Made by a program: the position numbers and the translations under genes. Of a stretch of 64,000 nucleotides of DNA, positions 1 through 64,000 are shown piece by piece (within the stretch, counting starts at the first letter, position 1; each line of letters opens with the position of its first letter). The notes under the pieces were generated by a model. It had not been told where the DNA came from. It saw only the letters and a list, made by a program, of their open reading frames with translations, and did not search any database. The DNA comes from a virus: positions 1 through 64,000 of the IMG/VR virus record IMGVR_UViG_3300036770_005682; one strand, 5' to 3'.

Positions 1-314
1 TCATTAATGTCATTCCAGAAAGAACTTGAAAGCAAGCCCGCAGAGTCGGTATCTGCCAAATTCAGCGTGAGTGTTATTTGCCCGTTTGACTCCGTGATGC
101 TAATTGCGTCGGTGTAAGAACCACCTGAAACGACGCTGTGAAGCATCTTGCGCCATGCAGAACCAGAGTAAACCTTTATGGTGTCCTCTGTTGAGTTATA
201 AATCAGACGACCTTCAAAGTTGCCAGTTGATGGGTCGGATGAGAGAACCTCAAAACGACCATTCAGAATCTGGTTCTGGTTTAGGTCAAGATTTGTTACG
301 AATTTTGTTGCCAT
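1..314 (-). CDS. Partial virion structural / tail-fibre-like protein (runs off window start)
   Basis: My translation from ATG at 314: MATKFVTNLDLNQNQILNGRFEVLSSDPSTGNFEGRLIYNSTEDTIKVYSGSAW...; frame open to position 1; follows baseplate genes. Confidence 0.6.
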   Translation of the reverse strand, partial: MATKFVTNLDLNQNQILNGRFEVLSSDPSTGNFEGRLIYNSTEDTIKVYSGSAWRKMLHSVVSGGSYTDAISITESNGQITLTLNLADTDSAGLLSSSFWNDIN

Positions 315-323
315 TGTCCTGCC

Positions 324-635
324 TTATGTCAAGTAAGCGAATCCCGAAAATGGAGAAGTGAAGTTGACCGTCACCTGTGAGTTACTGTTATATATTACCT
401 CACCAACAACGTAGGTATCAGCAGAATCAACTATTGTTACAGATGGCTTTCCGCCTAATGTGTGTGTGATGACCCATGTTTCTGCAGGAGACGCTTGAGT
501 ATGGATGTGGCGTCTAGTGTTTCCAGCCGCACCTCCAGAGCGCACAATCACCTGGTTCGGCGCATCCTGGTCAATCAATACCTGGTTGGGGGTATCTTGA
601 TAAACATTTACATTATTCGGAACTGTATTGCTCAT
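324..635 (-). CDS. Small virion/tail-associated protein
   Basis: 103 aa; HTQ..WVITHTLG..PSVTIVD..G.V.Y..V.F..PFSGFAYL pattern typical of phage tail-fibre-adjacent beta proteins; overlaps upstream stop. Confidence 0.6.
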   Translation of the reverse strand: MSNTVPNNVNVYQDTPNQVLIDQDAPNQVIVRSGGAAGNTRRHIHTQASPAETWVITHTLGGKPSVTIVDSADTYVVGEVIYNSNSQVTVNFTSPFSGFAYLT

Positions 636-997
636 CTAGTAACCTCTTGAGAAAGGGTAAATGTACCCTGCACGACTCTTGACACATTCCCTGACGCATC
701 TTCTATCTCAAGGTCGTATACCCCACTTGACGCAAGTCCGGCAGTATCAGAGTCAGACATTCGAATAGTTATTTTCCCATCATCGCCGTCTATCTCTATG
801 CCGCCGTTCTCCGTGGTTAGGGTAATCATGACGGTCGAAGAGTCAATCGTTCTTCTTATTTGCATTCTGGCCGTATGTCCAGTTAGGTCGTATACCTCGT
901 AGACGGTGGGGTCTGCAGGGCTGGGCGACTGAAGCTCGAGAACACGAACGAAAGTAGTCCCTTGTTCACAAAGGATGTTATACGTTCCTGCTATCAC
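632..997 (-). CDS. Phage baseplate/tail-associated beta-sandwich protein
   Basis: YNI..EQG.TF...YDLTG.TARMQIR...VYDLEI...RVVQG.F..S.EVTR pattern common in phage tail modules. Confidence 0.65.
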   Translation of the reverse strand: MIAGTYNILCEQGTTFVRVLELQSPSPADPTVYEVYDLTGHTARMQIRRTIDSSTVMITLTTENGGIEIDGDDGKITIRMSDSDTAGLASSGVYDLEIEDASGNVSRVVQGTFTLSQEVTR

Positions 998-1054
998 GGC
1001 CTATTCTCCATACATACATTGTAGATTAATGCTGTTTCGTTATGTAGCTAATAA

Positions 1055-1303
1055 TCATTGACGGTCTTGGTTATCACCTGGATAGGAGCATTCGCCAGAC
1101 ATAATTATCTCCGAGGCCAACTCGAGCATCCCGCTCGCCAACCATGGGCTCATCCCGGCAGACACCGATACGGAGAGCTCGCTTGATTCAGCTCCAGCAA
1201 CTTCGGCAATAATTATAAAATTAGTCACCAATTTTGATGGGAGAATGTCCCTTATCAAATGCTCGAATTGTTCGCGTAAGGCCTGTTCTTCGTTGTCAAA
1301 CAT
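1055..1303 (-). CDS. Hypothetical protein
   Basis: 82 aa ORF collinear with the structural operon. Confidence 0.5.
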   Translation of the reverse strand: MFDNEEQALREQFEHLIRDILPSKLVTNFIIIAEVAGAESSELSVSVSAGMSPWLASGMLELASEIIMSGECSYPGDNQDRQ

Positions 1304-1325
1304 TCCCAGACTCCATATTCTATGG

Positions 1326-2540
1326 TTATGCCGTCATTGTGTGGGTGAGTAAAACCCCTATTGGTTTTGCTTTCGCTGCTGCCTCTAAAACCAACTGCGA
1401 GCTTTCACCTATCAGTGATTCATCGCCGCCCAGCGTTTCGTACCATGGCGTTTGTATGTCTATGACAAATGGCTGTGAGGTGTAATCATAAGACAAAGAA
1501 ACTGTTTTTTCGCCGACGAGCATTAGTTTGGCCGCTTCTTCAATAGCTTCAGTTGTTCCGGCATTGAAGCCGAAATTGCGAGTTGACACTTGCCACTGAA
1601 GCAATTCTTTTTGGGCCGTCTCATCAAATGCCGGTGGGTTGAGAGACGAGTATGAAGTAACTCTTATTGTGTCTGCGCTGTCAAGCAGAGATGAATCAAG
1701 AACAAACGGGTCGGTTGCCGTCTCCTGAGAGGATGCAAATCTGGTTACCGGTTTGGTCCCAACAAATTTAGCCAACCATAACAGCTCTGGTATCCCAGCT
1801 ATTGATGGCGAAACTAGCGTGCTCTGCGTTTCAGACAAGCTGGCGTCTAGTCCAGAAACCTTGTCGATGTATGAAATTTCGAGAGCTTTTGTGACAGCCG
1901 AATCAAGCCCAACTGTTGCAACATCTATAAATCTGTGCAATGGGATGTCTATTGGCTGTACTGTTGTGAAATCATCCTCAATCATGAATTGAGGCAGGAA
2001 TCCGCTTATGTACTGAAGAGCGACATTTTCCCTAATAAATTCCATTTGTGGAACAAGAACAGGGCTAGAAAAATAGATGACTTCATTGAGTGTTTTATTT
2101 ACGCTTATGGTTATTTCTAGTGATGGTGTATTGGACGTAAATGGCGTTGTCAGGACACGAATTATGGACCACTGCGGTGATGCGACACCCTCTGCGTTGA
2201 TTGACGAGCTTGAAGCAGTGATAGGGAACTCATAAACAGAAGAGACCCCAATAACAGATGCGTCTTCAACCGTTACAGTTGCAACTCCTCCATTTGGGAC
2301 CTTCAGGGCAAAGATAAACAATGCAGAAGAACTAGAGAAAGACGCATCTCCGCCTATAGCAGACAAAGATATGGAATTGCTGATATTGCCGCTTATTTCC
2401 AACTGTCTGCAGTTTAAATTTGGAGACAATTCGGTCAGGCCGCCATCATTTATCGTCGTATTCGCCCCAGCATTCCATGTTGAAGCAGTGTTGAACGACC
2501 TGAGCGTAAAAGCATCACCGGATAAACGATTACTAATCAC
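1326..2540 (-). CDS. Putative baseplate wedge / tail protein (P2 gpI-like position)
   Basis: Directly after baseplate J-like gene; L.WLA.FVG and C-terminal KP.G motifs resemble gpI-type wedge proteins. Confidence 0.55.
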   Translation of the reverse strand: MISNRLSGDAFTLRSFNTASTWNAGANTTINDGGLTELSPNLNCRQLEISGNISNSISLSAIGGDASFSSSSALFIFALKVPNGGVATVTVEDASVIGVSSVYEFPITASSSSINAEGVASPQWSIIRVLTTPFTSNTPSLEITISVNKTLNEVIYFSSPVLVPQMEFIRENVALQYISGFLPQFMIEDDFTTVQPIDIPLHRFIDVATVGLDSAVTKALEISYIDKVSGLDASLSETQSTLVSPSIAGIPELLWLAKFVGTKPVTRFASSQETATDPFVLDSSLLDSADTIRVTSYSSLNPPAFDETAQKELLQWQVSTRNFGFNAGTTEAIEEAAKLMLVGEKTVSLSYDYTSQPFVIDIQTPWYETLGGDESLIGESSQLVLEAAAKAKPIGVLLTHTMTA

Positions 2541-4003
2541 GTTACTGTCACTTCTACCGTCGCCCTAGGCAGGGTTCCTGCATATAGCATTTGAAGTGCG
2601 GTAACTCCAGAACCTGGGTTTACTTCCTGCACCCCCAATTCATTACCAGCTATCGCTGTTGGGGTATCGCCATATTCGGGTATGGATGCCGTTACTGTAT
2701 TTACGTACGCAACTCCGTCTATCCCATTTGCGCGGACGACTATATCGAATAATCTGACAGTACTATTCCATTCTGGCCAGTTGTCTGGCGACACAAAAGA
2801 TTCAATTTCTGCAGCAACTGTAGCAACAACGCTAGCAGCAGAATATTCACTGTCGATAGATACGTCTATGGAGAACTCCATATCGCAAACCATGGCGTCA
2901 AGAACAACGAACGACAATCCTGCGACTATTCGCTGCGCAACAGCGTTGTATATGTTTGTCTTTATTGTCTGAGACAAAGGGCTGCCATTGTCGTCGCAAA
3001 CAAAAATTACAAAATACCCAGCGCTGTCTGGGGTCGCGTCATTGCGCAACGAGGCCATGTCGATGAACGTTGCGTCAATGGGTGTTGTTAAAGAATCTCC
3101 TTCTGAAGAAAATGTAAACGTCGTTCCGCTTGCCTGTGTTGTGTTATACAAGCCGGAGACAAGAGAAGACTGCCCAGAAGTCGATGCCTCAGTATTGATT
3201 ACTCGGGTGTAATCCGTAAAGTCTGAATTACTTATAAATGACGAGGTGGCTGTTGCTGTTGCGCTTCCACTAGATATGGCAACAACACCCGATGTGTCTA
3301 TGGTTGGGTTTCTAAGGTCATACACTTTGCAGCGATGAACCTCGGGGAAACTGGAAATAATGAATTCTTCAATTTGTGTAGCTGTCACTAGGGACGTGCT
3401 AAGTGAAGCAAGGTATGATGTGGCGCGAGAAAAATATTCCTCGTCGGTTTCTGGCTCATCGCCCTGCTGAACTAGTGCGGTTGTCACACATGATAAAACT
3501 GTTGCATTTGGCTGTACGATTATCAGCTCAGTGCCTGACAGAAGGGTCGGTATCACTCCAGGGATATCGCAAATCAAAGTCGCCTGTACTGTAGATTCAA
3601 GCTCATCGGCCGTTATGTCGGATGTAGTTTTGAACGGATACTGGACTGTTTCATCGCCGACGACTGCTTCGTAGACAACAAAAAATTCGTTAGGAACTGT
3701 TTCTCCATCATTTGCGAGAGTGAACTCGACTTCAACTGTTGAAAATGTAGCCTCATATCGCGTTAGGCCCATCAATGCAAGAATGCCCTCCATAATTCCA
3801 TGAGGCAAACGATTGATTGTTCCAATATTTAGAGACGCCATTAAAGCGCATGCTTGAAGAATCGAGTCTTCTATTGTTCCCACCCTAGGTGTGAACTCAG
3901 GGAAAGCAAGACGTGCATACTCGACAGCGTCGTCATATACGTCTGCCGCATCCCTGTCATCAATTGTAAGGTCAATATATTGAGAAAAATCAGGTGATGC
4001 CAT
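2537..4003 (-). CDS. Baseplate J-like wedge protein
   Basis: PEFTPR.G.IE, G.EPETDEEYF.R and GIDGVAYV motifs; synteny with gp25-like gene. Confidence 0.8.
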   Translation of the reverse strand: MASPDFSQYIDLTIDDRDAADVYDDAVEYARLAFPEFTPRVGTIEDSILQACALMASLNIGTINRLPHGIMEGILALMGLTRYEATFSTVEVEFTLANDGETVPNEFFVVYEAVVGDETVQYPFKTTSDITADELESTVQATLICDIPGVIPTLLSGTELIIVQPNATVLSCVTTALVQQGDEPETDEEYFSRATSYLASLSTSLVTATQIEEFIISSFPEVHRCKVYDLRNPTIDTSGVVAISSGSATATATSSFISNSDFTDYTRVINTEASTSGQSSLVSGLYNTTQASGTTFTFSSEGDSLTTPIDATFIDMASLRNDATPDSAGYFVIFVCDDNGSPLSQTIKTNIYNAVAQRIVAGLSFVVLDAMVCDMEFSIDVSIDSEYSAASVVATVAAEIESFVSPDNWPEWNSTVRLFDIVVRANGIDGVAYVNTVTASIPEYGDTPTAIAGNELGVQEVNPGSGVTALQMLYAGTLPRATVEVTVT

Positions 4004-4302
4004 TATCGTCCCTCAAAGGAGATGTTGAGTCGAGTAGTACCGGAAGCATCTCCACGCCTATCGATTGATACGTCGTTTATCTTTATTTCTGGCCAAAAAG
4101 TAGCCATATTTCGCAGAAATTCAGACTTTAGAAAAACGCTGAATGTTGGGTCGGTTATTCCGTAGGTTGGTTCCAGTGGCAGCTCTCCAAGACCGGTTCT
4201 TGTCAAAATCGCAATAGCCTGAGACCTGTATTCCTCCGTATTTTCGGGCAGCACAATAGCTCTGCCCCTGCTAAATGAAAGAGGAAATTTTAGAGTGTCC
4301 AT
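4003..4302 (-). CDS. gp25/gpW-like baseplate protein (sheath initiator)
   Basis: 99 aa; L.FP..., T..GE.PL.PTYG..D, WPEI.I..V pattern. Confidence 0.75.
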   Translation of the reverse strand: MDTLKFPLSFSRGRAIVLPENTEEYRSQAIAILTRTGLGELPLEPTYGITDPTFSVFLKSEFLRNMATFWPEIKINDVSIDRRGDASGTTRLNISFEGR

Positions 4303-4342
4303 ACGAAACCTGCCAATATTTATTTTATATGAGTTTCATCGC

Positions 4343-4612
4343 CTAGGCAGTCTGTTTGCCCAAAACAACGACTTCTTCCATCTTTGCGTCAAGGAAACCA
4401 ACCAAGACCTTATCGCCAACTTCTATTTCTGATTCTGTGAAGACAGAGCATGGCCCCATAACCTGGCCGGGGTTTACGTTAGGGATGGTGACGAACACTT
4501 TCCCATTCGCTGATACTCTTGACACCTTGCCAATATGGAGACCAGCCTTAAACATCCCGCTCGAAGAACCACGAGTTGAATTAGTAAACCTAGATAGTGG
4601 GTCATACAGCAT
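4343..4612 (-). CDS. Baseplate spike gpV-like OB-fold protein
   Basis: G.V..V...V.V.IP...GP...VGDKVLVGF...VVLG pattern. Confidence 0.6.
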   Translation of the reverse strand: MLYDPLSRFTNSTRGSSSGMFKAGLHIGKVSRVSANGKVFVTIPNVNPGQVMGPCSVFTESEIEVGDKVLVGFLDAKMEEVVVLGKQTA

Positions 4613-4613
4613 T

Positions 4614-6479
4614 TTAATCCAACCTTATATTTCGTTGAGCTAGTGAAATTGGCGAAGTTCCAGCGAGGCTCTTTATTGGCTTGCCATTTTGTTTCGTGGG
4701 CTCTACTGGTGTTCTAAATTGCACGGTGGCTGATTCTGGCGAGCCTTCTGCAAAAGAAACAGATGTAGCCAAGTAGCCACCGAAAAAATAATCAGGCTTT
4801 GGCCCTACTACTACAGTGTGGCCTGGTCTTACCTGTCCACCATTAGGCATTTGCACCTTGCATGACCCAGTGGCTGCTAGCGGGTCGTTGTCTGACGTGT
4901 CGAAACTAGGCCAGGTTTCCAACCTAAAGCCAAGTCTGTCAATAACATGTTTCGAATAACGTAATTCATTCTCTTCTACTATCCCAGCAGCCTCTAGTTC
5001 GAATTCAGATATGGGCCCGTCATTTCCTGGCACGTAAAGAAGTGGTGTGTATTTTCTTACAAGTGATTTACCTGAACTTTTCACAAGAGCTTCAACTAAA
5101 CCAAACCTCCACATAAGATACTCGTGTTGTGCGTAAAACAAGATTCCATCTACCTCGAAACAAACGTATTGATTGCTCCCTGCTGTTCTACGCAATACAT
5201 CCCATACGGACTCTTCTTGGTCGCTGCTTCTTGCATTGAATTGCGATTTTGTTTTTGCAGTTTTTTGTCCAACAAATCCGAGATTGTATTTTCTCGCTGC
5301 ATTTCTTGCATATTCAAAGCCTGACCCACCCTTGACTGCGCCTCGTTTTTTGTCTCTTTTCATTTGCTGAATGGCGCGGCTGCACATAGTGACATTTACT
5401 TGCGGAGAGCCACCCTGGCCAGGGCCGCAAGATATGTCGGCGATTTCGTAATCTCTGCCCCTGTATTCGATGACCCTTCTGGGAACAAAGTAGTTATTGT
5501 CCATCATTAAAAACTTTTCATCCCTAACCGTAATGGTTACCGATGAAGTCAGGTCCATGTCGTACTGAACACGTATATCTAGCAGATTGTCATAAAAATA
5601 TTTCTGAGCTACTGGGTCGATAATCTCAGGAAGGCGCACTATGCCAGCAAATGGTGGTTCACCTTTTTGTTCCTTTATGAGCATGTCCACAGGACGCCAT
5701 GCTTTATCGAGCGCTGCCTGGGGTGTGGAGGTTTTGTAATATTTGCTGTAATAGGAATCTTGTTGCTTCACCAGTCTTTGACTAGCAATATTTGCTTCTT
5801 TTGCTGTAGCAAATTTACCCAGATGCATGCCGGTTGTTTGATACTCGGCAATGGCATCATTGGAGCTGACTACCGTTGGCTTGTTTCCTCTAATTACAAC
5901 TCTAGGAATAAGAACGTGTTTACCGCCAGAAAATATAGATATAGGAAGCAGTGTTGATATCGAGCCATCTTTGTTTTCTACTATTGGGCGTGAAAAAAGG
6001 TTTATATTGCCGGTATACCAGCTTAAGGCTTTGTTGTCGTTGTACTGGAATGTAGCGTCTACTAGTTGTTTATCAAGATGGAAACCACGTTTGATTTGCA
6101 GTGATGCCCATGATTTGTAGACTTTGTCTAGGTGTTTGGCATATTTTGTTGCGCTTTTTAAATCTTTGAAAACACCTAAATGCAAACCGGTAGATGAATA
6201 TAGTTCTGCTGCAGCTTTGTTGGATATCGTCTCACCATCCTGATTGAAGGTGGGAAAAATTACGAAGTGCTTAACTTTTGATGAAAACGAGTACATTTCT
6301 GCACCGTTATATACGTTTCCGGATACCGTGGACACTATTGGATTTAGTCCCTGTACACCCTTCCCAACACGCTTAATAAAGCGGGATGAAAGATTGATTG
6401 TCCCATATGACCATATTGAATTAACAGGTACAGCTGCCGATTTCGCAGATGGGTATATGTTTGGCGGTGTTCGTATCAT
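4614..6479 (-). CDS. Baseplate hub (gpD/gp27-like) with duplicated N-terminal domain
   Basis: C-terminal half has ESVWDVLRR.A....CFE.DG.L.Y and RPGHTV hub-like motifs; N-terminus has two copies of G.INL..R...TG.HLG.F. Confidence 0.6.
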   Translation of the reverse strand: MIRTPPNIYPSAKSAAVPVNSIWSYGTINLSSRFIKRVGKGVQGLNPIVSTVSGNVYNGAEMYSFSSKVKHFVIFPTFNQDGETISNKAAAELYSSTGLHLGVFKDLKSATKYAKHLDKVYKSWASLQIKRGFHLDKQLVDATFQYNDNKALSWYTGNINLFSRPIVENKDGSISTLLPISIFSGGKHVLIPRVVIRGNKPTVVSSNDAIAEYQTTGMHLGKFATAKEANIASQRLVKQQDSYYSKYYKTSTPQAALDKAWRPVDMLIKEQKGEPPFAGIVRLPEIIDPVAQKYFYDNLLDIRVQYDMDLTSSVTITVRDEKFLMMDNNYFVPRRVIEYRGRDYEIADISCGPGQGGSPQVNVTMCSRAIQQMKRDKKRGAVKGGSGFEYARNAARKYNLGFVGQKTAKTKSQFNARSSDQEESVWDVLRRTAGSNQYVCFEVDGILFYAQHEYLMWRFGLVEALVKSSGKSLVRKYTPLLYVPGNDGPISEFELEAAGIVEENELRYSKHVIDRLGFRLETWPSFDTSDNDPLAATGSCKVQMPNGGQVRPGHTVVVGPKPDYFFGGYLATSVSFAEGSPESATVQFRTPVEPTKQNGKPIKSLAGTSPISLAQRNIRLD

Positions 6480-6498
6480 ATAAATACCTGCACGCCAT

Positions 6499-7416
6499 TT
6501 ACGGCTGTAGTTCTTTTATCAACCAGTCGGGTACATCGATATACGATGGTATTCCTGCCTGGCCGCGCAAAGTAGAGACGGAGTATGGGTATCCAGCAAG
6601 ACCATTTGCCCTGTTTTTTGCTATCTGGGTTTCGAGCGCTTTTCTTAACCAATACAAACTTCCGACAGCAGCAGGGTCGTTGGTGGATGAGCCCTTTTTT
6701 GTTTTGGAAGAAACATCCGGAACGCCATAACGAAATCGTGGCATCAAAATAAATCGCTGGCGAAGCTGCTTGTATTCAATGCATGAAATAGAACATGTTC
6801 CAGCCACTGCCTTACCTGTAGCGTCATCTCTGTTCAATGTGAACTTCATGTCATCGATATACCACGAATTTTCTTGGATACTTGGAGACATGTTTTCAAA
6901 AGCAACAGGTATTCCCAAGTCAGCAATTGTTTTTAGACGAAGTATTTGGTCTTCTATTGAATTACTGAATCCATCGAAGTAGCTAAAGTTAGCAGTTATA
7001 TTGTTTATAACCGGTTGCCTCAGCAAAGGATTATTTCTATTCGCCTCCAGATATTCTTGCGTTGTTTCACTGAGCGCGAACCTGGAAGGACGACGCGCCA
7101 ATGTCGTAGCTGCAGAAACTTTTTTAACTATGGCAAACTCAAATGAGAGGCGTCGCAATTTACCTCCAGTTATATCCGCAATAGGTAAAGAATACGGGCG
7201 CTTGAGTTCATTTATTTCTGCACCAAATCCTTCTAGCTGAAATTGACTAGGAGGTGCCTGAAATGTATAGGACAATTTTGTTTCCGAAATTGTGTACATA
7301 ATTCTGTCTTGTGTCGGCTGGAAAGTCCACTGACGGGCACTGTTGTCCAATATCGGGCTTGGGTTATTGCTGTCAATATTAAAACGTCGCCCAGTAATAC
7401 TTATACCTTGTGGCAT
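6499..7416 (-). CDS. Putative tail tube-initiator / tail protein
   Basis: Between tape measure and hub; W.I..M.F...RD..G......I...EY pattern. Confidence 0.5.
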   Translation of the reverse strand: MPQGISITGRRFNIDSNNPSPILDNSARQWTFQPTQDRIMYTISETKLSYTFQAPPSQFQLEGFGAEINELKRPYSLPIADITGGKLRRLSFEFAIVKKVSAATTLARRPSRFALSETTQEYLEANRNNPLLRQPVINNITANFSYFDGFSNSIEDQILRLKTIADLGIPVAFENMSPSIQENSWYIDDMKFTLNRDDATGKAVAGTCSISCIEYKQLRQRFILMPRFRYGVPDVSSKTKKGSSTNDPAAVGSLYWLRKALETQIAKNRANGLAGYPYSVSTLRGQAGIPSYIDVPDWLIKELQP

Positions 7417-10400
7417 TATCTTCTCCTTCTGCTTTGCGCTTGCATTGCCATAATCTTTTGAACCACTTCATCAGCTGTTTCACGCGCATTATTCGACTCA
7501 ACAACGGTAATATTGAAGCTGTCGCCGCCATATGTTGTTGAGCCCGCCGTAGTTCCTCCAGAAACGGGTGATGACCTATCGCCAATAGGCCCTATCGGTG
7601 GCACTACATGCAGATGCCTCTGGCCTGCAACGCCGTGGAACTCAGCAAATCCACCAGCCGAATTTATGTTTTTTGCATACTGCTGAAGATTGTCGCCCGT
7701 TAGGTCATATGCTCTTCCAGTTGCATGGTCTGAACTTGGGGAACCAAGACCCCACTCACGCCATGAAGACGTAATCATGCGCTTCCCTGGCAGCATGTTG
7801 TTAAACCGGGAATGTGCACCCATTGTTGCGCGCAGTGCTTTGCTGGTAGACGTATCTCCAACTTTGCGTGGTACGCCACCTCTTGACTGCACATACCAAC
7901 CCGGGCCATCAACGCCACCGGACGAATATCGTGCGTTCGGATAATCTGCTGGCGGGCCTGAACTGGCACCGCTACCACCGCCACTACCGCCAGTAAAGGG
8001 ACTTGAATTCCACCAAGGCGGAGCATCTGTCCACCACTGTGGGTTGTCTGTAACCTGTGCTAGACCATCTGTGAAGGCCTGGGTCATTTGGGTATATATT
8101 TCTCTGGCACCTTCGCTCATCGCAGCAAGCGTTTCTGCGCTCATTGTCCCAGTTTCCAATGCGGTAATACGCTCTCCGCCGAGAGTTACACCGCTTTTGG
8201 GCCTCGACGAAGAAGTGATTCCCAGGAAATTGGCTATTGCCTCAGAGGCTCCCTTGGAAGTTGTAACACCGGAAAGAAGTGTTCCTGAATTAATTGCATT
8301 TTCCAATTTGAACAGCTGTTCTTGGGCAGTTTTGTCGCCACCCTTGGCTTTTGTGATTAAGCCAGAAATGGCGCTAGTAAGAACTTCTTGGCCCTTCGTG
8401 GCATCGGCAAAACCAAGATTCTTCTCAACTAATGCTTGGCCTATGTTTTTTGCATACTGAGCGCTAATTCCGGCTTGCTCTTGCGTTAATTGGTCATTTA
8501 ATAATTGGTCAAACTTTGCATTTCTAGTTACACCCTGCAGTTCGGTGTTGTATATTTCCCCGCTCACCATTCCCGAGTAACGATTTAAAAAATTTCCGAT
8601 TCCAGCGTCAGGGCTCTGGAGATTTTGTAAATCCACTACTTTTTGGTAGTAGTCAATAAATGCTTCTGTCGATGTATCGCCCCCTAACAGTCGCGTCCTA
8701 GCGGCGTTGACGGAATCCTCCATTTGCTTGCTTTCGAGGAAAGTATCAAAAACGCTCGTTGATTTAACGGCTATGTCTCTAAGTGATTGTTGAATTTGCT
8801 CTGCTGTCTCGACCATGCCAACACCAAGCTTGGCGATTACATCGGTCAATTTCACTGTTGGGTCAAATAGGTTTACATTCATCTTTGATGCGAGATTCAT
8901 TATCTCTGCCGACGACATACCGGTTGCTAGCTGTAGGCCACGCATTGACTCATCAAACTGGTCAAACATTGGCGTTATAGCCGTCTCCATATCGGAAACT
9001 TCTTTTTTGAGACGGCCTACAGCCTGTTGACCATAGCCGCCCTGACCAGACATAAGTTCAGCTGTCCGAGAGTCTATGATTCCGGCATCAACGAATTTCT
9101 TAAGTGAAGATTCCCTGTCTGATTTATTCATTTGTTCGAAATCATTGACGAATTTCTTAAAATCTCTAATTGTTTCTCGGCCGCCAGATGTGGTTCCGGA
9201 TATCAACGCCCCAGCAAGCGTATTGGCTGTCACCTCAACTAGCTTTGAATCAGCTATTGCCGTAGCTCCAGCCCTAGCCATTTTATTCTTGTTTCTAACA
9301 GATGAAATACCACCCACGATTGTGCCAACCGCAGCACCAACCGCAGCACCAACCGGGCCGCCAATCATGGAACCGAATGCTGCGCCCGCTCCTGCGCCAG
9401 CAAGCATTCCTCCCCCAGTTGTCTTTGCGTTAAATGCTGCGCCGGCCAAACCCACACCCAAGCCTAAAGCGGGAGAAAATGGCATCAACATTGCGCCAGT
9501 AGACATCCATTTCTGGGCGTTGGGGTCAGAGAACATCTTCTGCCCCATACCGCTTTCAAGGAACATGCTTGTGCCGATAGATGCAAGCATGCCGCCGCCC
9601 ATCATAGAAGAGCCAGTCCTCAGGCCTTTGCCAAGGGCTTTCATTTTGCCCATCGGCTTACCTTTATTGAAAGCCTTTTGTGCCATATTAGCATCCATGC
9701 CATTATCAATAGCCATTTTCATTATCTGGCCTTGGCTTGCTCCTGGGTTTGCGGCAGCAAGGGCCATTAGCTGTTGATTAGCATTTTGGATATTAAAAGC
9801 ATTTGTCCTGAATGCTTGTCCTGTAAAGAAAGCTCCAGCCCTTGTTTTGGCTTGTCTGCCTATGGTTGGGCTTCCGTCTGGTTTGGGGCCGAACATAAAG
9901 CTCATCGCATTTGCTCCAGCAGCTCTAAGTCTTGTAACTGGTCTCCCGCCAGCGCCTCCAGGCCCAGACTGCCCAGATACGCCAGGTCCCTGGCCGCCTG
10001 AACCACCCTTCCACCATGAAGTCATTTTCCCGGAGATACCACGCGCCACATTCCCTGGCGTCACAGGAGCAGAGTAACCAGGCATGCCCATCTGCGGTGT
10101 GTTGTTGGGGGTATATGCGGGTCCTGGAAGAACTTGACCTGATACAAGACGAGAAAAAATGCGCGAGCGGAATCGTCCTGTCTTTGTCGGGGTTTGCTGG
10201 TTCGCTATTAAGTGCGACATGCGAGCCTGGTTGTTTTTTGAATTCACCAAACCAGCGGGTCGTGTGTCTTCGCCGTGTTGTCTTCCGGTTTGAATATAGT
10301 AATCGTCAAATTCTTTGATTCTTCTAGCAGTATCCCTACCGCCGGCTTTGCGTTTTGAAAGTTCTTCTAGATACGCGGCATCAGACTTCTGTCTCCCAAC

Positions 10401-12512
10401 ATCTGTACGTCTACCACCAGCACCAACCCTCCCGTTGTTAATTACTAAATTTCCGTTTGCGTCTCTTTGAAGGGGACCGCTTGCCTCAAGCCCTCCATAT
10501 GGGGTTACATAACCTTTGGCTCCCGGGTTGACCGGAGAAAGCCTGCCCTTTGCAGGCATGGAGTTAGCAACAAACGTAGGTACAAGTTGGCCATTTGGTC
10601 CTAATGGCAACATTTGGACTGTTCCGCCAGCAACGGAACCACCGAATTGCGCTCCTGCGGGTACACCAGCGGTGGAAATAAATGCACTACTGCCATAACT
10701 CCTATCGCCAGTACTTCTCCCACCCCTGCCGCCACCGCCGCCGCCGGGAAACTTTCCATTTACCACGACTGTTCCGGCGTTGACTGTTGCTTGAGCGGCG
10801 TTTACGCCAGCGGCTCCCATTGGGCCACCGCCATTACCCATTGCTCCAGCGATATTGAAATATGACCCAGCGGGGAAGTTGGGATTTGTAGAAACAACGC
10901 TACTCATTGCTGACGCCATCGCTGCAGCATTCCGCCGCTCATACCGTTCAGAGCGACGACCCTTTAATGCGTACCGTGTCATTCCAGCAACGGCCATCGT
11001 GCCGCCCACCGGCCCAAGCGCCGCCATGAGGTTGACAACGTTTGCAATCTGTTTAAATACTATTGCTACAGCCTCTAGAACCTGGTTGATAATTGGAAGA
11101 GCAACAGTAAAAGCCTTCCTTACAGCATTGCCTATATCAAAGAACCCGTCGACGATGTTTTTTAGAGCATTACCAAATGCCAGAAAATCTTCCTTATTAT
11201 TCTTTGCAAGGTCAGCAAAAGCCTGCGCATTCTGCCCTATGCGCCTGAATACGTGGATTAATGGCTCTCCGAACATTTTAATAACGACAGAGCCACCCTC
11301 GCGCATGGATTCAAGCATGTCTCGAGCGTCTTTAAAATCGTTTACAAAAGCTCTGAAAAAGTCTCCGGTCCGTTTCCACCAGCCTGCAGCAGCTGGTAAA
11401 AACTCTCTAAACAGCTTTATTGAAAACTCTTCTGTTTTTTCAGCCAATTTTTCCAGAGAACCTAAAAGACCACCGCGACCAAAATTGATGATGTCGCCTC
11501 TAACCATTCGAAACGCTCGAGTTAGACCATTAAATATTTCATTAAAAGTTTTTTTAACCGGTTCAAGGAGGTATTTACCAGCATCAGAAAGTTCAACAAA
11601 GGCCCTGGTCAAATATGACCTAAGCTGAGCGACAAGGGTTTGATTTATTGTGTTTCCAAAACCCTCAACACCGGCAGCCCTAGCTAAAGCGCCAGATTCA
11701 AGGTCTGCTAGAAGCTTTTTTGAATCAGAATATTTCTTAGCTACTTTTTCGAATTCTGGACCAATCTGCGAAGCTAATTGTGTCGTTTGGCTTGAAAAAC
11801 CTTTGTTCTTTTTAATCAGAGATATATACTCTGCGGCAGCGGCCATGCTTTTGTCTCTGTTTGGCCCAGTACCGAAATCTGCCATTGCTTGCAGTTGCTT
11901 AACAGCCGCAGGGTCAAGTTTTGCGTTTTTACTAAATGCGGCATACGCTTGGTTGAGGGCTGTGATTCCATATGAAGCAAGAGTGGAGTTCACCTGTAGC
12001 ATGCGCAGCGCATCGGCCGACTGAGAAAGGGCGCTACCTAGGGCGGGTGATTCTTTATATCTAAATGCAAAAGCCGCAGCATTGAATTCCTGGAATGCCG
12101 CCGCTGCCGTTATGGCAGCCGCCCCAGCCGCCGCTACAGCCCCAGCGAGGCCTTGCATGCCCCAGTTGTATAGTTTTACAGCAGCATTTCCTATTGCGAA
12201 AGCAGCATTAACGCTCACTAGGGCCAGTGTGACTGCTGCAAACTCGACAGCCAAACCGATTACTAGATACATCAATTTTCTGGCATGTTTGATAAATGTC
12301 AGGTTGGTGCTGTTGAGCCGTTGCATGGTTTTATTCATGCCGCCCATCCGGCCGTTAAGTTCACCCATCCGACCGGCGAGCCTGTTGGTGTCGTTGGCTA
12401 AAGTTCTTTGAGAGCGCGACAGGGCAGTGAGGCGAGCAGCAGTTGCCTCAATTTGCTCAGTGTTCCTTGTGTCTACGTCAAGAACAATATTTATACGACT
12501 GTCAGCAGCCAC
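7416..12512 (-). CDS. Tape measure protein with C-terminal M15-like Zn peptidase motif
   Basis: 1698 aa, Ala/Gly-rich with hydrophobic segments, downstream of tube and chaperone; C-terminal SDHATGRAYD...HLHV. Confidence 0.85.
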   Translation of the reverse strand: MAADSRINIVLDVDTRNTEQIEATAARLTALSRSQRTLANDTNRLAGRMGELNGRMGGMNKTMQRLNSTNLTFIKHARKLMYLVIGLAVEFAAVTLALVSVNAAFAIGNAAVKLYNWGMQGLAGAVAAAGAAAITAAAAFQEFNAAAFAFRYKESPALGSALSQSADALRMLQVNSTLASYGITALNQAYAAFSKNAKLDPAAVKQLQAMADFGTGPNRDKSMAAAAEYISLIKKNKGFSSQTTQLASQIGPEFEKVAKKYSDSKKLLADLESGALARAAGVEGFGNTINQTLVAQLRSYLTRAFVELSDAGKYLLEPVKKTFNEIFNGLTRAFRMVRGDIINFGRGGLLGSLEKLAEKTEEFSIKLFREFLPAAAGWWKRTGDFFRAFVNDFKDARDMLESMREGGSVVIKMFGEPLIHVFRRIGQNAQAFADLAKNNKEDFLAFGNALKNIVDGFFDIGNAVRKAFTVALPIINQVLEAVAIVFKQIANVVNLMAALGPVGGTMAVAGMTRYALKGRRSERYERRNAAAMASAMSSVVSTNPNFPAGSYFNIAGAMGNGGGPMGAAGVNAAQATVNAGTVVVNGKFPGGGGGGRGGRSTGDRSYGSSAFISTAGVPAGAQFGGSVAGGTVQMLPLGPNGQLVPTFVANSMPAKGRLSPVNPGAKGYVTPYGGLEASGPLQRDANGNLVINNGRVGAGGRRTDVGRQKSDAAYLEELSKRKAGGRDTARRIKEFDDYYIQTGRQHGEDTRPAGLVNSKNNQARMSHLIANQQTPTKTGRFRSRIFSRLVSGQVLPGPAYTPNNTPQMGMPGYSAPVTPGNVARGISGKMTSWWKGGSGGQGPGVSGQSGPGGAGGRPVTRLRAAGANAMSFMFGPKPDGSPTIGRQAKTRAGAFFTGQAFRTNAFNIQNANQQLMALAAANPGASQGQIMKMAIDNGMDANMAQKAFNKGKPMGKMKALGKGLRTGSSMMGGGMLASIGTSMFLESGMGQKMFSDPNAQKWMSTGAMLMPFSPALGLGVGLAGAAFNAKTTGGGMLAGAGAGAAFGSMIGGPVGAAVGAAVGTIVGGISSVRNKNKMARAGATAIADSKLVEVTANTLAGALISGTTSGGRETIRDFKKFVNDFEQMNKSDRESSLKKFVDAGIIDSRTAELMSGQGGYGQQAVGRLKKEVSDMETAITPMFDQFDESMRGLQLATGMSSAEIMNLASKMNVNLFDPTVKLTDVIAKLGVGMVETAEQIQQSLRDIAVKSTSVFDTFLESKQMEDSVNAARTRLLGGDTSTEAFIDYYQKVVDLQNLQSPDAGIGNFLNRYSGMVSGEIYNTELQGVTRNAKFDQLLNDQLTQEQAGISAQYAKNIGQALVEKNLGFADATKGQEVLTSAISGLITKAKGGDKTAQEQLFKLENAINSGTLLSGVTTSKGASEAIANFLGITSSSRPKSGVTLGGERITALETGTMSAETLAAMSEGAREIYTQMTQAFTDGLAQVTDNPQWWTDAPPWWNSSPFTGGSGGGSGASSGPPADYPNARYSSGGVDGPGWYVQSRGGVPRKVGDTSTSKALRATMGAHSRFNNMLPGKRMITSSWREWGLGSPSSDHATGRAYDLTGDNLQQYAKNINSAGGFAEFHGVAGQRHLHVVPPIGPIGDRSSPVSGGTTAGSTTYGGDSFNITVVESNNARETADEVVQKIMAMQAQSRRRR

Positions 12513-12528
12513 TTATACCCCAATATGC

Positions 12529-12726
12529 TCAATATCCTTGAGCTTTACGCTCGGCAGCGGCGCGGTCCGCCTCAATAACTTTAGCACATGAGACGCGTAT
12601 TATCCATTCTTCAGCAGTGCAGTCGAGCAGCTGAATGGGGTCTGTACCGAATAACTCTCCTAGACGAGCGGCCGTCACTATACGGCCGTCCTCCGTCAAT
12701 TCATCTAGGATTGCTTCGTAGGGTTT
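12529..12726 (-). CDS. Tail assembly chaperone extension (gpT-like) reached by -1 frameshift
   Basis: Open -1 frame KPYEAILDELTEDGRIVTAARLGELFGTDPIQLLDCTAEEWIIRVSCAKVIEADRAAAERKAQGY* starting at slippery A-AAC-CCT. Confidence 0.75.
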   Translation of the reverse strand, partial: KPYEAILDELTEDGRIVTAARLGELFGTDPIQLLDCTAEEWIIRVSCAKVIEADRAAAERKAQGY

Positions 12727-13217
12727 TCGGTTTGCTCCACCGTGTCGCCGTAGCCGGCAGCGTCAATGATTGCCAATGCTGCAGCCTCTACGTGAGGGTC
12801 GAGACCGAAAAATGCGATAACAGCATCCGGCAGCGCACGTGCAGCACCGGTCATTCTCAGGACTGAAGGAGATGCAAAACCGAGTGACTTGCCATCCTCG
12901 AATACCTCTTCGCCGTTTAGGTAGATGCCACGAGTCGTGTGTCCAATTACCTGGCAAGCAAATTTGGTTGCGTCAATTCCATTCTTCGTCTCAGAGCCAG
13001 CATTTTTTTGCCATGCACGAAGTTGTTGCTGAGTAATGTTCGGACTGATTAGAAGCTGGACACCCGGACGCTCTGGAACGTTAATAAAGACCTCAGGGCG
13101 CATAACTTTCTTGCTCACAACGGCCTTCAGTTGTTCAAGAACGTTGTCCGTGTCAGTATCTTCGGCAAAGGAAGAGACATTGGAGTTTTCATCTATTGGT
13201 TCGTACAGATTGCTCAT
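12705..13217 (-). CDS. Tail assembly chaperone (gpG-like)
   Basis: Between tube and tape measure; ends ENPTKQS; likely start ATG at 13217. Confidence 0.75.
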   Translation of the reverse strand: MSNLYEPIDENSNVSSFAEDTDTDNVLEQLKAVVSKKVMRPEVFINVPERPGVQLLISPNITQQQLRAWQKNAGSETKNGIDATKFACQVIGHTTRGIYLNGEEVFEDGKSLGFASPSVLRMTGAARALPDAVIAFFGLDPHVEAAALAIIDAAGYGDTVEQTENPTKQS

Positions 13218-13224
13218 ATGCGTC

Positions 13225-13258
13225 ACATTAGCACTACTACCAGCGTGCTAGTGGATGT
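13225..13258 (-). promoter_or_regulatory. Putative promoter (TCCACTA-N18-TAATGT), probably giving a leaderless mRNA
   Basis: Extended -10 TGcTAATGT lies 7 nt before ATG 13217; similar motif upstream of the capsid gene. Confidence 0.4.
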
Positions 13259-13269
13259 CAATAATTAAA

Positions 13270-13716
13270 TTATTGAGTTGGAGCGCCTGAAATTGCAAAT
13301 GTCAGCGCGAATGTCGCTGGTGCACCAGATGAAGCATCGCCCTCTGGCTCTGAAAGACCCACAAGAAGGGCCTTTGCATAAATGCGCTCGGACTGTGCGT
13401 TTTTGAGGTCGCAGTCTGTGTCGTAAATCTTGATTTCATAGTAGGCGCGGCCAACTACTCCTCTAACCGTGTTGAGCACGGTGCGCAAGCTTGAGTCGTA
13501 ATGCTTGGTGAGCGTAACGTCTCCAACCTCTGACGGGGCGCAAAGTGTTTCGGGGAATGGGTTACCGCCGGTATAAATCTTTTCTACCGAAGCAGTTATT
13601 TCACCGCCAGAAACTTGAGCGAAGTATCCACTCAAGTTTGGGCCCGTCACATCACCACCTGAGAGCGGTGTTATTTCGGCGATAATTTGCCTCTGAGCCA
13701 ACTTTGACGTTGCCAT
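13270..13716 (-). CDS. Tail tube protein
   Basis: 148 aa following sheath; FAQVSGGEI.A.VEK.Y.GG...GDVTLT...DASS pattern. Confidence 0.75.
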   Translation of the reverse strand: MATSKLAQRQIIAEITPLSGGDVTGPNLSGYFAQVSGGEITASVEKIYTGGNPFPETLCAPSEVGDVTLTKHYDSSLRTVLNTVRGVVGRAYYEIKIYDTDCDLKNAQSERIYAKALLVGLSEPEGDASSGAPATFALTFAISGAPTQ

Positions 13717-13727
13717 TTATTCCTCCG

Positions 13728-15185
13728 TTATACCAATGTTGAAGTTAGATTTGACTTGGTGATTTCGACCTCGATGCGGTCACCCACCGAGCTGACTCGT
13801 GCACCAACCTTGGCCTTAATTACGCCGGTTGCCAACTGGGTCAGCGGGTTTATAGCATCGTTGACTTGGACTGTGTATCCGGGGTCGATTTGCCTTCCTG
13901 TACCGTCAAAAGCTTCGTACAGACCACCACCGAGGCGGATTCTTTCCATAATGCCAGTCAATGTGGCTGCAACTCTCGAGAAAGTTGAGCGGCGACCATC
14001 GATGGGCAAGAACAGAAGAGCCTCAAGTGCTGTTTCTGCTTCGTAGACAATCTGGTTTAGTACCTCTCTGGCAACGATGAACCTGAAGTTGTCGGTATCG
14101 CCAGAAGCAGAACGTGCTCCATATACCCGTGTTGTGCCGTTGATAACCTTGATTGCGTTTACGTAACCGGCATCAAGAGTGTCTGCTTCTGTGCTTGAAA
14201 GAATGACATATGGGGCTGTTACGAACTTTGCCTCTGACTTTTCTCCCGCATATGGAGTCCATGAGCCAGAAGTGTTGTGAACCATCGCGCGCTTAGCGCA
14301 GACATAACCCTCACAGGGGATTGTCTTCGTCAGCGTTCCGTTTGGAATTTTTACCCATGGGTAAAAGAACGCTGCATACTCAGAATTTTCAGCATCTGAA
14401 TAGTTGGCTAGGTCTGTTACAGCGTCGTTAACTGAATCGTCTTTGTCAAAGCCAAGAATTGCAATGCGACGATTTGTTGCTGCATGGGCAATCAAAGCAT
14501 CGCGAACAGTTGAAGAGGTGTATCCGGGTGCACAAATAGCGCCTGGTCCAAGGCTCTCCGTGAATAGCCCAACTGCAGTCACAACATCCGCTGCGGCAAT
14601 TGCACCACCATCATCGCCGCCGGTGAAGTTGCCAGAAGCCAAAACGGCTGGAATTCCAGTTCCTCCCTCGTCTACGGCTGTCACATAGAGAGCAGCAACG
14701 GCACTGTTGTTGATTTCGTTAACAGCGTCGGCCACGGTAGTGTGAATTTGGCTGCGGAATACGGTGCTTCCATTCAGAAGAATAGAAATCCTAAAGTTCG
14801 ACCCAGCTGTTGGCTGTGCAACTGCCGCTTGAAGAACACCGCCATTTGCCCACGTTCCCTTGCCTGCGGCAGTAAGGGTGATAACGGCAGTTCCGCCAGT
14901 CTCATCGAGCTCCAGCGTTGCCTCTGCAGCGTCGCCGGCCACAACGCGAGACACGTAAGCGCGAGCACCGCCCTCTTCAAAGAATGTCTCGATGGTCTCA
15001 TGTGTCCACCCAGCAGCAATAGAGCCACCAAAAATATCCTCATAGTCAGACAAGCTCGTAATGAGATGAACGGTGCCGTCAGGGCCGCGCTCTGTCAGAC
15101 CGGCAACGAACATTGTCGCTGTGGCCGCTGTCTGTGCAGTTGTTGGTCCTGTCCGAACCGCCGTTGTTACGATTACACCTGGCAT
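13728..15185 (-). CDS. Tail sheath protein (contractile tail)
   Basis: MPGV.V, G.TERGP, FFEEGG..AYVSRV, YAAFFYPWV, VNAIK...G.RVYGARS motifs; GGAGG RBS. Confidence 0.92.
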   Translation of the reverse strand: MPGVIVTTAVRTGPTTAQTAATATMFVAGLTERGPDGTVHLITSLSDYEDIFGGSIAAGWTHETIETFFEEGGARAYVSRVVAGDAAEATLELDETGGTAVITLTAAGKGTWANGGVLQAAVAQPTAGSNFRISILLNGSTVFRSQIHTTVADAVNEINNSAVAALYVTAVDEGGTGIPAVLASGNFTGGDDGGAIAAADVVTAVGLFTESLGPGAICAPGYTSSTVRDALIAHAATNRRIAILGFDKDDSVNDAVTDLANYSDAENSEYAAFFYPWVKIPNGTLTKTIPCEGYVCAKRAMVHNTSGSWTPYAGEKSEAKFVTAPYVILSSTEADTLDAGYVNAIKVINGTTRVYGARSASGDTDNFRFIVAREVLNQIVYEAETALEALLFLPIDGRRSTFSRVAATLTGIMERIRLGGGLYEAFDGTGRQIDPGYTVQVNDAINPLTQLATGVIKAKVGARVSSVGDRIEVEITKSNLTSTLV

Positions 15186-15240
15186 TTGTTCCTCCGTCCC
15201 ATCCTAAGTGTATGGGCTATTTATTTCGAGACTACTCAGA

Positions 15241-15726
15241 TTATACTGACTGACTATCTGTTTCTGGCGAACCTTCGCCCTGTAATTCGGCAGAAGATTC
15301 GACATCTACTACTGAATCTGCTTCTACTAATTGTTCCACGTTTTCTGGTTCTGCGGCACTAGTTTTATCTTCGCCGCTGATTACGGCGGCAAGGTCAGCC
15401 ACAGCACCTTCTAGAGGCTGGGGGGATGAAGTTGACTGGTCTTTTTTGCGACGCTTTTTTTTTGGAGCTTCTGTTTCATTTATGGGCGCAGCGGAGGAAG
15501 AGGTGGTGAATGGACGCACCTTAAGAAGCTTTTTGTCAATTAGTGATTTAATTTGTTCATTGTTAGCGTTTGCAAGAAATGTTGACAGCGGCGTCGAAAA
15601 AACGTCGTTAATCACTTCTATTGTTCTTCCGGAGACGTTCTGGACTTGTACACAATCCGCAAATTCAAGTGGCAGCTCTGCCGAATTGCCGTCTAGAAAA
15701 TAAAAGAAATTTATATCTCGTGTCAT
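15241..15726 (-). CDS. Hypothetical protein
   Basis: 161 aa ORF with GGAG RBS in tail operon. Confidence 0.55.
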   Translation of the reverse strand: MTRDINFFYFLDGNSAELPLEFADCVQVQNVSGRTIEVINDVFSTPLSTFLANANNEQIKSLIDKKLLKVRPFTTSSSAAPINETEAPKKKRRKKDQSTSSPQPLEGAVADLAAVISGEDKTSAAEPENVEQLVEADSVVDVESSAELQGEGSPETDSQSV

Positions 15727-15735
15727 CTGTTTCTC

Positions 15736-16350
15736 CTAAAAAAGATTCTCTAAGTCGTCTTCTGACAAATCGCCCGTGCCTCGTATATCGATGTCGTATT
15801 CCGTAACGGTTCCTACATCTTCACGTGTAATCACTTCATCCAATAATAGGTCATAACCTATGTAAGCACCAGCAAGAACCCTGTCCCCTTTGAGCAAGGT
15901 TAACTCAGAATATTCCTCGGACATCGTTGTTTCTTCCACTCTTGCAGCCCTAGAAGTGTCAAGCCGTGTCAAGCATGGGTAATCCAGCAAAGCAGAACGA
16001 ATAACCGTAGTAAGGCGGTCCCTCATGAGGGTTGATTCATAAGAGCCCTCTGTTTTCACCCAAACATAGGTTCTCATCCCATAAGCGACCCTATAGAGAG
16101 GGTCGAGTGTTGTTCCGTCGTACTCTAATCTGGTGAATGATTTCGCATTGATGGCGACTGTAATTATCGATGGCCATGCATCAAGGGCCAGCGGTTCATA
16201 TGTTAGGTATTCTGCTGGATTGGGTAATGTGATGTCATCTACTGACCAACCATTTCGATATTTAACCAAACGCGTCGGTATATCGTTTTTTAAATACTCA
16301 TTGACATAATATTTTGCAGAATGAGAACCCTGCATTAGTTCTTTCGTCAT
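15736..16350 (-). CDS. Putative tail completion/terminator protein
   Basis: Position between neck gene and sheath; 204 aa. Confidence 0.5.
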   Translation of the reverse strand: MTKELMQGSHSAKYYVNEYLKNDIPTRLVKYRNGWSVDDITLPNPAEYLTYEPLALDAWPSIITVAINAKSFTRLEYDGTTLDPLYRVAYGMRTYVWVKTEGSYESTLMRDRLTTVIRSALLDYPCLTRLDTSRAARVEETTMSEEYSELTLLKGDRVLAGAYIGYDLLLDEVITREDVGTVTEYDIDIRGTGDLSEDDLENLF

Positions 16351-16811
16351 TAAATTACCTGCCCGTCAACAACCCAATCGGCGGCGTCGTTGGCATATTT
16401 TTCAGCGAATCCAGCGGGCTCAAATACTATTTTGCGTTTTGGCATTTTAGTAGTTCCATACTGGTGAAATTTTGCGTATTCAACCTTTGTTCCGAGGGAC
16501 ATGGATTTTGGAGTCATCGAAAAAATAGAATCAGGACTATTGCCAGTCATGCTGGCTAACAGCCTTCCTGTCCTAACCATTGGCGGAGCACCAGGGAAGC
16601 GTGTTGCCTTCCACGCTCCATAACCAGCATCGAGTGGGGCCCATCCTCCTGATGGAAGTCCACCCAGCGCAAAGTTGGAAGCATTCATCGCCCCTATCTC
16701 TGCTTTGGCCTTCATAAAAAGCGGCGCAAAGTTTTGTGAGCGTAGAAACGCTGCAGTCAAGCTGGCTTGTGTTTTTTCTACTCCACTAATTCTTATGTCT
16801 ACAGAAGCCAC
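16350..16811 (-). CDS. Virion morphogenesis protein (Mu gpG / P2 gpS-like)
   Basis: W.PL...Y...K, TGRL..S, GT.V.YA.FHQYGT.KMP.R motifs. Confidence 0.8.
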   Translation of the reverse strand: MASVDIRISGVEKTQASLTAAFLRSQNFAPLFMKAKAEIGAMNASNFALGGLPSGGWAPLDAGYGAWKATRFPGAPPMVRTGRLLASMTGNSPDSIFSMTPKSMSLGTKVEYAKFHQYGTTKMPKRKIVFEPAGFAEKYANDAADWVVDGQVI

Positions 16812-17668
16812 TAAATTCTCCGTCTTCTGTACCGTCTCAGGGCTAGCAATTCCTTTTCGGTGAAGCCAGTTTCAAGTGGAGCGACATTACGTGGATTCAG
16901 GTCTTTGACGCCAACAACATCATCGTGCATATTTTGCATTTCTCGTGTTGCGGCCCTCAAAATAAACAATTTGAAAAGATGAAGATTTTCCCCATCCAGG
17001 CCGCCGGTGTACGTTATCTCAACATTGTCATTTGGGAAGCCACGGTACATTTCTAAACCATACCTATGAACAACATAATCGTTGCCCGTGGCGGTAGCAG
17101 TACCACCACTAACGTATGCCCCAGGGTTCGTATCAAAACCGCCAACCGTGAATGAATTAGTTGTAACAGCAGTTATTTGTTTCCCAGAGAAAGAAAAAGA
17201 TTCTGGAGAGACGCCCGTGACAACAACAAACTGTCCCACAGTAAAGCCGTGAGCTGCGGCCGTAAATACAACATTCGAGCCGGAAAAGGAGGCTCCAGTT
17301 ATCGTTGCTTGGCGCTTTTTGGCCTCACCGAGGAGCATGCCGGTTTCTGAAAGGTTTTTAATTACCACTTTTGAAACGGAAACAACTGGTGTATTTCTGA
17401 GGCTTAGGACAACCGAAGGCTGCATGTAGTTAATTGTTGTACCCGTAGTATCGAGGCTGTTGTCATAAAAAAAAGATGTGGCTGGGACCCCCTGGAAGTA
17501 TGAGGGTATAACGTGAGTTTCGACAAATTCATCAACCTCTATAGGTCGACGCAAAAATGCTTCTAGCTCACTCTGGAGACCCATTAACACCAGTTCAGCA
17601 GCGTCCTGTTGACGCAGGCTGAAACTAATATCCATGTATGTGGTCAGTTCACTGACGGAAACCAGCAC
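16811..17668 (-). CDS. Head-tail adaptor with inserted beta domain
   Basis: LVSVSEL..YM, E.FL.R.I, PVVSV..V, V.ITYT.G and L.RYRR motifs; insert AHGFTVGQFV.VTGV. Confidence 0.7.
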   Translation of the reverse strand: MLVSVSELTTYMDISFSLRQQDAAELVLMGLQSELEAFLRRPIEVDEFVETHVIPSYFQGVPATSFFYDNSLDTTGTTINYMQPSVVLSLRNTPVVSVSKVVIKNLSETGMLLGEAKKRQATITGASFSGSNVVFTAAAHGFTVGQFVVVTGVSPESFSFSGKQITAVTTNSFTVGGFDTNPGAYVSGGTATATGNDYVVHRYGLEMYRGFPNDNVEITYTGGLDGENLHLFKLFILRAATREMQNMHDDVVGVKDLNPRNVAPLETGFTEKELLALRRYRRRRI

Positions 17669-17670
17669 AG

Positions 17671-17895
17671 TTATACCGCCCGACCAAGGCGAAGATTTCT
17701 GCGTTCACGAAGGAGTCTCCGGCCCTCTCCGCTTCGAGTTCTATTTCTTCCGCCTCCGCCCACAGTGTCGCTGAGGCGTCTTAGGGCATATGACGTAGCC
17801 CTCTTCCACCACGACGGAAGATTTGTTCCTGCTGGCGCAATTCTGCGCGTTGGGGCAGGCAACTCAGTATCGGTTATGTTGTTAGTGCTTGGCAT
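17671..17895 (-). CDS. Small Arg-rich protein
   Basis: 74 aa, GAGG RBS, very basic C-terminus. Confidence 0.55.
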   Translation of the reverse strand: MPSTNNITDTELPAPTRRIAPAGTNLPSWWKRATSYALRRLSDTVGGGGRNRTRSGEGRRLLRERRNLRLGRAV

Positions 17896-17932
17896 AGCTA
17901 CCTCACTGCGTAGTCAATGCCAATATTTTACT

Positions 17933-18472
17933 TTATGAGTCGGCGTTTGGAGGGCGTTCGAATTCCATGGAGTCGACAGCACCAACAGGGGCTTCAATTG
18001 GAACCCACGCCTTAGAGTATTTGTGCTCAGAGACTTTGCGCATTTTTATCAACGACCCATCAAGAAGCATGTCTAGTTCAATCATTGACATCCCAAGAAC
18101 ATCTTCCAGTGCAGCTGCTGTGTATTTCCCAGATTGATGTATTTTTTTGACGGTTCTTGACAGGTGGTGATTAACTATTGAACCGCGCGCCCTGTTGAGA
18201 CTTATATGCATAATCATCGCCTCGATGTCGTCACAGTCGACAACATGAACTGGGACCTTATTGCCATACATTGACTTCAAGCGCTTACTTGTTGCGATTG
18301 AGACAACGCGATGAAAGCCGTCAATGATAAACCCAGAACTCTTCTGAACAACGATAGGACTAATGATGCCGTATTTCTCTATTGACTGAGACAGCAGCTT
18401 TAGGTCTGGCCGCAATACGTGCGTTGTTCGCCAGGGGGCAGGACGCAGGTTTTCTAATTTTTCTGTTGCCAT
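17933..18472 (-). CDS. ParB/Srx N-terminal domain protein (IbrB-like)
   Basis: L..SI.KYG..SPIVV, IIDGFHR, LNRARG motifs. Confidence 0.75.
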   Translation of the reverse strand: MATEKLENLRPAPWRTTHVLRPDLKLLSQSIEKYGIISPIVVQKSSGFIIDGFHRVVSIATSKRLKSMYGNKVPVHVVDCDDIEAMIMHISLNRARGSIVNHHLSRTVKKIHQSGKYTAAALEDVLGMSMIELDMLLDGSLIKMRKVSEHKYSKAWVPIEAPVGAVDSMEFERPPNADS

Positions 18473-18474
18473 AA

Positions 18475-18810
18475 CTACACCTGTGCTCTGATGTTGGCGT
18501 TAAGGGTACGAAGAGCGTCGATACTGGTACGCAATGAGAGTAGTTTTTCCCTCTTGGCCTTCAGTAATGATTCAGCAATTTTGTAGTCAAACATGAGCTC
18601 ATCCATTTTGTAGTCCGCCCACGCTTCGCGCTCCTTGATGGAGCCTTTTGCGGATAAATATTCTTTTGCCCAGTTCGTTTTGTATTGAGCATCTTTTTTC
18701 GCAGAGTCTTCTGCTAGACGTTCAAAAGCTTCTGTTTCTTTTTCTAGCTCGTCAATTAATTCGAGCAAAGTTTCTTCAACATCTATTTGGCTAATTGGTC
18801 GATTGCGCAC
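18475..18810 (-). CDS. Hypothetical coiled-coil protein
   Basis: 111 aa helical, collinear with neighbours. Confidence 0.6.
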   Translation of the reverse strand: MRNRPISQIDVEETLLELIDELEKETEAFERLAEDSAKKDAQYKTNWAKEYLSAKGSIKEREAWADYKMDELMFDYKIAESLLKAKREKLLSLRTSIDALRTLNANIRAQV

Positions 18811-18819
18811 AATGGAATA

Positions 18820-19353
18820 CTACCTGCTTGTTGCAATTTCATCCAGTGGCAACCAGCATATTTTTTCCATAGCCGACAGGTGCGAGGCTGGCCAGTCGTA
18901 TGCCGATTGACCAATCCTGGTCATGCCCATTTGCTCCAGAATCCAGGCATCACATCTATCGTCAGCGCCAGAGCCTGACCAGACTATACTGGTCTTAGCT
19001 GATATAGCAGAGACAACTTCTGTTTTTGATGCATTGCCTTTGCCAGTGGCAAATTTTGCTCGTGACGTTGGGGGAACGTCGACAAACGGTATGCCTCTTT
19101 CCCATAGCATCATTCTGACGCAGCCGCCCAATTCACCAATGCTGTGAGCTTGACTGTTTCTCGAAGCAAACGAATATCCTTCAATGATGAAACATTCGAT
19201 TGATTGCTCTACTGATAAACGTTCAATTTCTCTTGTTAAAAAAGACAGACGCTCAGCACCCCTCACGCCGTTGGGGGCAGAAATACATAATGTTTCACTG
19301 TTACTAGAGTATCCAGTAGATGTTAGTGATAAATCAAGTCCGGCTATCCGCAT
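18820..19353 (-). CDS. RuvC-like Holliday junction resolvase
   Basis: GLDLSLTSTG, IEGYSF, ELGG.VR, KFATGKGNA.K, DD.CDA; likely start ATG 19353. Confidence 0.85.
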   Translation of the reverse strand: MRIAGLDLSLTSTGYSSNSETLCISAPNGVRGAERLSFLTREIERLSVEQSIECFIIEGYSFASRNSQAHSIGELGGCVRMMLWERGIPFVDVPPTSRAKFATGKGNASKTEVVSAISAKTSIVWSGSGADDRCDAWILEQMGMTRIGQSAYDWPASHLSAMEKICWLPLDEIATSR

Positions 19354-19369
19354 GACACAACAGTAGCCC

Positions 19370-19504
19370 AAGCAGCAGAAAACCCGCCCATCGCGAACAG
19401 GCGGGTACTGAGGGGATAAGCCTCGCTGCCACGGAGTGGACTGCTCTCCGCTAGATATTGACCACCTGCCTTCCTTGTCCACAGATAAGGATTGCGCGCT
19501 GCTT
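19370..19504 (-). ncRNA. Candidate structured small RNA
   Basis: Intergenic; -10-like TAATCT upstream; four hairpins, complementary loops GTGGAC/GTCCAC, terminator-like last hairpin. Confidence 0.45.
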
Positions 19505-19549
19505 AAAGATTACCAAACGCAGTTTGTATTTGGTGTAAATGTTTCGGTG

Positions 19550-19852
19550 CTATTCTTCCCATCCATGCTTTGCAAGCCCAAGCTCAAAAGCCAACGCTGG
19601 GTAGCGACCAATTCTGTCGTGGCACGGCCTGCATACTGATAAAAGATTATCTTCATCCAAAATTGAGCCACCTTGTGAGCGACGCTTTAATTCGTGTATG
19701 TCGACACTTTTGTTTCTTGTGTATATGGCCTTGCCATCATGCTCTGCAAAAACTGGGCATGCTTCGCAGTGTGGACGCTGTTCAAGCAATCTTGCGACAA
19801 GTGGACGCCTTAGGCGGTATTCCGCCTCTTTCTTTTTTGAACGGTGACGCAT
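19550..19852 (-). CDS. HNH endonuclease
   Basis: CEAC...DIHE...RSQGG....NL..VCRPCH. Confidence 0.85.
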   Translation of the reverse strand: MRHRSKKKEAEYRLRRPLVARLLEQRPHCEACPVFAEHDGKAIYTRNKSVDIHELKRRSQGGSILDEDNLLSVCRPCHDRIGRYPALAFELGLAKHGWEE

Positions 19853-19854
19853 CA

Positions 19855-20334
19855 CTACATAGTAATGCCGTCGAACTCCCACTTGCCATCAAGGGTTGCC
19901 CACAAAGCCTCGTCTGCGGCTGATGGCTCCATATCGAATTCTTCCATCAGGCGCTTGTGTTGGAGAATGGCTTTCTCAAACATTTCACTGCGCGACACAA
20001 ATTCTGCCGTATCGGGCATGGCCTGAACACGCTCAAGCTTGGCTTGGACATAATGTTTGAAGCGCTCCACTTTGTGTCGGCGCGACCCGTATGTTGCTAT
20101 TGCTTCTGCGAGTAAAGCGGCCCCTGCAGACCCCATACGCTCATAGCGCTCCCTGTCGGCATCCTCGTCGTCAAGCAAATCTGAAATTTGGTCTTCCAGG
20201 TTGTCGATAAGGGCAGATAGCGCCTTCTTCCAACGCTCCCTGTTTGCTGGCATTTCCAGGTACTCACGCTGGCTGAGTGTTGCTTTGTTTTTTACCTCAT
20301 CGGCGACAATACGTGCAAATGTGTCGTCATTCAT
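19855..20334 (-). CDS. Hypothetical helical protein
   Basis: Likely start MNDDTF at 20334, just after the stop of the upstream nuclease. Confidence 0.6.
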   Translation of the reverse strand: MNDDTFARIVADEVKNKATLSQREYLEMPANRERWKKALSALIDNLEDQISDLLDDEDADRERYERMGSAGAALLAEAIATYGSRRHKVERFKHYVQAKLERVQAMPDTAEFVSRSEMFEKAILQHKRLMEEFDMEPSAADEALWATLDGKWEFDGITM

Positions 20335-20335
20335 T

Positions 20336-21109
20336 TCAGTTCCAATACGAGCAAAGCCCTTGTTTGAATATGCACCAGTTGCATAGTGCTGATGGTTTTG
20401 TTTCCCAATCGTTGTTTGCATGGCAGGTTTCTATTTCCCTTCTTACTGTTACGACAGTTTCTTTTACTGCTTCTATTTCCGCCCGAGTAGGCGTGTGGGT
20501 TAAGCGAGCTCCGTCTTTTAGGTATAAAAGCTCTAGCTCGAAATTATCTACACCAAGCGACTTTTCCAACATTGCGGCATACAAAGTCAGCTGAAAAAAT
20601 TTGTCACTTGCATAACGCGGATTTGGTGTCTTGCCTGTTTTGTAGTCGGTTATTTTGGCAGTGTCAAGCTTTTCACGCTGCCAGCGGTCAATAAACCCCT
20701 TGATAACAACACCATCGATGTCGTCGTTTAGTTCATACTCGACACCATCGGGTTGTATTGCCGTGGGGTCCTCCATGTCAAAAAGGTTCTCGACACACCA
20801 CCAGCACGACCAGCGAAATTCATTTAAGGTTGTTTTGCCAAGATATGGCTTGACCTTAGATTCCCATTCACCGGACTCCCAAATGGACGTACACAGAGAG
20901 CGGGCTGTTGATACATTTCGGTCTTCGGGCTTGTAGTCAGCATACATGCGCTCGAGAACCTCATGGACAAAATTACCCATCAGTGTGTGAATTGTCGGCG
21001 GTTCTGAATGGCCATCCACGCGAGACAGTTTGAATTTCATCGGGCATTGCTGAAATGTTGAGATTGATGACGCCGAAAGATGCTTCGGCAATGTGCCTGG
21101 CTCACTCAT
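20336..21109 (-). CDS. PD-(D/E)XK exonuclease (RecB/Cas4-like, probable Fe-S)
   Basis: HLSASSI..FQQCP, G.FVH..LE, GFIDR, ITDYKTGK, QL.LYA, C-terminal CNWC...C. Confidence 0.88.
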   Translation of the reverse strand: MSEPGTLPKHLSASSISTFQQCPMKFKLSRVDGHSEPPTIHTLMGNFVHEVLERMYADYKPEDRNVSTARSLCTSIWESGEWESKVKPYLGKTTLNEFRWSCWWCVENLFDMEDPTAIQPDGVEYELNDDIDGVVIKGFIDRWQREKLDTAKITDYKTGKTPNPRYASDKFFQLTLYAAMLEKSLGVDNFELELLYLKDGARLTHTPTRAEIEAVKETVVTVRREIETCHANNDWETKPSALCNWCIFKQGLCSYWN

Positions 21110-21758
21110 CGTTGTTATCTGCTGCCTCAAAAGAAATCTTAACTATTGCAGCAATCAACTCATCGAGGTCATCGTGTGTAGCGGTTGATTTCGTCGGCTT
21201 TGCGCGGCCGCCAGCGTAAGCATCCCAATGGGTGTTCAGCTTTGCCTTTTGGTCTGCATTGAGGGACTTCACAAGTCCTATGAAGTTGTCCCACTTTTGC
21301 ATCAACTCAGAATCGCTTTCAACAGATTGGGATGCAGCAATAAATTCTTCAATCTCGATTGCTTCTTCCGAGCGAGATAGGTACAAACCAACGCCAAGTG
21401 TCTGCGCAGCTTTTTTGAGTGCATCGGATACCGCGCCCTTGAACTCGTCACCAAGGTCGACAATGTCGCCCTGCTTTGTGCGCTTAATCTTTTGCCCGCC
21501 AAATCCGTCACGCGAAATCCATCCGACATTTTCACTCGTGTGCCATGTGATGCGAACGTGGGCAACAATGTAGTCGGGGTCGCGTGAATCACGCTGGCAT
21601 GACACAATGTCGAAAGACCACTTGTCAACACCAAGAACCTTGTTCAGACGTGTGATTACCTCGCTGACGGGGATGTAGGTAAGGTTTGCCCCACCCTTAC
21701 GAAGTTCCCGCTCCATTTCTGGCGGGAATGGTGCTGATAGGTCGCTGTACAGCGTCAC
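21102..21758 (-). CDS. Rad52/Rad22-family ssDNA annealing protein (Sak-like)
   Basis: LTYIP...V..RLN.VLG...W, KGAVSDALKKAA..LGVGLYL. Confidence 0.85.
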   Translation of the reverse strand: MTLYSDLSAPFPPEMERELRKGGANLTYIPVSEVITRLNKVLGVDKWSFDIVSCQRDSRDPDYIVAHVRITWHTSENVGWISRDGFGGQKIKRTKQGDIVDLGDEFKGAVSDALKKAAQTLGVGLYLSRSEEAIEIEEFIAASQSVESDSELMQKWDNFIGLVKSLNADQKAKLNTHWDAYAGGRAKPTKSTATHDDLDELIAAIVKISFEAADNNDE

Positions 21759-22270
21759 TTTGCTCTCCTGACAATAATGCTTTCTTTGGATTCGGATACG
21801 TCACAGAATTTATCGGCGTTAATGCCAATTTTGGCAAGCTCTTTTACGCGCCAGTACGAGGGGGCGCAATAATCAAGCATCTTGACCATCATGTCCTGCG
21901 GGGTCATTACGACTTCGCCTGTTTCAAGGTCTACAGCCATGTCACTAATGCGGCTGGCCACATTCTGGGCGATGTTTTCATGCTGCCACTTTTTACGGTC
22001 GGCGGCAGCACGCTTTTCAATCTTTGTGCCGTCGCTCAAAACCATTTCCGGAACAGAGTCCATTGCCTTGCTCAGCGACGAGCAGGCGCTGTCGTAAACA
22101 ATCGACACATCTGCCTTAACCGCATGGAGCGCAGAAACATATTCGGCGATGACAGACATATCCGCACCACTCTCTGAGAGCTCGTGTGTCATTAAGTCTG
22201 CTGCCGAAATCATCTTACGGATGTCGTCGACAATGGAACGCCAGTTTGGCGCATTCCCTTCTTGTGTCAT
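21755..22270 (-). CDS. Hypothetical protein
   Basis: 171 aa with AGGAG RBS, overlapping the Rad52-like gene. Confidence 0.65.
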   Translation of the reverse strand: MTQEGNAPNWRSIVDDIRKMISAADLMTHELSESGADMSVIAEYVSALHAVKADVSIVYDSACSSLSKAMDSVPEMVLSDGTKIEKRAAADRKKWQHENIAQNVASRISDMAVDLETGEVVMTPQDMMVKMLDYCAPSYWRVKELAKIGINADKFCDVSESKESIIVRRAK

Positions 22271-22303
22271 ATTCTCCTACTTACTTAGTTGATAGGGGTT
22301 GGT

Positions 22304-23614
22304 TTAGATGAGTATAGCGACAGGTCTTCTCTGTGGCAAGCCCAAACCTGCCAAATATGTAAAAGCTCCCACTGCAGAGTCAACCTGGTCGTCATGGTCG
22401 CAAGCCTCAGGAAATGAAGAAAATTCATCCAGCCAATCTGTTACCCAGCTTGAGCGCACAACGCGTACGTTGCCATTCGCGACTGCAGCAGCGAACGGGC
22501 GGGCACGTGTGAATTTATCACCGGTAGAACGAATTCCTTGAAAGTCGTACCCAGGGACAACATAGCGAGCATATTGGTCAACAAGGGCCTTCCCGGAGGA
22601 GCCCGGCTCTTGCTCCATCCGTATTGCTACGGTGAGTCCGTCTTCGGCGGCTGTTTGAGCAATTAGCTGTTCTACTTTTTCATTCTTAACGCGGGCTCTT
22701 TTCACATCGAGCACATACGCTATGCCTTGGTCAAACAACATCAACGTCCCAACTGTCCAGTCGGGGTTGGGATTGGAGTGGCTGGGCTCTGTCGCCGCCA
22801 AGTCCCAAAAACGTACAGCCCTAGCGGCAGATGTGACCTGCGGCACTTCGTGGTGGTCAATGATTGGAAAGTCAGTTCTGTCAAACAACGTACCTAGGGT
22901 GGTTGCCCACCAGTCACCCATTTCCAACCTACGCCTCTCAATAGGGTCAAGGGCTGAAAGAGCCATGCGGTAAGAGTCGGCATCGATACCGGGGTTGTCT
23001 GTAAGCATGGATGGTACGAATATCCGACCAGTTTCCTGCCCCTCCACGATAAAGCGCTGTCTTACCCAGTTGGGCGCTGGGTTGGATGCTGCCCGCATTC
23101 GCAGGGGGACTTTGGCTAATTCTCCGCTAGCTGGGCGGCGGAGACGAGAGAAGAGGTATCTGTAGTCAGACTCCCTGATTTCCGTGACTTCGTCCATCCC
23201 TATAAATTGGAATTCGGAGCCCTTGTAGCGTAAATAGTCATTTGTATTGTTCAAGTATCCAAACGATATTCTGGCAGTAGATGGGAATGTTGCAACATAG
23301 CTATTCGCATTCCAGTGAATATCGTCGTAGTTAGAAATCCAAGATTTAAAACGGTCCATCAAAGCGCCAGGCAGCGACAGGTCGGCAAATGTGCGCCTGA
23401 AGAGAATCGCTGAATAACCGGGAACGTCAACATATTGCAAAGCCGCCATAAGAAGGGCGGAGCTTTTACCACCACCAGCCGCACCGCCAAATAGAGCCTC
23501 TAGCGACATTGTCCTTAAAAATACCTTCTGAGTCAATGAAGGCTCTTCTGGACAAAAGACAGGAGGTTTAGGCTGCAGATATTCGAGTACTTCGTTCCAG
23601 TTAGTCACACACAT
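22304..23614 (-). CDS. terL: Terminase large subunit
   Basis: Walker A GGAAGGGKS, Walker B IGMDE, ASNP motif, RNase H-like WDLA...D.TVG and HDDQVD. Confidence 0.93.
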   Translation of the reverse strand: MCVTNWNEVLEYLQPKPPVFCPEEPSLTQKVFLRTMSLEALFGGAAGGGKSSALLMAALQYVDVPGYSAILFRRTFADLSLPGALMDRFKSWISNYDDIHWNANSYVATFPSTARISFGYLNNTNDYLRYKGSEFQFIGMDEVTEIRESDYRYLFSRLRRPASGELAKVPLRMRAASNPAPNWVRQRFIVEGQETGRIFVPSMLTDNPGIDADSYRMALSALDPIERRRLEMGDWWATTLGTLFDRTDFPIIDHHEVPQVTSAARAVRFWDLAATEPSHSNPNPDWTVGTLMLFDQGIAYVLDVKRARVKNEKVEQLIAQTAAEDGLTVAIRMEQEPGSSGKALVDQYARYVVPGYDFQGIRSTGDKFTRARPFAAAVANGNVRVVRSSWVTDWLDEFSSFPEACDHDDQVDSAVGAFTYLAGLGLPQRRPVAILI

Positions 23615-23678
23615 ATCCTACATTGATGCATGCTGTGACTAGTATAGGAATATCCGCGCCGAAAGAGAGTAATCAAGA

Positions 23679-23870
23679 GTGAATAAACTCCGGGCTTTAT
23701 TGCGAAAAACTGCTGGCCTACGCCTAACAAGGGGTGCAACTGCCAATTTAATGATGGCGTCATTTATAATTATGACATCGATTGGCGCATTTTACATTGA
23801 CACTTCCGTTGGTTTCATTACCCTCGGTGTGTCATGTGGGTTGTTGGGTCTGCTTTTGGGTCTAGAGTAA
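23679..23870 (+). CDS. Small membrane protein upstream of portal
   Basis: 63 aa with two hydrophobic segments; position typical of HK97-type head modules. Confidence 0.55.
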   Translation: MNKLRALLRKTAGLRLTRGATANLMMASFIIMTSIGAFYIDTSVGFITLGVSCGLLGLLLGLE

Positions 23871-23881
23871 ATTAGGTAAAT

Positions 23882-26167
23882 ATGGCATGGAACTCCGGTA
23901 GCAATAAAGCTTTACAATCCGGCTCTCAAAAATCTATTTTAACACCTGGAGCGCCAGTGGCGTTCAATACTGGCATTGCTGGGAAACCTTACAGGGACTC
24001 ATGGGACATTGAGCGCGCCTATCGCGAAGGCATGTCGAAGGTCACCTGGGTTACCAGGTGTATTGACGCTATCGCCGGCAACCAAGCAAGATTGCCGGTA
24101 ATTCTCAGGCAAGACAATTCACCATCCGGGAAAATAGTTACTGACAATAAGAACAACTCAATATTGGATATTTTGAACACAAAGTCCAATATGGGTGAAA
24201 ACTCTTTCGTTTTCCGCTATAGGCTTTCTTCGCAGCTACTCCTCTCTTCGCGCGGAGCATTTATTGAAAAGGTTCGCGGCAGGGATGGTTCCGTGGTGGC
24301 ACTGCAACTTTTGCCCCCACAGCACACTGCCCCAATCCCGGACCCCAAAAGGTTCGTTGCTGGCTTTGAAGTCGACATGAGGAACGGAACCAAGATAGTT
24401 CTCCCGCCTAAAGATGTCATTTGGATTAGGAAGCCTCACCCGCTAGACCCGTACCTTTCGCTCACTCCGCTCGAGTCTGCTGGTATCGCTGTTGAAATAG
24501 AAAACCTATCGAAGATTTACAACAGAAACTTTTTGCTCAACGACGGTCGCCCGGGCGGAATGATTGTTGTTCGTGGCGAAATAGACGATGACGACAAAGA
24601 CGAGCTACGAGCGCGCTTTCGTGGAAACATCAACCGTGCTGGCGCAATCACTGTTGTTTCTTCGGATGAAGGCGTTGATTACGTAGATACTGGTGCCAGC
24701 CCAAGGGATGCCAACTACATCCAAATGAGGCAGATAACCAAAGAAGAGATTCTTGCTGCATTCGGTGTTCCGGAATCTGTAATCGGCAACGCTTCCGGCA
24801 GGACATTTTCTAATGCAGGGGAAGAACATCGCGTTTTCTGGAACGAAACCCTACTCCCCCATTTGGAACTAATCGCCAGAGGTCTGGACGAGCTTGACCC
24901 GGATTACTACATCGACTTTGATACTTCAGATGTACCTATTCTTATTCTGTACAAGCAGGAGAGAGAGCGGTACTTGCTGGATGAGTTCCAAAACGGCCTC
25001 ATCAGCGGCAACGAATACAGAGCCGAGACTGGACGGAAAAGGGTTGACTCTGACCTCATGCAGGCAATGCTTGCTAATCCGAACCTAACTCCGATTGGCT
25101 ATACAGACAGAAGGTTTGACTCACAAGAGCAAGCCCAACAGCAAGCCGCGATGATGGGTGGGCAGCCTGGAATGCCGGGCGTTGCAGCAGCGGGGATGAT
25201 GCCTGCAGCACCACCGGACCAGGGTGGCGGAGCAGAACAACCGACACCTCCGGAGATGGGCTCGATACCCGCACAGGTAATTAATCTTGATGCCGGTCAG
25301 CCGCAGGAAGGAATGACGGCCACGCTTAATGCAGAGGCAGCACAGCAGGTTGCGCCGACTATGGCATCGCCCAGTGCGTTGTCCGCGTTCGACGCAGAAA
25401 TGCAAGTTAAGTCCGATTTCATAAGAAACGAATGGGAAGTAAAAGCAGACCAGTCTGCCGATACGTGGACAGAAATATTGGATAGGACTCTGGAGCGATT
25501 CTTTGAGCGCCAGCAGCGTGTTGTTTTGGAAAAAACACTTGGGGCAAAATCACGAAAAGCGATAGACGCCGGAAGTCTTGATGTTGACTCTGTATATGAC
25601 ATAGCAGTTTGGAACAAGCAAATAGAAGATGATGTCCGACCTGTTGTTTCCGGGATTATAAAAGACGCTTCACAAATAGCATCTGAGCAAACCGGCATAC
25701 CTGTCGACATGGATGAAGAAGAAATAAAGAGCATGATTGATGCCCAGATGGAGCGCATCAAGAAAACCAACAACACAACAAAAGATGAAATAGCCTCAGC
25801 AATACTTATAGCTCTGGCTCTTTCGGATGATGAAGACCGCGCCGGAATGCTAAAAGCAGCGCTGTCTGCGATATTCATTAACCTCTTGGCAAAGCGCAAG
25901 CGTGCAATAGCCGAGCATGAAGCACAGAGCGCCTACAACGGCGGTACATACTTTGGCGCGCGTCAATCTGGAGCAACATCAAAGACCTGGGTAACACGAA
26001 AAGATGCCAAGGTTCGGGGAGAGCATAAGCTTCTTGAAAATAAAACAGTGGGCCTAATTGATGATTTCCAAATCGGACCTGAAACACTACGTTTTCCGGG
26101 CGACCCACTTGCTCCACCTCATTTGACGATGAATTGTCGCTGCAAGCTTCGATTCAGCACTAGTTAA
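23882..26167 (+). CDS. HK97-family portal protein fused to MuF-like head morphogenesis domain
   Basis: CID.IA...A.LP, PL..A, N.G.PGG, EIL.AFGVP..VIG portal motifs; C-terminal KTW.T..D..VR..H...FPGDP...NCRC. Confidence 0.9.
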   Translation: MAWNSGSNKALQSGSQKSILTPGAPVAFNTGIAGKPYRDSWDIERAYREGMSKVTWVTRCIDAIAGNQARLPVILRQDNSPSGKIVTDNKNNSILDILNTKSNMGENSFVFRYRLSSQLLLSSRGAFIEKVRGRDGSVVALQLLPPQHTAPIPDPKRFVAGFEVDMRNGTKIVLPPKDVIWIRKPHPLDPYLSLTPLESAGIAVEIENLSKIYNRNFLLNDGRPGGMIVVRGEIDDDDKDELRARFRGNINRAGAITVVSSDEGVDYVDTGASPRDANYIQMRQITKEEILAAFGVPESVIGNASGRTFSNAGEEHRVFWNETLLPHLELIARGLDELDPDYYIDFDTSDVPILILYKQERERYLLDEFQNGLISGNEYRAETGRKRVDSDLMQAMLANPNLTPIGYTDRRFDSQEQAQQQAAMMGGQPGMPGVAAAGMMPAAPPDQGGGAEQPTPPEMGSIPAQVINLDAGQPQEGMTATLNAEAAQQVAPTMASPSALSAFDAEMQVKSDFIRNEWEVKADQSADTWTEILDRTLERFFERQQRVVLEKTLGAKSRKAIDAGSLDVDSVYDIAVWNKQIEDDVRPVVSGIIKDASQIASEQTGIPVDMDEEEIKSMIDAQMERIKKTNNTTKDEIASAILIALALSDDEDRAGMLKAALSAIFINLLAKRKRAIAEHEAQSAYNGGTYFGARQSGATSKTWVTRKDAKVRGEHKLLENKTVGLIDDFQIGPETLRFPGDPLAPPHLTMNCRCKLRFSTS

Positions 26168-26254
26168 CAACTTGCATTAAAGTCGATAATTTCTGCTGCC
26201 AGCATCAGCTATTGAGGCATTATTATTTACTATGACGCTCTAGAAAGGCACCAA

Positions 26255-28624
26255 ATGCACTTCAGCAACTTTACTGAAAGTAGAGACTTTACTGAAACTA
26301 ACTACAAATCCCTGTCTGGACAAATAAATGTCAATGAAGCCAAGGGCATTGTGGAATGTTTCGTTGCTGCAATAGGCAACAAGGACAGCGTCGGAGACAT
26401 CTGTCTTCCTGGCTGCTTCACAGAGAGCCTTAAGAGACGTAAACCACGTGTTGTCTGGGGACACAACTGGAACGAGCCAATCGGAAAGGTGTTGGAAATA
26501 TACGAAGTCGGCCCAAGCGACCCACGACTGCCAGCAAAAATGAAAGAAAGGGGCGTTGGCGGACTATTCGCCAAAGTCCAGTTCAATCTTGGCGCAGAGA
26601 AAGGTCGTGAGGCTTTTGCAAATGTTGCGTTCTTCGGCTTGGAGCAGGAGTGGTCAATTGGCTACAAGACCCTAGATGCGGTTTTTGATGGTGGCCAGCA
26701 AGCCAATCTTCTGAAAGAAGTTGAACTTTACGAGGTGTCTCCTGTTCTGCACGGCGCAAACCAGCTGACAGCGACATTGTCAATCAAATCTGAAAACCAG
26801 ACAGACAGCTCTTATGGTGAAAAATCTTCATCCAAACCGCTAAAAGACCCTGATGGCGGACTTACTGCTGCTGGAAGAGCGCACTTCAAGCGCACAGAGG
26901 GAGCAAACCTGAAACCGGGGGTAAAGGGGCCAGCGGATACGCCGGAGAAAATGCGGCGCAAGGGTTCGTTCTTGACAAGGTTCTTCACCAACCCGTCTGG
27001 GCCAATGAAAGATGAAAAGGGAAAACCAACAAGACTCGCCCTATCCGCAGCAGCATGGGGTGAGCCGGTACCCCAGGACAGGTCGGACGCAGCTGCTCTT
27101 GCCGCAAAGGGACGACGCCTTCTTGAAAGGTATGAAAATTCAAAGGAAAAATCCCTAGATTCCGACACTGAATCGAAGAACCATTCGATTATTTACTCCC
27201 CACAGGGTTCTGGTGTCTCTAATCCGGCATCAGGCAGGATGGGCGGCCTCGCCAGAAGCATTGGCATGCATTTCGGCGGAGAGGTTGTAATTAGAAGTGC
27301 TGACGAAAACATGGTCATCTTTGACATAACCAAAGATGGTGTTTCCGAGACCATGCGGGCCGGTTACCACACCCCCAATGAAATAGATTTCATGTTCGGG
27401 CCAGCAACGAGGGTTCGTCAAGAGGTTGTATACATACCGGTTGAAGGCTCGTCTGGTAGTCGCGTTTCCGGTATTGAGCTTCCTGCAAAGGCTGGCGGGT
27501 GCGGGTGTGGCGGTGCTTGCGGTGGCGCTAAATCAGAGCGCCAGTGCGGCGGCTCGTGCGGCGGCTCCTGCTCCATGAATCAAATAAAATCATGGAGTGA
27601 CTATAAGTCAGAAAACCCTGGCGTTCATTTATTCATAAAGACTGCCAGTATAGAAATGTATGAAGCCGCACAGGAAATCGGCTTCCATCATGGTTTTGAT
27701 GTCGAACTCCTGTCGGATGGATTTGCTATTCCAAATATTGACTGGTACGGCAGCGACGCCTCCGACGCTGTCATCACCGCAATGGATGGCATCGAAGAAA
27801 AATTCGAATTTGGTAGACGGGCACGTTCGGCCTCCAGAAAGCCGGGGAGAATGATGAAGCCGGCAAAATTCGACGGCGACAGCGATGGCTTCAGAACAGG
27901 ACCTGACGGCAGGGATAATATTCCATACCTCCCCAGAATGCCAGAGACCGAAGAGCCAATCGAGCTCCCAGATGAGATTCCGGTACCAGAACCAACCAGA
28001 GTGCCAAAACCGAACCCCGACAGGACCCCATCTAGGCCAAACCCGATACCGGCACCATCGCGGCCGGTTCCACAACGACCTGGCGTACCTTCTGGCGGGA
28101 GAAGAGGTATTGAGCCAAGGATGCCGGAAACAGAAGAGCCGATTGAGCTTCCTGATGAAATTCCAGTACCAGAGCCGACCAGGGTTCCGAAACCCAATCC
28201 GGACAGGACTCCTTCTAGGCCGAACCCGATACCTGCCCCTTCCAGGCCAGTACCACAACGCCCTGGTATTCCAACAGGAGAGCAGCGGCGAGAAGAAATC
28301 CGCAGGCAAATGATGGAGGCACTCCGCCGTCAGCGCATGGCCTCAAGAGGTAAGTCAGACTCCTTTTCCGCATACGTAACAGTGTCAGAGGACTACGACA
28401 TCAATGTGAAGACAGCCCGCAATACGGACACTAGAGAGATAGACACAATGGTGCTTGAGATGCCGGCGGAGATGCTGTTCGATTTCAAGTCTCTTATTGA
28501 CCCCGTAGCGGACTATTACCGAATTAGTGTAGTCGCTGTGGACTCTGGACTGAAAATTTATGACGCCTCAAAGCTGACAGTGGATGCACTGGATGCTATG
28601 GGTTCAGTCATAAGAAACTGGTGA
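26255..28624 (+). CDS. HK97-type prohead protease with long multi-module C-terminal extension
   Basis: GN.DSVGD...PG.F, W.HNW..PIG, WSIGY, L.EV.LYEVSPVL.GAN; then GGLT.AGR..F domain, Cys/Gly patch and Pro-rich duplication. Confidence 0.88.
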   Translation: MHFSNFTESRDFTETNYKSLSGQINVNEAKGIVECFVAAIGNKDSVGDICLPGCFTESLKRRKPRVVWGHNWNEPIGKVLEIYEVGPSDPRLPAKMKERGVGGLFAKVQFNLGAEKGREAFANVAFFGLEQEWSIGYKTLDAVFDGGQQANLLKEVELYEVSPVLHGANQLTATLSIKSENQTDSSYGEKSSSKPLKDPDGGLTAAGRAHFKRTEGANLKPGVKGPADTPEKMRRKGSFLTRFFTNPSGPMKDEKGKPTRLALSAAAWGEPVPQDRSDAAALAAKGRRLLERYENSKEKSLDSDTESKNHSIIYSPQGSGVSNPASGRMGGLARSIGMHFGGEVVIRSADENMVIFDITKDGVSETMRAGYHTPNEIDFMFGPATRVRQEVVYIPVEGSSGSRVSGIELPAKAGGCGCGGACGGAKSERQCGGSCGGSCSMNQIKSWSDYKSENPGVHLFIKTASIEMYEAAQEIGFHHGFDVELLSDGFAIPNIDWYGSDASDAVITAMDGIEEKFEFGRRARSASRKPGRMMKPAKFDGDSDGFRTGPDGRDNIPYLPRMPETEEPIELPDEIPVPEPTRVPKPNPDRTPSRPNPIPAPSRPVPQRPGVPSGGRRGIEPRMPETEEPIELPDEIPVPEPTRVPKPNPDRTPSRPNPIPAPSRPVPQRPGIPTGEQRREEIRRQMMEALRRQRMASRGKSDSFSAYVTVSEDYDINVKTARNTDTREIDTMVLEMPAEMLFDFKSLIDPVADYYRISVVAVDSGLKIYDASKLTVDALDAMGSVIRNW
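27932..28267 (+). repeat. Direct repeat of a 51-aa Pro-rich unit (period 183 nt)
   Basis: Copies at 27932-28084 and 28115-28267 encode identical peptides. Confidence 0.95.
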
Positions 28625-28628
28625 CAAA

Positions 28629-28832
28629 GTGTCGTCTCGATTCTCTCGTCCCAAGAAGAACGTCAGCCAGAATAAGCCGCAAATAGGTTATTCTAAACCT
28701 GTAGACAATCAAAAAAAATCGTACAAGTATCACTGCATGGTAACGGGCGATAAGCGTGCTTTCCCATGTGGAGGATGCGTCAACCCTAAAGGTTGTTTAT
28801 CAAATTCGATGCAGTACAAGGAGACAAAGTAA
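28629..28832 (+). CDS. Small Cys-rich (possible Zn-binding) protein
   Basis: C-x10-C-x2-C-x5-C; stop overlaps the next ATG (TAATG). Confidence 0.55.
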   Translation: MSSRFSRPKKNVSQNKPQIGYSKPVDNQKKSYKYHCMVTGDKRAFPCGGCVNPKGCLSNSMQYKETK

Positions 28833-30238
28833 TGGCCGAGGCACCAGTAGTAAAGCTAAATGCTGATGGTGAAGTAGTGCAATGCGCTAAGGGTATGGAC
28901 TCTGGCGAGTGCGGTTACACGCCTGGAGCAAAAGTGTGCGGCAAATGCGGTGCCGTTGCCCAGCAGATGAAGGCTGCGTCAATGATGAACCCAATGATGC
29001 AGGGTCCTGCGCCAGCAATGCCAATGCGCAAAAAGCCGCGCCCCATGGGTCCAATGACACTTCAGGACGAGGAAGACGACGACCTCGTAGGTATGGAGGG
29101 CATGGAGGATGACATGGATGATGACGACATGATGGACACCGAAGACGGCAAGATGATGGGATACGACGAAGAAGAAGACGAAATGTATGTCCGTCGCGCC
29201 GCTCCAAAGCGTAAGCGCGGTGTTGTTGCCATGGAAGATGCTGAAATGGAAGACGAAATGGAAGACGAAGATGAAGATGTCTCCATGGAAGCAACCAGAC
29301 TAAAGATGCGTAATCGCCGCCTTGGCTCAATGGGATACAAGTCTTCCGAGTTTGACAAAGACGCATTTTTGTGCTCTTTTGACCGCAAGGTATACCCAGG
29401 CGGTTCGCCAGTGTGTGACTCATGCCCAGGTGGATGCGTTCCGGAAGAGGGCATGCCATCACTGCTCGAAGTCGAGGGCATGGCTGAGGACATGTTCAAG
29501 GGCAAGGTTCTTGATTCTGGCTACTCAGACGAAGCAGACCTATTTGTTGTGGACATCGAAAGAAAAGACGGAAAGCCAGTAGAGATTTTCTTTGATGGTT
29601 CCTCCGGCGAAGTAATGGGCTGGCACCTACTAAATAGCGACCTTGTTGAAGTGAAGTCAGCACTGGTTAACAAGGCGATGATTAGCTTTGGTGACGCTGC
29701 AGACATCGCCGTTAAGACGGTGAACGGAGACATCGTTGCTGTTGAGCCAGATGTTTTTGAGGGATACGACGTTTATGCGGTTGAAATTGACGGCGTAAAC
29801 GGAAAGTCCTATGACGTGTTTGTCAGCCTTGATGGAGAGGTTCTCGGTTATGACGAGTACACGATGGAAGAGGCAACAGAAATCGAGGCTGAAGCAGCGG
29901 AGATTGCCCTAAAGCGTGCGTATAGCGAAGACACTCGTCAGTCAATGGCCGATAAGGGCCAGGCCCTCCCAGACGGTTCATACCCGATTGCGGACGAAGC
30001 GGACTTGCGTAATGCAATCCAGGCTTTTGGACGCGCCAAGGACAAGACGGCAGCAAAAGCTCACATCATGAAGCGTGCTGTTGCCCTAGGCAAGGAAGAG
30101 CTTATTCCTGTGTCATGGGTGTCAAAGGAAGATATCGAAAAAGCCAAGGGTGAAGAAAAGTCAGAAGATGACAACTTCTTATCGACACTCATGGAATTTG
30201 AGATGCTTACAGTCGCAGAAGAAAAAGATTCGGAGTAA
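28832..30238 (+). CDS. Acidic head-associated protein with Cys clusters, PepSY-like repeats and a C-terminal DUF6582-like domain
   Basis: AAGGAG RBS before ATG 28832; ISF.DA..IA...V.G.IV.VE...VY.VEI...G...DVFV..DGEVL; ALPDGSYPI....DL.NAI.AFGR. Confidence 0.6.
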   Translation: MAEAPVVKLNADGEVVQCAKGMDSGECGYTPGAKVCGKCGAVAQQMKAASMMNPMMQGPAPAMPMRKKPRPMGPMTLQDEEDDDLVGMEGMEDDMDDDDMMDTEDGKMMGYDEEEDEMYVRRAAPKRKRGVVAMEDAEMEDEMEDEDEDVSMEATRLKMRNRRLGSMGYKSSEFDKDAFLCSFDRKVYPGGSPVCDSCPGGCVPEEGMPSLLEVEGMAEDMFKGKVLDSGYSDEADLFVVDIERKDGKPVEIFFDGSSGEVMGWHLLNSDLVEVKSALVNKAMISFGDAADIAVKTVNGDIVAVEPDVFEGYDVYAVEIDGVNGKSYDVFVSLDGEVLGYDEYTMEEATEIEAEAAEIALKRAYSEDTRQSMADKGQALPDGSYPIADEADLRNAIQAFGRAKDKTAAKAHIMKRAVALGKEELIPVSWVSKEDIEKAKGEEKSEDDNFLSTLMEFEMLTVAEEKDSE

Positions 30239-30240
30239 TA

Positions 30241-30438
30241 ATGAGAAAACTAACTAACGAGCAGAGAGAGCAACTTCGCGCCGAAAAGGCAGCGAAAGCG
30301 GCGGCAGCTGAGGTATCAGCAAAAAAGGAAACTAAGCCGAAAAAGACGAAAGATGTGGTGGACGATGTTGAAACAGCGACAGACAATCAAGAGCCTGTGG
30401 TTGAAGTTTCGACGGAGACTGACGACATTTCTAGTTAA
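30241..30438 (+). CDS. Small charged protein
   Basis: 65 aa, GGAG RBS. Confidence 0.5.
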   Translation: MRKLTNEQREQLRAEKAAKAAAAEVSAKKETKPKKTKDVVDDVETATDNQEPVVEVSTETDDISS

Positions 30439-30458
30439 CCTGCACTGGCGGTGGTCCG

Positions 30459-33400
30459 GTGCGCGATGATGAAATCAAACAAAAGCTAATTGGTGCAGCG
30501 TCACAAAAAGACGCAAAATTAGAAACAGCACCAAAATCGGCCGCTCAAGAGAAAAATAAAAACTCCAAAGAGCCAGAAAAAGACAAACCAGAAAAGCCAT
30601 CAAAGGCAAAATCTGAGTTTGAGCAGTTTCTTATCGATTGGGAACCTGGTGACCCACTGCCATTTTTCCCTCCTGGGAAAATATTAAGGCTTTGCCATCT
30701 AAGCAATAACCCGATGGTTACTGGTTCGGATTATTATTTCGACAACCCTAAAACAACAATCAAGCCTTATAGGCCTGGCCAAAAGTCTATAGAAGAAGAG
30801 TTTATAGAGGTAAAAAACCTTGGGCCGAAACTCAAAGAAGGCCTTTCCTCTCTTCTTGGTATGGTGGCGCGTTCGCGTGGCCTTTGGGTTGACGACAAAA
30901 ACAAACTACGTTGCCCTGCAGGTACTCCAAACGCAAACCAGTTCACCGACATAACTGGGAGCAACTGCTTTATCCCAACGCCAGCAACGGCAGCGCAATC
31001 TGGGGCAAGAGCAGCTAGAAGAGTTCTCGGCACGGCAGAGCAGATGGCTGCAGGAGTAGGACAGAGAGTAGATAGAAGCACGTCCGGTCGTGCTGCGACA
31101 GCGCAGCGGTGGACGACAGGAGATTTGGCATATCTGCAACAGGGCATGGATTTTGGCGGCAGAATGGGCATGCCCGGCAGCAGAGTATCCCCCAGTCAAA
31201 GGACGACGCGCGCCGGCAGGGTATCTCCTGCCACTGGAAGCTCAATTTACTATATTGGTCGGCGTGAGGCCATAGCTCGCGGGAAAGACCTGACACGTGC
31301 AGCACGCGACCTCAGCGATAGATACAAAGTTGGGGCACAAACACAAGCAGCGATACGTCTTCCCAATGGTCAGCTGGTAGGAAACGTTTTGAATAGAGCC
31401 GACTTTATGGCGGCCATGACGTACCTAATGCCAAACGTAGACCCTAACGAGATAGAGGAGTACTACAGCAACGCCATCCCTGGAACGCTCTCGTTGACGG
31501 ATAGAAGAAAGTACCAATCTGGATTTAAAGCGTTCTGGGAAGCTCACATTTTTGAAATGATTGAAAATGCAGAAGCATATAAATTAATCACAAAATTTGA
31601 GATGATGGACGACCTCAATACGGCTATTGAGATTTCAGTCGAACCCTTCGGCCCAAGCCCACTAAGCGGCGGACGAAGAGCAGGAATTGGCGCAACACAA
31701 ATGGCGACACAGGCAAACCTGATGGCCGAAGGCGGCGCACATGTTTCGTTCAAGGTAAGCCCATTCGGTATGTGGCAACAGATGAACGGCGTTGGTCGCA
31801 ACATGGACAGCGATGGGTCTGGGTGGCTTGACTCAATTGAAGGAAGAATGCATTACGTTGCGGTGCACGAAGCTGGGCACACAGTGGATTTTTACAACAA
31901 ACTCAAAGCTTTTGGTCTAGACCCCAATTCAATGCAAAGATACACAGCCCCTAGGCGTGTTGTATCTGTTGGCGGTTCGCCGACGGTTCAGCAAGATAAA
32001 TACAACGGCGCTTGGATTATTGATTGGGCAAATGTTACAAATCCCCAGAATAATCCATTCGTCGACGACATGATAGATGCCGCCAGAAGGTTAAAGAATA
32101 CTTCTTATACAGGTTCAAAATTTAGTGGCAGAAAAATAGACCTACAAAACGATTTGACAACGTTCTACGACAATTTGGCTTGGGCGTTTCAAAACAACAT
32201 TACTCATGATGTGGGCGACTTAGTAATTATGGCTGCTGCGGTGGGAGGGGAATACGCAACAGTCAATGGCGTCGAGACATCAGCAGAATTTTATGCATGG
32301 AGAAGATTGTTCGGCGAACTTAGGGGAAATGCGGCAGCAAGCAGAATGCCAATAGGCAGGGATATTCTCCAAGAGGGTCCTTTTGATTTAACCCCAAGCG
32401 ACATCGATTTACGCACAACAAATGCAAGAAACAGCCCTACCGCAAATCTTCTTACACATTTTGCCGCCGCTTGGGCAGTGCAAGAACGTGACCGGGCTAT
32501 GCAACCAGGTGGGGCCCTAGACCAAATTCAACAGCAGCTTCCACCTGGCGTAGGTTTGCCACAATCAATCATAGATAACTTTGAACAAAACGCTGCTGCG
32601 GATGCTGTCGCTAGATTGAATCAAGTTGGGCAATCATCATTTGGCGTCAGCCCAACGGGGTGGAACATATCTGGGCGCATGGGGAACATGCAGGGACCAA
32701 ACGACCGCCCGCAAACATTGCATGCTCGTAGAGTCAGGAACGCTGTTCGTTCGTACGACGCCAATAAGACAAGAGTAAAAACAAGCTTTAGCATCTCTGG
32801 ACGCATGGGGACACCAGACCCTGTAAAACCGCAAAGACCGCGAGAGCCAGATAATGGTCCATTCACTGGAAAGTTTCTTGATGTTCTTCGTGGCGCTTCC
32901 ACCTGGAAAGAGTTTGCAAGCAAATACCGCAAACAGACGGTTGTATTTTTTGACTACGAAACGACCGGATTTGGTGATGATGGGAACATGCCGGTTCAGA
33001 TAGGCGCGGTAAAAATGCGCGGCGGTAAAGTTGTAGAAAGATTTAACGTTTTTGTTAACCCCGGTATCCCACTTGGCGACTGGGCAAAAAAGAATTTGAA
33101 AAATGATAAAGGCGAGCCACTAACCGATGAGTGGCTAGCATCAAAAGCGGGAATGCGCCAGGCCCATGAACAGCTGCTTGAATTTTTTGGCGAAGATGCG
33201 CTGTTAGGTGGGCAATATACGCCATTTGACCTAGAAGTACTAGAGCGTATTCTCAAACAAGAAGGTATTGATTACAAACCAGCCGGTGTAATTGACTCAA
33301 AAGCGATGGCTGACGAACTACTTCCGCGATGGTCTCCCCAAAATCCCGATGGCCCAACAATGGTTGACCCTAAAACAGGAGAGAAAAAAGCATCAAACTC

Positions 33401-35600
33401 TCTTGGACCATTAGCCGAATATCTAGAGGTCGACCTCGGGGATGGCTGGCATACTGCAGACGCTGACTCTGAGGCATCAGCAATGATTATTGAGAAGATG
33501 CTAGATAGGGCAGCGTCTAAGCAAGACACATCAAAACGGCTATTGGACGTAGACCAAGTCCCACGAATTGTCCAGGAACGTCGCGCGAAATACGAGCGCG
33601 ACATGGCTGATTATCAAAAGGCAAAGGCAGAATACGACCAGCTTATTTCTGGCCGTATGGGTGTTGTGCAGTTTGAAACTGCTAATGGCTCTGTTTACAC
33701 AAGGCAAGCTGACGGCAGATTCCGTCGCAGAAAGAGCGCAGTGCTCGGCACGACCATAGAAGATTCTGACGTTGAGTCCACCTTTGACAACACCGTATTT
33801 GTTAATGACAATGACGCGTATGCAATTATGGCCAAAGGACAACGTGGCCGGATAGTAGACGACAGTGGGAATTTGATTGGTCGCATATATGACGACACTA
33901 ATCTAGATAGTTCTAAATTCATGTCTCTTCGTCGTGATGGAGACGATTTTGATACCGCTTATAGAAAAGCAGGCGGAACGATAAAAGATGAAGCAATCCC
34001 GGCAGCACGCATATACAGGGAACCACAGACCGGTTTAGCCCCAATTGAGTGGAACAACGCAGACAACAAGTACCACGTAGGAAGCAGTGTTTCGTCCGTG
34101 ACAACAGAGCCATCTACGTCTATATCTGGAAGAATGGGAAATCCTGAGCGCGCATCGAAAGCAAAGACCGCACAGGTAAAAGAAGTTTTGTCGACCACAA
34201 AAAGCTCTGTCGGAGCAAACATGAGCGACGAATACGTAGATAATTGGGAATCAATAGAACCGCGACTCAGTGGAGAATTGGGCATTAGAAAGCCACTCAA
34301 AAAGGCAGAAGCTAGAGCCCAAAGCAGCGAAGCAATGAGACGTTTTGGTTCAATGTTGCGAGACTCAATCGGCAACGAGAATAAACCGGCACAGCAGACT
34401 CCATACAGCCCTCTGTTTGCTGGCGTCGAATTAGATTTTATGGCTCACATTGGCTCAATGACTGATGAAGAAATTGAAAACGAATTAGTAGATGCAATGA
34501 CTGAGTTCCATGCTGGACTCGACCCACGCCCTAGGGTGCAAGTATGGCAGGGAGATTTGACACGCATACTGCAACACGGGTATAAAACGACACACAACAT
34601 CACCAGTGACCACAGTTCTAGCCCAATGCGTAAAACGTATGAAGCAGAAATTGGCATTCATCCTGATTTCCCAGACACGATGAGACCAGCTTCAGGATAC
34701 ATGGTTCATTCTGATTGGCTGAATGCTGAAGAAACTATTGCCTCTGCCGCAGTGGAGGCGCTCCCCGGAGCTGATGAAGAAACAAATTTCCCCGAATACA
34801 TGGATAGAAAAGGCATAGAAGACCACCGTGGTCCAGTTAGCGTATACGGAGGAGCGGAAATAATTCTTAGACCGGAGACATCAGGACGCACATACTACGG
34901 GTATGGAGACTCGTTGTCAATGAGATTCACGCCAGTGTCTATAAATTCCACTGACCCAGATGAAATAGTGCGCCCTATGGCCATGGGTGGGACAATAGCC
35001 GGCACAAATATGTTTGATTTGCTTTATGGCAAATGGAAGGGTGACTACTCGGCACTCAGGTATCAGCCCAATGGTAAGAGCGGGCGGCATTATTTCGAAT
35101 CGATGGTTGTCGGCGGATTTGACGCTGCAGACATAGAAGAAGTAGTTATCCCTAATTCTGGAGCCATCCCTGTTGGGGTTTTGTTTGAGCCGGACAACCT
35201 TCCCGAATCAAGAGGAAACATAACAGGCTCCGATTACGACGATATGGCCACAATCCCGGCATTCGCAAAAATGTCTGACGCACAGTATTGGATTGATAAC
35301 GCTGGCTCATCTGAAGAGCAGGCATCAGAAATAGTCAAGATGATAAATGACAAAAAGATGCTGACTGTTAGGGCCAACCCCCAGCTCGCCCGTGGACTAG
35401 CAGCCCAGAAAATTAAAGAGCGCCTGCTTGAAGCTGGCGCAAAACTGACAGTTAGAAACCAGCAGGGGATGGACTATTTTGACCCCCAAAGCTGGGTTGA
35501 CGACCTTAAGGCAAAGACATTAGAAGATGCTATAGAGATGGCTATGAGAAACAAGGTAATGAGGGCCATTAGCCAGGCAATGAAAGAAGCACAGCGATGA
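30459..35600 (+). CDS. Polyprotein A: HEXXH peptidase + DEDDh exonuclease + unknown domain + DUF3626-like domain, with 4 ISGRMG linkers
   Basis: VHEAGH..EYA..N..E..AE; FFDYETTG..FD..H.A.AD; RPASGY..YG....L...GDS..YFES. Confidence 0.75.
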   Translation: MRDDEIKQKLIGAASQKDAKLETAPKSAAQEKNKNSKEPEKDKPEKPSKAKSEFEQFLIDWEPGDPLPFFPPGKILRLCHLSNNPMVTGSDYYFDNPKTTIKPYRPGQKSIEEEFIEVKNLGPKLKEGLSSLLGMVARSRGLWVDDKNKLRCPAGTPNANQFTDITGSNCFIPTPATAAQSGARAARRVLGTAEQMAAGVGQRVDRSTSGRAATAQRWTTGDLAYLQQGMDFGGRMGMPGSRVSPSQRTTRAGRVSPATGSSIYYIGRREAIARGKDLTRAARDLSDRYKVGAQTQAAIRLPNGQLVGNVLNRADFMAAMTYLMPNVDPNEIEEYYSNAIPGTLSLTDRRKYQSGFKAFWEAHIFEMIENAEAYKLITKFEMMDDLNTAIEISVEPFGPSPLSGGRRAGIGATQMATQANLMAEGGAHVSFKVSPFGMWQQMNGVGRNMDSDGSGWLDSIEGRMHYVAVHEAGHTVDFYNKLKAFGLDPNSMQRYTAPRRVVSVGGSPTVQQDKYNGAWIIDWANVTNPQNNPFVDDMIDAARRLKNTSYTGSKFSGRKIDLQNDLTTFYDNLAWAFQNNITHDVGDLVIMAAAVGGEYATVNGVETSAEFYAWRRLFGELRGNAAASRMPIGRDILQEGPFDLTPSDIDLRTTNARNSPTANLLTHFAAAWAVQERDRAMQPGGALDQIQQQLPPGVGLPQSIIDNFEQNAAADAVARLNQVGQSSFGVSPTGWNISGRMGNMQGPNDRPQTLHARRVRNAVRSYDANKTRVKTSFSISGRMGTPDPVKPQRPREPDNGPFTGKFLDVLRGASTWKEFASKYRKQTVVFFDYETTGFGDDGNMPVQIGAVKMRGGKVVERFNVFVNPGIPLGDWAKKNLKNDKGEPLTDEWLASKAGMRQAHEQLLEFFGEDALLGGQYTPFDLEVLERILKQEGIDYKPAGVIDSKAMADELLPRWSPQNPDGPTMVDPKTGEKKASNSLGPLAEYLEVDLGDGWHTADADSEASAMIIEKMLDRAASKQDTSKRLLDVDQVPRIVQERRAKYERDMADYQKAKAEYDQLISGRMGVVQFETANGSVYTRQADGRFRRRKSAVLGTTIEDSDVESTFDNTVFVNDNDAYAIMAKGQRGRIVDDSGNLIGRIYDDTNLDSSKFMSLRRDGDDFDTAYRKAGGTIKDEAIPAARIYREPQTGLAPIEWNNADNKYHVGSSVSSVTTEPSTSISGRMGNPERASKAKTAQVKEVLSTTKSSVGANMSDEYVDNWESIEPRLSGELGIRKPLKKAEARAQSSEAMRRFGSMLRDSIGNENKPAQQTPYSPLFAGVELDFMAHIGSMTDEEIENELVDAMTEFHAGLDPRPRVQVWQGDLTRILQHGYKTTHNITSDHSSSPMRKTYEAEIGIHPDFPDTMRPASGYMVHSDWLNAEETIASAAVEALPGADEETNFPEYMDRKGIEDHRGPVSVYGGAEIILRPETSGRTYYGYGDSLSMRFTPVSINSTDPDEIVRPMAMGGTIAGTNMFDLLYGKWKGDYSALRYQPNGKSGRHYFESMVVGGFDAADIEEVVIPNSGAIPVGVLFEPDNLPESRGNITGSDYDDMATIPAFAKMSDAQYWIDNAGSSEEQASEIVKMINDKKMLTVRANPQLARGLAAQKIKERLLEAGAKLTVRNQQGMDYFDPQSWVDDLKAKTLEDAIEMAMRNKVMRAISQAMKEAQR

Positions 35601-35920
35601 AAAAGTCACTAGTTGGCAAAACTAGAGATGGCGGAAAGTTGTTTTTCGTGTCAGGAGGCCGCAGTACAGGGATATTCCAAATTGGCAGAACCATGACAGA
35701 AATCAACTTCTGGGATTTTGTTGACAAGAGGCCTGACCTAGAAGAGATGATGATAACGCCAATGCAGAAAAGGCTTTGGTCAAGAAATATCTCAGACCCT
35801 CAGTGGGTTGCGCAGTTCATGCCGGCGCATTGGAGAAAGCGGGAAGATGAAAACCCATACAACCAAAAAGTTAGCCAGGCATTAGATACAATAAGAACAA
35901 CGACAGATTTGCTGTTCTAG
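35597..35920 (+). CDS. Small protein coupled to polyprotein A (possible immunity/partner)
   Basis: ATGA overlap with upstream stop. Confidence 0.55.
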   Translation: MKKSLVGKTRDGGKLFFVSGGRSTGIFQIGRTMTEINFWDFVDKRPDLEEMMITPMQKRLWSRNISDPQWVAQFMPAHWRKREDENPYNQKVSQALDTIRTTTDLLF

Positions 35921-35948
35921 TATTACGAATGTCGCATAAGGACCGCCA

Positions 35949-36593
35949 GTGGACAACTTTGAAAAATTCCTGAGTAATAAAATAATAATTGTAGACGAGG
36001 AAAAGGCCGGAGGCCCAGCTGGCGCTGTGATACCTCAGGAAAACATCACAGGTGACGTACTTAAAGGACGTGGTCCACGCAGGGGAAATCTAGAAAGACT
36101 ACTCAGGTATTGGCGTCCAATAATGAAAAAACCCGGAGGATTCCGCCGTTGCCGCGTGATACTTGCGGACCATCCGGAGCTGTACCCTCTTGAAAACATC
36201 TGTGCCTGGCTGCACCATGAGACAACAGGATTATGGCCGAACGAGGGTTGTCACCATCCAGGTATGAAAAACTGCCGCAAAAAGTTGAAAAACGTCACCA
36301 ATGGCAGTATATGGACAGACAAAGATTTTGATGAAAGAATAAGGAAACTTACATCCAGGGGGACCAGAAAGAGTCTACAATTTTCTGGAGTAGTTGTTCC
36401 CGATGAGCCCTTCACACCAGTCGTAACAAACGAAGATTACGACCATGCCTTCAAGGTTCTGCAAGACTTTATGGACATGGAGCCAGATTTCTGCAAAACA
36501 TTGATGGATGAGTCGAACTGGGAACATTTGCACGGCATGCAGTCCACCGAACTGAAACATATTGCGCCAGATGAAGACAGTATCTCTTTCTAA
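35949..36593 (+). CDS. Head-associated protein with GN.E.L.RYW..PG.F.RC..CA.LH..G.WP motif
   Basis: Motif resembles modules seen in actinophage capsid-maturation regions. Confidence 0.55.
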   Translation: MDNFEKFLSNKIIIVDEEKAGGPAGAVIPQENITGDVLKGRGPRRGNLERLLRYWRPIMKKPGGFRRCRVILADHPELYPLENICAWLHHETTGLWPNEGCHHPGMKNCRKKLKNVTNGSIWTDKDFDERIRKLTSRGTRKSLQFSGVVVPDEPFTPVVTNEDYDHAFKVLQDFMDMEPDFCKTLMDESNWEHLHGMQSTELKHIAPDEDSISF

Positions 36594-38628
36594 TTGCTGC
36601 GATGAAAAATCGCTGACACCAATTGTACAAACACGTCATGTAACGCCAGAGTTGGCGCTTACACACGTAAACGCATTCACCCAGCCATTGCCCAAAGATG
36701 GCAATTATAAAAATGCTGTAATGTACAAGTGTGCTATGCAGCGTCGAGGCGGACGAGTAAATCTAGAGGTAAAAGTCGGTTCGGTGACATCGACTAGTCC
36801 TGTTTTGCAGGGGCTTCAATCTGTCGGCTCAATGATTATCCCCGGAGATACGGCACCACTCAGAAGCCCTCTTCGCTCAGGGCTGGCTAGGGCCATAACG
36901 CCTGGCGGCGGCAGAGGAATTAATCCGTTTGCCTATGGTAAACCCAATCGCGGATACAGATGTCCAGAGGGTTACCAATATGGTGGACGCTTTACAGATT
37001 CCAGATTCTCAACATGTGGAAAACAATTGTTTGACCTTCCTGGGATAATTGGAGCAGCAATCGGCACAGCAATTAGACGTTCTGCCGCCGGTGTCGCCAA
37101 TTTTGAACCAAGCGGACGTCGGGTTGGGGCCCTATCCGTCTCTGGTGACATTATCCAAAGTCGCGCACCGCAAATTCCTAAAGTTTCAGCATTAAATAAG
37201 CGCGACAGAAACGCTAATATCGCATCTATTGTTGCTGCTATGGCCGGTGTTGCCGAACCATACAGAAGAATGGTCCGTCGTGATGGTTTCGTTCTTGAGC
37301 CAGTAGTAAGCAACGCAGTACTAAGAACAATCCCAGACAACAGGGATATGGAAGGTGCAACATTTGTTCAGACTGCCCTGGATAGAGCAGTTATAGGGAA
37401 AGATGAACTTGGGTTGCTATCCAATACTGGTGTCCAAAAGCTTGTTTATGTTTTGCCTGGTGGCTCGACGCTAAATATAGAAAAAGCGCGCCCATTAACA
37501 GTTGGCGAACGACGCAAATTGGGCAAGACGGTTAACGTAGCCATTAATGCAGAAAACAATTCTGACCCAGCATCTAGGTTGCGTTTCGTTGCAGAGCAGA
37601 TGGGCGATGCTATTGCCTACAGCGAGTCCTTTAACGACATAAAGGACCCCAATGCAATAATTACAGTGACGTTGCCTGGCACAAAGCGGAAAACTCAACT
37701 GAAGAGATGGGTTTACGAATCGTTTTATAAGCGCAAGCCAGACGTTCCAACCCCTTCAGAAACTGAAATAACAGAAGGCGATTCAGTAGGGCCAAGCGAA
37801 AAAATCGACAACCTTTCGGGGGCAGTGAGGCACCTCAATGCTGGAGGCTCACTAGAAAACATATCCAGCTCATTGCGGGTTGAAGCACTGAGGCGGAGCA
37901 GGCTTTACAAGAGTGGAAAACTCAAAGAGGGCGTAATCCTTCATGAGCGCGCAGATGGGCAAACCGTATTCGAAATACGTCCGAAGCGAGATTTTGAACA
38001 TATTGGGGCTTCGGTTGCTTCTGAGGTGCAACGTTCGTTAGGCCTGAGTGCGCCAAAAGTAAGATTGTCTGGCTCTGGAAATAGGAGAACCTATCTTATA
38101 GGGGAAGCGCAGGATACGCCAATTGCCGGTTCACAAAATAGAGCAAGCGGTTTAGAAAATGTTGCTGTGGAGGATTTGGTTGGACTAGCTGTCGCAGACT
38201 GGCTTTTGGACACTCACGGCAGAACTCCGGCAAACATTTCTCCTATAAATATATCTGGAGCCATGAGGGCGGTTGCATCGATTAACCCGATGTCTGGAGG
38301 AATATCTGCAAGAGGCAATAACAGGCAACGTTTCGACATAGACATGAACGATTTTTTCGGACAAGAATTGCGCGAAATGTACCGTCGCAATTTCGAAAAA
38401 CTAAAACTTGAGCAGAGGCGCAAGGCTCTCAACATGATTGCAACATATATAGAAAGAGCTCAAAATATAGATTTCCCAGAATTGCGCAAAAGGCTGAGTC
38501 TCGACGGTGAAATGTCCGAAGCAGAAAAGCGACACCTTTCTATTATTGAAACACTGTTCAATAGAAGACTAGAAACACTGAGAACATCCAGAGCCGCATT
38601 CATGTCTGCACTAGGATTGCGGCAGTAA
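36562..38628 (+). CDS. Large protein B with RCP motif and C-terminal degenerate HipA/PI3-PI4-kinase-like domain
   Basis: EH.GA.VAS.V.RSLGL.AP.V and LAVADWLLDTHGRTPANI. Confidence 0.6.
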   Translation: MRQMKTVSLSNCCDEKSLTPIVQTRHVTPELALTHVNAFTQPLPKDGNYKNAVMYKCAMQRRGGRVNLEVKVGSVTSTSPVLQGLQSVGSMIIPGDTAPLRSPLRSGLARAITPGGGRGINPFAYGKPNRGYRCPEGYQYGGRFTDSRFSTCGKQLFDLPGIIGAAIGTAIRRSAAGVANFEPSGRRVGALSVSGDIIQSRAPQIPKVSALNKRDRNANIASIVAAMAGVAEPYRRMVRRDGFVLEPVVSNAVLRTIPDNRDMEGATFVQTALDRAVIGKDELGLLSNTGVQKLVYVLPGGSTLNIEKARPLTVGERRKLGKTVNVAINAENNSDPASRLRFVAEQMGDAIAYSESFNDIKDPNAIITVTLPGTKRKTQLKRWVYESFYKRKPDVPTPSETEITEGDSVGPSEKIDNLSGAVRHLNAGGSLENISSSLRVEALRRSRLYKSGKLKEGVILHERADGQTVFEIRPKRDFEHIGASVASEVQRSLGLSAPKVRLSGSGNRRTYLIGEAQDTPIAGSQNRASGLENVAVEDLVGLAVADWLLDTHGRTPANISPINISGAMRAVASINPMSGGISARGNNRQRFDIDMNDFFGQELREMYRRNFEKLKLEQRRKALNMIATYIERAQNIDFPELRKRLSLDGEMSEAEKRHLSIIETLFNRRLETLRTSRAAFMSALGLRQ

Positions 38629-41600
38629 TGAAATCTATATCGCTAGTTAGAGACAAGATTGACGGCTCTCCATTTGCTGTATTGCTTATCAACAAAGATG
38701 ATGTAACTGCATTCGGGTCATCTGGCCAAGGAAAAAATTGGGCCGATTGGGTAAATAGTCAAAACACTCAATTTGACAGCATTGATGACCTACTTGATGT
38801 AAGGCTAATTGCTGATACACCTGTACCGGCAAAAACGTTCAATGAAAGCAACCTGAGCAGCTATTTAGACCAGGAAAACATGGACCTGGTTATGCAGGAG
38901 CTGAATAAAAAAGTATTGCTAGAAGTAGTCAATACTAAATCAGCACAGCAAGAAGAGCCAATATTCAATGACGAGGAAGATGACTTACCAGACTTCATTC
39001 CGATGTCAATGTGGCCACTTTCTGATATTTCCCTTGCCTCGATAGATGTTGCATTTAAGTCAAATCTTGCAGCCTACAAAGCAAAGGCATTCAACCTAGA
39101 TAGAGACAGGCGAGCAATAGAGCTCGAGGTTAAATGGGCTCGTGCTATTTGGGACAATGACAGACAAGGGTGGCGCTGCCCACCAGAAACCCCTAATGGT
39201 GGTCAGTTTACCAACCGAATGGGCCTTGGATGCACAACAGGAATGATACGACGCCTTGGCCAGACGTTGATGAGCATCGAGGACCGCAACAAACTTCAAA
39301 TGACACTTCCGGGCCTTGAAGACCCACGCGGATTTCTATACAGAGCTGGAGCTCTGATAGATGAAAGAGCAGAGACGCGAGTAAGGAAATTTGCTGAGCG
39401 CAAAGAGCGTAGAGCAGCAAGGCGAGTTCGTAACATAATCGCCAAAGAAGGGAAAAAAGAACAGGAAAAACTGCAAAAAGAAAAGCGCCGCCATAATAGG
39501 TCTGGTGAATCAATAGGTGACATCTACAGAAGCCTTACTCCAGATGCAACCAGAACATCGAGAGTCCGCGCTGCCGGCGCAGTAAAGCTACGTAGATTTG
39601 CAGCACGAATAGAAGAAGAATCGCTTAGGGACGTAGGTCAAAGTCAACAGCGTCGTGACCGCAGAATGAGAGCTGTCACTGAAGAGCGTCTCAGCCCAAG
39701 AAAACTAAAACAATTACGCGACCAGGGCGGAAGAATACCCGGCTCCGACCTTGGTGGATATGTCCAAATGGACGTCAAGAGCGATGACGAAACATACAGG
39801 GCGATGGACGTCAATGGACAACTTATGGTGCCACGTGTCCTTGTGGACATGGACGAAATGCACTCTAATCCATTCTATGGTCGCCCAACATTGAAGGATG
39901 ACACAGGAAAAGAAATACCAAACCCACATGTTGACCATAAGTGGGTCACGGTTGAAGAAGTTCTCGCCATGTCATCTGTTAACCGCGCAACAAAACCAGT
40001 TCACGACTGGATTGAGATGCGCAAAGGACGTGGCTTTCCCGGTGATGAAACAATCAGCTACGTAGACGCCAAAGAATTAAAAAAGATACAAAAAGAGAAC
40101 GGCAGTATTGGCGTTAGGGTAAAGCTAAAAGACGACGGTAAAGGCACGTCTGCTGGGCGCGGAAAAGGAAAAGCAAAAACTAAACCGGCGCAAGGTGGCC
40201 CAATAGGTGATTTGGAGTGGCAGCCGGACGAGCTACCGCCGACGACTGCAAAGCAAATCCGCGACTCCTGGAGGGAAAGCAGAAAGCGTCTCGGCTCATG
40301 GATAGCAAGTCTCGACCCTTTGTCAGAGGACGACGGGAAAACACGTCGCGAAAAACGAAGAGAAAAACGCTCTAAAGCAAACAAGCCTGTTAGTGCAGTA
40401 ACTGCGGATGGATTTTGGTCCTCACTTTATCCCGATATCGAATCCCCGATTGAGGCTATGGATAGAGCAAGAGAAGCAAGCAGCGCTTCTGACAGCTTCA
40501 GGCAATGGTTTGAATCTGGTCAGTCGGGGAACTCACGCCGCTGGGGCTATAACGAAGTAATCGGAACTCCAACGCCGGAATTTGCCGCTTTTAAACGACT
40601 AGCCGACGGTGTTATTAGCGAACACGGAGGAGAAGTTCTCGTCGAAGGACCAGATTCAGGACACCCCCTGCGAAACGAGCTAGACAATAATTTTGAATTC
40701 AATACTAACTACAGAACATCATCTCCATTTCAACTTTACAACCTACGAGTCGTCACGTTAAATGATGGCGTAGAAGAGCGTAAAGTAATAGTTCTCGACA
40801 CGGTGTTTGCTAATGCTTGGACGGATAATCCACGAGATGAAAACAATAGACAATTAGACCCTACAGAAGCAGGTGTCCTACAACTTGCAACAAAATCAAC
40901 AGTTCTTGATGTTCCCCAAGATATTGTCGAACAAGCGGAAAAAGGAGATATGCGCGTTTGGGACTTTCTCGAAAGTGCAAACTTCGCGTTAATGTCAGGA
41001 CGACCAGGAACAACTCCAGGAAGCGTGTGGCTCGGATTCCCCCCAGCAGATGGAGCGCAAAACTTCGGCGGCGACAGGGTAATACGGTTTAATAAACGAG
41101 GAGCACCACTAAGCATTGCTTCTGGCTACCACGCAAGGAGCAATACGCCAAACCTTATCGGCGTAAAGACAGTGCACCTTGGCGGTACTAGCAATGCAAC
41201 AATAGACCTCCGAACTGGAGCAATGATTTCTGGTCGCATGGGTCCAGAGACGATACTTACACCAGATGGAGAAAAAGTACTTGATGACCCATCAATAAAC
41301 CCATTTACTGGCGAAAAAGAAAAAATGTGGATAGACAGGCTACCTGGCGCACGCAGGGGACGAAAGTCTCGTCGCCGCGTCGTCGGAGATAGGCCAGAAC
41401 AACCAGGAATAATCAGCCGCGTTGCCACAGCAGAGGGGCGACAGTTCTCTAGAGAGCGTCGAGCCGCCAGAAGAATGATTAAGGGCAAGACGCCTAGGGA
41501 CACAAGACCGCTCCGCCAGAGAATTGAAGCATCTTTATACGAGCGTTCACGTAGACGTACTGGCGATATCCGTCCGGAATGGCTACAGGCTCCAGATATA

Positions 41601-44600
41601 AATCCAGCAATAATCGAACAAGAGATACGCGATGCAGCTAGGTCGAATGACCCAGAAATAATTGCATCGCTGCCTGAAATAGGTGGAGTTTACGGTTGGC
41701 TTCTTCCTGAATCGTACCCAACAGGGACTTCCTGGTGGGACTCCGGCGTGAATAAACAAAGAGTTGATGCTCTCAATGCTTCTCTACACGAATTAGGTGG
41801 TTCATTTTTCCCACCAGTTACGCAAGAAGACATAGACAGGCTCCCCGAACTAGCAGAACAGGGGAGACTATGGTTGGAAGACATAAATGACCCAGACCAG
41901 CAAAGCACCCCTGGTGAAGTATCAAACTGGGGATTTGCTGAGTGGAAAGAATTCGAAGGGATGACGTATGTATACGATTCCCGAAATGAAACAAAACCAC
42001 CTATAGCAATAGTTCATAATGCATCTGGGACGACGCACCTAATTGGGAAAGACGGCAAGCATCTACTTTCCCTTGTCCCAAGGCTATCTAGCAACGGCGA
42101 AAATGTTTTCGTACCAATTGGTTCCCCTGAACTTCATAGAAAACTAGAAACCCCAAGCCAGGAAACTGGATTTTTGCAAACGCTTCTAGGGAAATTTAGA
42201 CGACGCGATAGACAGCAAGTCGAAACAGAACAAGTTATCCCAGGACTACGAGGTAGACGCAGAACATTTACGCGTGGGGATACAAGCATCAACGACGTAC
42301 GGGCAATATTCGAAGCCGGAGATGCTGGCTCTAGCCCAACATGGCCCTACTCATTTGCCACGCAGCAGAGAACTGGTTCGCAAATTCTTCCTAAAGCAAT
42401 GTCTGACGCTCAGATAGCGTTGGTTTTGGCTTCAGCAGAAAAAATGCAGGCGCAGCTAGAAGCATCCTTTAGACGGCAACTCGGTTTGCCACAAAACGAA
42501 TCTCTTACAGAAGATGGCATAAAAGACTTCATTGATGAACTATCTCGCAACGGCCGGAAACGCGAGGCTGGCATAGTAATAAATAATTTGCACGACCTTG
42601 CTGTGCTGGATGACCTTCTTTTTACTCAGGATATTGGCCACGTTAATAACCTAAAGCCTGGTAGGCGTCACATGATAATGCTTGATGCTGGAATTCCATT
42701 GTCAGACGCAGAGAAAAAGTCTAGACGTCGGATGACGCCTGACTTAATTTGGATAACGAAAGATACGGCTGGAAGTTCATATTTCAGGCTCTCCGACACT
42801 GGCGAACGAGGTCAATTCACATCTAGACGAACATTCCCCCAAGGAGATGTAAATCTATTAGATGTTGCTACTCCGCAAGGTCCATCATCTCCACGGCCAA
42901 CACCAACTGGGCCAGCGCTAATTCCCGGCACAGGGGACGTGACTGGAACAATCATTTATAGGGGTGGCTTATACTTTGACACTTCGACCGGCAGATACGT
43001 TGAAGACCTGACTGGTCTTGACTCAGATGGCGCGGACTTCTTGCATAAGCCTGTTCCTTTAGAAAACTATACGTTCAATGCGCTTGGAGATTTACAGGGC
43101 CAAGAATTTCCAAAGATTATTCTAAGCAGTGGACCAGGTGCTCCAAGGAGAGAGCTAGCAGTTGCTGCTCCTGGAATAAATCCACAAGACAAACGAGTTG
43201 CTGTTCAAACTAGACCTGACCTTGTGGAGGCTATAGTCACACAGCCATCATCGTTTACAGAGCTTTTCTACATGCTTAGAAACAGATGGCGCGCACTTGG
43301 TTCAGCTCAAAAATCGGAAGCCAAACTGCAGAAGCTGGGGCGGAATCCTGTTGCAACCGCCGACCTGATAAGTGGTATCAACAGCCCGCTACTAGCCAGA
43401 GCAGACGGCCTAGAAACAGAAGAGGGGATGTCTCTGTTTACATCGCCGGTAAATGCACCGGGCAGAACTATAAATAATGCTGCGGAAGTTCTTCGCGCGA
43501 TAAGAAATGCATCACGCAAGACCCCAACTGAAAATGGCCTATTTGATGAGTATTTGCCCGGGAGTGCTGGCGATTTAAGGCGTCAATCAACTGTAGTTTC
43601 AGGACCACACGAACTGCACCACTTACACGTTTTGGACAGTCTTGGGATAATGGAATCACTTCCATTTGAAACTGTTTACCTACCAAGCACACAACCAATA
43701 GGCAACCAAGTTGACATGCAAGCCTACGGTTACGGTCTTCCGCACATAGACAATGGTCTTTTCATGCCGCTCAACTCGGCTCTGCAACTTGATTTTGCCG
43801 CGAGGACAATGCGCAGATTGCTTGATTCTGGCAGCCAGCAAGACCGAGATGGATGGGATAGGACTTGGGGTAGGCGTGCTGGCGGCAGGTACGACATAAA
43901 TAAAGCAGACGTTGAAGAAGTAGAAAGAATGAGCGCCCTTGCATGGAAGCATGCAGCAGATGAACTTTCTAGAGTTGCCTCAGAATATGGAAACAAAAGA
44001 AATGACGCACTAGGAAGGTGGAGAGTAGGCAATGGGGTTGGGGAGAAAGACAACGATAAAGACCTGGCAGAAGTAACAAATTACGTCATGAATGGTGTCA
44101 TAGCTGAGCAGGCAGAATATCTATTGCACAGACACATCATTACTAACGATGACGTAATGCAGCAGATTGCTGAATCACATATTGCAGACATGACGAGACG
44201 CTCAATAGATGCGAACAAGAGAATCGACAGGCTTGAACAACTGCGCTCCGCTCAAACAGCAGTAGGTCGCAGAGCGACTGGCGGATATTCTCCAGACGAT
44301 GTCGACCCAATCGAATTGTTGCCCATACTTGACCGTCACGGAGATGGAGTAACAACAACTGCTCCGCTTAGAGATTTAGGCGAAATATCCGAAATAATGG
44401 CAGACCATAAAGCTCTCGGTTTTGCCGCCCCACTTGAGATAGACCCCGTAACAGGAGAGTTTGTTCCTCAAATTCTCACAGATGACCAAATAGAAGCCCT
44501 AGCGCTAATTGACTATGCATACAAGCGCCACAACATCATGACAAACATGATGGGGCAATCCAGGAATGCGGCAATAGAGGAAGCTCGTGCTGAATTCGGT

Positions 44601-46007
44601 TACGCGCCAGGTTCGCCAGAAGCAGACACAGCTTATGGACATATTGATATAGATGCGCTGGACGGAATTTACAAACTTGGTCAGCGCCCCAACATGGGTG
44701 ACAACATATTGTGGGGTTTCCTGCAAGCTTCTGGTTTCAATGACAACCCACTATTGCTAGACGTACAAGAATTGAGAGAAATAGCTCAGACAGAAGACGG
44801 GAATGGCAAACGTCAAGCAATTTTGATGTCGCGAGGGGTTAATTCAACCGTTGACGCTAGCGGAAGAAGCGTCCCCGCAACGCGTTTTGTCAACATGCTT
44901 TTGCGACTAAAGAGGTCGATAACTGGACGTGGCGGGCAACAGCATGGTACGGGAGAATATTGGAGCTCTCAACCAACAGAATGGGCCCCAAACAACGATG
45001 GTGCTGCTATCGGCGTATTGGCTAGAGACATGGCCCGCATTGCTTCGCATGAGGTCATGGTTGGCCCAAATTCCAGCGCCACCACCAATGGAGCAGGTGG
45101 AATAGTATCAAGCCACATGTACGAAGCTCTATGGGCGATAGCTAACGCATTGGGTGCGCGAGGGTTTGGGAGAGGCCCCAACGCACTCCATGGAAGCGAA
45201 TACCAAACAGACATACCTGTCAACTCGGTGAATTTCGACCCGGTAACTGGCCTCTATGACCAGGGGGGCTTGGATGCTTTGCGAGACAAGGTGATGGAAC
45301 TTCTTGAGGAATACAACCCAAATGTTCCAGGTTCACAGGGAGGCCTAATGACAGTCGAAAACTGGTCATTGCGGACAGGACGCTTCCAGAGCTCAATAAT
45401 CCCAGATATGGGCCAGGGTTCAATTGTTAACCAAGAACGTAACGATGCTGCCCAGCGTGAACGCCGCCATCTAAACGCTTGGTTGGGGCAGCAAGCAAGC
45501 TGGCTAATACAATTAGCTCAACTACGGAGAGACGAATCAGACCCGGTAAACGGAGACGAAAACAAAGAGTGGAATCGCCGCCTTGAGGCTGCCGGCCATT
45601 CGCTCGTAATGATGGCACCGAATGGAAGAGCTGCGCTAATGGGATACGACGCACTAATACGAAACACCCAAGACTCAATACAGGTTGGTGGTTTAACTAA
45701 TGCTGACAACAGGTTCAGTGACTACGACTTCTGGGAAGACGATATTAGTAGAATCACATTATACCCGCCTAAAGTTGTAGTACTTCTGAATAGGACTTCA
45801 GTTCCGATGCTGCGCATAGCACACGAGCCGACTCAGACAGTTACCAATTATTCGCGGACAAGACAATTTATGGGATGGCTAGAAAACACCGGACTAACAT
45901 GGGACGACATTGTTCCAGAACCTATGGCAAACCCAACCACACAAGAAGAAATTGACCTTGCAAGAAGGCTCACTACGTATCTCCGGCGCTGGGGGTTAAG
46001 CCAATGA
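38628..46007 (+). CDS. Polyprotein C (2459 aa) with RCP motif, one ISGRMG and a C-terminal ART/PARP-like domain
   Basis: ILMSRGV...GRGG..HG.G.YWS...AALMGYDAL...VVLLNRT. Confidence 0.65.
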   Translation: MKSISLVRDKIDGSPFAVLLINKDDVTAFGSSGQGKNWADWVNSQNTQFDSIDDLLDVRLIADTPVPAKTFNESNLSSYLDQENMDLVMQELNKKVLLEVVNTKSAQQEEPIFNDEEDDLPDFIPMSMWPLSDISLASIDVAFKSNLAAYKAKAFNLDRDRRAIELEVKWARAIWDNDRQGWRCPPETPNGGQFTNRMGLGCTTGMIRRLGQTLMSIEDRNKLQMTLPGLEDPRGFLYRAGALIDERAETRVRKFAERKERRAARRVRNIIAKEGKKEQEKLQKEKRRHNRSGESIGDIYRSLTPDATRTSRVRAAGAVKLRRFAARIEEESLRDVGQSQQRRDRRMRAVTEERLSPRKLKQLRDQGGRIPGSDLGGYVQMDVKSDDETYRAMDVNGQLMVPRVLVDMDEMHSNPFYGRPTLKDDTGKEIPNPHVDHKWVTVEEVLAMSSVNRATKPVHDWIEMRKGRGFPGDETISYVDAKELKKIQKENGSIGVRVKLKDDGKGTSAGRGKGKAKTKPAQGGPIGDLEWQPDELPPTTAKQIRDSWRESRKRLGSWIASLDPLSEDDGKTRREKRREKRSKANKPVSAVTADGFWSSLYPDIESPIEAMDRAREASSASDSFRQWFESGQSGNSRRWGYNEVIGTPTPEFAAFKRLADGVISEHGGEVLVEGPDSGHPLRNELDNNFEFNTNYRTSSPFQLYNLRVVTLNDGVEERKVIVLDTVFANAWTDNPRDENNRQLDPTEAGVLQLATKSTVLDVPQDIVEQAEKGDMRVWDFLESANFALMSGRPGTTPGSVWLGFPPADGAQNFGGDRVIRFNKRGAPLSIASGYHARSNTPNLIGVKTVHLGGTSNATIDLRTGAMISGRMGPETILTPDGEKVLDDPSINPFTGEKEKMWIDRLPGARRGRKSRRRVVGDRPEQPGIISRVATAEGRQFSRERRAARRMIKGKTPRDTRPLRQRIEASLYERSRRRTGDIRPEWLQAPDINPAIIEQEIRDAARSNDPEIIASLPEIGGVYGWLLPESYPTGTSWWDSGVNKQRVDALNASLHELGGSFFPPVTQEDIDRLPELAEQGRLWLEDINDPDQQSTPGEVSNWGFAEWKEFEGMTYVYDSRNETKPPIAIVHNASGTTHLIGKDGKHLLSLVPRLSSNGENVFVPIGSPELHRKLETPSQETGFLQTLLGKFRRRDRQQVETEQVIPGLRGRRRTFTRGDTSINDVRAIFEAGDAGSSPTWPYSFATQQRTGSQILPKAMSDAQIALVLASAEKMQAQLEASFRRQLGLPQNESLTEDGIKDFIDELSRNGRKREAGIVINNLHDLAVLDDLLFTQDIGHVNNLKPGRRHMIMLDAGIPLSDAEKKSRRRMTPDLIWITKDTAGSSYFRLSDTGERGQFTSRRTFPQGDVNLLDVATPQGPSSPRPTPTGPALIPGTGDVTGTIIYRGGLYFDTSTGRYVEDLTGLDSDGADFLHKPVPLENYTFNALGDLQGQEFPKIILSSGPGAPRRELAVAAPGINPQDKRVAVQTRPDLVEAIVTQPSSFTELFYMLRNRWRALGSAQKSEAKLQKLGRNPVATADLISGINSPLLARADGLETEEGMSLFTSPVNAPGRTINNAAEVLRAIRNASRKTPTENGLFDEYLPGSAGDLRRQSTVVSGPHELHHLHVLDSLGIMESLPFETVYLPSTQPIGNQVDMQAYGYGLPHIDNGLFMPLNSALQLDFAARTMRRLLDSGSQQDRDGWDRTWGRRAGGRYDINKADVEEVERMSALAWKHAADELSRVASEYGNKRNDALGRWRVGNGVGEKDNDKDLAEVTNYVMNGVIAEQAEYLLHRHIITNDDVMQQIAESHIADMTRRSIDANKRIDRLEQLRSAQTAVGRRATGGYSPDDVDPIELLPILDRHGDGVTTTAPLRDLGEISEIMADHKALGFAAPLEIDPVTGEFVPQILTDDQIEALALIDYAYKRHNIMTNMMGQSRNAAIEEARAEFGYAPGSPEADTAYGHIDIDALDGIYKLGQRPNMGDNILWGFLQASGFNDNPLLLDVQELREIAQTEDGNGKRQAILMSRGVNSTVDASGRSVPATRFVNMLLRLKRSITGRGGQQHGTGEYWSSQPTEWAPNNDGAAIGVLARDMARIASHEVMVGPNSSATTNGAGGIVSSHMYEALWAIANALGARGFGRGPNALHGSEYQTDIPVNSVNFDPVTGLYDQGGLDALRDKVMELLEEYNPNVPGSQGGLMTVENWSLRTGRFQSSIIPDMGQGSIVNQERNDAAQRERRHLNAWLGQQASWLIQLAQLRRDESDPVNGDENKEWNRRLEAAGHSLVMMAPNGRAALMGYDALIRNTQDSIQVGGLTNADNRFSDYDFWEDDISRITLYPPKVVVLLNRTSVPMLRIAHEPTQTVTNYSRTRQFMGWLENTGLTWDDIVPEPMANPTTQEEIDLARRLTTYLRRWGLSQ

Positions 46008-46393
46008 AAAAAATAGACAAATCAGAGCTGAGTCGTGATGAATTTGCAATGTATTCGCAAAGCAAATTAAAACTCACACAAGCAGTTGAGGAGCTTATCA
46101 ACCTGCTTGGGTATCCGCCATTCGGATTTGATAAAACCGGCAAGTCAAGCGAAATGTATGCCGAAGTCATGGCTGACATAAATGAAACTTTAAACAACAT
46201 TGATGAGGAAGATTTCATTACAGATAGATACGTGCCACTAGCCGAAATAAAGAAAAAATACGCAACAGAAATATCTCAAGCCAAGCGGCTGAGAGATGCA
46301 CATCCAAACATTGGCGCTGCGATTAAAGCATGGTTCGAAGATAATAAATTACAATTAGACGAGTCGATTGCATACCAATATGGCATTGGCTGA
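46004..46393 (+). CDS. Small acidic protein coupled to polyprotein C
   Basis: ATGA overlap; 129 aa. Confidence 0.55.
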   Translation: MKKIDKSELSRDEFAMYSQSKLKLTQAVEELINLLGYPPFGFDKTGKSSEMYAEVMADINETLNNIDEEDFITDRYVPLAEIKKKYATEISQAKRLRDAHPNIGAAIKAWFEDNKLQLDESIAYQYGIG

Positions 46394-46395
46394 AC

Positions 46396-49300
46396 ATGGA
46401 AGACGAAGCAAAAAAACCGGATAATAGAAAAAATCGCCGGAAGAAAAAGAACTGGGAAAAACTGAAAGAATCTCCGATAGTCGGTATTTCAACCCTTCCT
46501 GGCGGGGGACTTGTTTCCGCACCGATAATGGGAAAAGCTCTGGGCTCAAGAATAGGTCGCCGAATAGGCGGAGCAGGCAAAACACCAACAGACATGAACC
46601 CGGCAACCGCCAGAGATGCTGACAAGGACATGATAGTTCTTGAAGGTGTACCCACCATAAATCAGGGTAGAGGAGTACCCGACCCAACGCCAGGCGGTGA
46701 AATATCAGGCCGCATGGGGAGGGAACAAAACAAAGAAGAATTTGTGGGCTTAGAAAAGTTGCTCAGGCAACATTTTGGCCAATTTGCAAAATTCCAAGAA
46801 TGGACGAGAAACAAAGATTGGCGCGCATTCCACAGAAACCATTTTGACTGGTGGATGTTCCCAATCCCAAGGGGCTCTAATACGTATCGCGATGAGTACA
46901 ACGTCGCAGGCGAGCCACTGGCAGAACTATTAAACAATAGACGATATATGGAAACCTTGCCAGCAGCAATGCGAATGTATCTTCGCTCAATCGGCTGGGA
47001 CATGGATAAGAAAAACTGGATTGCTGATGCTGATATAGAAAACGGTCAAGAGCCGGTACGAAGTCTAAATCAAGCTCGCTTGTATAAAATCGCTCAGTCC
47101 GCAGAAGCACACAACTTGATTGACGAACTGCGCTCAGTGAGTCTGATGGTTGACGATATGCGAGCCAGTGGGATACGCGTAGGAAATGATAATTATTGGA
47201 ACTCTATTTCTGGTCGCATGGCCAACAACGAATTTGTAAAACCAGATTTTCCAGAAAATGCAAAACCTGGAGACAAGTACTCGACAGGCGTTGAAGGTGA
47301 TACGCGCGAGTGGCAATTTGACGGCAGACTATGGGTAAGACAGGACTCAGGCGGCAAGCGCGCGGCAACAATGGGGTTCCGCAAAGCTGGTGGAAGTACA
47401 GGGAAAAGTATTTCGCCATCCGCTACATCAATTGCTGTTGGCCAAAACAAAAGAGCAATGACATATGGGACTCCAGAATTTGATGAAATATGGGCCCGCA
47501 GGGACGCCAATAACGAAGCCGGGGAAGGCGATGGAGTTACGTTTGACTGGAAAGATGAATCCTCGAGACTCCAATACATAGCATTAATGAATGGCTCCGG
47601 ATTCCCGATGAAACACCCGAAGACCAGAAAACGTGTTGGTTGGGCAAAATTCGGAGAAGGGGCAAACCCTCCAGGGGATTATCCGAGAAGGGGTGTGCCC
47701 GGATGGGTCGACAGGCTTAAACCAGAACTAAAGGACCTCGGAATAGCAATAGTACCCAAAGACCACAGCACAATGGGGGACCAGTACGGTTCATGGATTT
47801 CTTTTTCTGGCACCCCTGGTTCGCCCTCCGCTGAAGGCCAAGCAGCAAAACAACTTTTAACACATTTGGCAGAAACTATAAGCCCAGATACGTTTTATGA
47901 ACACTTTGAAGCGTGGTTACGAAATCCTTACGTGACTGCGAAAAAAAATGGGAAAGATGTTGGCGTTAGGCTTGCGTTTAATAACGATAGAGAGCGCTTA
48001 CTAAATGAATACAGGCGTCGCGTCATTGCTCTACGAGATTCTATGTATGACTACTTCGGTAACCCAATGGATGAAGTTGGCGCAACGATGGTTAAACCTG
48101 TTGTAGACGATGAACTATCCCCATCTACTCAAATAGGAAGCACTGGGAACGACTGGAAAGACATAACATCATCTGCCCCTTGGGCTGCACAGCGCATTGC
48201 AGCTGCCGCAACAGAGGCTGCAGCAGACGAAATACCACGCAGCAAAGACAGACTGAAGCACATGATTCAATCACGTGTTCAAATGACATTGCCGCAAGAA
48301 ATAGTTGATTTAATCGGCACATCTGAATCATTGATTGACACGCTCTTGCGAGAGAATTTCAAAAATAGAGATTGGGGCCGTGATTCGGAATTTGACGCCC
48401 CAGATATTTTGCCGTCAGGTGACGCAGAAACTCTGGAAATTGTCGATGAACTAGGAGACCAGTTTATTGAATTAATAACCAGTAGAGAATCAACCACAGA
48501 AATAACAGACAATGACGCAATAGAGTTCGCTAGAGACATGGCAGATGACAGCGTGAACATGCGAGCAGTAAAGCCGTTTCTCCAGAAAAAATTAGACGCA
48601 AAAATATCTGGCAGGATGGGAAACAAACCAGAAACAAACGTTGAAGCCGAGAACATAGATTTTCTCCCAGAGTCACCGAATCATCTCGGCAACCACTTCA
48701 CATCGCGCCACGAGGGCTATGACATCAGGCCGGACCCCGTTGACTCGATACAGGAGGCTCGCAGAACTGGAGCTCCATTAAAGGGTCTTACTCCTGGCTC
48801 TTACAGCGAACAAATCCAGAAATATATGAACGGGCTTACAGATTATGTAATTGGTCTTGGGTTTACAAGCTACATGCAAACCAACCCAGATTTCTATATT
48901 GGCTCACAAGATGAAGAGGGTAGACAGAGGGCCGCTGATTTTCGCGGCTACCTCGGAGGATGGATTGGCACCGTATCTGCCGCAATAATGGATTTGGGCA
49001 CCTTTGGTGAAGATTTTGAGCTAGACGATGAACACAGAGAATTTCTGCGTCCATTCCTGGGTTCATCGGTAGACAAAATGAAAAATTTTTCCGACATACC
49101 AGACGAGGACCCTTCTGGGTATGGCGGCAACACAATGCAGGTGCTAAAGGGTTTGCTTTCCAGGGGTGTTGTGACAAGCACCCCAACAGATGGCAACGAA
49201 CTTAATGACATTGCTACAGGGTTGGCAATGAGGGCCATACATGCAGCAATAAAAACCAATAACCATGAACGAATCGGCGTTTCTGATGCACGGCAAGCAA

Positions 49301-50190
49301 CAGAAGACACGCTTGACTGGTGGAATGACGCCATAGGTGCTGCACTACTTACGACATCGCCTTCCGACTATGAATCAATCGATGATATTGGTTACTCAAA
49401 TCTAATGACCGAATCAGAAGTGTCAGTGGCTATGCCGGTATCAGCTGCTATACAAATGCTGAGGGAAGGCGAATTCAAAACACTCTTCGAAACAGATACA
49501 AGCCAAGGTAATAGCAACAAGTCTGCAAGGAGGACAGCAGAGTTTGCAATGTTTGGCATTTTGCCATCATATGCAGGCAAGCGCCCATCTTATGGCGTCC
49601 TTCATGTCGGAGGAATAACAGAGGATGCCCTTCAAAACACCAATCAATACGGCCCAGTACGTATTGTATTGAAAAAAGATGTCAATAAAGACGTTACATG
49701 GACCGAAATAGACTCTCTATCTTTGATGTCGTCAGCCTCAACGTTGCAAAAGCCGTCAAAACACAGTCTTTTCGGGCAGAGGCTAACCGCCGATACGCCA
49801 TTCACTAGAGTGAGCGCAGAGGACATCATTGCTCTAATTGAAAGAGGAAGAAATACTGGTTCAGCCGACGATAAAACAGCAATCGGAAGAACCAAGTATG
49901 CAGAAGCTCAAATTCATAAGTCAATTACCCCCGACGATATTGCATACATAATTATTGACGACACTGAATGGTACGGAACCCCTACACCTGATTTTCCGCC
50001 GCTGCGAGCCAATGGCGCTGCCATCAATGACGACTCAGCTGAATACGAAGCTGCCATGGACGTGTACCCAGATGACATAATGGATTATGACGGGTACATA
50101 CAGATATCAAAAATTGCTGAATCTCTTAACATACCCGTGATTCGTGCTTCAGACACCTATGACGCCGGCGAGGAAATAATTAGGCCATGA
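46396..50190 (+). CDS. Polyprotein D: HFDWWMFP domain + unknown domain + DUF3626-like domain, with 3 ISGRM linkers
   Basis: EG.FKTLFET.TS.G...R...E..MFG...RPSYG.L...QYG...VLK...DS...YAEAQIH. Confidence 0.75.
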   Translation: MEDEAKKPDNRKNRRKKKNWEKLKESPIVGISTLPGGGLVSAPIMGKALGSRIGRRIGGAGKTPTDMNPATARDADKDMIVLEGVPTINQGRGVPDPTPGGEISGRMGREQNKEEFVGLEKLLRQHFGQFAKFQEWTRNKDWRAFHRNHFDWWMFPIPRGSNTYRDEYNVAGEPLAELLNNRRYMETLPAAMRMYLRSIGWDMDKKNWIADADIENGQEPVRSLNQARLYKIAQSAEAHNLIDELRSVSLMVDDMRASGIRVGNDNYWNSISGRMANNEFVKPDFPENAKPGDKYSTGVEGDTREWQFDGRLWVRQDSGGKRAATMGFRKAGGSTGKSISPSATSIAVGQNKRAMTYGTPEFDEIWARRDANNEAGEGDGVTFDWKDESSRLQYIALMNGSGFPMKHPKTRKRVGWAKFGEGANPPGDYPRRGVPGWVDRLKPELKDLGIAIVPKDHSTMGDQYGSWISFSGTPGSPSAEGQAAKQLLTHLAETISPDTFYEHFEAWLRNPYVTAKKNGKDVGVRLAFNNDRERLLNEYRRRVIALRDSMYDYFGNPMDEVGATMVKPVVDDELSPSTQIGSTGNDWKDITSSAPWAAQRIAAAATEAAADEIPRSKDRLKHMIQSRVQMTLPQEIVDLIGTSESLIDTLLRENFKNRDWGRDSEFDAPDILPSGDAETLEIVDELGDQFIELITSRESTTEITDNDAIEFARDMADDSVNMRAVKPFLQKKLDAKISGRMGNKPETNVEAENIDFLPESPNHLGNHFTSRHEGYDIRPDPVDSIQEARRTGAPLKGLTPGSYSEQIQKYMNGLTDYVIGLGFTSYMQTNPDFYIGSQDEEGRQRAADFRGYLGGWIGTVSAAIMDLGTFGEDFELDDEHREFLRPFLGSSVDKMKNFSDIPDEDPSGYGGNTMQVLKGLLSRGVVTSTPTDGNELNDIATGLAMRAIHAAIKTNNHERIGVSDARQATEDTLDWWNDAIGAALLTTSPSDYESIDDIGYSNLMTESEVSVAMPVSAAIQMLREGEFKTLFETDTSQGNSNKSARRTAEFAMFGILPSYAGKRPSYGVLHVGGITEDALQNTNQYGPVRIVLKKDVNKDVTWTEIDSLSLMSSASTLQKPSKHSLFGQRLTADTPFTRVSAEDIIALIERGRNTGSADDKTAIGRTKYAEAQIHKSITPDDIAYIIIDDTEWYGTPTPDFPPLRANGAAINDDSAEYEAAMDVYPDDIMDYDGYIQISKIAESLNIPVIRASDTYDAGEEIIRP

Positions 50191-50411
50191 ACGAACTATT
50201 TGCAGAGGGTATTGGAGGGGGTGCCAAAATGTATAAAACCCATACTACATTTGTTGGAGATAGCCCTATCTACTTCGGGTACATCCTGAAAAATGGACAA
50301 AAAGGTGGAATAATTAATTTGTCTTCCGTTGTTGCCTCCAACCCTTCCTGGAAGGTTGTGGACGAATTTGCTACTACTAACGAACCTCTAGAAAACCCTA
50401 GAAATCAATGA
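50187..50411 (+). CDS. Small protein coupled to polyprotein D
   Basis: ATGA overlaps at both ends; 74 aa. Confidence 0.55.
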   Translation: MNELFAEGIGGGAKMYKTHTTFVGDSPIYFGYILKNGQKGGIINLSSVVASNPSWKVVDEFATTNEPLENPRNQ

Positions 50412-53400
50412 ACGAAAATAACGATTTACAATTTGATGAAAAGGACATACTTGGCGCTCCACGGATGGTGCGCGTCACGGACCCAGATGTTTTTTCAGAC
50501 CCAGACTCAGCGCGAGTAGCAGCTAGGCGCTTGGGGTGTATTGGAATCAGAAGATACTTAAACCGTTCCGGCGGTGAGTCATGGATGCCGTGTACAAACG
50601 AATCAGACTACAGAAAATACAGCGGCATAGGTGTTTCTGGAAGAAGATTTAGACGTCAACAGCTAGAAAGAGAAATACGTCAAATAACCGGCCGTGGCAA
50701 ACTAGCAAAAAAGACTATCGATTCTGCTGTAGAAACAAAAGCATCCAAGGCGAACAACTACACCAAACCCGAACTGCGCGAACGCCTCAAGCAGCGTATT
50801 ATGGCTGGTTCTGACGGAGGTGCACCTGGTCAGTGGTCTGCGCGCAAGGCACAAATGCTGGCTCAAGCGTACAAAAAAGCTGGCGGTGGATATAAGACTG
50901 GTGGAAAATCAAAAACGCAGCGTTCACTTTCTACATGGACAAAGCAAAACTGGCGAACAAGCGACGGCAAAAAAGCCAGACGAGGAAACTACACAAGGAG
51001 ATACCTCCCAGCTAAAGCGTGGTCAAAACTAACACCAGCGCAAAGAGCTGCAACGAATAAGAAGAAAATAGAAGGCTCAAAACAAGGTGAGCAGTTTGTG
51101 CCTAATACTGCCGCTGCTCGCTCCGCAAGAAAGCGGTCTGTTCGCGGGGCAAAACATTCTGCTTTTTATGAACTTCTTGAAATAAAAAGCATAGAAGGTT
51201 TAATAGAAGTAAAAGCCTTGCCTAGAAGAGCTGCCAGAAGAACACTGCAAACACCAGGCGCACTAAAGCCGCGCCTTAACTCAATGGGGAGAGACCTCAA
51301 CCCCGCTACGGCGCGAAACGCCGACAAAGACCCGTATGTTCTTGAAGGAATCCCAACAATCAACCGTGGGCGAGGCGTTCTTGACCCCACGCCTGGAGGA
51401 AAGCCAAGCCGGTGGGTTCCTCGCGTAAGAAAAGCGCCTTCCAAACCTGAAGTAGCTCCAGAAGCAAAGCCTGCACGTGTTTTACAGAGACAAGCAGAAC
51501 GCCTACCAAAACCACCACAGACACAGCGGCGAGAGTCTTCTTTCGATTGGCTACCTTCAGATTCAGATACATGGACAGAAGAAAACAAGAGACGTCTATT
51601 CGGGTTGCATAAAGAATCAGGGTTTTCTTACTCTGAGTTTGCTAAACGAAATGGTTTATTCGCGGACGACGTACGTGAGTCTGTCGAGACCATAAAGAAC
51701 AAGCGCAAGTCACGGCTCAACGCATTCAAGAAAAATCACCCCAAGTTGATGTCCGTAATTGGTTCGTTTGGTGCCGTGCGAGATGAAGCCATGGAAGCTG
51801 TCGCAGACGGAAAAGTAAAGGATTGGCCTTCCGTTGTGTCATGGGCATTCAAGGACCCCGAACTACGCCGCCAGCGTCTTTCAGACAGAGCAGTTAACGA
51901 CCTTTTCAATAGTGTAAGTAATGGCCTTGACCCCGATGGCAAGTCAGACACTGTTCTCGGATTTATACCCTCTAAAACAAAACCAGGAAAATCTGTTAAA
52001 ACGTTTGCAAAGCGTGGAGCACTCCCCCCAGATTTCACCAGTAGATTCACAACACGCAGAACAGCAGTAGCGCCAGCAAGAAGCATTACATCTATACCAG
52101 AAAGAGCGATACGCCGCCCAGAACGACGCATACAGCGAATTAGTCGCGATATCGAGCGCACGGCGGCAGCATACGAACGTCTTGATGCGATATCGGGTCG
52201 AATGACATCAATATCCGGGCGTATGGCTACGCCCCCTGGCCCAGACTCATCATGGTCGAACCAGCAAAAAGCTCAATGGAAAGCAGAGCAATGGCGGAAA
52301 CGATTCCTATTTGACGAAGCGTTGAATTCAGCAAGAGTCAATCTTTCACCAGAGCTTCAGGCGCACATTGCTAAGTATCCAGATACAGCCACTGCGGCAC
52401 GAGCGATAATGGATATGTCCGACAAGGACCTAGACGCACTGTTCAAGGCTCATAATGATGCACTCAAGGGAGCCAACATAACCATTAAGCCACCTCGTAG
52501 AGATGAGCTCCCTCTTCTGCCGTCCGAAGTGGCCGAAGCAGCCCAAATCAAACGCCCATTGGTTAGAGCATTCCTTGATGAATACAGGAAAATGGCACCG
52601 AACGGAACACTGTCGAGGCTCGATGTCGACACAATGTCAAATGAAGACGTCGAAGAAATGTTCAACCGCTATATCTTGCCGGAAATGGTTGACCCAACAC
52701 GCTTGGATGCAGCAGGTGTTGTAGACGTTGCGCAGAGAATCTCCCAGCCAGGTCAGGAAAATTCCCCTCTCCGTCTGTTGGACAATCTCGCCTACATGGC
52801 CAGCGACGACATGATGAGCCTAGAAGCTCGACGCAGGATTTTAGAAGAACGACTGAATGCTGGTATTGCGGCTGGAACAATGACTCCGGCGCAGCAGCAA
52901 GCTACGCAAAATGCTCTAGACGCAATAGACATGGAACTAGCGAAACTAGTTGCCGATTACGAGGCAGGTCAGCCGCTAGATACATCAATTCCATTTATCC
53001 CTGAAAACATACCTGACCCACGCAAAATGCCTCTCTGGGCTGGGGGACGTCGAGCCCTGGATTTCAACGACCCCGTTACAGCAGAAGATTACGTCATGTT
53101 CCTTCTAGAAAACGACGACGTAGGATTTCACCCTGAGTGGGGCCCCATAACACGCCAGGAATGGAACAACTGGGATGAAGATATAGAACAACGTATACAA
53201 CGAGCAGTCGAAGTGCATTACGAGGGTGGCGAGCTAGAAGCGGAAGATGCAATGAACGCTCTCACGGCCGAATACCAACAATGGTACAACGTTGGCATTG
53301 AAGCAGGCTGGATTGAAGGACAAGAAGAAGAAGAGCCACAACCCGAAAGGCCAATACGAGACGAATTTGGTGTACTCGATGAAGACTGGGTTTGGAATAC

Positions 53401-56400
53401 TGAATTTGGTTCACCCGAAGAGCTCGGCGTCACGGATGACCCATCAACATGGGCTCTACATCCGGACAACGTGCAGGATGATGGTGTAACCCCAATTGAG
53501 TTAGATGAACTTGAGCAGCTCATACTTAAATATGCACCGCGTAAATTTCAAGCCGACTTACTTGAAATGCTCAAGCCAAGTGAATGGACAGACCCTCATA
53601 GTGGCCACATTGACCAGCGCTATGTTGACCTGCCTCCAGAAATGATTGATTATTTTGTTGCTCAGGCTATGGGCACAATGCCACCTATGCCATCCGGTTC
53701 AGGAAATTTACCCACACCGAATATGGGCGGCGTCCAAGGAGATGGAGTAGGAATTTCAGACCCTGGCGGTCCGCGTCTGCGTCGCGGTATACCGTTTATA
53801 CCCAGAAACATAAACTGGGATTCAGCCTTGCGAATGTTCAAACGAATTATCGACAGACAGGGAACTTCTGCATCTGCTCCAGGTTCGTATCGCACCGCAT
53901 CGCTACGTTATGACCCAGCACTTGGTGTATATGAAGACTGGGGACCACTTCAGCTGCAAAACCAGTTTGTTGAAGCGGCTAAAGCAGCAAGAGAACTATA
54001 TGTATCGGGCACTGGGCAAGACTCACGGAAAGCAAGAGAGCAGGTATGGAACCTTCTCCAAGCGGGCAGAACCCCAGAAGAAATAGGACATGAGCTAATA
54101 ATCTTTGGAGCAGACCAGCCAGATACAAATAGGCCGCCACAGCCACTGGATGTATCTGACCTTGTGAAAGCCGCAGCGACAGCGTATGCAGTTGAAAACA
54201 ATCTCCCAGTTGCTGATGTTTCCAAAATGCTTAATGCAAATGCTAAAGCGTTCAATGCTGACGCTACACGCCAAGAAACTCTCCGCCGCTCACAACTGGA
54301 AAGGCTTCGTGCTGATTTAGATAGGCTTCTCAGTGGTCAAAGCATGGACCAAATTATCAAGTCCATTGACGGTTTGATTGAAGAAACAGAACGTAAGAAA
54401 TGGTTTGCTGACCAGGCCTACAGAATTGAGCGCGGCCATGACGCGCGACTACGGAAAGCTATTCTGGACCTAGCGGAAATGTACCCATTGCCTACGGCAC
54501 GCCGCCAAATATTTATGGAGCCAGACGGCTCTATCACTGGTACACCTTCGCGAAACTCAAGGACGTTGTACCAAGAGCCATACACGGGCGAAATATCGGC
54601 TGACGCAAATCTTGGCTGGCCATTAGCTTTTGATGAAGGTTATGACCCCACAAAAATTACTAGGGCTAGGCAGGCTAACAGAATTTACAGATGGTGGCGT
54701 CAGAACTGGGGCTATGTTGACCGCGATGAAAATGGTGAAATAATTCGTCAGTATGTTGGCCCGCTCCAGGGAACGTTAACTGCTCACCAAACTCACGCCA
54801 GAAAATATGGCAACGCGGGTCTATCTGGCACAACAGCATACGCAACCAAAACAGCTGATGCTCGAGTTAGGCAGCTAAAAGAAGTACAAAAACTTCTCAG
54901 TGAAGCCCGCCGCGAAGGCCGCAACTTTAACATCAGTGGATACATGCGTAATGCTGGTCCAAATCTTTATGAGTCATATTCACGCAATGCTGCGCGCTCA
55001 CTAGTTGCTGGGCGTAAAAATAAAAAATCTGCATCAATGCTTCTTGGTTTTGATTCAGAAAACATGCCTGTGACAAGAGCTATGAGGATTGCCTTCACTG
55101 GTGGTTCAGGAAAATTTAGTGATGCCGAAAATATGCATTCTTTTGCATCAATAATGAATCCAGAAAACATCGATTACTTTAATCACCTTTCTCCGGTAGA
55201 AAAAGATTATTTTAGGTCTCTTTATTCTGACGCTGAATTCGTTGTAGCCGTACCTCGAGACGCTGCAGTTTCGGCCAGTCGTTCAATTCGCGGGAAAGAC
55301 GGACTTACACCAGATGAAAAGCTAAGTCAGGCTTTCTATAAAGCAATGTCAGATACACGCCCAACTATTTCTGGACAGATGGGACTTAAGAGAAATCTGT
55401 CAAAAGCAAGGGGAATGGCAAGACGCAACCCTGAGTTGTGGCAGCGCCGCTACATGACTGCGCGTAATAGCTTCAGGATGGCGACGCCATTTAGACGGAC
55501 CACATTGCAAAACTATGACCTAGAACTCAGGCAGGTTGATGACAGCGTGTTTGGGCCAATTTCGGGTCTCTACCTTGTTGATAGAGCAACGGGAAATGTA
55601 ATCGATGGCCCATACAAATCAACGGAATTGATGTCGGCTGTGGATGCAGGCCGTGGCGCCATGAGGAAGGTCAAGGAACAAAATTATCCTCGCCCATGGG
55701 AGCAAATGCCGGAAATACAGAAAGCAATTGCATATGGCGTATCCAACGAAATGCGCGATTTCCTGACTCTCGATGCATATAAGTTGAGCGACATACGCAG
55801 TACGGTAAATGAGAGAGCTCTATCCTTGGATAAGGGCATTCCACAAGAAGCAGCAGATACCGCCGTATTTAGTCGTGACCCAGATACTAGCGACCTAATG
55901 GTTCTTATGATTCAGCGTGAATGGGGACCACATAAGGACGACACGGGCGCATGGGTACTGCCTGGTGGTTTCTCCGACCCAGGTGAAACATCACTAGAAA
56001 CAGCCATGAGAGAGCTCGCAGAAGAGACTGGGATAAAACTTCCAGCAGAGTCTTCCGACCCACAATGGTGGACGACAGAAGGTGCTAAAGCTTTCCGCCT
56101 CAAGCAAATAGGCACAATAGAAGCTCCAGACTGGGATGTGCGATTTACCAAAGGTGTAAAAGTTGGAGGCGCAGCATTGTTTGTATCTCCGGACATAGCG
56201 TTCTCGGCGGGGGATGATGCACGCAGGGCACAATGGATTAGTGTTCGCGACATTGCTGATGGCAAGATACCAGTTGGCTTCGGGCATATAGCTTGGATAA
56301 AGAACGCTTTGGGCCTAGAAAAAGATGACCCAGACGAACTTGATAGCGACCTTACGGACATTGGCTCAAAGCTGGAAAGAATAGAGCGCGCGACTAGAGC

Positions 56401-59400
56401 AAGAAACAAAGAGCTCATAGAAATATCGAATGACTGGCGTAAAAAACTCAACGCAAGTCGCGATAAAGATAATCAAATACCGCTATTCGATGAAAAAAAT
56501 CTTGGCTCCTACTCATCTTGGGAGTTAATACCATCCGATGACCTGATGTACATGGGTGCATTGTCCAAGCTCAAAGTGACAGGAAAACCGCATTCAGATG
56601 CTGACGTAAAAGCAGAAGTGGAGCGAACACGTGAAGTTCGCTTAGGCAGGGTTGGAACGAATTTTGGTCCATCCATATCTGGCCAAATGGGCAATATCGG
56701 ACCGGTCGACATCTACAAAATGCACATATCCGGCAAGACCTCAAACGACATATCTGAATCACTTCCCAGTACAGAAGCAATGCTTAGAGCAACACTGGCT
56801 CTTGGTATGCCGCTCAGTAAAGAGAGCCACAATATTAATCCCCAGGATGAACGAATTTTTCTTTCATCTGCTGTTCGTGGAGAGAATATTGCCGACATCG
56901 CGAGAAGAAACAACATGTCAGTGTCGGAAGCAAACAGTGTCGTCCAGAATTTCGCAAAAATGCGTGAATCTACGGAACCGGCAATCAATAAATCTTTCCG
57001 CAAAGCAATAAAACAAGACAAAAAACTTTCTGGAGCAGAAAAACAAGCCCTTACTCGTCGCCTTAACGGCGCAACAGTCAAAGAAGCGGCCGACTTCCTC
57101 GGTGTAAAGGAAGATGCTTATATACGGCGAGAGGCAAAACTGTTAAACGCCATTCGCGAATCGAATCCTAAAATGTTCAAATCGAACGGAGCCTGGTCAG
57201 ATAACCCACGCGCCCTGGCAGTAGACCAGGAAATATTTATGCGCTTTGTTCATGATGGCCAGCCAGCCTCACGTATAGCAGGCAACATGGGCATGACCGA
57301 AAAGCTTGTGAACAACATTGTCAAGCGCTACGCAAGATGGAGAGACTCCAATGCGCCAATTGAAACAAGCTCTATTAAAAACGCATTGCTCCGTCATTCG
57401 GATTCTTTAACTCCTGGCGAAAATATATTAATGAGTCGCATAGCAGATGGTGAGTCTGTATATGACTTTGCGAAGCGGACTAGAATGCCACGTAAAAGCG
57501 CTGAGCGTATGTATAACTCAGCAATGCTCAAGCTTCATATTGAGTCCGGTGTTGCTCCGAGCTCCAGGGTATTTAGCGCAAACATTTTCAAGGCTGCTCC
57601 AAAGCGTTGGATTTCGCCAATTATGCCAGCAGATATTTTGGCCAAAAAACCAAAAATATCTGGGCGCATGAGTAATAACGACAAAGCTATTTCAACCATC
57701 AAAGAATCTAATGCGTTTAACGAAACGGAACGTGGATTTGTTTCTGCGCCAATGAATGTTTTACGTGAAATGGCTATTGATATACGTCAGGAACTTCGCG
57801 ACCAAGTTGCAGATTTGTCACAAACTTCAGCAGAAATGCATCCGGTGCTCGGAGGGCATGAAGGCGTAAAGAAAATGGCGACACTGGGTGCATATATATC
57901 CAGGACACTAGAAGAGTCTCGTATTTCGGCATTGCTAGACGAATACAAGAGCGCAAAAACAAAATTCATATCGCGCGAACGAAGAGAGTCGGTCGAAAAG
58001 CAGGCAATACTTGACGCAACAAAAAAGCTTTCGGAAGAGCTATGGCTTAAAAAGCAATTTATGGATTTGGCGTCAAACATCTACGACGCTTATGAAAGAG
58101 CATCTTGGCCATGGTTGAAATGGGACAAGTCAAGCCCTGAGTGGAAACGACATTTAGGTGTCTTTGAAACAATGGAAATGTACAAAATCGACACTCCTAG
58201 CGGCAGAAGAAAATACATCAATGATGGCTATTACATGCCGCTGAACCCACGAGAAATGGAAGCATTCCTTGATGCTGTTAATACAAACAACGGCATTACT
58301 GGAAGGATGTCCAACCCGCGCCAATGGGCACGCTCTAGAGACCTATATGAAATCCTTGGTGTTCCAGATACTGCAAGCCCTGAAGATTTAAAGAAAGCTT
58401 TTAGGACAAAATCCAGGGAACTGCATCCAGACGTTAATAAGCGTGCTGACGCAGATGAGCAGTTCAAAGAGCTTGGTTTTGCTTGGGAAACTCTAAGTAA
58501 TTCGAGCCTTAAAGCTCAATACGACTCCTGGAGAACACGCAATGCATCTGGAGCTGCTGCTGACGGCGAAGTAGATAACTTTGAAGAAGATGCCAACTTT
58601 AAAGTCGACGACAACATGTACATTACGGACGAGCGTGGCCGACTATGGCCGCGTCATAATGCAAATAGGGACGACTGGCCGACAGTTCCATTTACAGAAA
58701 ATACAGTGTTCCCGCAGCGCAAATGGGCAGAAAAAGAGTTTGACGAATGGTCGGATTGGACAAGCCACAAAATACAACCATCGAGACCAGCCGGAAGTGC
58801 CCTATGGGGAGAGCGTGGCCCTGGCGACGACATAAGAGATGGTATCGAAACTGACTTTGGTGGAGGAGGCGGTGGGTTCCCAGAGGGCTTCATGTATCGA
58901 GAATCACCAGAGGAATTCGAGAGGCGACTAAGAGATGAATTTGAGAAGCGGCTAAGGGATGAGGGTGCTCAGTTTTGGGATGAGCGGACAATGGGCCCTC
59001 CCCCACGGCCTGATGATTTTCCTGGACCCCCTGGCTTCCCGTCACCTGAAGGGTCTATCAGTGGCAGGATGAGCAATTTCGCCCCACTAGATGACACTAC
59101 GAGGCAGCGTCTCGGTATAGGGGACCTTCCAAGTCTTTACGACCAGCAACAGCTAACTGCGCAATACCCCAAAGACACCGCCATGTTTTATGCTGCTAAG
59201 CCGGGAGAACCAGCAATAGAGGTAACAACAACATTTGGCGGGAAACTAAACCTGGCGCAGCATAGATACGACAACGTATATAGGCCAATTATTGACGCAA
59301 TGATAAATGCAGTCCGCCAAAATAATCGTGGACGTAAAAGGTTCATATCGGTAGGTGGCCCTGCCGGTTCGGGTAAAACAACTGACAGAAAAACTGGCGC

Positions 59401-60796
59401 TCACGGCATACCAACAGTGGAAAATGCCCTCCATGTTGATGCTGACGAGATAAAAACTCTAATACCTGAAGCCAGGGCACTGCATGCCGCAGGAAACCCA
59501 CAATGGGCTGGAGCAGTGCATGAAGAATCAAGAATCATTGCTGACCTTGCTCTTCAAGAAGCAATAGCAAATGGTTTAGACGTTGTATACGACTCAACGG
59601 GTCAGTACAACTCTGGTTTTGGAACGTTGCAGGCTGCACGCAATGCTGGATACGACATTGTTATGCACTACAACACCGCAGAGCCAGACGCCCTTGCCGC
59701 AGCAATTGAAAGCCGCTCGCAGACAGATTCGCGTCGCCTACCATCTGGCTTTAACAATGCTGTTATGCAACGCAATAAGACAATTATGCCTAGTGTTGCT
59801 AAAGCCGCAGATGAGTTCTATTTGTGGGATTCATCTGACATAAAATCACGCAAATTGCTGGCCCAAAAGCAAACTCCACAGTCAATGCTTCAGATAATGG
59901 ACCCGAACGCATACGTTTATGGAAGCTTCGATGAAGCAGGCCAAGCAATAACCAAGGGTGGCAGGCCAACTGCCCGCCTTAACCAGTACAGATATGCGGC
60001 AGAGAGCCCTGAAGGACGAGCAATTCAGGCTTTTGAAAATGGTTCAACAATTGACCAAATATCTGAAACAATGCCCGATATGAAGCGCGACAGAATATTT
60101 GATGTTGTCACCGGAGGGGTAATTGACCCATCACTCCAATACAGGCCGCCAGTATCACCATCACAAAGGCCTGCAATCAACCCAGAAAAGAAGATTGATG
60201 ACTTCGTATCTGATGACAACCTTGAGAATATATGGAACAGCCTGGAAGAAGCACAACAACAAATCGTAAGAAATGTTCTCAAAAAACAACCAGGCGCTAT
60301 GGACGAGTTTGATGATTCGGGCCTACCGATGGACATAATTATCTGGGCCGCGCAAAACAATATCAGTGGGAGAATGGGCGCTGTCTACGATAGAGATAGA
60401 TATAGCGCCGATGATGTGAATAATGCAATTCTTGAGGTTTATGGTCGTGGCCTACAGGCTGCAGAAATGCTCGAAACGCTCAAGAGCGAGTACGACATTT
60501 CAATGGCTCGGGCAGACCTAACAGCACGAATCACCAGACTGAGAAAAGCTGGCAAATTAGACACTTATCGTCTTCCGAATAAAAAGAAAACAGCAAGACG
60601 AATAAAGAAAAGCGCAACTCAAAAATTTGTTGACAAGCGAGATAAGCAAATAGTTCGTTTAGCCAAAACAAGACCCAACCTAACAGCGAACCAGATAGCT
60701 CAAATAATCAACAACATGCCTATTCCTCCGGGAGTAGCAGTGCAGCCAATGAGTGCTAGTTCCGTGTCGCGGATAGTAAACAGCAAAGGCAAATAA
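50408..60796 (+). CDS. Polyprotein E (3462 aa): DUF5872-like, Nudix, HTH repeats, J-domain, zeta-toxin-like kinase, HTH; 9 ISG[R/Q/Y]M-type linkers
   Basis: NYTKP.LR...GQWSARKAQ; GGF..PGE....A.REL.EETG; YEILGV...HPD; GGPAGSGKT..DADEIK..HEES. Confidence 0.8.
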   Translation: MNENNDLQFDEKDILGAPRMVRVTDPDVFSDPDSARVAARRLGCIGIRRYLNRSGGESWMPCTNESDYRKYSGIGVSGRRFRRQQLEREIRQITGRGKLAKKTIDSAVETKASKANNYTKPELRERLKQRIMAGSDGGAPGQWSARKAQMLAQAYKKAGGGYKTGGKSKTQRSLSTWTKQNWRTSDGKKARRGNYTRRYLPAKAWSKLTPAQRAATNKKKIEGSKQGEQFVPNTAAARSARKRSVRGAKHSAFYELLEIKSIEGLIEVKALPRRAARRTLQTPGALKPRLNSMGRDLNPATARNADKDPYVLEGIPTINRGRGVLDPTPGGKPSRWVPRVRKAPSKPEVAPEAKPARVLQRQAERLPKPPQTQRRESSFDWLPSDSDTWTEENKRRLFGLHKESGFSYSEFAKRNGLFADDVRESVETIKNKRKSRLNAFKKNHPKLMSVIGSFGAVRDEAMEAVADGKVKDWPSVVSWAFKDPELRRQRLSDRAVNDLFNSVSNGLDPDGKSDTVLGFIPSKTKPGKSVKTFAKRGALPPDFTSRFTTRRTAVAPARSITSIPERAIRRPERRIQRISRDIERTAAAYERLDAISGRMTSISGRMATPPGPDSSWSNQQKAQWKAEQWRKRFLFDEALNSARVNLSPELQAHIAKYPDTATAARAIMDMSDKDLDALFKAHNDALKGANITIKPPRRDELPLLPSEVAEAAQIKRPLVRAFLDEYRKMAPNGTLSRLDVDTMSNEDVEEMFNRYILPEMVDPTRLDAAGVVDVAQRISQPGQENSPLRLLDNLAYMASDDMMSLEARRRILEERLNAGIAAGTMTPAQQQATQNALDAIDMELAKLVADYEAGQPLDTSIPFIPENIPDPRKMPLWAGGRRALDFNDPVTAEDYVMFLLENDDVGFHPEWGPITRQEWNNWDEDIEQRIQRAVEVHYEGGELEAEDAMNALTAEYQQWYNVGIEAGWIEGQEEEEPQPERPIRDEFGVLDEDWVWNTEFGSPEELGVTDDPSTWALHPDNVQDDGVTPIELDELEQLILKYAPRKFQADLLEMLKPSEWTDPHSGHIDQRYVDLPPEMIDYFVAQAMGTMPPMPSGSGNLPTPNMGGVQGDGVGISDPGGPRLRRGIPFIPRNINWDSALRMFKRIIDRQGTSASAPGSYRTASLRYDPALGVYEDWGPLQLQNQFVEAAKAARELYVSGTGQDSRKAREQVWNLLQAGRTPEEIGHELIIFGADQPDTNRPPQPLDVSDLVKAAATAYAVENNLPVADVSKMLNANAKAFNADATRQETLRRSQLERLRADLDRLLSGQSMDQIIKSIDGLIEETERKKWFADQAYRIERGHDARLRKAILDLAEMYPLPTARRQIFMEPDGSITGTPSRNSRTLYQEPYTGEISADANLGWPLAFDEGYDPTKITRARQANRIYRWWRQNWGYVDRDENGEIIRQYVGPLQGTLTAHQTHARKYGNAGLSGTTAYATKTADARVRQLKEVQKLLSEARREGRNFNISGYMRNAGPNLYESYSRNAARSLVAGRKNKKSASMLLGFDSENMPVTRAMRIAFTGGSGKFSDAENMHSFASIMNPENIDYFNHLSPVEKDYFRSLYSDAEFVVAVPRDAAVSASRSIRGKDGLTPDEKLSQAFYKAMSDTRPTISGQMGLKRNLSKARGMARRNPELWQRRYMTARNSFRMATPFRRTTLQNYDLELRQVDDSVFGPISGLYLVDRATGNVIDGPYKSTELMSAVDAGRGAMRKVKEQNYPRPWEQMPEIQKAIAYGVSNEMRDFLTLDAYKLSDIRSTVNERALSLDKGIPQEAADTAVFSRDPDTSDLMVLMIQREWGPHKDDTGAWVLPGGFSDPGETSLETAMRELAEETGIKLPAESSDPQWWTTEGAKAFRLKQIGTIEAPDWDVRFTKGVKVGGAALFVSPDIAFSAGDDARRAQWISVRDIADGKIPVGFGHIAWIKNALGLEKDDPDELDSDLTDIGSKLERIERATRARNKELIEISNDWRKKLNASRDKDNQIPLFDEKNLGSYSSWELIPSDDLMYMGALSKLKVTGKPHSDADVKAEVERTREVRLGRVGTNFGPSISGQMGNIGPVDIYKMHISGKTSNDISESLPSTEAMLRATLALGMPLSKESHNINPQDERIFLSSAVRGENIADIARRNNMSVSEANSVVQNFAKMRESTEPAINKSFRKAIKQDKKLSGAEKQALTRRLNGATVKEAADFLGVKEDAYIRREAKLLNAIRESNPKMFKSNGAWSDNPRALAVDQEIFMRFVHDGQPASRIAGNMGMTEKLVNNIVKRYARWRDSNAPIETSSIKNALLRHSDSLTPGENILMSRIADGESVYDFAKRTRMPRKSAERMYNSAMLKLHIESGVAPSSRVFSANIFKAAPKRWISPIMPADILAKKPKISGRMSNNDKAISTIKESNAFNETERGFVSAPMNVLREMAIDIRQELRDQVADLSQTSAEMHPVLGGHEGVKKMATLGAYISRTLEESRISALLDEYKSAKTKFISRERRESVEKQAILDATKKLSEELWLKKQFMDLASNIYDAYERASWPWLKWDKSSPEWKRHLGVFETMEMYKIDTPSGRRKYINDGYYMPLNPREMEAFLDAVNTNNGITGRMSNPRQWARSRDLYEILGVPDTASPEDLKKAFRTKSRELHPDVNKRADADEQFKELGFAWETLSNSSLKAQYDSWRTRNASGAAADGEVDNFEEDANFKVDDNMYITDERGRLWPRHNANRDDWPTVPFTENTVFPQRKWAEKEFDEWSDWTSHKIQPSRPAGSALWGERGPGDDIRDGIETDFGGGGGGFPEGFMYRESPEEFERRLRDEFEKRLRDEGAQFWDERTMGPPPRPDDFPGPPGFPSPEGSISGRMSNFAPLDDTTRQRLGIGDLPSLYDQQQLTAQYPKDTAMFYAAKPGEPAIEVTTTFGGKLNLAQHRYDNVYRPIIDAMINAVRQNNRGRKRFISVGGPAGSGKTTDRKTGAHGIPTVENALHVDADEIKTLIPEARALHAAGNPQWAGAVHEESRIIADLALQEAIANGLDVVYDSTGQYNSGFGTLQAARNAGYDIVMHYNTAEPDALAAAIESRSQTDSRRLPSGFNNAVMQRNKTIMPSVAKAADEFYLWDSSDIKSRKLLAQKQTPQSMLQIMDPNAYVYGSFDEAGQAITKGGRPTARLNQYRYAAESPEGRAIQAFENGSTIDQISETMPDMKRDRIFDVVTGGVIDPSLQYRPPVSPSQRPAINPEKKIDDFVSDDNLENIWNSLEEAQQQIVRNVLKKQPGAMDEFDDSGLPMDIIIWAAQNNISGRMGAVYDRDRYSADDVNNAILEVYGRGLQAAEMLETLKSEYDISMARADLTARITRLRKAGKLDTYRLPNKKKTARRIKKSATQKFVDKRDKQIVRLAKTRPNLTANQIAQIINNMPIPPGVAVQPMSASSVSRIVNSKGK

Positions 60797-60798
60797 CA

Positions 60799-60978
60799 AT
60801 GAATAAGCCAATACTTCAGGATGAACTTGAAAAAATCTACATCGCCGCGATAAGAAACGAAGACCTGTCGCAACATGGCGTCAAAGAAACTCCAGAAAAC
60901 ATAGCGCTGTATTGGAGGTTGATGGCAGAAGCTCGCGAAATAGCTAATTCTGGCGACGCTTTACACATTCCAAATTAG
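60799..60978 (+). CDS. 59-aa protein after polyprotein E (absent from the ORF track)
   Basis: My translation: MNKPILQDELEKIYIAAIRNEDLSQHGVKETPENIALYWRLMAEAREIANSGDALHIPN*; ATG 2 nt after the upstream stop. Confidence 0.55.
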   Translation: MNKPILQDELEKIYIAAIRNEDLSQHGVKETPENIALYWRLMAEAREIANSGDALHIPN

Positions 60979-60998
60979 TTGTTATTTCTATTAATACT

Positions 60999-61030
60999 TC
61001 CACTACAACGGATATTAGGTTTGGTACATT
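60999..61030 (+). promoter_or_regulatory. Putative promoter of the capsid gene (TCCACTA-N19-TACATT)
   Basis: Extended -10 TGgTACATT; same upstream heptamer as at 13249-13255 on the minus strand. Confidence 0.4.
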
Positions 61031-61123
61031 AGGTATCAGGACACAGGAGCTGGGTGCTTACCTAAGCAGATGTATCTGACCCATAATCCAAAAATCCAAA
61101 ACTTCTACAAGGAGAAAATCCAA

Positions 61124-62461
61124 ATGTCTTACGACGAAGCAAGAGTGCGTGAGCTTCAAAGCGCACTAAGAGTAAAGATGGCCGAGAACAAGCAAATTGC
61201 TGATTCGTTCAAGGTCGAGGACGGCACCGTTGTCGTTTCCTCAGAGCAAAAGTCAGCTTTTGACAACAACATGCGTGACATCCGCGAAATTCGTAGCCTC
61301 ATCGATGGCCTCGAGCAGATGAAGGATGTCGACGGCTGGAGCCGCGAAGAGGGTTCTTCCGTTGCTGTTGAGTATGCAGCCAAGAGTGCGGAGAATGCCC
61401 TTAACGAGGCAGCCCGCGAGTTCGGCTTCAAGTCAATCGGCGAAATGTTCGTCAACTCACCAGAGTTCAAGTCACTCCAGGGTGGCCGCAATGGCGCAAA
61501 CATGGTTACCCCATGGCAAGCCGGTCTTTCACTCACCAGCTATGGTGTGAAGGACGTTTACTCGGCGCTGCCTTCAGGTACACCAGGCTCATTCGGCACC
61601 ATCCAGCGTGACCCGATTGTCACACCTCCGACCCGCACAAAGCGTGTTCGCGACCTGTTCCCAACTCGTACCACGACAGCAGCTGTCATTGAGTACTTCC
61701 GCCAGCTTGGTTTCACAAGCGCCGGCGGCGGCACCAATAACGCCGCTGCTGTTGCAGAGCGCAGTGGAAGTGCATTCGGTGCAAAGCCACAGTCGAGCAT
61801 GGTGTTCGTTGGTGAGCAAGCTCCAGTTCGCACACTCGCACACTGGGAAGCTGCACACCGCAACGTTCTAGCCGACGAGCCACAGCTCCGCAGCATCATC
61901 GACAATGAGTTGATGTACGGTCTACGTCTTCTCGAGGACGACCAAATCCTCAACGGAGACGGAACTGGTGAGAACCTCACTGGCGTTCTGCAGACAACGG
62001 GTATCCAGGAGTACGCATGGTCGGATGGTGCAACCCTTCCGGTCGCCGACACCAAGGCGGATGCAATCCGTCGTGCGGCTACTCTCTCGTTCTTGTCATA
62101 CTACGAGCCAACTGGCGTGGTTATGCACCCGAACGACTGGGAAGACATCGAACTGACCAAGGATGCCAACGGCCAATACCTCGTCGCAGTTTCAGTTGCG
62201 ATGGGTGGCGAGCCAAAAATCTGGCGTCTCCCAATCATCGACACACCAGCAATCGCAGAGGGCACAGCTCTCGTCGGAGCTTTCGGCACCGGCGCACAGC
62301 TGTACGACCGCGAGCAGGCAAGTATCAGAATCTCTGAGCAGCACGCAGACTTCTTCGTGCGCAACGCGATTGTGGTACTCGCTGAGCAGCGTCTCGCCCT
62401 CGCGGTTAAGCGTCCAGAGGCCTTCGTAAAGGTGACATTCGACGGCGCACCAACCGTTTAG
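61124..62461 (+). CDS. Major capsid protein (HK97 fold, N-terminal delta domain)
   Basis: AAGGAG RBS; KSIGE.FV.S..FKS, VRDL, ED.QILNGDGTG.NL.G, MHPNDW..I.L.KD.NG.Y, F.RN....LAE.R.ALAV.RP.AF. Confidence 0.95.
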   Translation: MSYDEARVRELQSALRVKMAENKQIADSFKVEDGTVVVSSEQKSAFDNNMRDIREIRSLIDGLEQMKDVDGWSREEGSSVAVEYAAKSAENALNEAAREFGFKSIGEMFVNSPEFKSLQGGRNGANMVTPWQAGLSLTSYGVKDVYSALPSGTPGSFGTIQRDPIVTPPTRTKRVRDLFPTRTTTAAVIEYFRQLGFTSAGGGTNNAAAVAERSGSAFGAKPQSSMVFVGEQAPVRTLAHWEAAHRNVLADEPQLRSIIDNELMYGLRLLEDDQILNGDGTGENLTGVLQTTGIQEYAWSDGATLPVADTKADAIRRAATLSFLSYYEPTGVVMHPNDWEDIELTKDANGQYLVAVSVAMGGEPKIWRLPIIDTPAIAEGTALVGAFGTGAQLYDREQASIRISEQHADFFVRNAIVVLAEQRLALAVKRPEAFVKVTFDGAPTV

Positions 62462-62484
62462 TAAATAGCCGCTACTAAGGACCG

Positions 62485-62518
62485 AGCCCCTGGGTGTAAA
62501 AACCCGGGGGCTTTGTCT
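62485..62518 (+). terminator. Intrinsic terminator after the capsid gene
   Basis: AGCCCCTGGGT-GTAAAA-ACCCGGGGGCT 11-bp stem (one G-U), then a short T-rich tail. Confidence 0.7.
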
Positions 62519-62536
62519 ATGTGGGATAATGTTTAT

Positions 62537-62935
62537 ATGAGCCAGCGTTTTTGGTACGGAGCAACAGTTTTGAATGTCGTTGATGGTGACACAATCGACC
62601 TAATGATTGACCTTGGGTTTAATATTCACCATAAAATTAGAGTACGCCTTTATGGTGTTAATACACCAGAATCCAGGACATCAAACAAGGAAGAAAAGGC
62701 TCTTGGCCTTAAAGCAAAAGGTTTCACTAAGGACTGGCTGGATTCACATAAGTGGGTTTATGTAAATACCATTCCAGACAAAAACGACAAGTACGGTCGT
62801 ATCCTTGCAAAAATATATAGCTCTGAGAACATCAACGATACCGCTACGGCATGTCTAAACAATGACATTATTGAGTCAGGATTGGCACGTGAGTACTATG
62901 GTGTCGGAGACAAAACATGGGTGGAATTTAAATGA
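62537..62935 (+). CDS. Thermonuclease (SNase-like)
   Basis: VVDGDTID..IDLGF, VRL.GVNTPE, DKYGRILA; likely start ATG 62537. Confidence 0.88.
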   Translation: MSQRFWYGATVLNVVDGDTIDLMIDLGFNIHHKIRVRLYGVNTPESRTSNKEEKALGLKAKGFTKDWLDSHKWVYVNTIPDKNDKYGRILAKIYSSENINDTATACLNNDIIESGLAREYYGVGDKTWVEFK

Positions 62936-63288
62936 ACGAGAATAACTCATTAATGAACATAATCTCGGCGCTTGTTGGGGGCGGCGGCATCAGGATTGTA
63001 AAAATACAGCAAGAGAAGCCAACGCTCCAGCCGGAAGAAAGAGAACTAGCAGACGCCTTAGTTTCAATATCCAAGAAATACGGGAAATTTAACGAAGATG
63101 GCAAGGGGATATGGGCTGGATATAAATCTGCAGCAGAAAATCAGAAAGCTTCGATAGGGGTTAAGTGCTCTAATTGCGTTCTATACCAGGGCGGTTCATC
63201 TTGCAAAATACTTGCAATACCAGTAGAGTCTGATGGCAAATGCAGATTTGCAGTGATACCAGACGGCGTAGTTAAAGGGTACAAGTGA
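62932..63288 (+). CDS. Protein with a HiPIP-like four-Cys motif
   Basis: KCSNCVLY.G...C.I....V...G.CRF. Confidence 0.55.
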   Translation: MNENNSLMNIISALVGGGGIRIVKIQQEKPTLQPEERELADALVSISKKYGKFNEDGKGIWAGYKSAAENQKASIGVKCSNCVLYQGGSSCKILAIPVESDGKCRFAVIPDGVVKGYK

Positions 63289-63554
63289 AGAAGAAGTTCA
63301 GCGACGACGTAGAAAGCCTAAAAGGCGAGATAGACGCCCTTGAGCGTGAGGTTGCATTTCTGAAGAAAGAAATTGAATCAATCTACAAGACCATGCAATT
63401 CTATGTAGAGAGACTCAAGCAAGTTGAATCACAAAAACAGAAGGCCTATACGCGCGGAATACAGCTCACAAATACGGCCGAAGACACACTGGGTGGTTTG
63501 CTGCAGAATATTGGTCAAACATATGGCCAAATAGGCGACATCACCCACAAATAG
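63285..63554 (+). CDS. Coiled-coil hypothetical protein
   Basis: Heptad pattern; GTGA overlap. Confidence 0.55.
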   Translation: MKKKFSDDVESLKGEIDALEREVAFLKKEIESIYKTMQFYVERLKQVESQKQKAYTRGIQLTNTAEDTLGGLLQNIGQTYGQIGDITHK

Positions 63555-63851
63555 CTATCTGTAGTGGTTTCTCCACTGTGAAGGTGAGTGCGATTCCTCT
63601 ATAGCCTGACGATGTTCGTCATCCTCATACAAACGCACAATATGCACGCATGGGTCATGCTCTTCGAACTCTTCATCTTCTGCTGGCGAAGTCGGCAACC
63701 CGTCATGGGTGTAGCAGACAGGTGGCCCGCACCAACCCATTTTTATGCCATAGGACATCCATTCATTAAATGACATACCCTGGGCTTTGTAGTAATCATG
63801 GTCCATATTTGGTGCGTCTTGACCAACCACTATTTGCTCCTTCTTATGCAT
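63555..63851 (-). CDS. Hypothetical phage protein
   Basis: F.EW..YG...GWC.PPVC.THDG.P...E.....DPC.H..R motif; start may be internal. Confidence 0.6.
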   Translation of the reverse strand: MHKKEQIVVGQDAPNMDHDYYKAQGMSFNEWMSYGIKMGWCGPPVCYTHDGLPTSPAEDEEFEEHDPCVHIVRLYEDDEHRQAIEESHSPSQWRNHYR

Positions 63852-64000
63852 GACTCACAGGTCACTATATTGCGGTCGTTTGATATCTGTTCTGATGGCG
63901 GGTTTATCCAGCCACATACAGTTACGTCAACGACGGAAATATTATCTTTGTCAATTCGCTCCCCGTACCAGAGGTGAATTGGTTTTATTTCTGGCTTTTC
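63830..64000 (-). CDS. Partial hypothetical protein (runs off window end)
   Basis: Open frame EKPEIKPIHLWYG...CGW...VTCESCIRRSK*. Confidence 0.4.
   Translation of the reverse strand, partial: EKPEIKPIHLWYGERIDKDNISVVDVTVCGWINPPSEQISNDRNIVTCESCIRRSK

Follow-up and report, generated by a model that had tools for sequence, protein, structure and literature searches.

Why should a five-residue peptide, ISGRM, recur in four giant proteins encoded in the head module of an uncultivated tailed phage? The window analysed here, a stretch of 64,000 nt, is the first part of a 137,811-bp viral genome whose three WhiB genes mark it as that of an actinophage, an uncultivated phage with an actinobacterial host. 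Four giant open reading frames (ORFs), G1 to G4, together 8,898 aa long, are flanked by the prohead protease gene on one side and the major capsid gene on the other (Table 1). The original prediction held that they are virion-packaged polyproteins, cut at the Arg-Met bond of the motif by a sequence-specific protease into separate effectors for delivery to the host. In this report, we describe how the motif is distributed and conserved, where it sits, and which readings of it the data favour.

A recurring peptide in the giant head-module proteins

A six-frame scan found all 13 exact ISGRM copies that had been listed at the outset, the near copies (ISGYM, two ISGQM and ITGRM) and the ASGRMG of the protease ORF, and added two copies that the list had missed, ISGKM in a 1698-aa minus-strand ORF and NISGAM in a conserved 688-aa ORF, the latter in a stretch that is conserved only in part and is not linker-like. 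By composition, 0.0061 exact copies would be expected in the giants, and in 500 residue shuffles, the background proposed with the original prediction, no 5-mer exceeded three copies, the top one reaching two in 448 shuffles and three in 52. Over the whole genome, open frames of at least 60 aa hold 21 matches to x[ST]G[RQKY]M, 18 of them in the giants and one each in the protease ORF, the 1698-aa ORF and a 97-aa frame (genome position 115406). The residue after Met is Gly, Ser, Ala or Thr in 16 of 17 copies, as had been noted, with ISGYM-R as the exception.

Within the 13 exact copies, Ile is encoded by ATA (7), ATC (3) and ATT (3), Ser by TCT (8), TCA, TCG and TCC (1 each) and AGT (2), Arg by CGC (6), CGT (2), CGA (1), AGA (2) and AGG (2), and Gly by all four GGN codons. 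A DNA repeat or recombination signal as the cause of the motif is ruled out by this variation at every degenerate position. The motif is also an island of identity in orthologous giants, at 0.92 versus 0.54-0.69 in the flanks over 17 site comparisons between close orthologues, and at 0.60 versus 0.24-0.50 over 21 comparisons between distant ones. Because the codons vary and the motif forms such an island, selection acts on it as a peptide, in agreement with the earlier proposal.

The 17 sites spread across the four giants delimit whole modules, and the Pfam domains are each bracketed by two copies. This bracketing, part of the original prediction, is borne out for the exonuclease, NUDIX, HTH, DnaJ and Zeta_toxin domains; the HFDWWMFP module, named along with them, gave no significant Pfam match. 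Segments between sites measure 741, 42, 284, 159 and 487 aa in G1 and 107, 168, 466 and 523 aa in G3, and G4 contains a tandem doublet of copies 7 aa apart. Most modules other than the exonuclease, NUDIX, HTH, J-domain, zeta-like kinase and HExxH modules are of unknown fold; no known domains were found in G2 by Pfam and profile searches, and a tblastn search of 50,697 phage records with G2 as the query found no match.

The portal ORF carries a Phage_Mu_F match (E 8.6e-07) at aa 670-756. In the protease ORF, the S78 domain (aa 30-175) is followed by DUF6321 (aa 197-268) and a long C-terminal part; a repeat search found a repeat in this ORF, for which Tandem Repeats Finder gave nothing. The 214-aa ORF has matches inside the protease ORFs of three relatives (L025, L029 and L041).

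Table 1. Head-module features and motif copies in the window (nucleotide positions within the 64,000-nt stretch; aa, residue in the ORF named; L numbers, sampled loci of relatives)
Feature	Position	Strand	Evidence or remark
ORF of 1698 aa carrying ISGKM at 10037	7416-12512	-	motif scan
Portal protein, C-terminal MuF domain, 761 aa	23882..26167	+	Pfam Phage_portal E 2.1e-51
Prohead protease ORF, 789 aa	26255..28624	+	Pfam Peptidase_S78 E 4.6e-11, DUF6321 E 6e-30
ASGRM(G) in protease ORF, aa 325-329	27227..27241	+	motif scan
PepSY-domain conserved head-module ORF, 481 aa	28793..30238	+	Pfam PepSY E 4.3e-07; homologues in 65 loci
Giant ORF G1, 1713 aa, HExxH module and DEDDh-type exonuclease	30459..35600	+	ORF scan, Pfam
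HExxH module of G1, candidate metallopeptidase; HEAGH at aa 470, nt 31866	31596..32558	+	orthologue alignment
ISGRM, G1 aa 737	32667..32681	+	kept at HExxH module end in L005, L037, L011
ISGRM, G1 aa 779	32793..32807	+	aligned in 11/13 sequences of exonuclease alignment; pLDDT<50 segment
Exonuclease domain, G1 aa 829-1009	32943..33485	+	Pfam RNase_T E 1e-09; phrog_192 E 7.8e-24
ISGRM, G1 aa 1063	33645..33659	+	motif scan, alignment, AF2 model
ISGRM, G1 aa 1222	34122..34136	+	motif scan, orthologues, AF2 model
Conserved head-module ORF, 214 aa	35949..36593	+	fused to protease ORF in some relatives
Conserved head-module ORF, 688 aa, with NISGAM at nt 38251	36562..38628	+	motif scan, homology
Giant ORF G2, 2459 aa, one site	38628..46007	+	ORF scan
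ISGRM, G2 aa 867	41226..41240	+	same place in L083 (aa 869), L085 (aa 808)
Giant ORF G3, 1264 aa	46396..50190	+	ORF scan; weak DUF3626 match aa 1020-1195
ISGRM, G3 aa 103	46702..46716	+	motif scan
ISGRM, G3 aa 271	47206..47220	+	motif scan, orthologues
ISGRM, G3 aa 737	48604..48618	+	motif scan, orthologues
Giant ORF G4, 3462 aa, nine sites	50408..60796	+	NUDIX, HTH (HTH_23), J-domain, zeta-toxin-like kinase modules (Pfam)
ISGRM, G4 aa 595, first of tandem pair	52190..52204	+	pair also in L083 (aa 606, 613)
ISGRM, G4 aa 602, second of tandem pair	52211..52225	+	motif scan
ISGYM, G4 aa 1509	54932..54946	+	motif scan, orthologues
ISGQM, G4 aa 1654	55367..55381	+	motif scan, orthologues
NUDIX domain, G4 aa 1819-1883	55862..56056	+	Pfam E 3.2e-12
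ISGQM, G4 aa 2090	56675..56689	+	motif scan, orthologues
ISGRM, G4 aa 2417	57656..57670	+	motif scan, orthologues
ITGRM, G4 aa 2630, 11 residues ahead of J-domain	58295..58309	+	motif scan, orthologues
DnaJ (J) domain, G4 aa 2645-2706	58340..58525	+	Pfam E 2e-18
ISGRM, G4 aa 2884	59057..59071	+	motif scan, orthologues
Zeta-toxin-like P-loop kinase domain, G4 aa 2972-3131	59321..59800	+	Pfam Zeta_toxin E 1.9e-20
ISGRM, G4 aa 3319	60362..60376	+	motif scan, orthologues; module after site unlike relatives'
HK97-fold major capsid protein, 463 aa	61070..62461	+	Pfam Phage_capsid E 1.5e-44

Linker position, lineage versions and module exchange

Hundreds of related viral contigs were found, of which 160 were sampled. 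In 95 distinct ORFs of at least 1000 aa from these relatives (185,591 aa), the pattern [ILV][STV]GxM occurs 194 times versus 10.9 expected, and in an earlier subset the forward pattern gave 119 matches versus 4 for its reversal; in 42 of the 95, none of three motif classes reaches three copies. Plus-strand ORFs of 150-799 aa in the capsid-protein loci (165,462 aa) contain five matches versus 10.4 expected, and going by these counts the motif appears to be confined to the giants. An earlier set of ORFs of 150-999 aa from both strands had 36 matches versus 13.8 expected, an excess that we conjecturally attribute to protease ORFs and truncated giants.

The motif lies at the same module boundaries in orthologues of 28-87% identity, and the sampled loci carry lineage versions at these boundaries: ISG[RK]M, ITGAM (eight copies in L104), VVGRM ([ILV]-V-G-x-M, nine copies in L019), GPVGxM (L015 and L111) and (R)LSSG, which occurs as (R/G)LSSG in 19 giants. 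The consensus varies in concert within each lineage; all lineage correlations described here rest on about three phylogenetic groups and are not independent. The exonuclease module occupies different positions in different giants, and among 13 sequences it has a G-x-M-type site upstream in 11 and downstream in nine, RLSSG on both sides in two, and the end of the ORF in place of a site in two. Past the last site that G4 shares with the giants of L083 and L085, its C-terminal module is unrelated to theirs. Such alignments show modules exchanged among phages precisely at the motif. In two cultured relatives, Gordonia phage Gray and Brevibacterium phage Cantare, whose capsid proteins are about 48% identical to that of the ISGRM phage, the genes are small and separate and the motif is not enriched.

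The flanks of the motif are poor in hydrophobic residues, whose fraction is 0.15 and 0.12 in the two five-residue flanks of 171 distinct sites versus a background of 0.27. An AlphaFold2 (AF2) model of G1 aa 700-1300, built from a 13-sequence alignment, places three of the four ISGRM sites wholly within segments of pLDDT below 50, in line with the disordered linkers for which the original prediction proposed a check. The exonuclease domain has 10-residue block means of 71-96, and the fourth site lies beside it at a fraying helix end, in a block whose mean drops to 51. A model of G4 aa 2400-3462 from a three-sequence alignment reached a mean pLDDT of 41, too poor for domain limits; in it, each of the four sites coincides with a local pLDDT minimum, and three are in coil, an observation on which we do not rely. 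Orthologue boundaries, module exchange and these low-confidence, hydrophobic-poor segments strongly uphold the view of a selected linker peptide bracketing whole modules.

A proposed cleavage site and its candidate enzymes

A protease cleavage site is, in our judgement, the best explanation of the motif; cleavage itself, the enzyme, the bond cut, and the packaging and ejection of the giants are what we infer from the sequences. The reading that we favour, tentatively and at close to but under an even chance, is that the giants are packaged polyvalent polyproteins, cut at the motif in the prohead by the S78 protease so that their modules are freed. Each giant would be a chain of independently folding modules, with [G/S/N]-[I/V/L]-[S/T]-G-x-M-[G/S/A], in exposed linkers at nearly every module boundary, as the recognition site. 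The four chains would be co-assembled into the prohead and then cut into about 20 products by the S78 prohead protease (HK97 gp4-type), whose gene lies immediately upstream, the linker motif mimicking the capsid maturation junction K/S-I-G-x-M (the slash marks the bond cut), and the freed modules would enter the actinobacterial host with the DNA. Transfer with the DNA is suggested because the giants lie between the protease and capsid genes and are fused to the protease in relatives.

The S78 protease is favoured as the enzyme because the motif occurs in protease ORFs, protease-polyprotein fusions exist and the G-x-M register is common to the linker motif and the capsid junction. H70, S134 and H166 of the S78 domain, which by analogy we take to be the catalytic residues, are invariant in 21 aligned domains of 68-98% identity. 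Among the 68 distinct protease ORFs of relatives listed, 12 have, downstream of the protease/DUF6321 part, a match to NP-x-[STI]-G-[RK]-M-G, of which 10 follow the scan pattern and two read NPSSGRMG. In three genomes (G001, G002 and G003), ORFs of 2947-3190 aa begin with the S78 domain and are dotted with the motif of the lineage. At the delta/N-arm junction, the capsid protein of the ISGRM phage reads F-K-S-I-G-E-M-F; of 61 distinct capsid proteins, 42 have [ST][ILV]G.M there, and 56 have M or L. The clade junction K-[ST]-[ILV]-G-x-[ML]-F aligns with the place where the HK97 capsid protein is described as cut, at K103/S104 with L105 next (PMC10275583). This resemblance was noticed post hoc, and the order of S and I is swapped relative to ISGRM. 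Read like HK97, it suggests by analogy that the cut may lie just upstream of the motif. The Arg-Met bond of the original prediction is not favoured over alternatives, given this hint of an upstream cut and the (R)LSSG relatives, which have no Met; ORFs ending in the motif, considered as a further clue to the scissile bond, proved to be scattered, unconserved cases. A literature search for a cleavage consensus of S78 proteases found none, their specificity being poorly defined. Two observations count against S78 as the enzyme. Its domain retains 72-82% identity in genomes of the LSSG and GPVGxM classes, and such near constancy while the motif differs radically (ISGRM versus LSSG) would be unexpected if S78 alone set the motif; in addition, the type of zincin appears to track the motif class.

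The latter point belongs to an unlikely competitor, in which the polyprotein contains its own enzyme, the HExxH module (G1 aa ~380-700), and S78 cuts the capsid protein only. As a rule, the P1' residue chosen by zincins is hydrophobic, a preference that either the Ile or the invariant Met of the motif would suit. The module opens G1, with a motif copy at its end, and its H91, E92, G94 and H95 are invariant in 11 of 11 orthologues. All 16 protease loci whose giants bear [ILV][STV]GxM also have a module of this kind (A3 type), and none of 10 other loci does; among complete genomes such modules occur in G004 and G005 and are absent from G001, G002 and G003. In the two LSSG genomes, G002 and G003, the ORF fused to the protease contains MPTase-PolyVal (PF18818, E 1e-43) instead, so that the zincin type follows the motif class with S78 barely changing, and PF18818 was found in those two only, being absent from the ISGRM phage genome. 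Processing of polyvalent proteins by zincin-like MPTases is, moreover, predicted by Iyer et al. in the main text of their paper (PMC5512222). Against this stand the common ancestry that confounds the co-occurrence, and the GPVGxM genome G001, which has nine and eight G-x-M sites in its two largest ORFs with neither the A3 module nor PF18818, its only other HExxH strings being in a 1759-aa ORF. The motif copies in S78 ORFs and the junction-like register would also go unexplained, and any peptidase activity of the module is only putative, as it has no significant match in Pfam or the PDB by single-sequence or profile searches. Its sole PDB match, a GDSL lipase at E 0.063, is not meaningful, and an Atlas similarity to Pro-Pro endopeptidase/ATLF (score 0.92) is a lead only. 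The PepSY ORF was rejected as a dedicated partner of the module, its homologues in 65 loci including lineages that have no such module.

Linker location, the conservation island and the lineage consensus would fit any short linear motif recognised in trans, and the motif might therefore stay uncut as a docking or spacer handle for scaffold, the capsid interior, portal-MuF or a chaperone, organising or unfolding the giants, much as the N4 vRNAP is packaged unprocessed according to Iyer et al. (PMC5512222). We consider this rather improbable: it fails to account for copies at nearly all boundaries, including doublets 7 aa apart, for modules at ORF ends that have no motif, and for the copy that separates the protease part of the protease ORF from its C-terminal part. 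Cutting by an actinobacterial host protease after ejection, activating the effectors in the cell, would agree with the linker data and with an actinophage, as the three WhiB genes mark it, and nothing specific speaks for it; the shift of consensus between close phage lineages suggests a phage-encoded partner, we know of no host protease with this specificity, and the idea seems very unlikely. Hardly credible at all is internal translation initiation at the invariant ATG, with modules also made separately. The invariance of Met in the G-x-M classes and the small residue that follows in 16 of 17 copies, as at natural N-termini, would suit it, but selection at the peptide level on Ile/Val/Leu, Ser/Thr and Gly with free codons would not, nor would the Met-free LSSG class, and no consistent Shine-Dalgarno-like sequence lies upstream of the motif ATGs.

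Relation to known systems and significance

The original prediction knew of no described phage system with this linker. That stands in the literature searched, where 'ISGRM' retrieved no biological paper; the general concept is not new, because polyvalent proteins with predicted processing and motif-cutting prohead proteases have already been published. Polyvalent phage proteins are multidomain proteins with predicted processing by embedded peptidases (Iyer, Burroughs, Anand, de Souza and Aravind 2017, PMC5512222). Like them, as described in the main text, the giants are very large and combine unrelated enzymatic and DNA-binding domains, with MuF encoded nearby and putatively zincin-like HExxH modules, and delivery with the DNA and embedded-peptidase processing are likewise predicted there (PMC5512222). 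Unlike in our phage, no recurrent linker or cleavage motif appears in that main text, in which 'linker' occurs 0 times (PMC5512222). The 2-15 unrelated domains per polypeptide that define the class are found in G4, with four domains, and in G1, with HExxH and RNase_T. As for its hub domains, MuF is fused here to the portal, the HE.GH module matches no family, and the ISGRM phage genome differs in having no PF18818 MPTase-PolyVal, which only the relatives G002 and G003 possess.

MuF polymorphic toxins of temperate phages, in which head-associated MuF is linked with toxin-like effectors thought to be injected, were reportedly described by Jamet et al. in 2017. A head-associated MuF and toxin-like domains are shared features, but in the ISGRM phage MuF forms the portal C-terminus and the zeta-like module lies in G4 with no MuF; a fusion of N-terminal MuF to a C-terminal toxin was not found. 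The prohead protease of phage SPN3US, presumably T4 gp21-like rather than S78, offers a precedent. This protease (gp245) is described as cutting ejection proteins at several A-X-E sites (PMC10052503), and processing of this kind in T4-like and giant phages resembles our proposal in having a head protease, many head-internal proteins, a short motif, several sites and ejected products (PMC10052503). It differs in that A-X-E is cut after Glu, a residue lacking from the consensus [ILV][ST]GxM[GSA] of the ISGRM phage, and in that the cuts identified there, self-cleavage aside, make N-terminal propeptides rather than separated enzyme modules (PMC10052503). In the ISGRM phage, by contrast, a single ORF has as many as nine sites, every one of which marks off a complete domain, and the motif does not end in Glu as do those of T4, phiKZ and SPN3US ([LI]-x-E or A-x-E). 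With HK97 gp4 maturation it shares the Pfam S78 family, the capsid fold and a junction where HK97 is cut (PMC10275583). The S78 gene stands in the head module with conserved residues of catalytic type. To our knowledge, no polyprotein-type HK97 substrates are known. RNA-virus polyproteins, an analogy drawn by Iyer et al. themselves (PMC5512222), are similar in that one ORF yields many mature proteins through a short conserved site and a virus-encoded protease; here, in contrast, the virus is a dsDNA tailed phage, the proteases are unrelated, and processing would take place in the capsid and yield cargo, not a replication complex. In the operational sense of units split by a conserved site with a protease nearby, the giants would count as polyproteins, S78 and HExxH being encoded in the same gene block.

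The processing of polyvalent proteins was predicted in 2017 with no defined sites, and a lineage-variable peptide is now found at almost every boundary, across dozens of sampled giant ORFs of an abundant group of uncultivated actinophages, which makes the general prediction directly testable. The motif also provides a parsing rule for giant 'hypothetical' ORFs, most units of which, and G2 entirely, have no known fold. For the WhiB-encoding actinophage clade, the picture that we put forward as plausible, though still short of an even chance, is one of about 9,000 codons of cargo in four chains, turned by the capsid protease into about 20 effectors at junction-mimic sites, with exchangeable cassettes and concerted drift of the motif. 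If cleavage is confirmed, a capsid maturation protease can serve as a polyprotein-processing enzyme, site-bounded cassettes would be the recombination unit of phage cargo, and the phages would offer a natural design for putting chosen proteins into capsids. Should the polyprotein strategy prove true, it would represent a programmable, protease-defined cargo system in tailed phages.

Genome and head module

The viral record comprises 137,811 bp with 49% G+C and a 127-bp terminal overlap; IMG/VR assigns it direct terminal repeats and 100% completeness, and its first 64 kb form the window. Beyond the window are three genes of the WhiB family, each scoring above the cut-off of Pfam, at genome positions 67661-67861, 82298-82495 and 110073-110264; WhiB is treated as a marker for recognising phages of Actinobacteria in the COBRA paper (PMC10914622), and these genes point to an actinobacterial host. 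Since the four giant ORFs, G1 to G4, sit between the genes for the prohead protease (of the HK97 gp4-type family S78) and the capsid protein, some 30 kb of coding sequence resembling cargo occupies the usual place of the scaffold gene. Judged by the capsid protein (~48% identity), the nearest relatives in culture are Gordonia Bendigovirus phages and Brevibacterium phage Cantare, in which an RNA ligase, an ADP-ribosyltransferase and an HTH protein are encoded by separate small genes between portal and protease. G2 had no matches in 50,697 phage records.

Several smaller elements accompany the giants. The PepSY ORF also has an acidic stretch, and its homologues span all motif classes (65 loci); Pfam describes PepSY as a peptidase propeptide domain, and the ORF may encode a scaffold or a protease regulator. 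G1 (aa ~140-175) and G2 (aa ~180-215) have in common the N-terminal element W-x-D...RCP-x-GTPN-x-x-QFT, and G3 (aa 56-101) and G4 (aa 285-341) the element NPATAR-x-ADKD...PTIN-x-GRGV-x-DPTPGG, which recurs in the relatives' loci L015 and L022 after the protease part of fused polyproteins. These short elements are candidates for capsid targeting or assembly.

Features of the head module and domains of the giant ORFs, with the motif copies on either side
Feature	Position	Strand	Flanking motif copies (aa)	Source
Portal fused at C-terminus to MuF domain	23882-26167	+		Pfam
789-aa ORF: S78 prohead protease domain at start, plus DUF6321	26255-28624	+		
PepSY-domain ORF	28793-30238	+		Pfam
Giant G1, 1713 aa	30459-35600	+		
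RNase_T	G1 aa 829-1009		779 and 1063	Pfam
Conserved ORF	35949-36593	+		
Conserved ORF, 688 aa	36562-38628	+		
Giant G2, 2459 aa	38628-46007	+		
Giant G3, 1264 aa	46396-50190	+		
Giant G4, 3462 aa	50408-60796	+		
NUDIX	G4 aa 1819-1883		1654 and 2090	Pfam
HTH	G4		2090 and 2417	Pfam
DnaJ	G4 aa 2645-2706		2630 and 2884	Pfam
Zeta_toxin	G4 aa 2972-3131		2884 and 3319	Pfam
HK97-fold major capsid protein	61070-62461	+		

A conserved peptide at module boundaries

The original prediction placed 13 exact copies of the linker peptide ISGRM and four near copies (ISGYM, ISGQM twice, ITGRM) in the giants, and its coordinates were all borne out. Composition predicts 0.006 ISGRM in these 8,898 aa, and in 500 shuffles no 5-mer reached more than three copies. 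Codon choice was likewise confirmed to be free at each degenerate position of the motif, and the constraint is therefore on the peptide. The relaxed pattern x[ST]G[RQKY]M has 21 matches genome-wide in open frames of at least 60 aa: 18 in the giants and one each in the protease ORF (ASGRMG), a 97-aa frame and a 1698-aa minus-strand ORF (7416-12512), whose ISGKM at 10037 is compatible with chance. The conserved 688-aa head ORF has NISGAM at 38251, where most lineages align non-motif sequence. Two sites in G4 stand in tandem, 7 aa apart (aa 595 and 602), a pair also present in the relative's locus L083, and two in G1 enclose a 42-aa mini-segment (aa 742-783; 32682-32807) in which relatives conserve S-L-H-A-x-R-V.

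Relatives were drawn from IMG/VR, where the protease query gave at least 586 related stretches among at least 599 candidates and the capsid protein query 341 among 345; the loci sampled were the best 80 of the former, the best 80 of the latter and four with G3 homologues. In the protease set together with this genome, [ILV][ST]GxM occurs 119 times in ORFs of at least 1000 aa (90,682 aa) against 4.1 expected and 4 for the reversed pattern, and 36 times in ORFs of 150-999 aa against 13.8 expected. Plus-strand ORFs of at least 800 aa in the capsid-protein loci hold 80 copies (6.1 expected; reversed, 4), those of 150-799 aa 5 (10.4 expected), and all 95 distinct ORFs of at least 1000 aa in the sampled relatives' loci (185,591 aa) hold 194 of the wider pattern [ILV][STV]GxM against 10.9 expected. 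In the consensus of 105 distinct sites, position -1 is G/S/N, the motif itself runs I>V>L, S>T, G, R/K/A/S, M, and the next two residues are S/G/A and S/T/N.

The motif lies where modules meet. Each of the Pfam domains RNase_T, NUDIX, HTH, DnaJ and Zeta_toxin is bracketed by two copies, as had been proposed. When the giants were cut at the motif and every segment was searched against relatives, orthologues at 28-87% identity had the motif at the same boundary, and the same modules recurred elsewhere in other giants with the motif still alongside. In an alignment of 13 sequences of the exonuclease module, a G-x-M-type site stands upstream in 11 and downstream in nine, two have RLSSG on both sides, and in two the module is the last of its ORF, which ends there; past the downstream site the sequences become unrelated modules. 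Similarly, four G4 sites align with L083 and L085, and past the last (NISGRMG, aa 3319) the C-terminal module is unrelated to theirs. The L083 homologue of G4 (3677 aa) is split into frames of 1495 aa and 2207 aa in the otherwise near-identical L084, a frameshift or assembly difference.

The motif is an island of conservation, with an identity of 0.92 against 0.54-0.69 in its flanks among close orthologues and of 0.60 against 0.24-0.50 among distant ones. Hydrophobic fractions in the five residues on each side are 0.15 and 0.12, against 0.27 (171 distinct sites). AlphaFold2 modelling of G1 aa 700-1300 put three of four sites wholly in segments with pLDDT below 50 and the fourth at a fraying helix end with a block mean of 51; the exonuclease domain is modelled confidently, with 10-residue block means of 71-96. 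For G4 aa 2400-3462, the quality of the model was too low for use.

Lineage versions of the motif

Unbiased k-mer discovery in the relatives' giants returned ISG[RK]M in the closest relatives among the sampled loci, ITGAM (eight copies in L104), G-[VIL]-V-G-x-M (nine in L019), G-P-[VI]-G-x-M (L015, L022, L111) and (R/G)LSSG, a class without Met. At least three sites of the [ILV]-type occur in 31 of the 95 giants, of the P-type in three and of LSSG in 19, and 42 giants do not reach three in any class. The consensus drifts in concert within each genome, and such change of many dispersed copies is as expected for sites read by one trans-acting partner. It is nearly certain that selection maintains the motif as a boundary element recognised in trans. 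Giants outside these classes, in L131 (2770-aa ORF) and L079/L082 (2456-2480-aa ORFs), contain STRS nine times, [IV]-[RQ]-G-M-P-S-V-E and RADFG repeats, recurrent strings that might be further site classes or repeats.

Candidate partners and proposed processing

The motif is probably a cleavage site, and the S78 prohead protease is a tentative choice of enzyme, somewhat short of an even chance. The protease ORF itself contains NPASGRMGGLA at aa 325; NP-x-[STI]-G-[RK]-M-G stands at the matching site in 12 of 68 distinct relatives' protease ORFs listed (10 by the scan pattern and two reading NPSSGRMG), many of which have another copy in a Pro-rich C-terminal region. In three complete or near-complete genomes of relatives (records G001, G002 and G003), ORFs of 3190, 2947 and 3024 aa begin with the S78 domain and are dotted with their own lineage's motif, as nine GPVGxM-type sites or four LSSG. 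The junction of the capsid protein's delta domain and N-arm reads K-[ST]-[ILV]-G-x-[ML]-F; of 61 distinct capsid proteins, 42 have the ...G.M form and 56 have M or L. In HK97, the type S78 system, the cut falls at K103/S104 with L105 next (PMC10275583). The cut in this clade would by analogy be K|S-I-G-x-M, and the linker motif, with G third and M fifth, would imitate the capsid junction from P1' to P5'. Directly upstream in the capsid protein, Q-L-[ST]-S-R-E-I-K is found in 17 of 17 LSSG-class against three of 11 G-x-M-class loci; these S78 and capsid-junction resemblances were noticed post hoc, in lineages that are non-independent.

The protease ORF has further peculiarities. An identical 51-aa proline-rich peptide occurs twice (aa 560-610, 27932-28084; aa 621-671, 28115-28267) from DNA differing at 31 of 153 positions, always synonymously, which indicates strong selection on the peptide or recombination-avoiding recoding. 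Its DUF6321 contains, at aa 247-251 (26993-27007) and ~75 aa upstream of the NP-x-SG-x-MG site, the highly conserved FFTNPSGPM (28 loci), which fits a relaxed P-[ST]-G-x-M and, speculatively, is a site or pseudo-substrate. The LSSG-class loci L175/L176 (G002, G003) encode S78, an MPTase-PolyVal zincin and further modules in one ORF of about 3000 aa, and have DUF6321 some 24 kb distant in a 293-aa ORF of its own.

An embedded zincin is the rival choice of enzyme, less probable than S78. The HE.GH of G1's first module (A3-type) is invariant in 11 of 11 orthologues. The A3-type profile matches 16 of 16 protease loci with [ILV][STV]GxM giants against none of 10 others, the module being present in G004 and G005 and absent from G001-G003. 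In its place the LSSG genomes carry, in the protease-fused ORF, a bona fide MPTase-PolyVal domain (PF18818, E about 1e-43), a domain that G000, G001, G004 and G005 lack; zincin type thus tracks motif class, whereas S78 domains keep 68-98% identity. On the other side, Pfam and PDB searches linked the A3-type module to no known peptidase family, its Atlas lead to Pro-Pro endopeptidase is weak, and the two largest ORFs of G001 contain 17 G-x-M sites, that genome having neither zincin type and just other HExxH strings, in a 1759-aa ORF. A non-cleaved docking motif is less probable still, and cutting by a host protease is very improbable. Least credible is that the motif Met serves as an internal translation start: no consistent ribosome-binding sequence was found upstream of the motif, and the LSSG class is without Met.

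In the proposed mechanism, the giants would be translated as chains and then built into the prohead, as their head-module position, the fused proteases of relatives and the joining of MuF to the portal suggest. Cutting at the motif would then yield about 20 products (five from G1, two from G2, four from G3 and nine or ten from G4), which would enter the host together with the DNA. Candidate scissile bonds are the one just before Ile (HK97-like register), R|M, as originally proposed, which would fit a zincin S1' pocket, and M|G.

The giants fit the class of polyvalent proteins described by Iyer et al. (PMC5512222). These authors predicted that zincin-like peptidases embedded in such proteins process them, drew an analogy with RNA-virus polyproteins and placed assemblin-like peptidases always at the C-terminus; unlike those of this phage, their proteins come without a described linker motif in the sections consulted. 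In SPN3US, the prohead protease cuts ejection proteins at A-X-E, sometimes at several sites per protein, and the identified cuts all yield N-terminal propeptides except for protease self-cleavage (PMC10052503). Searches of the literature (supplements aside) on ISGRM, phage polyproteins with maturation-protease cleavage motifs, polyvalent-protein processing since 2018 and freshwater actinophages did not find the feature. The concept of processed polyvalent proteins is already published; what is new is a defined, lineage-variable site that punctuates cassette-like modules and is linked to an S78 head module.
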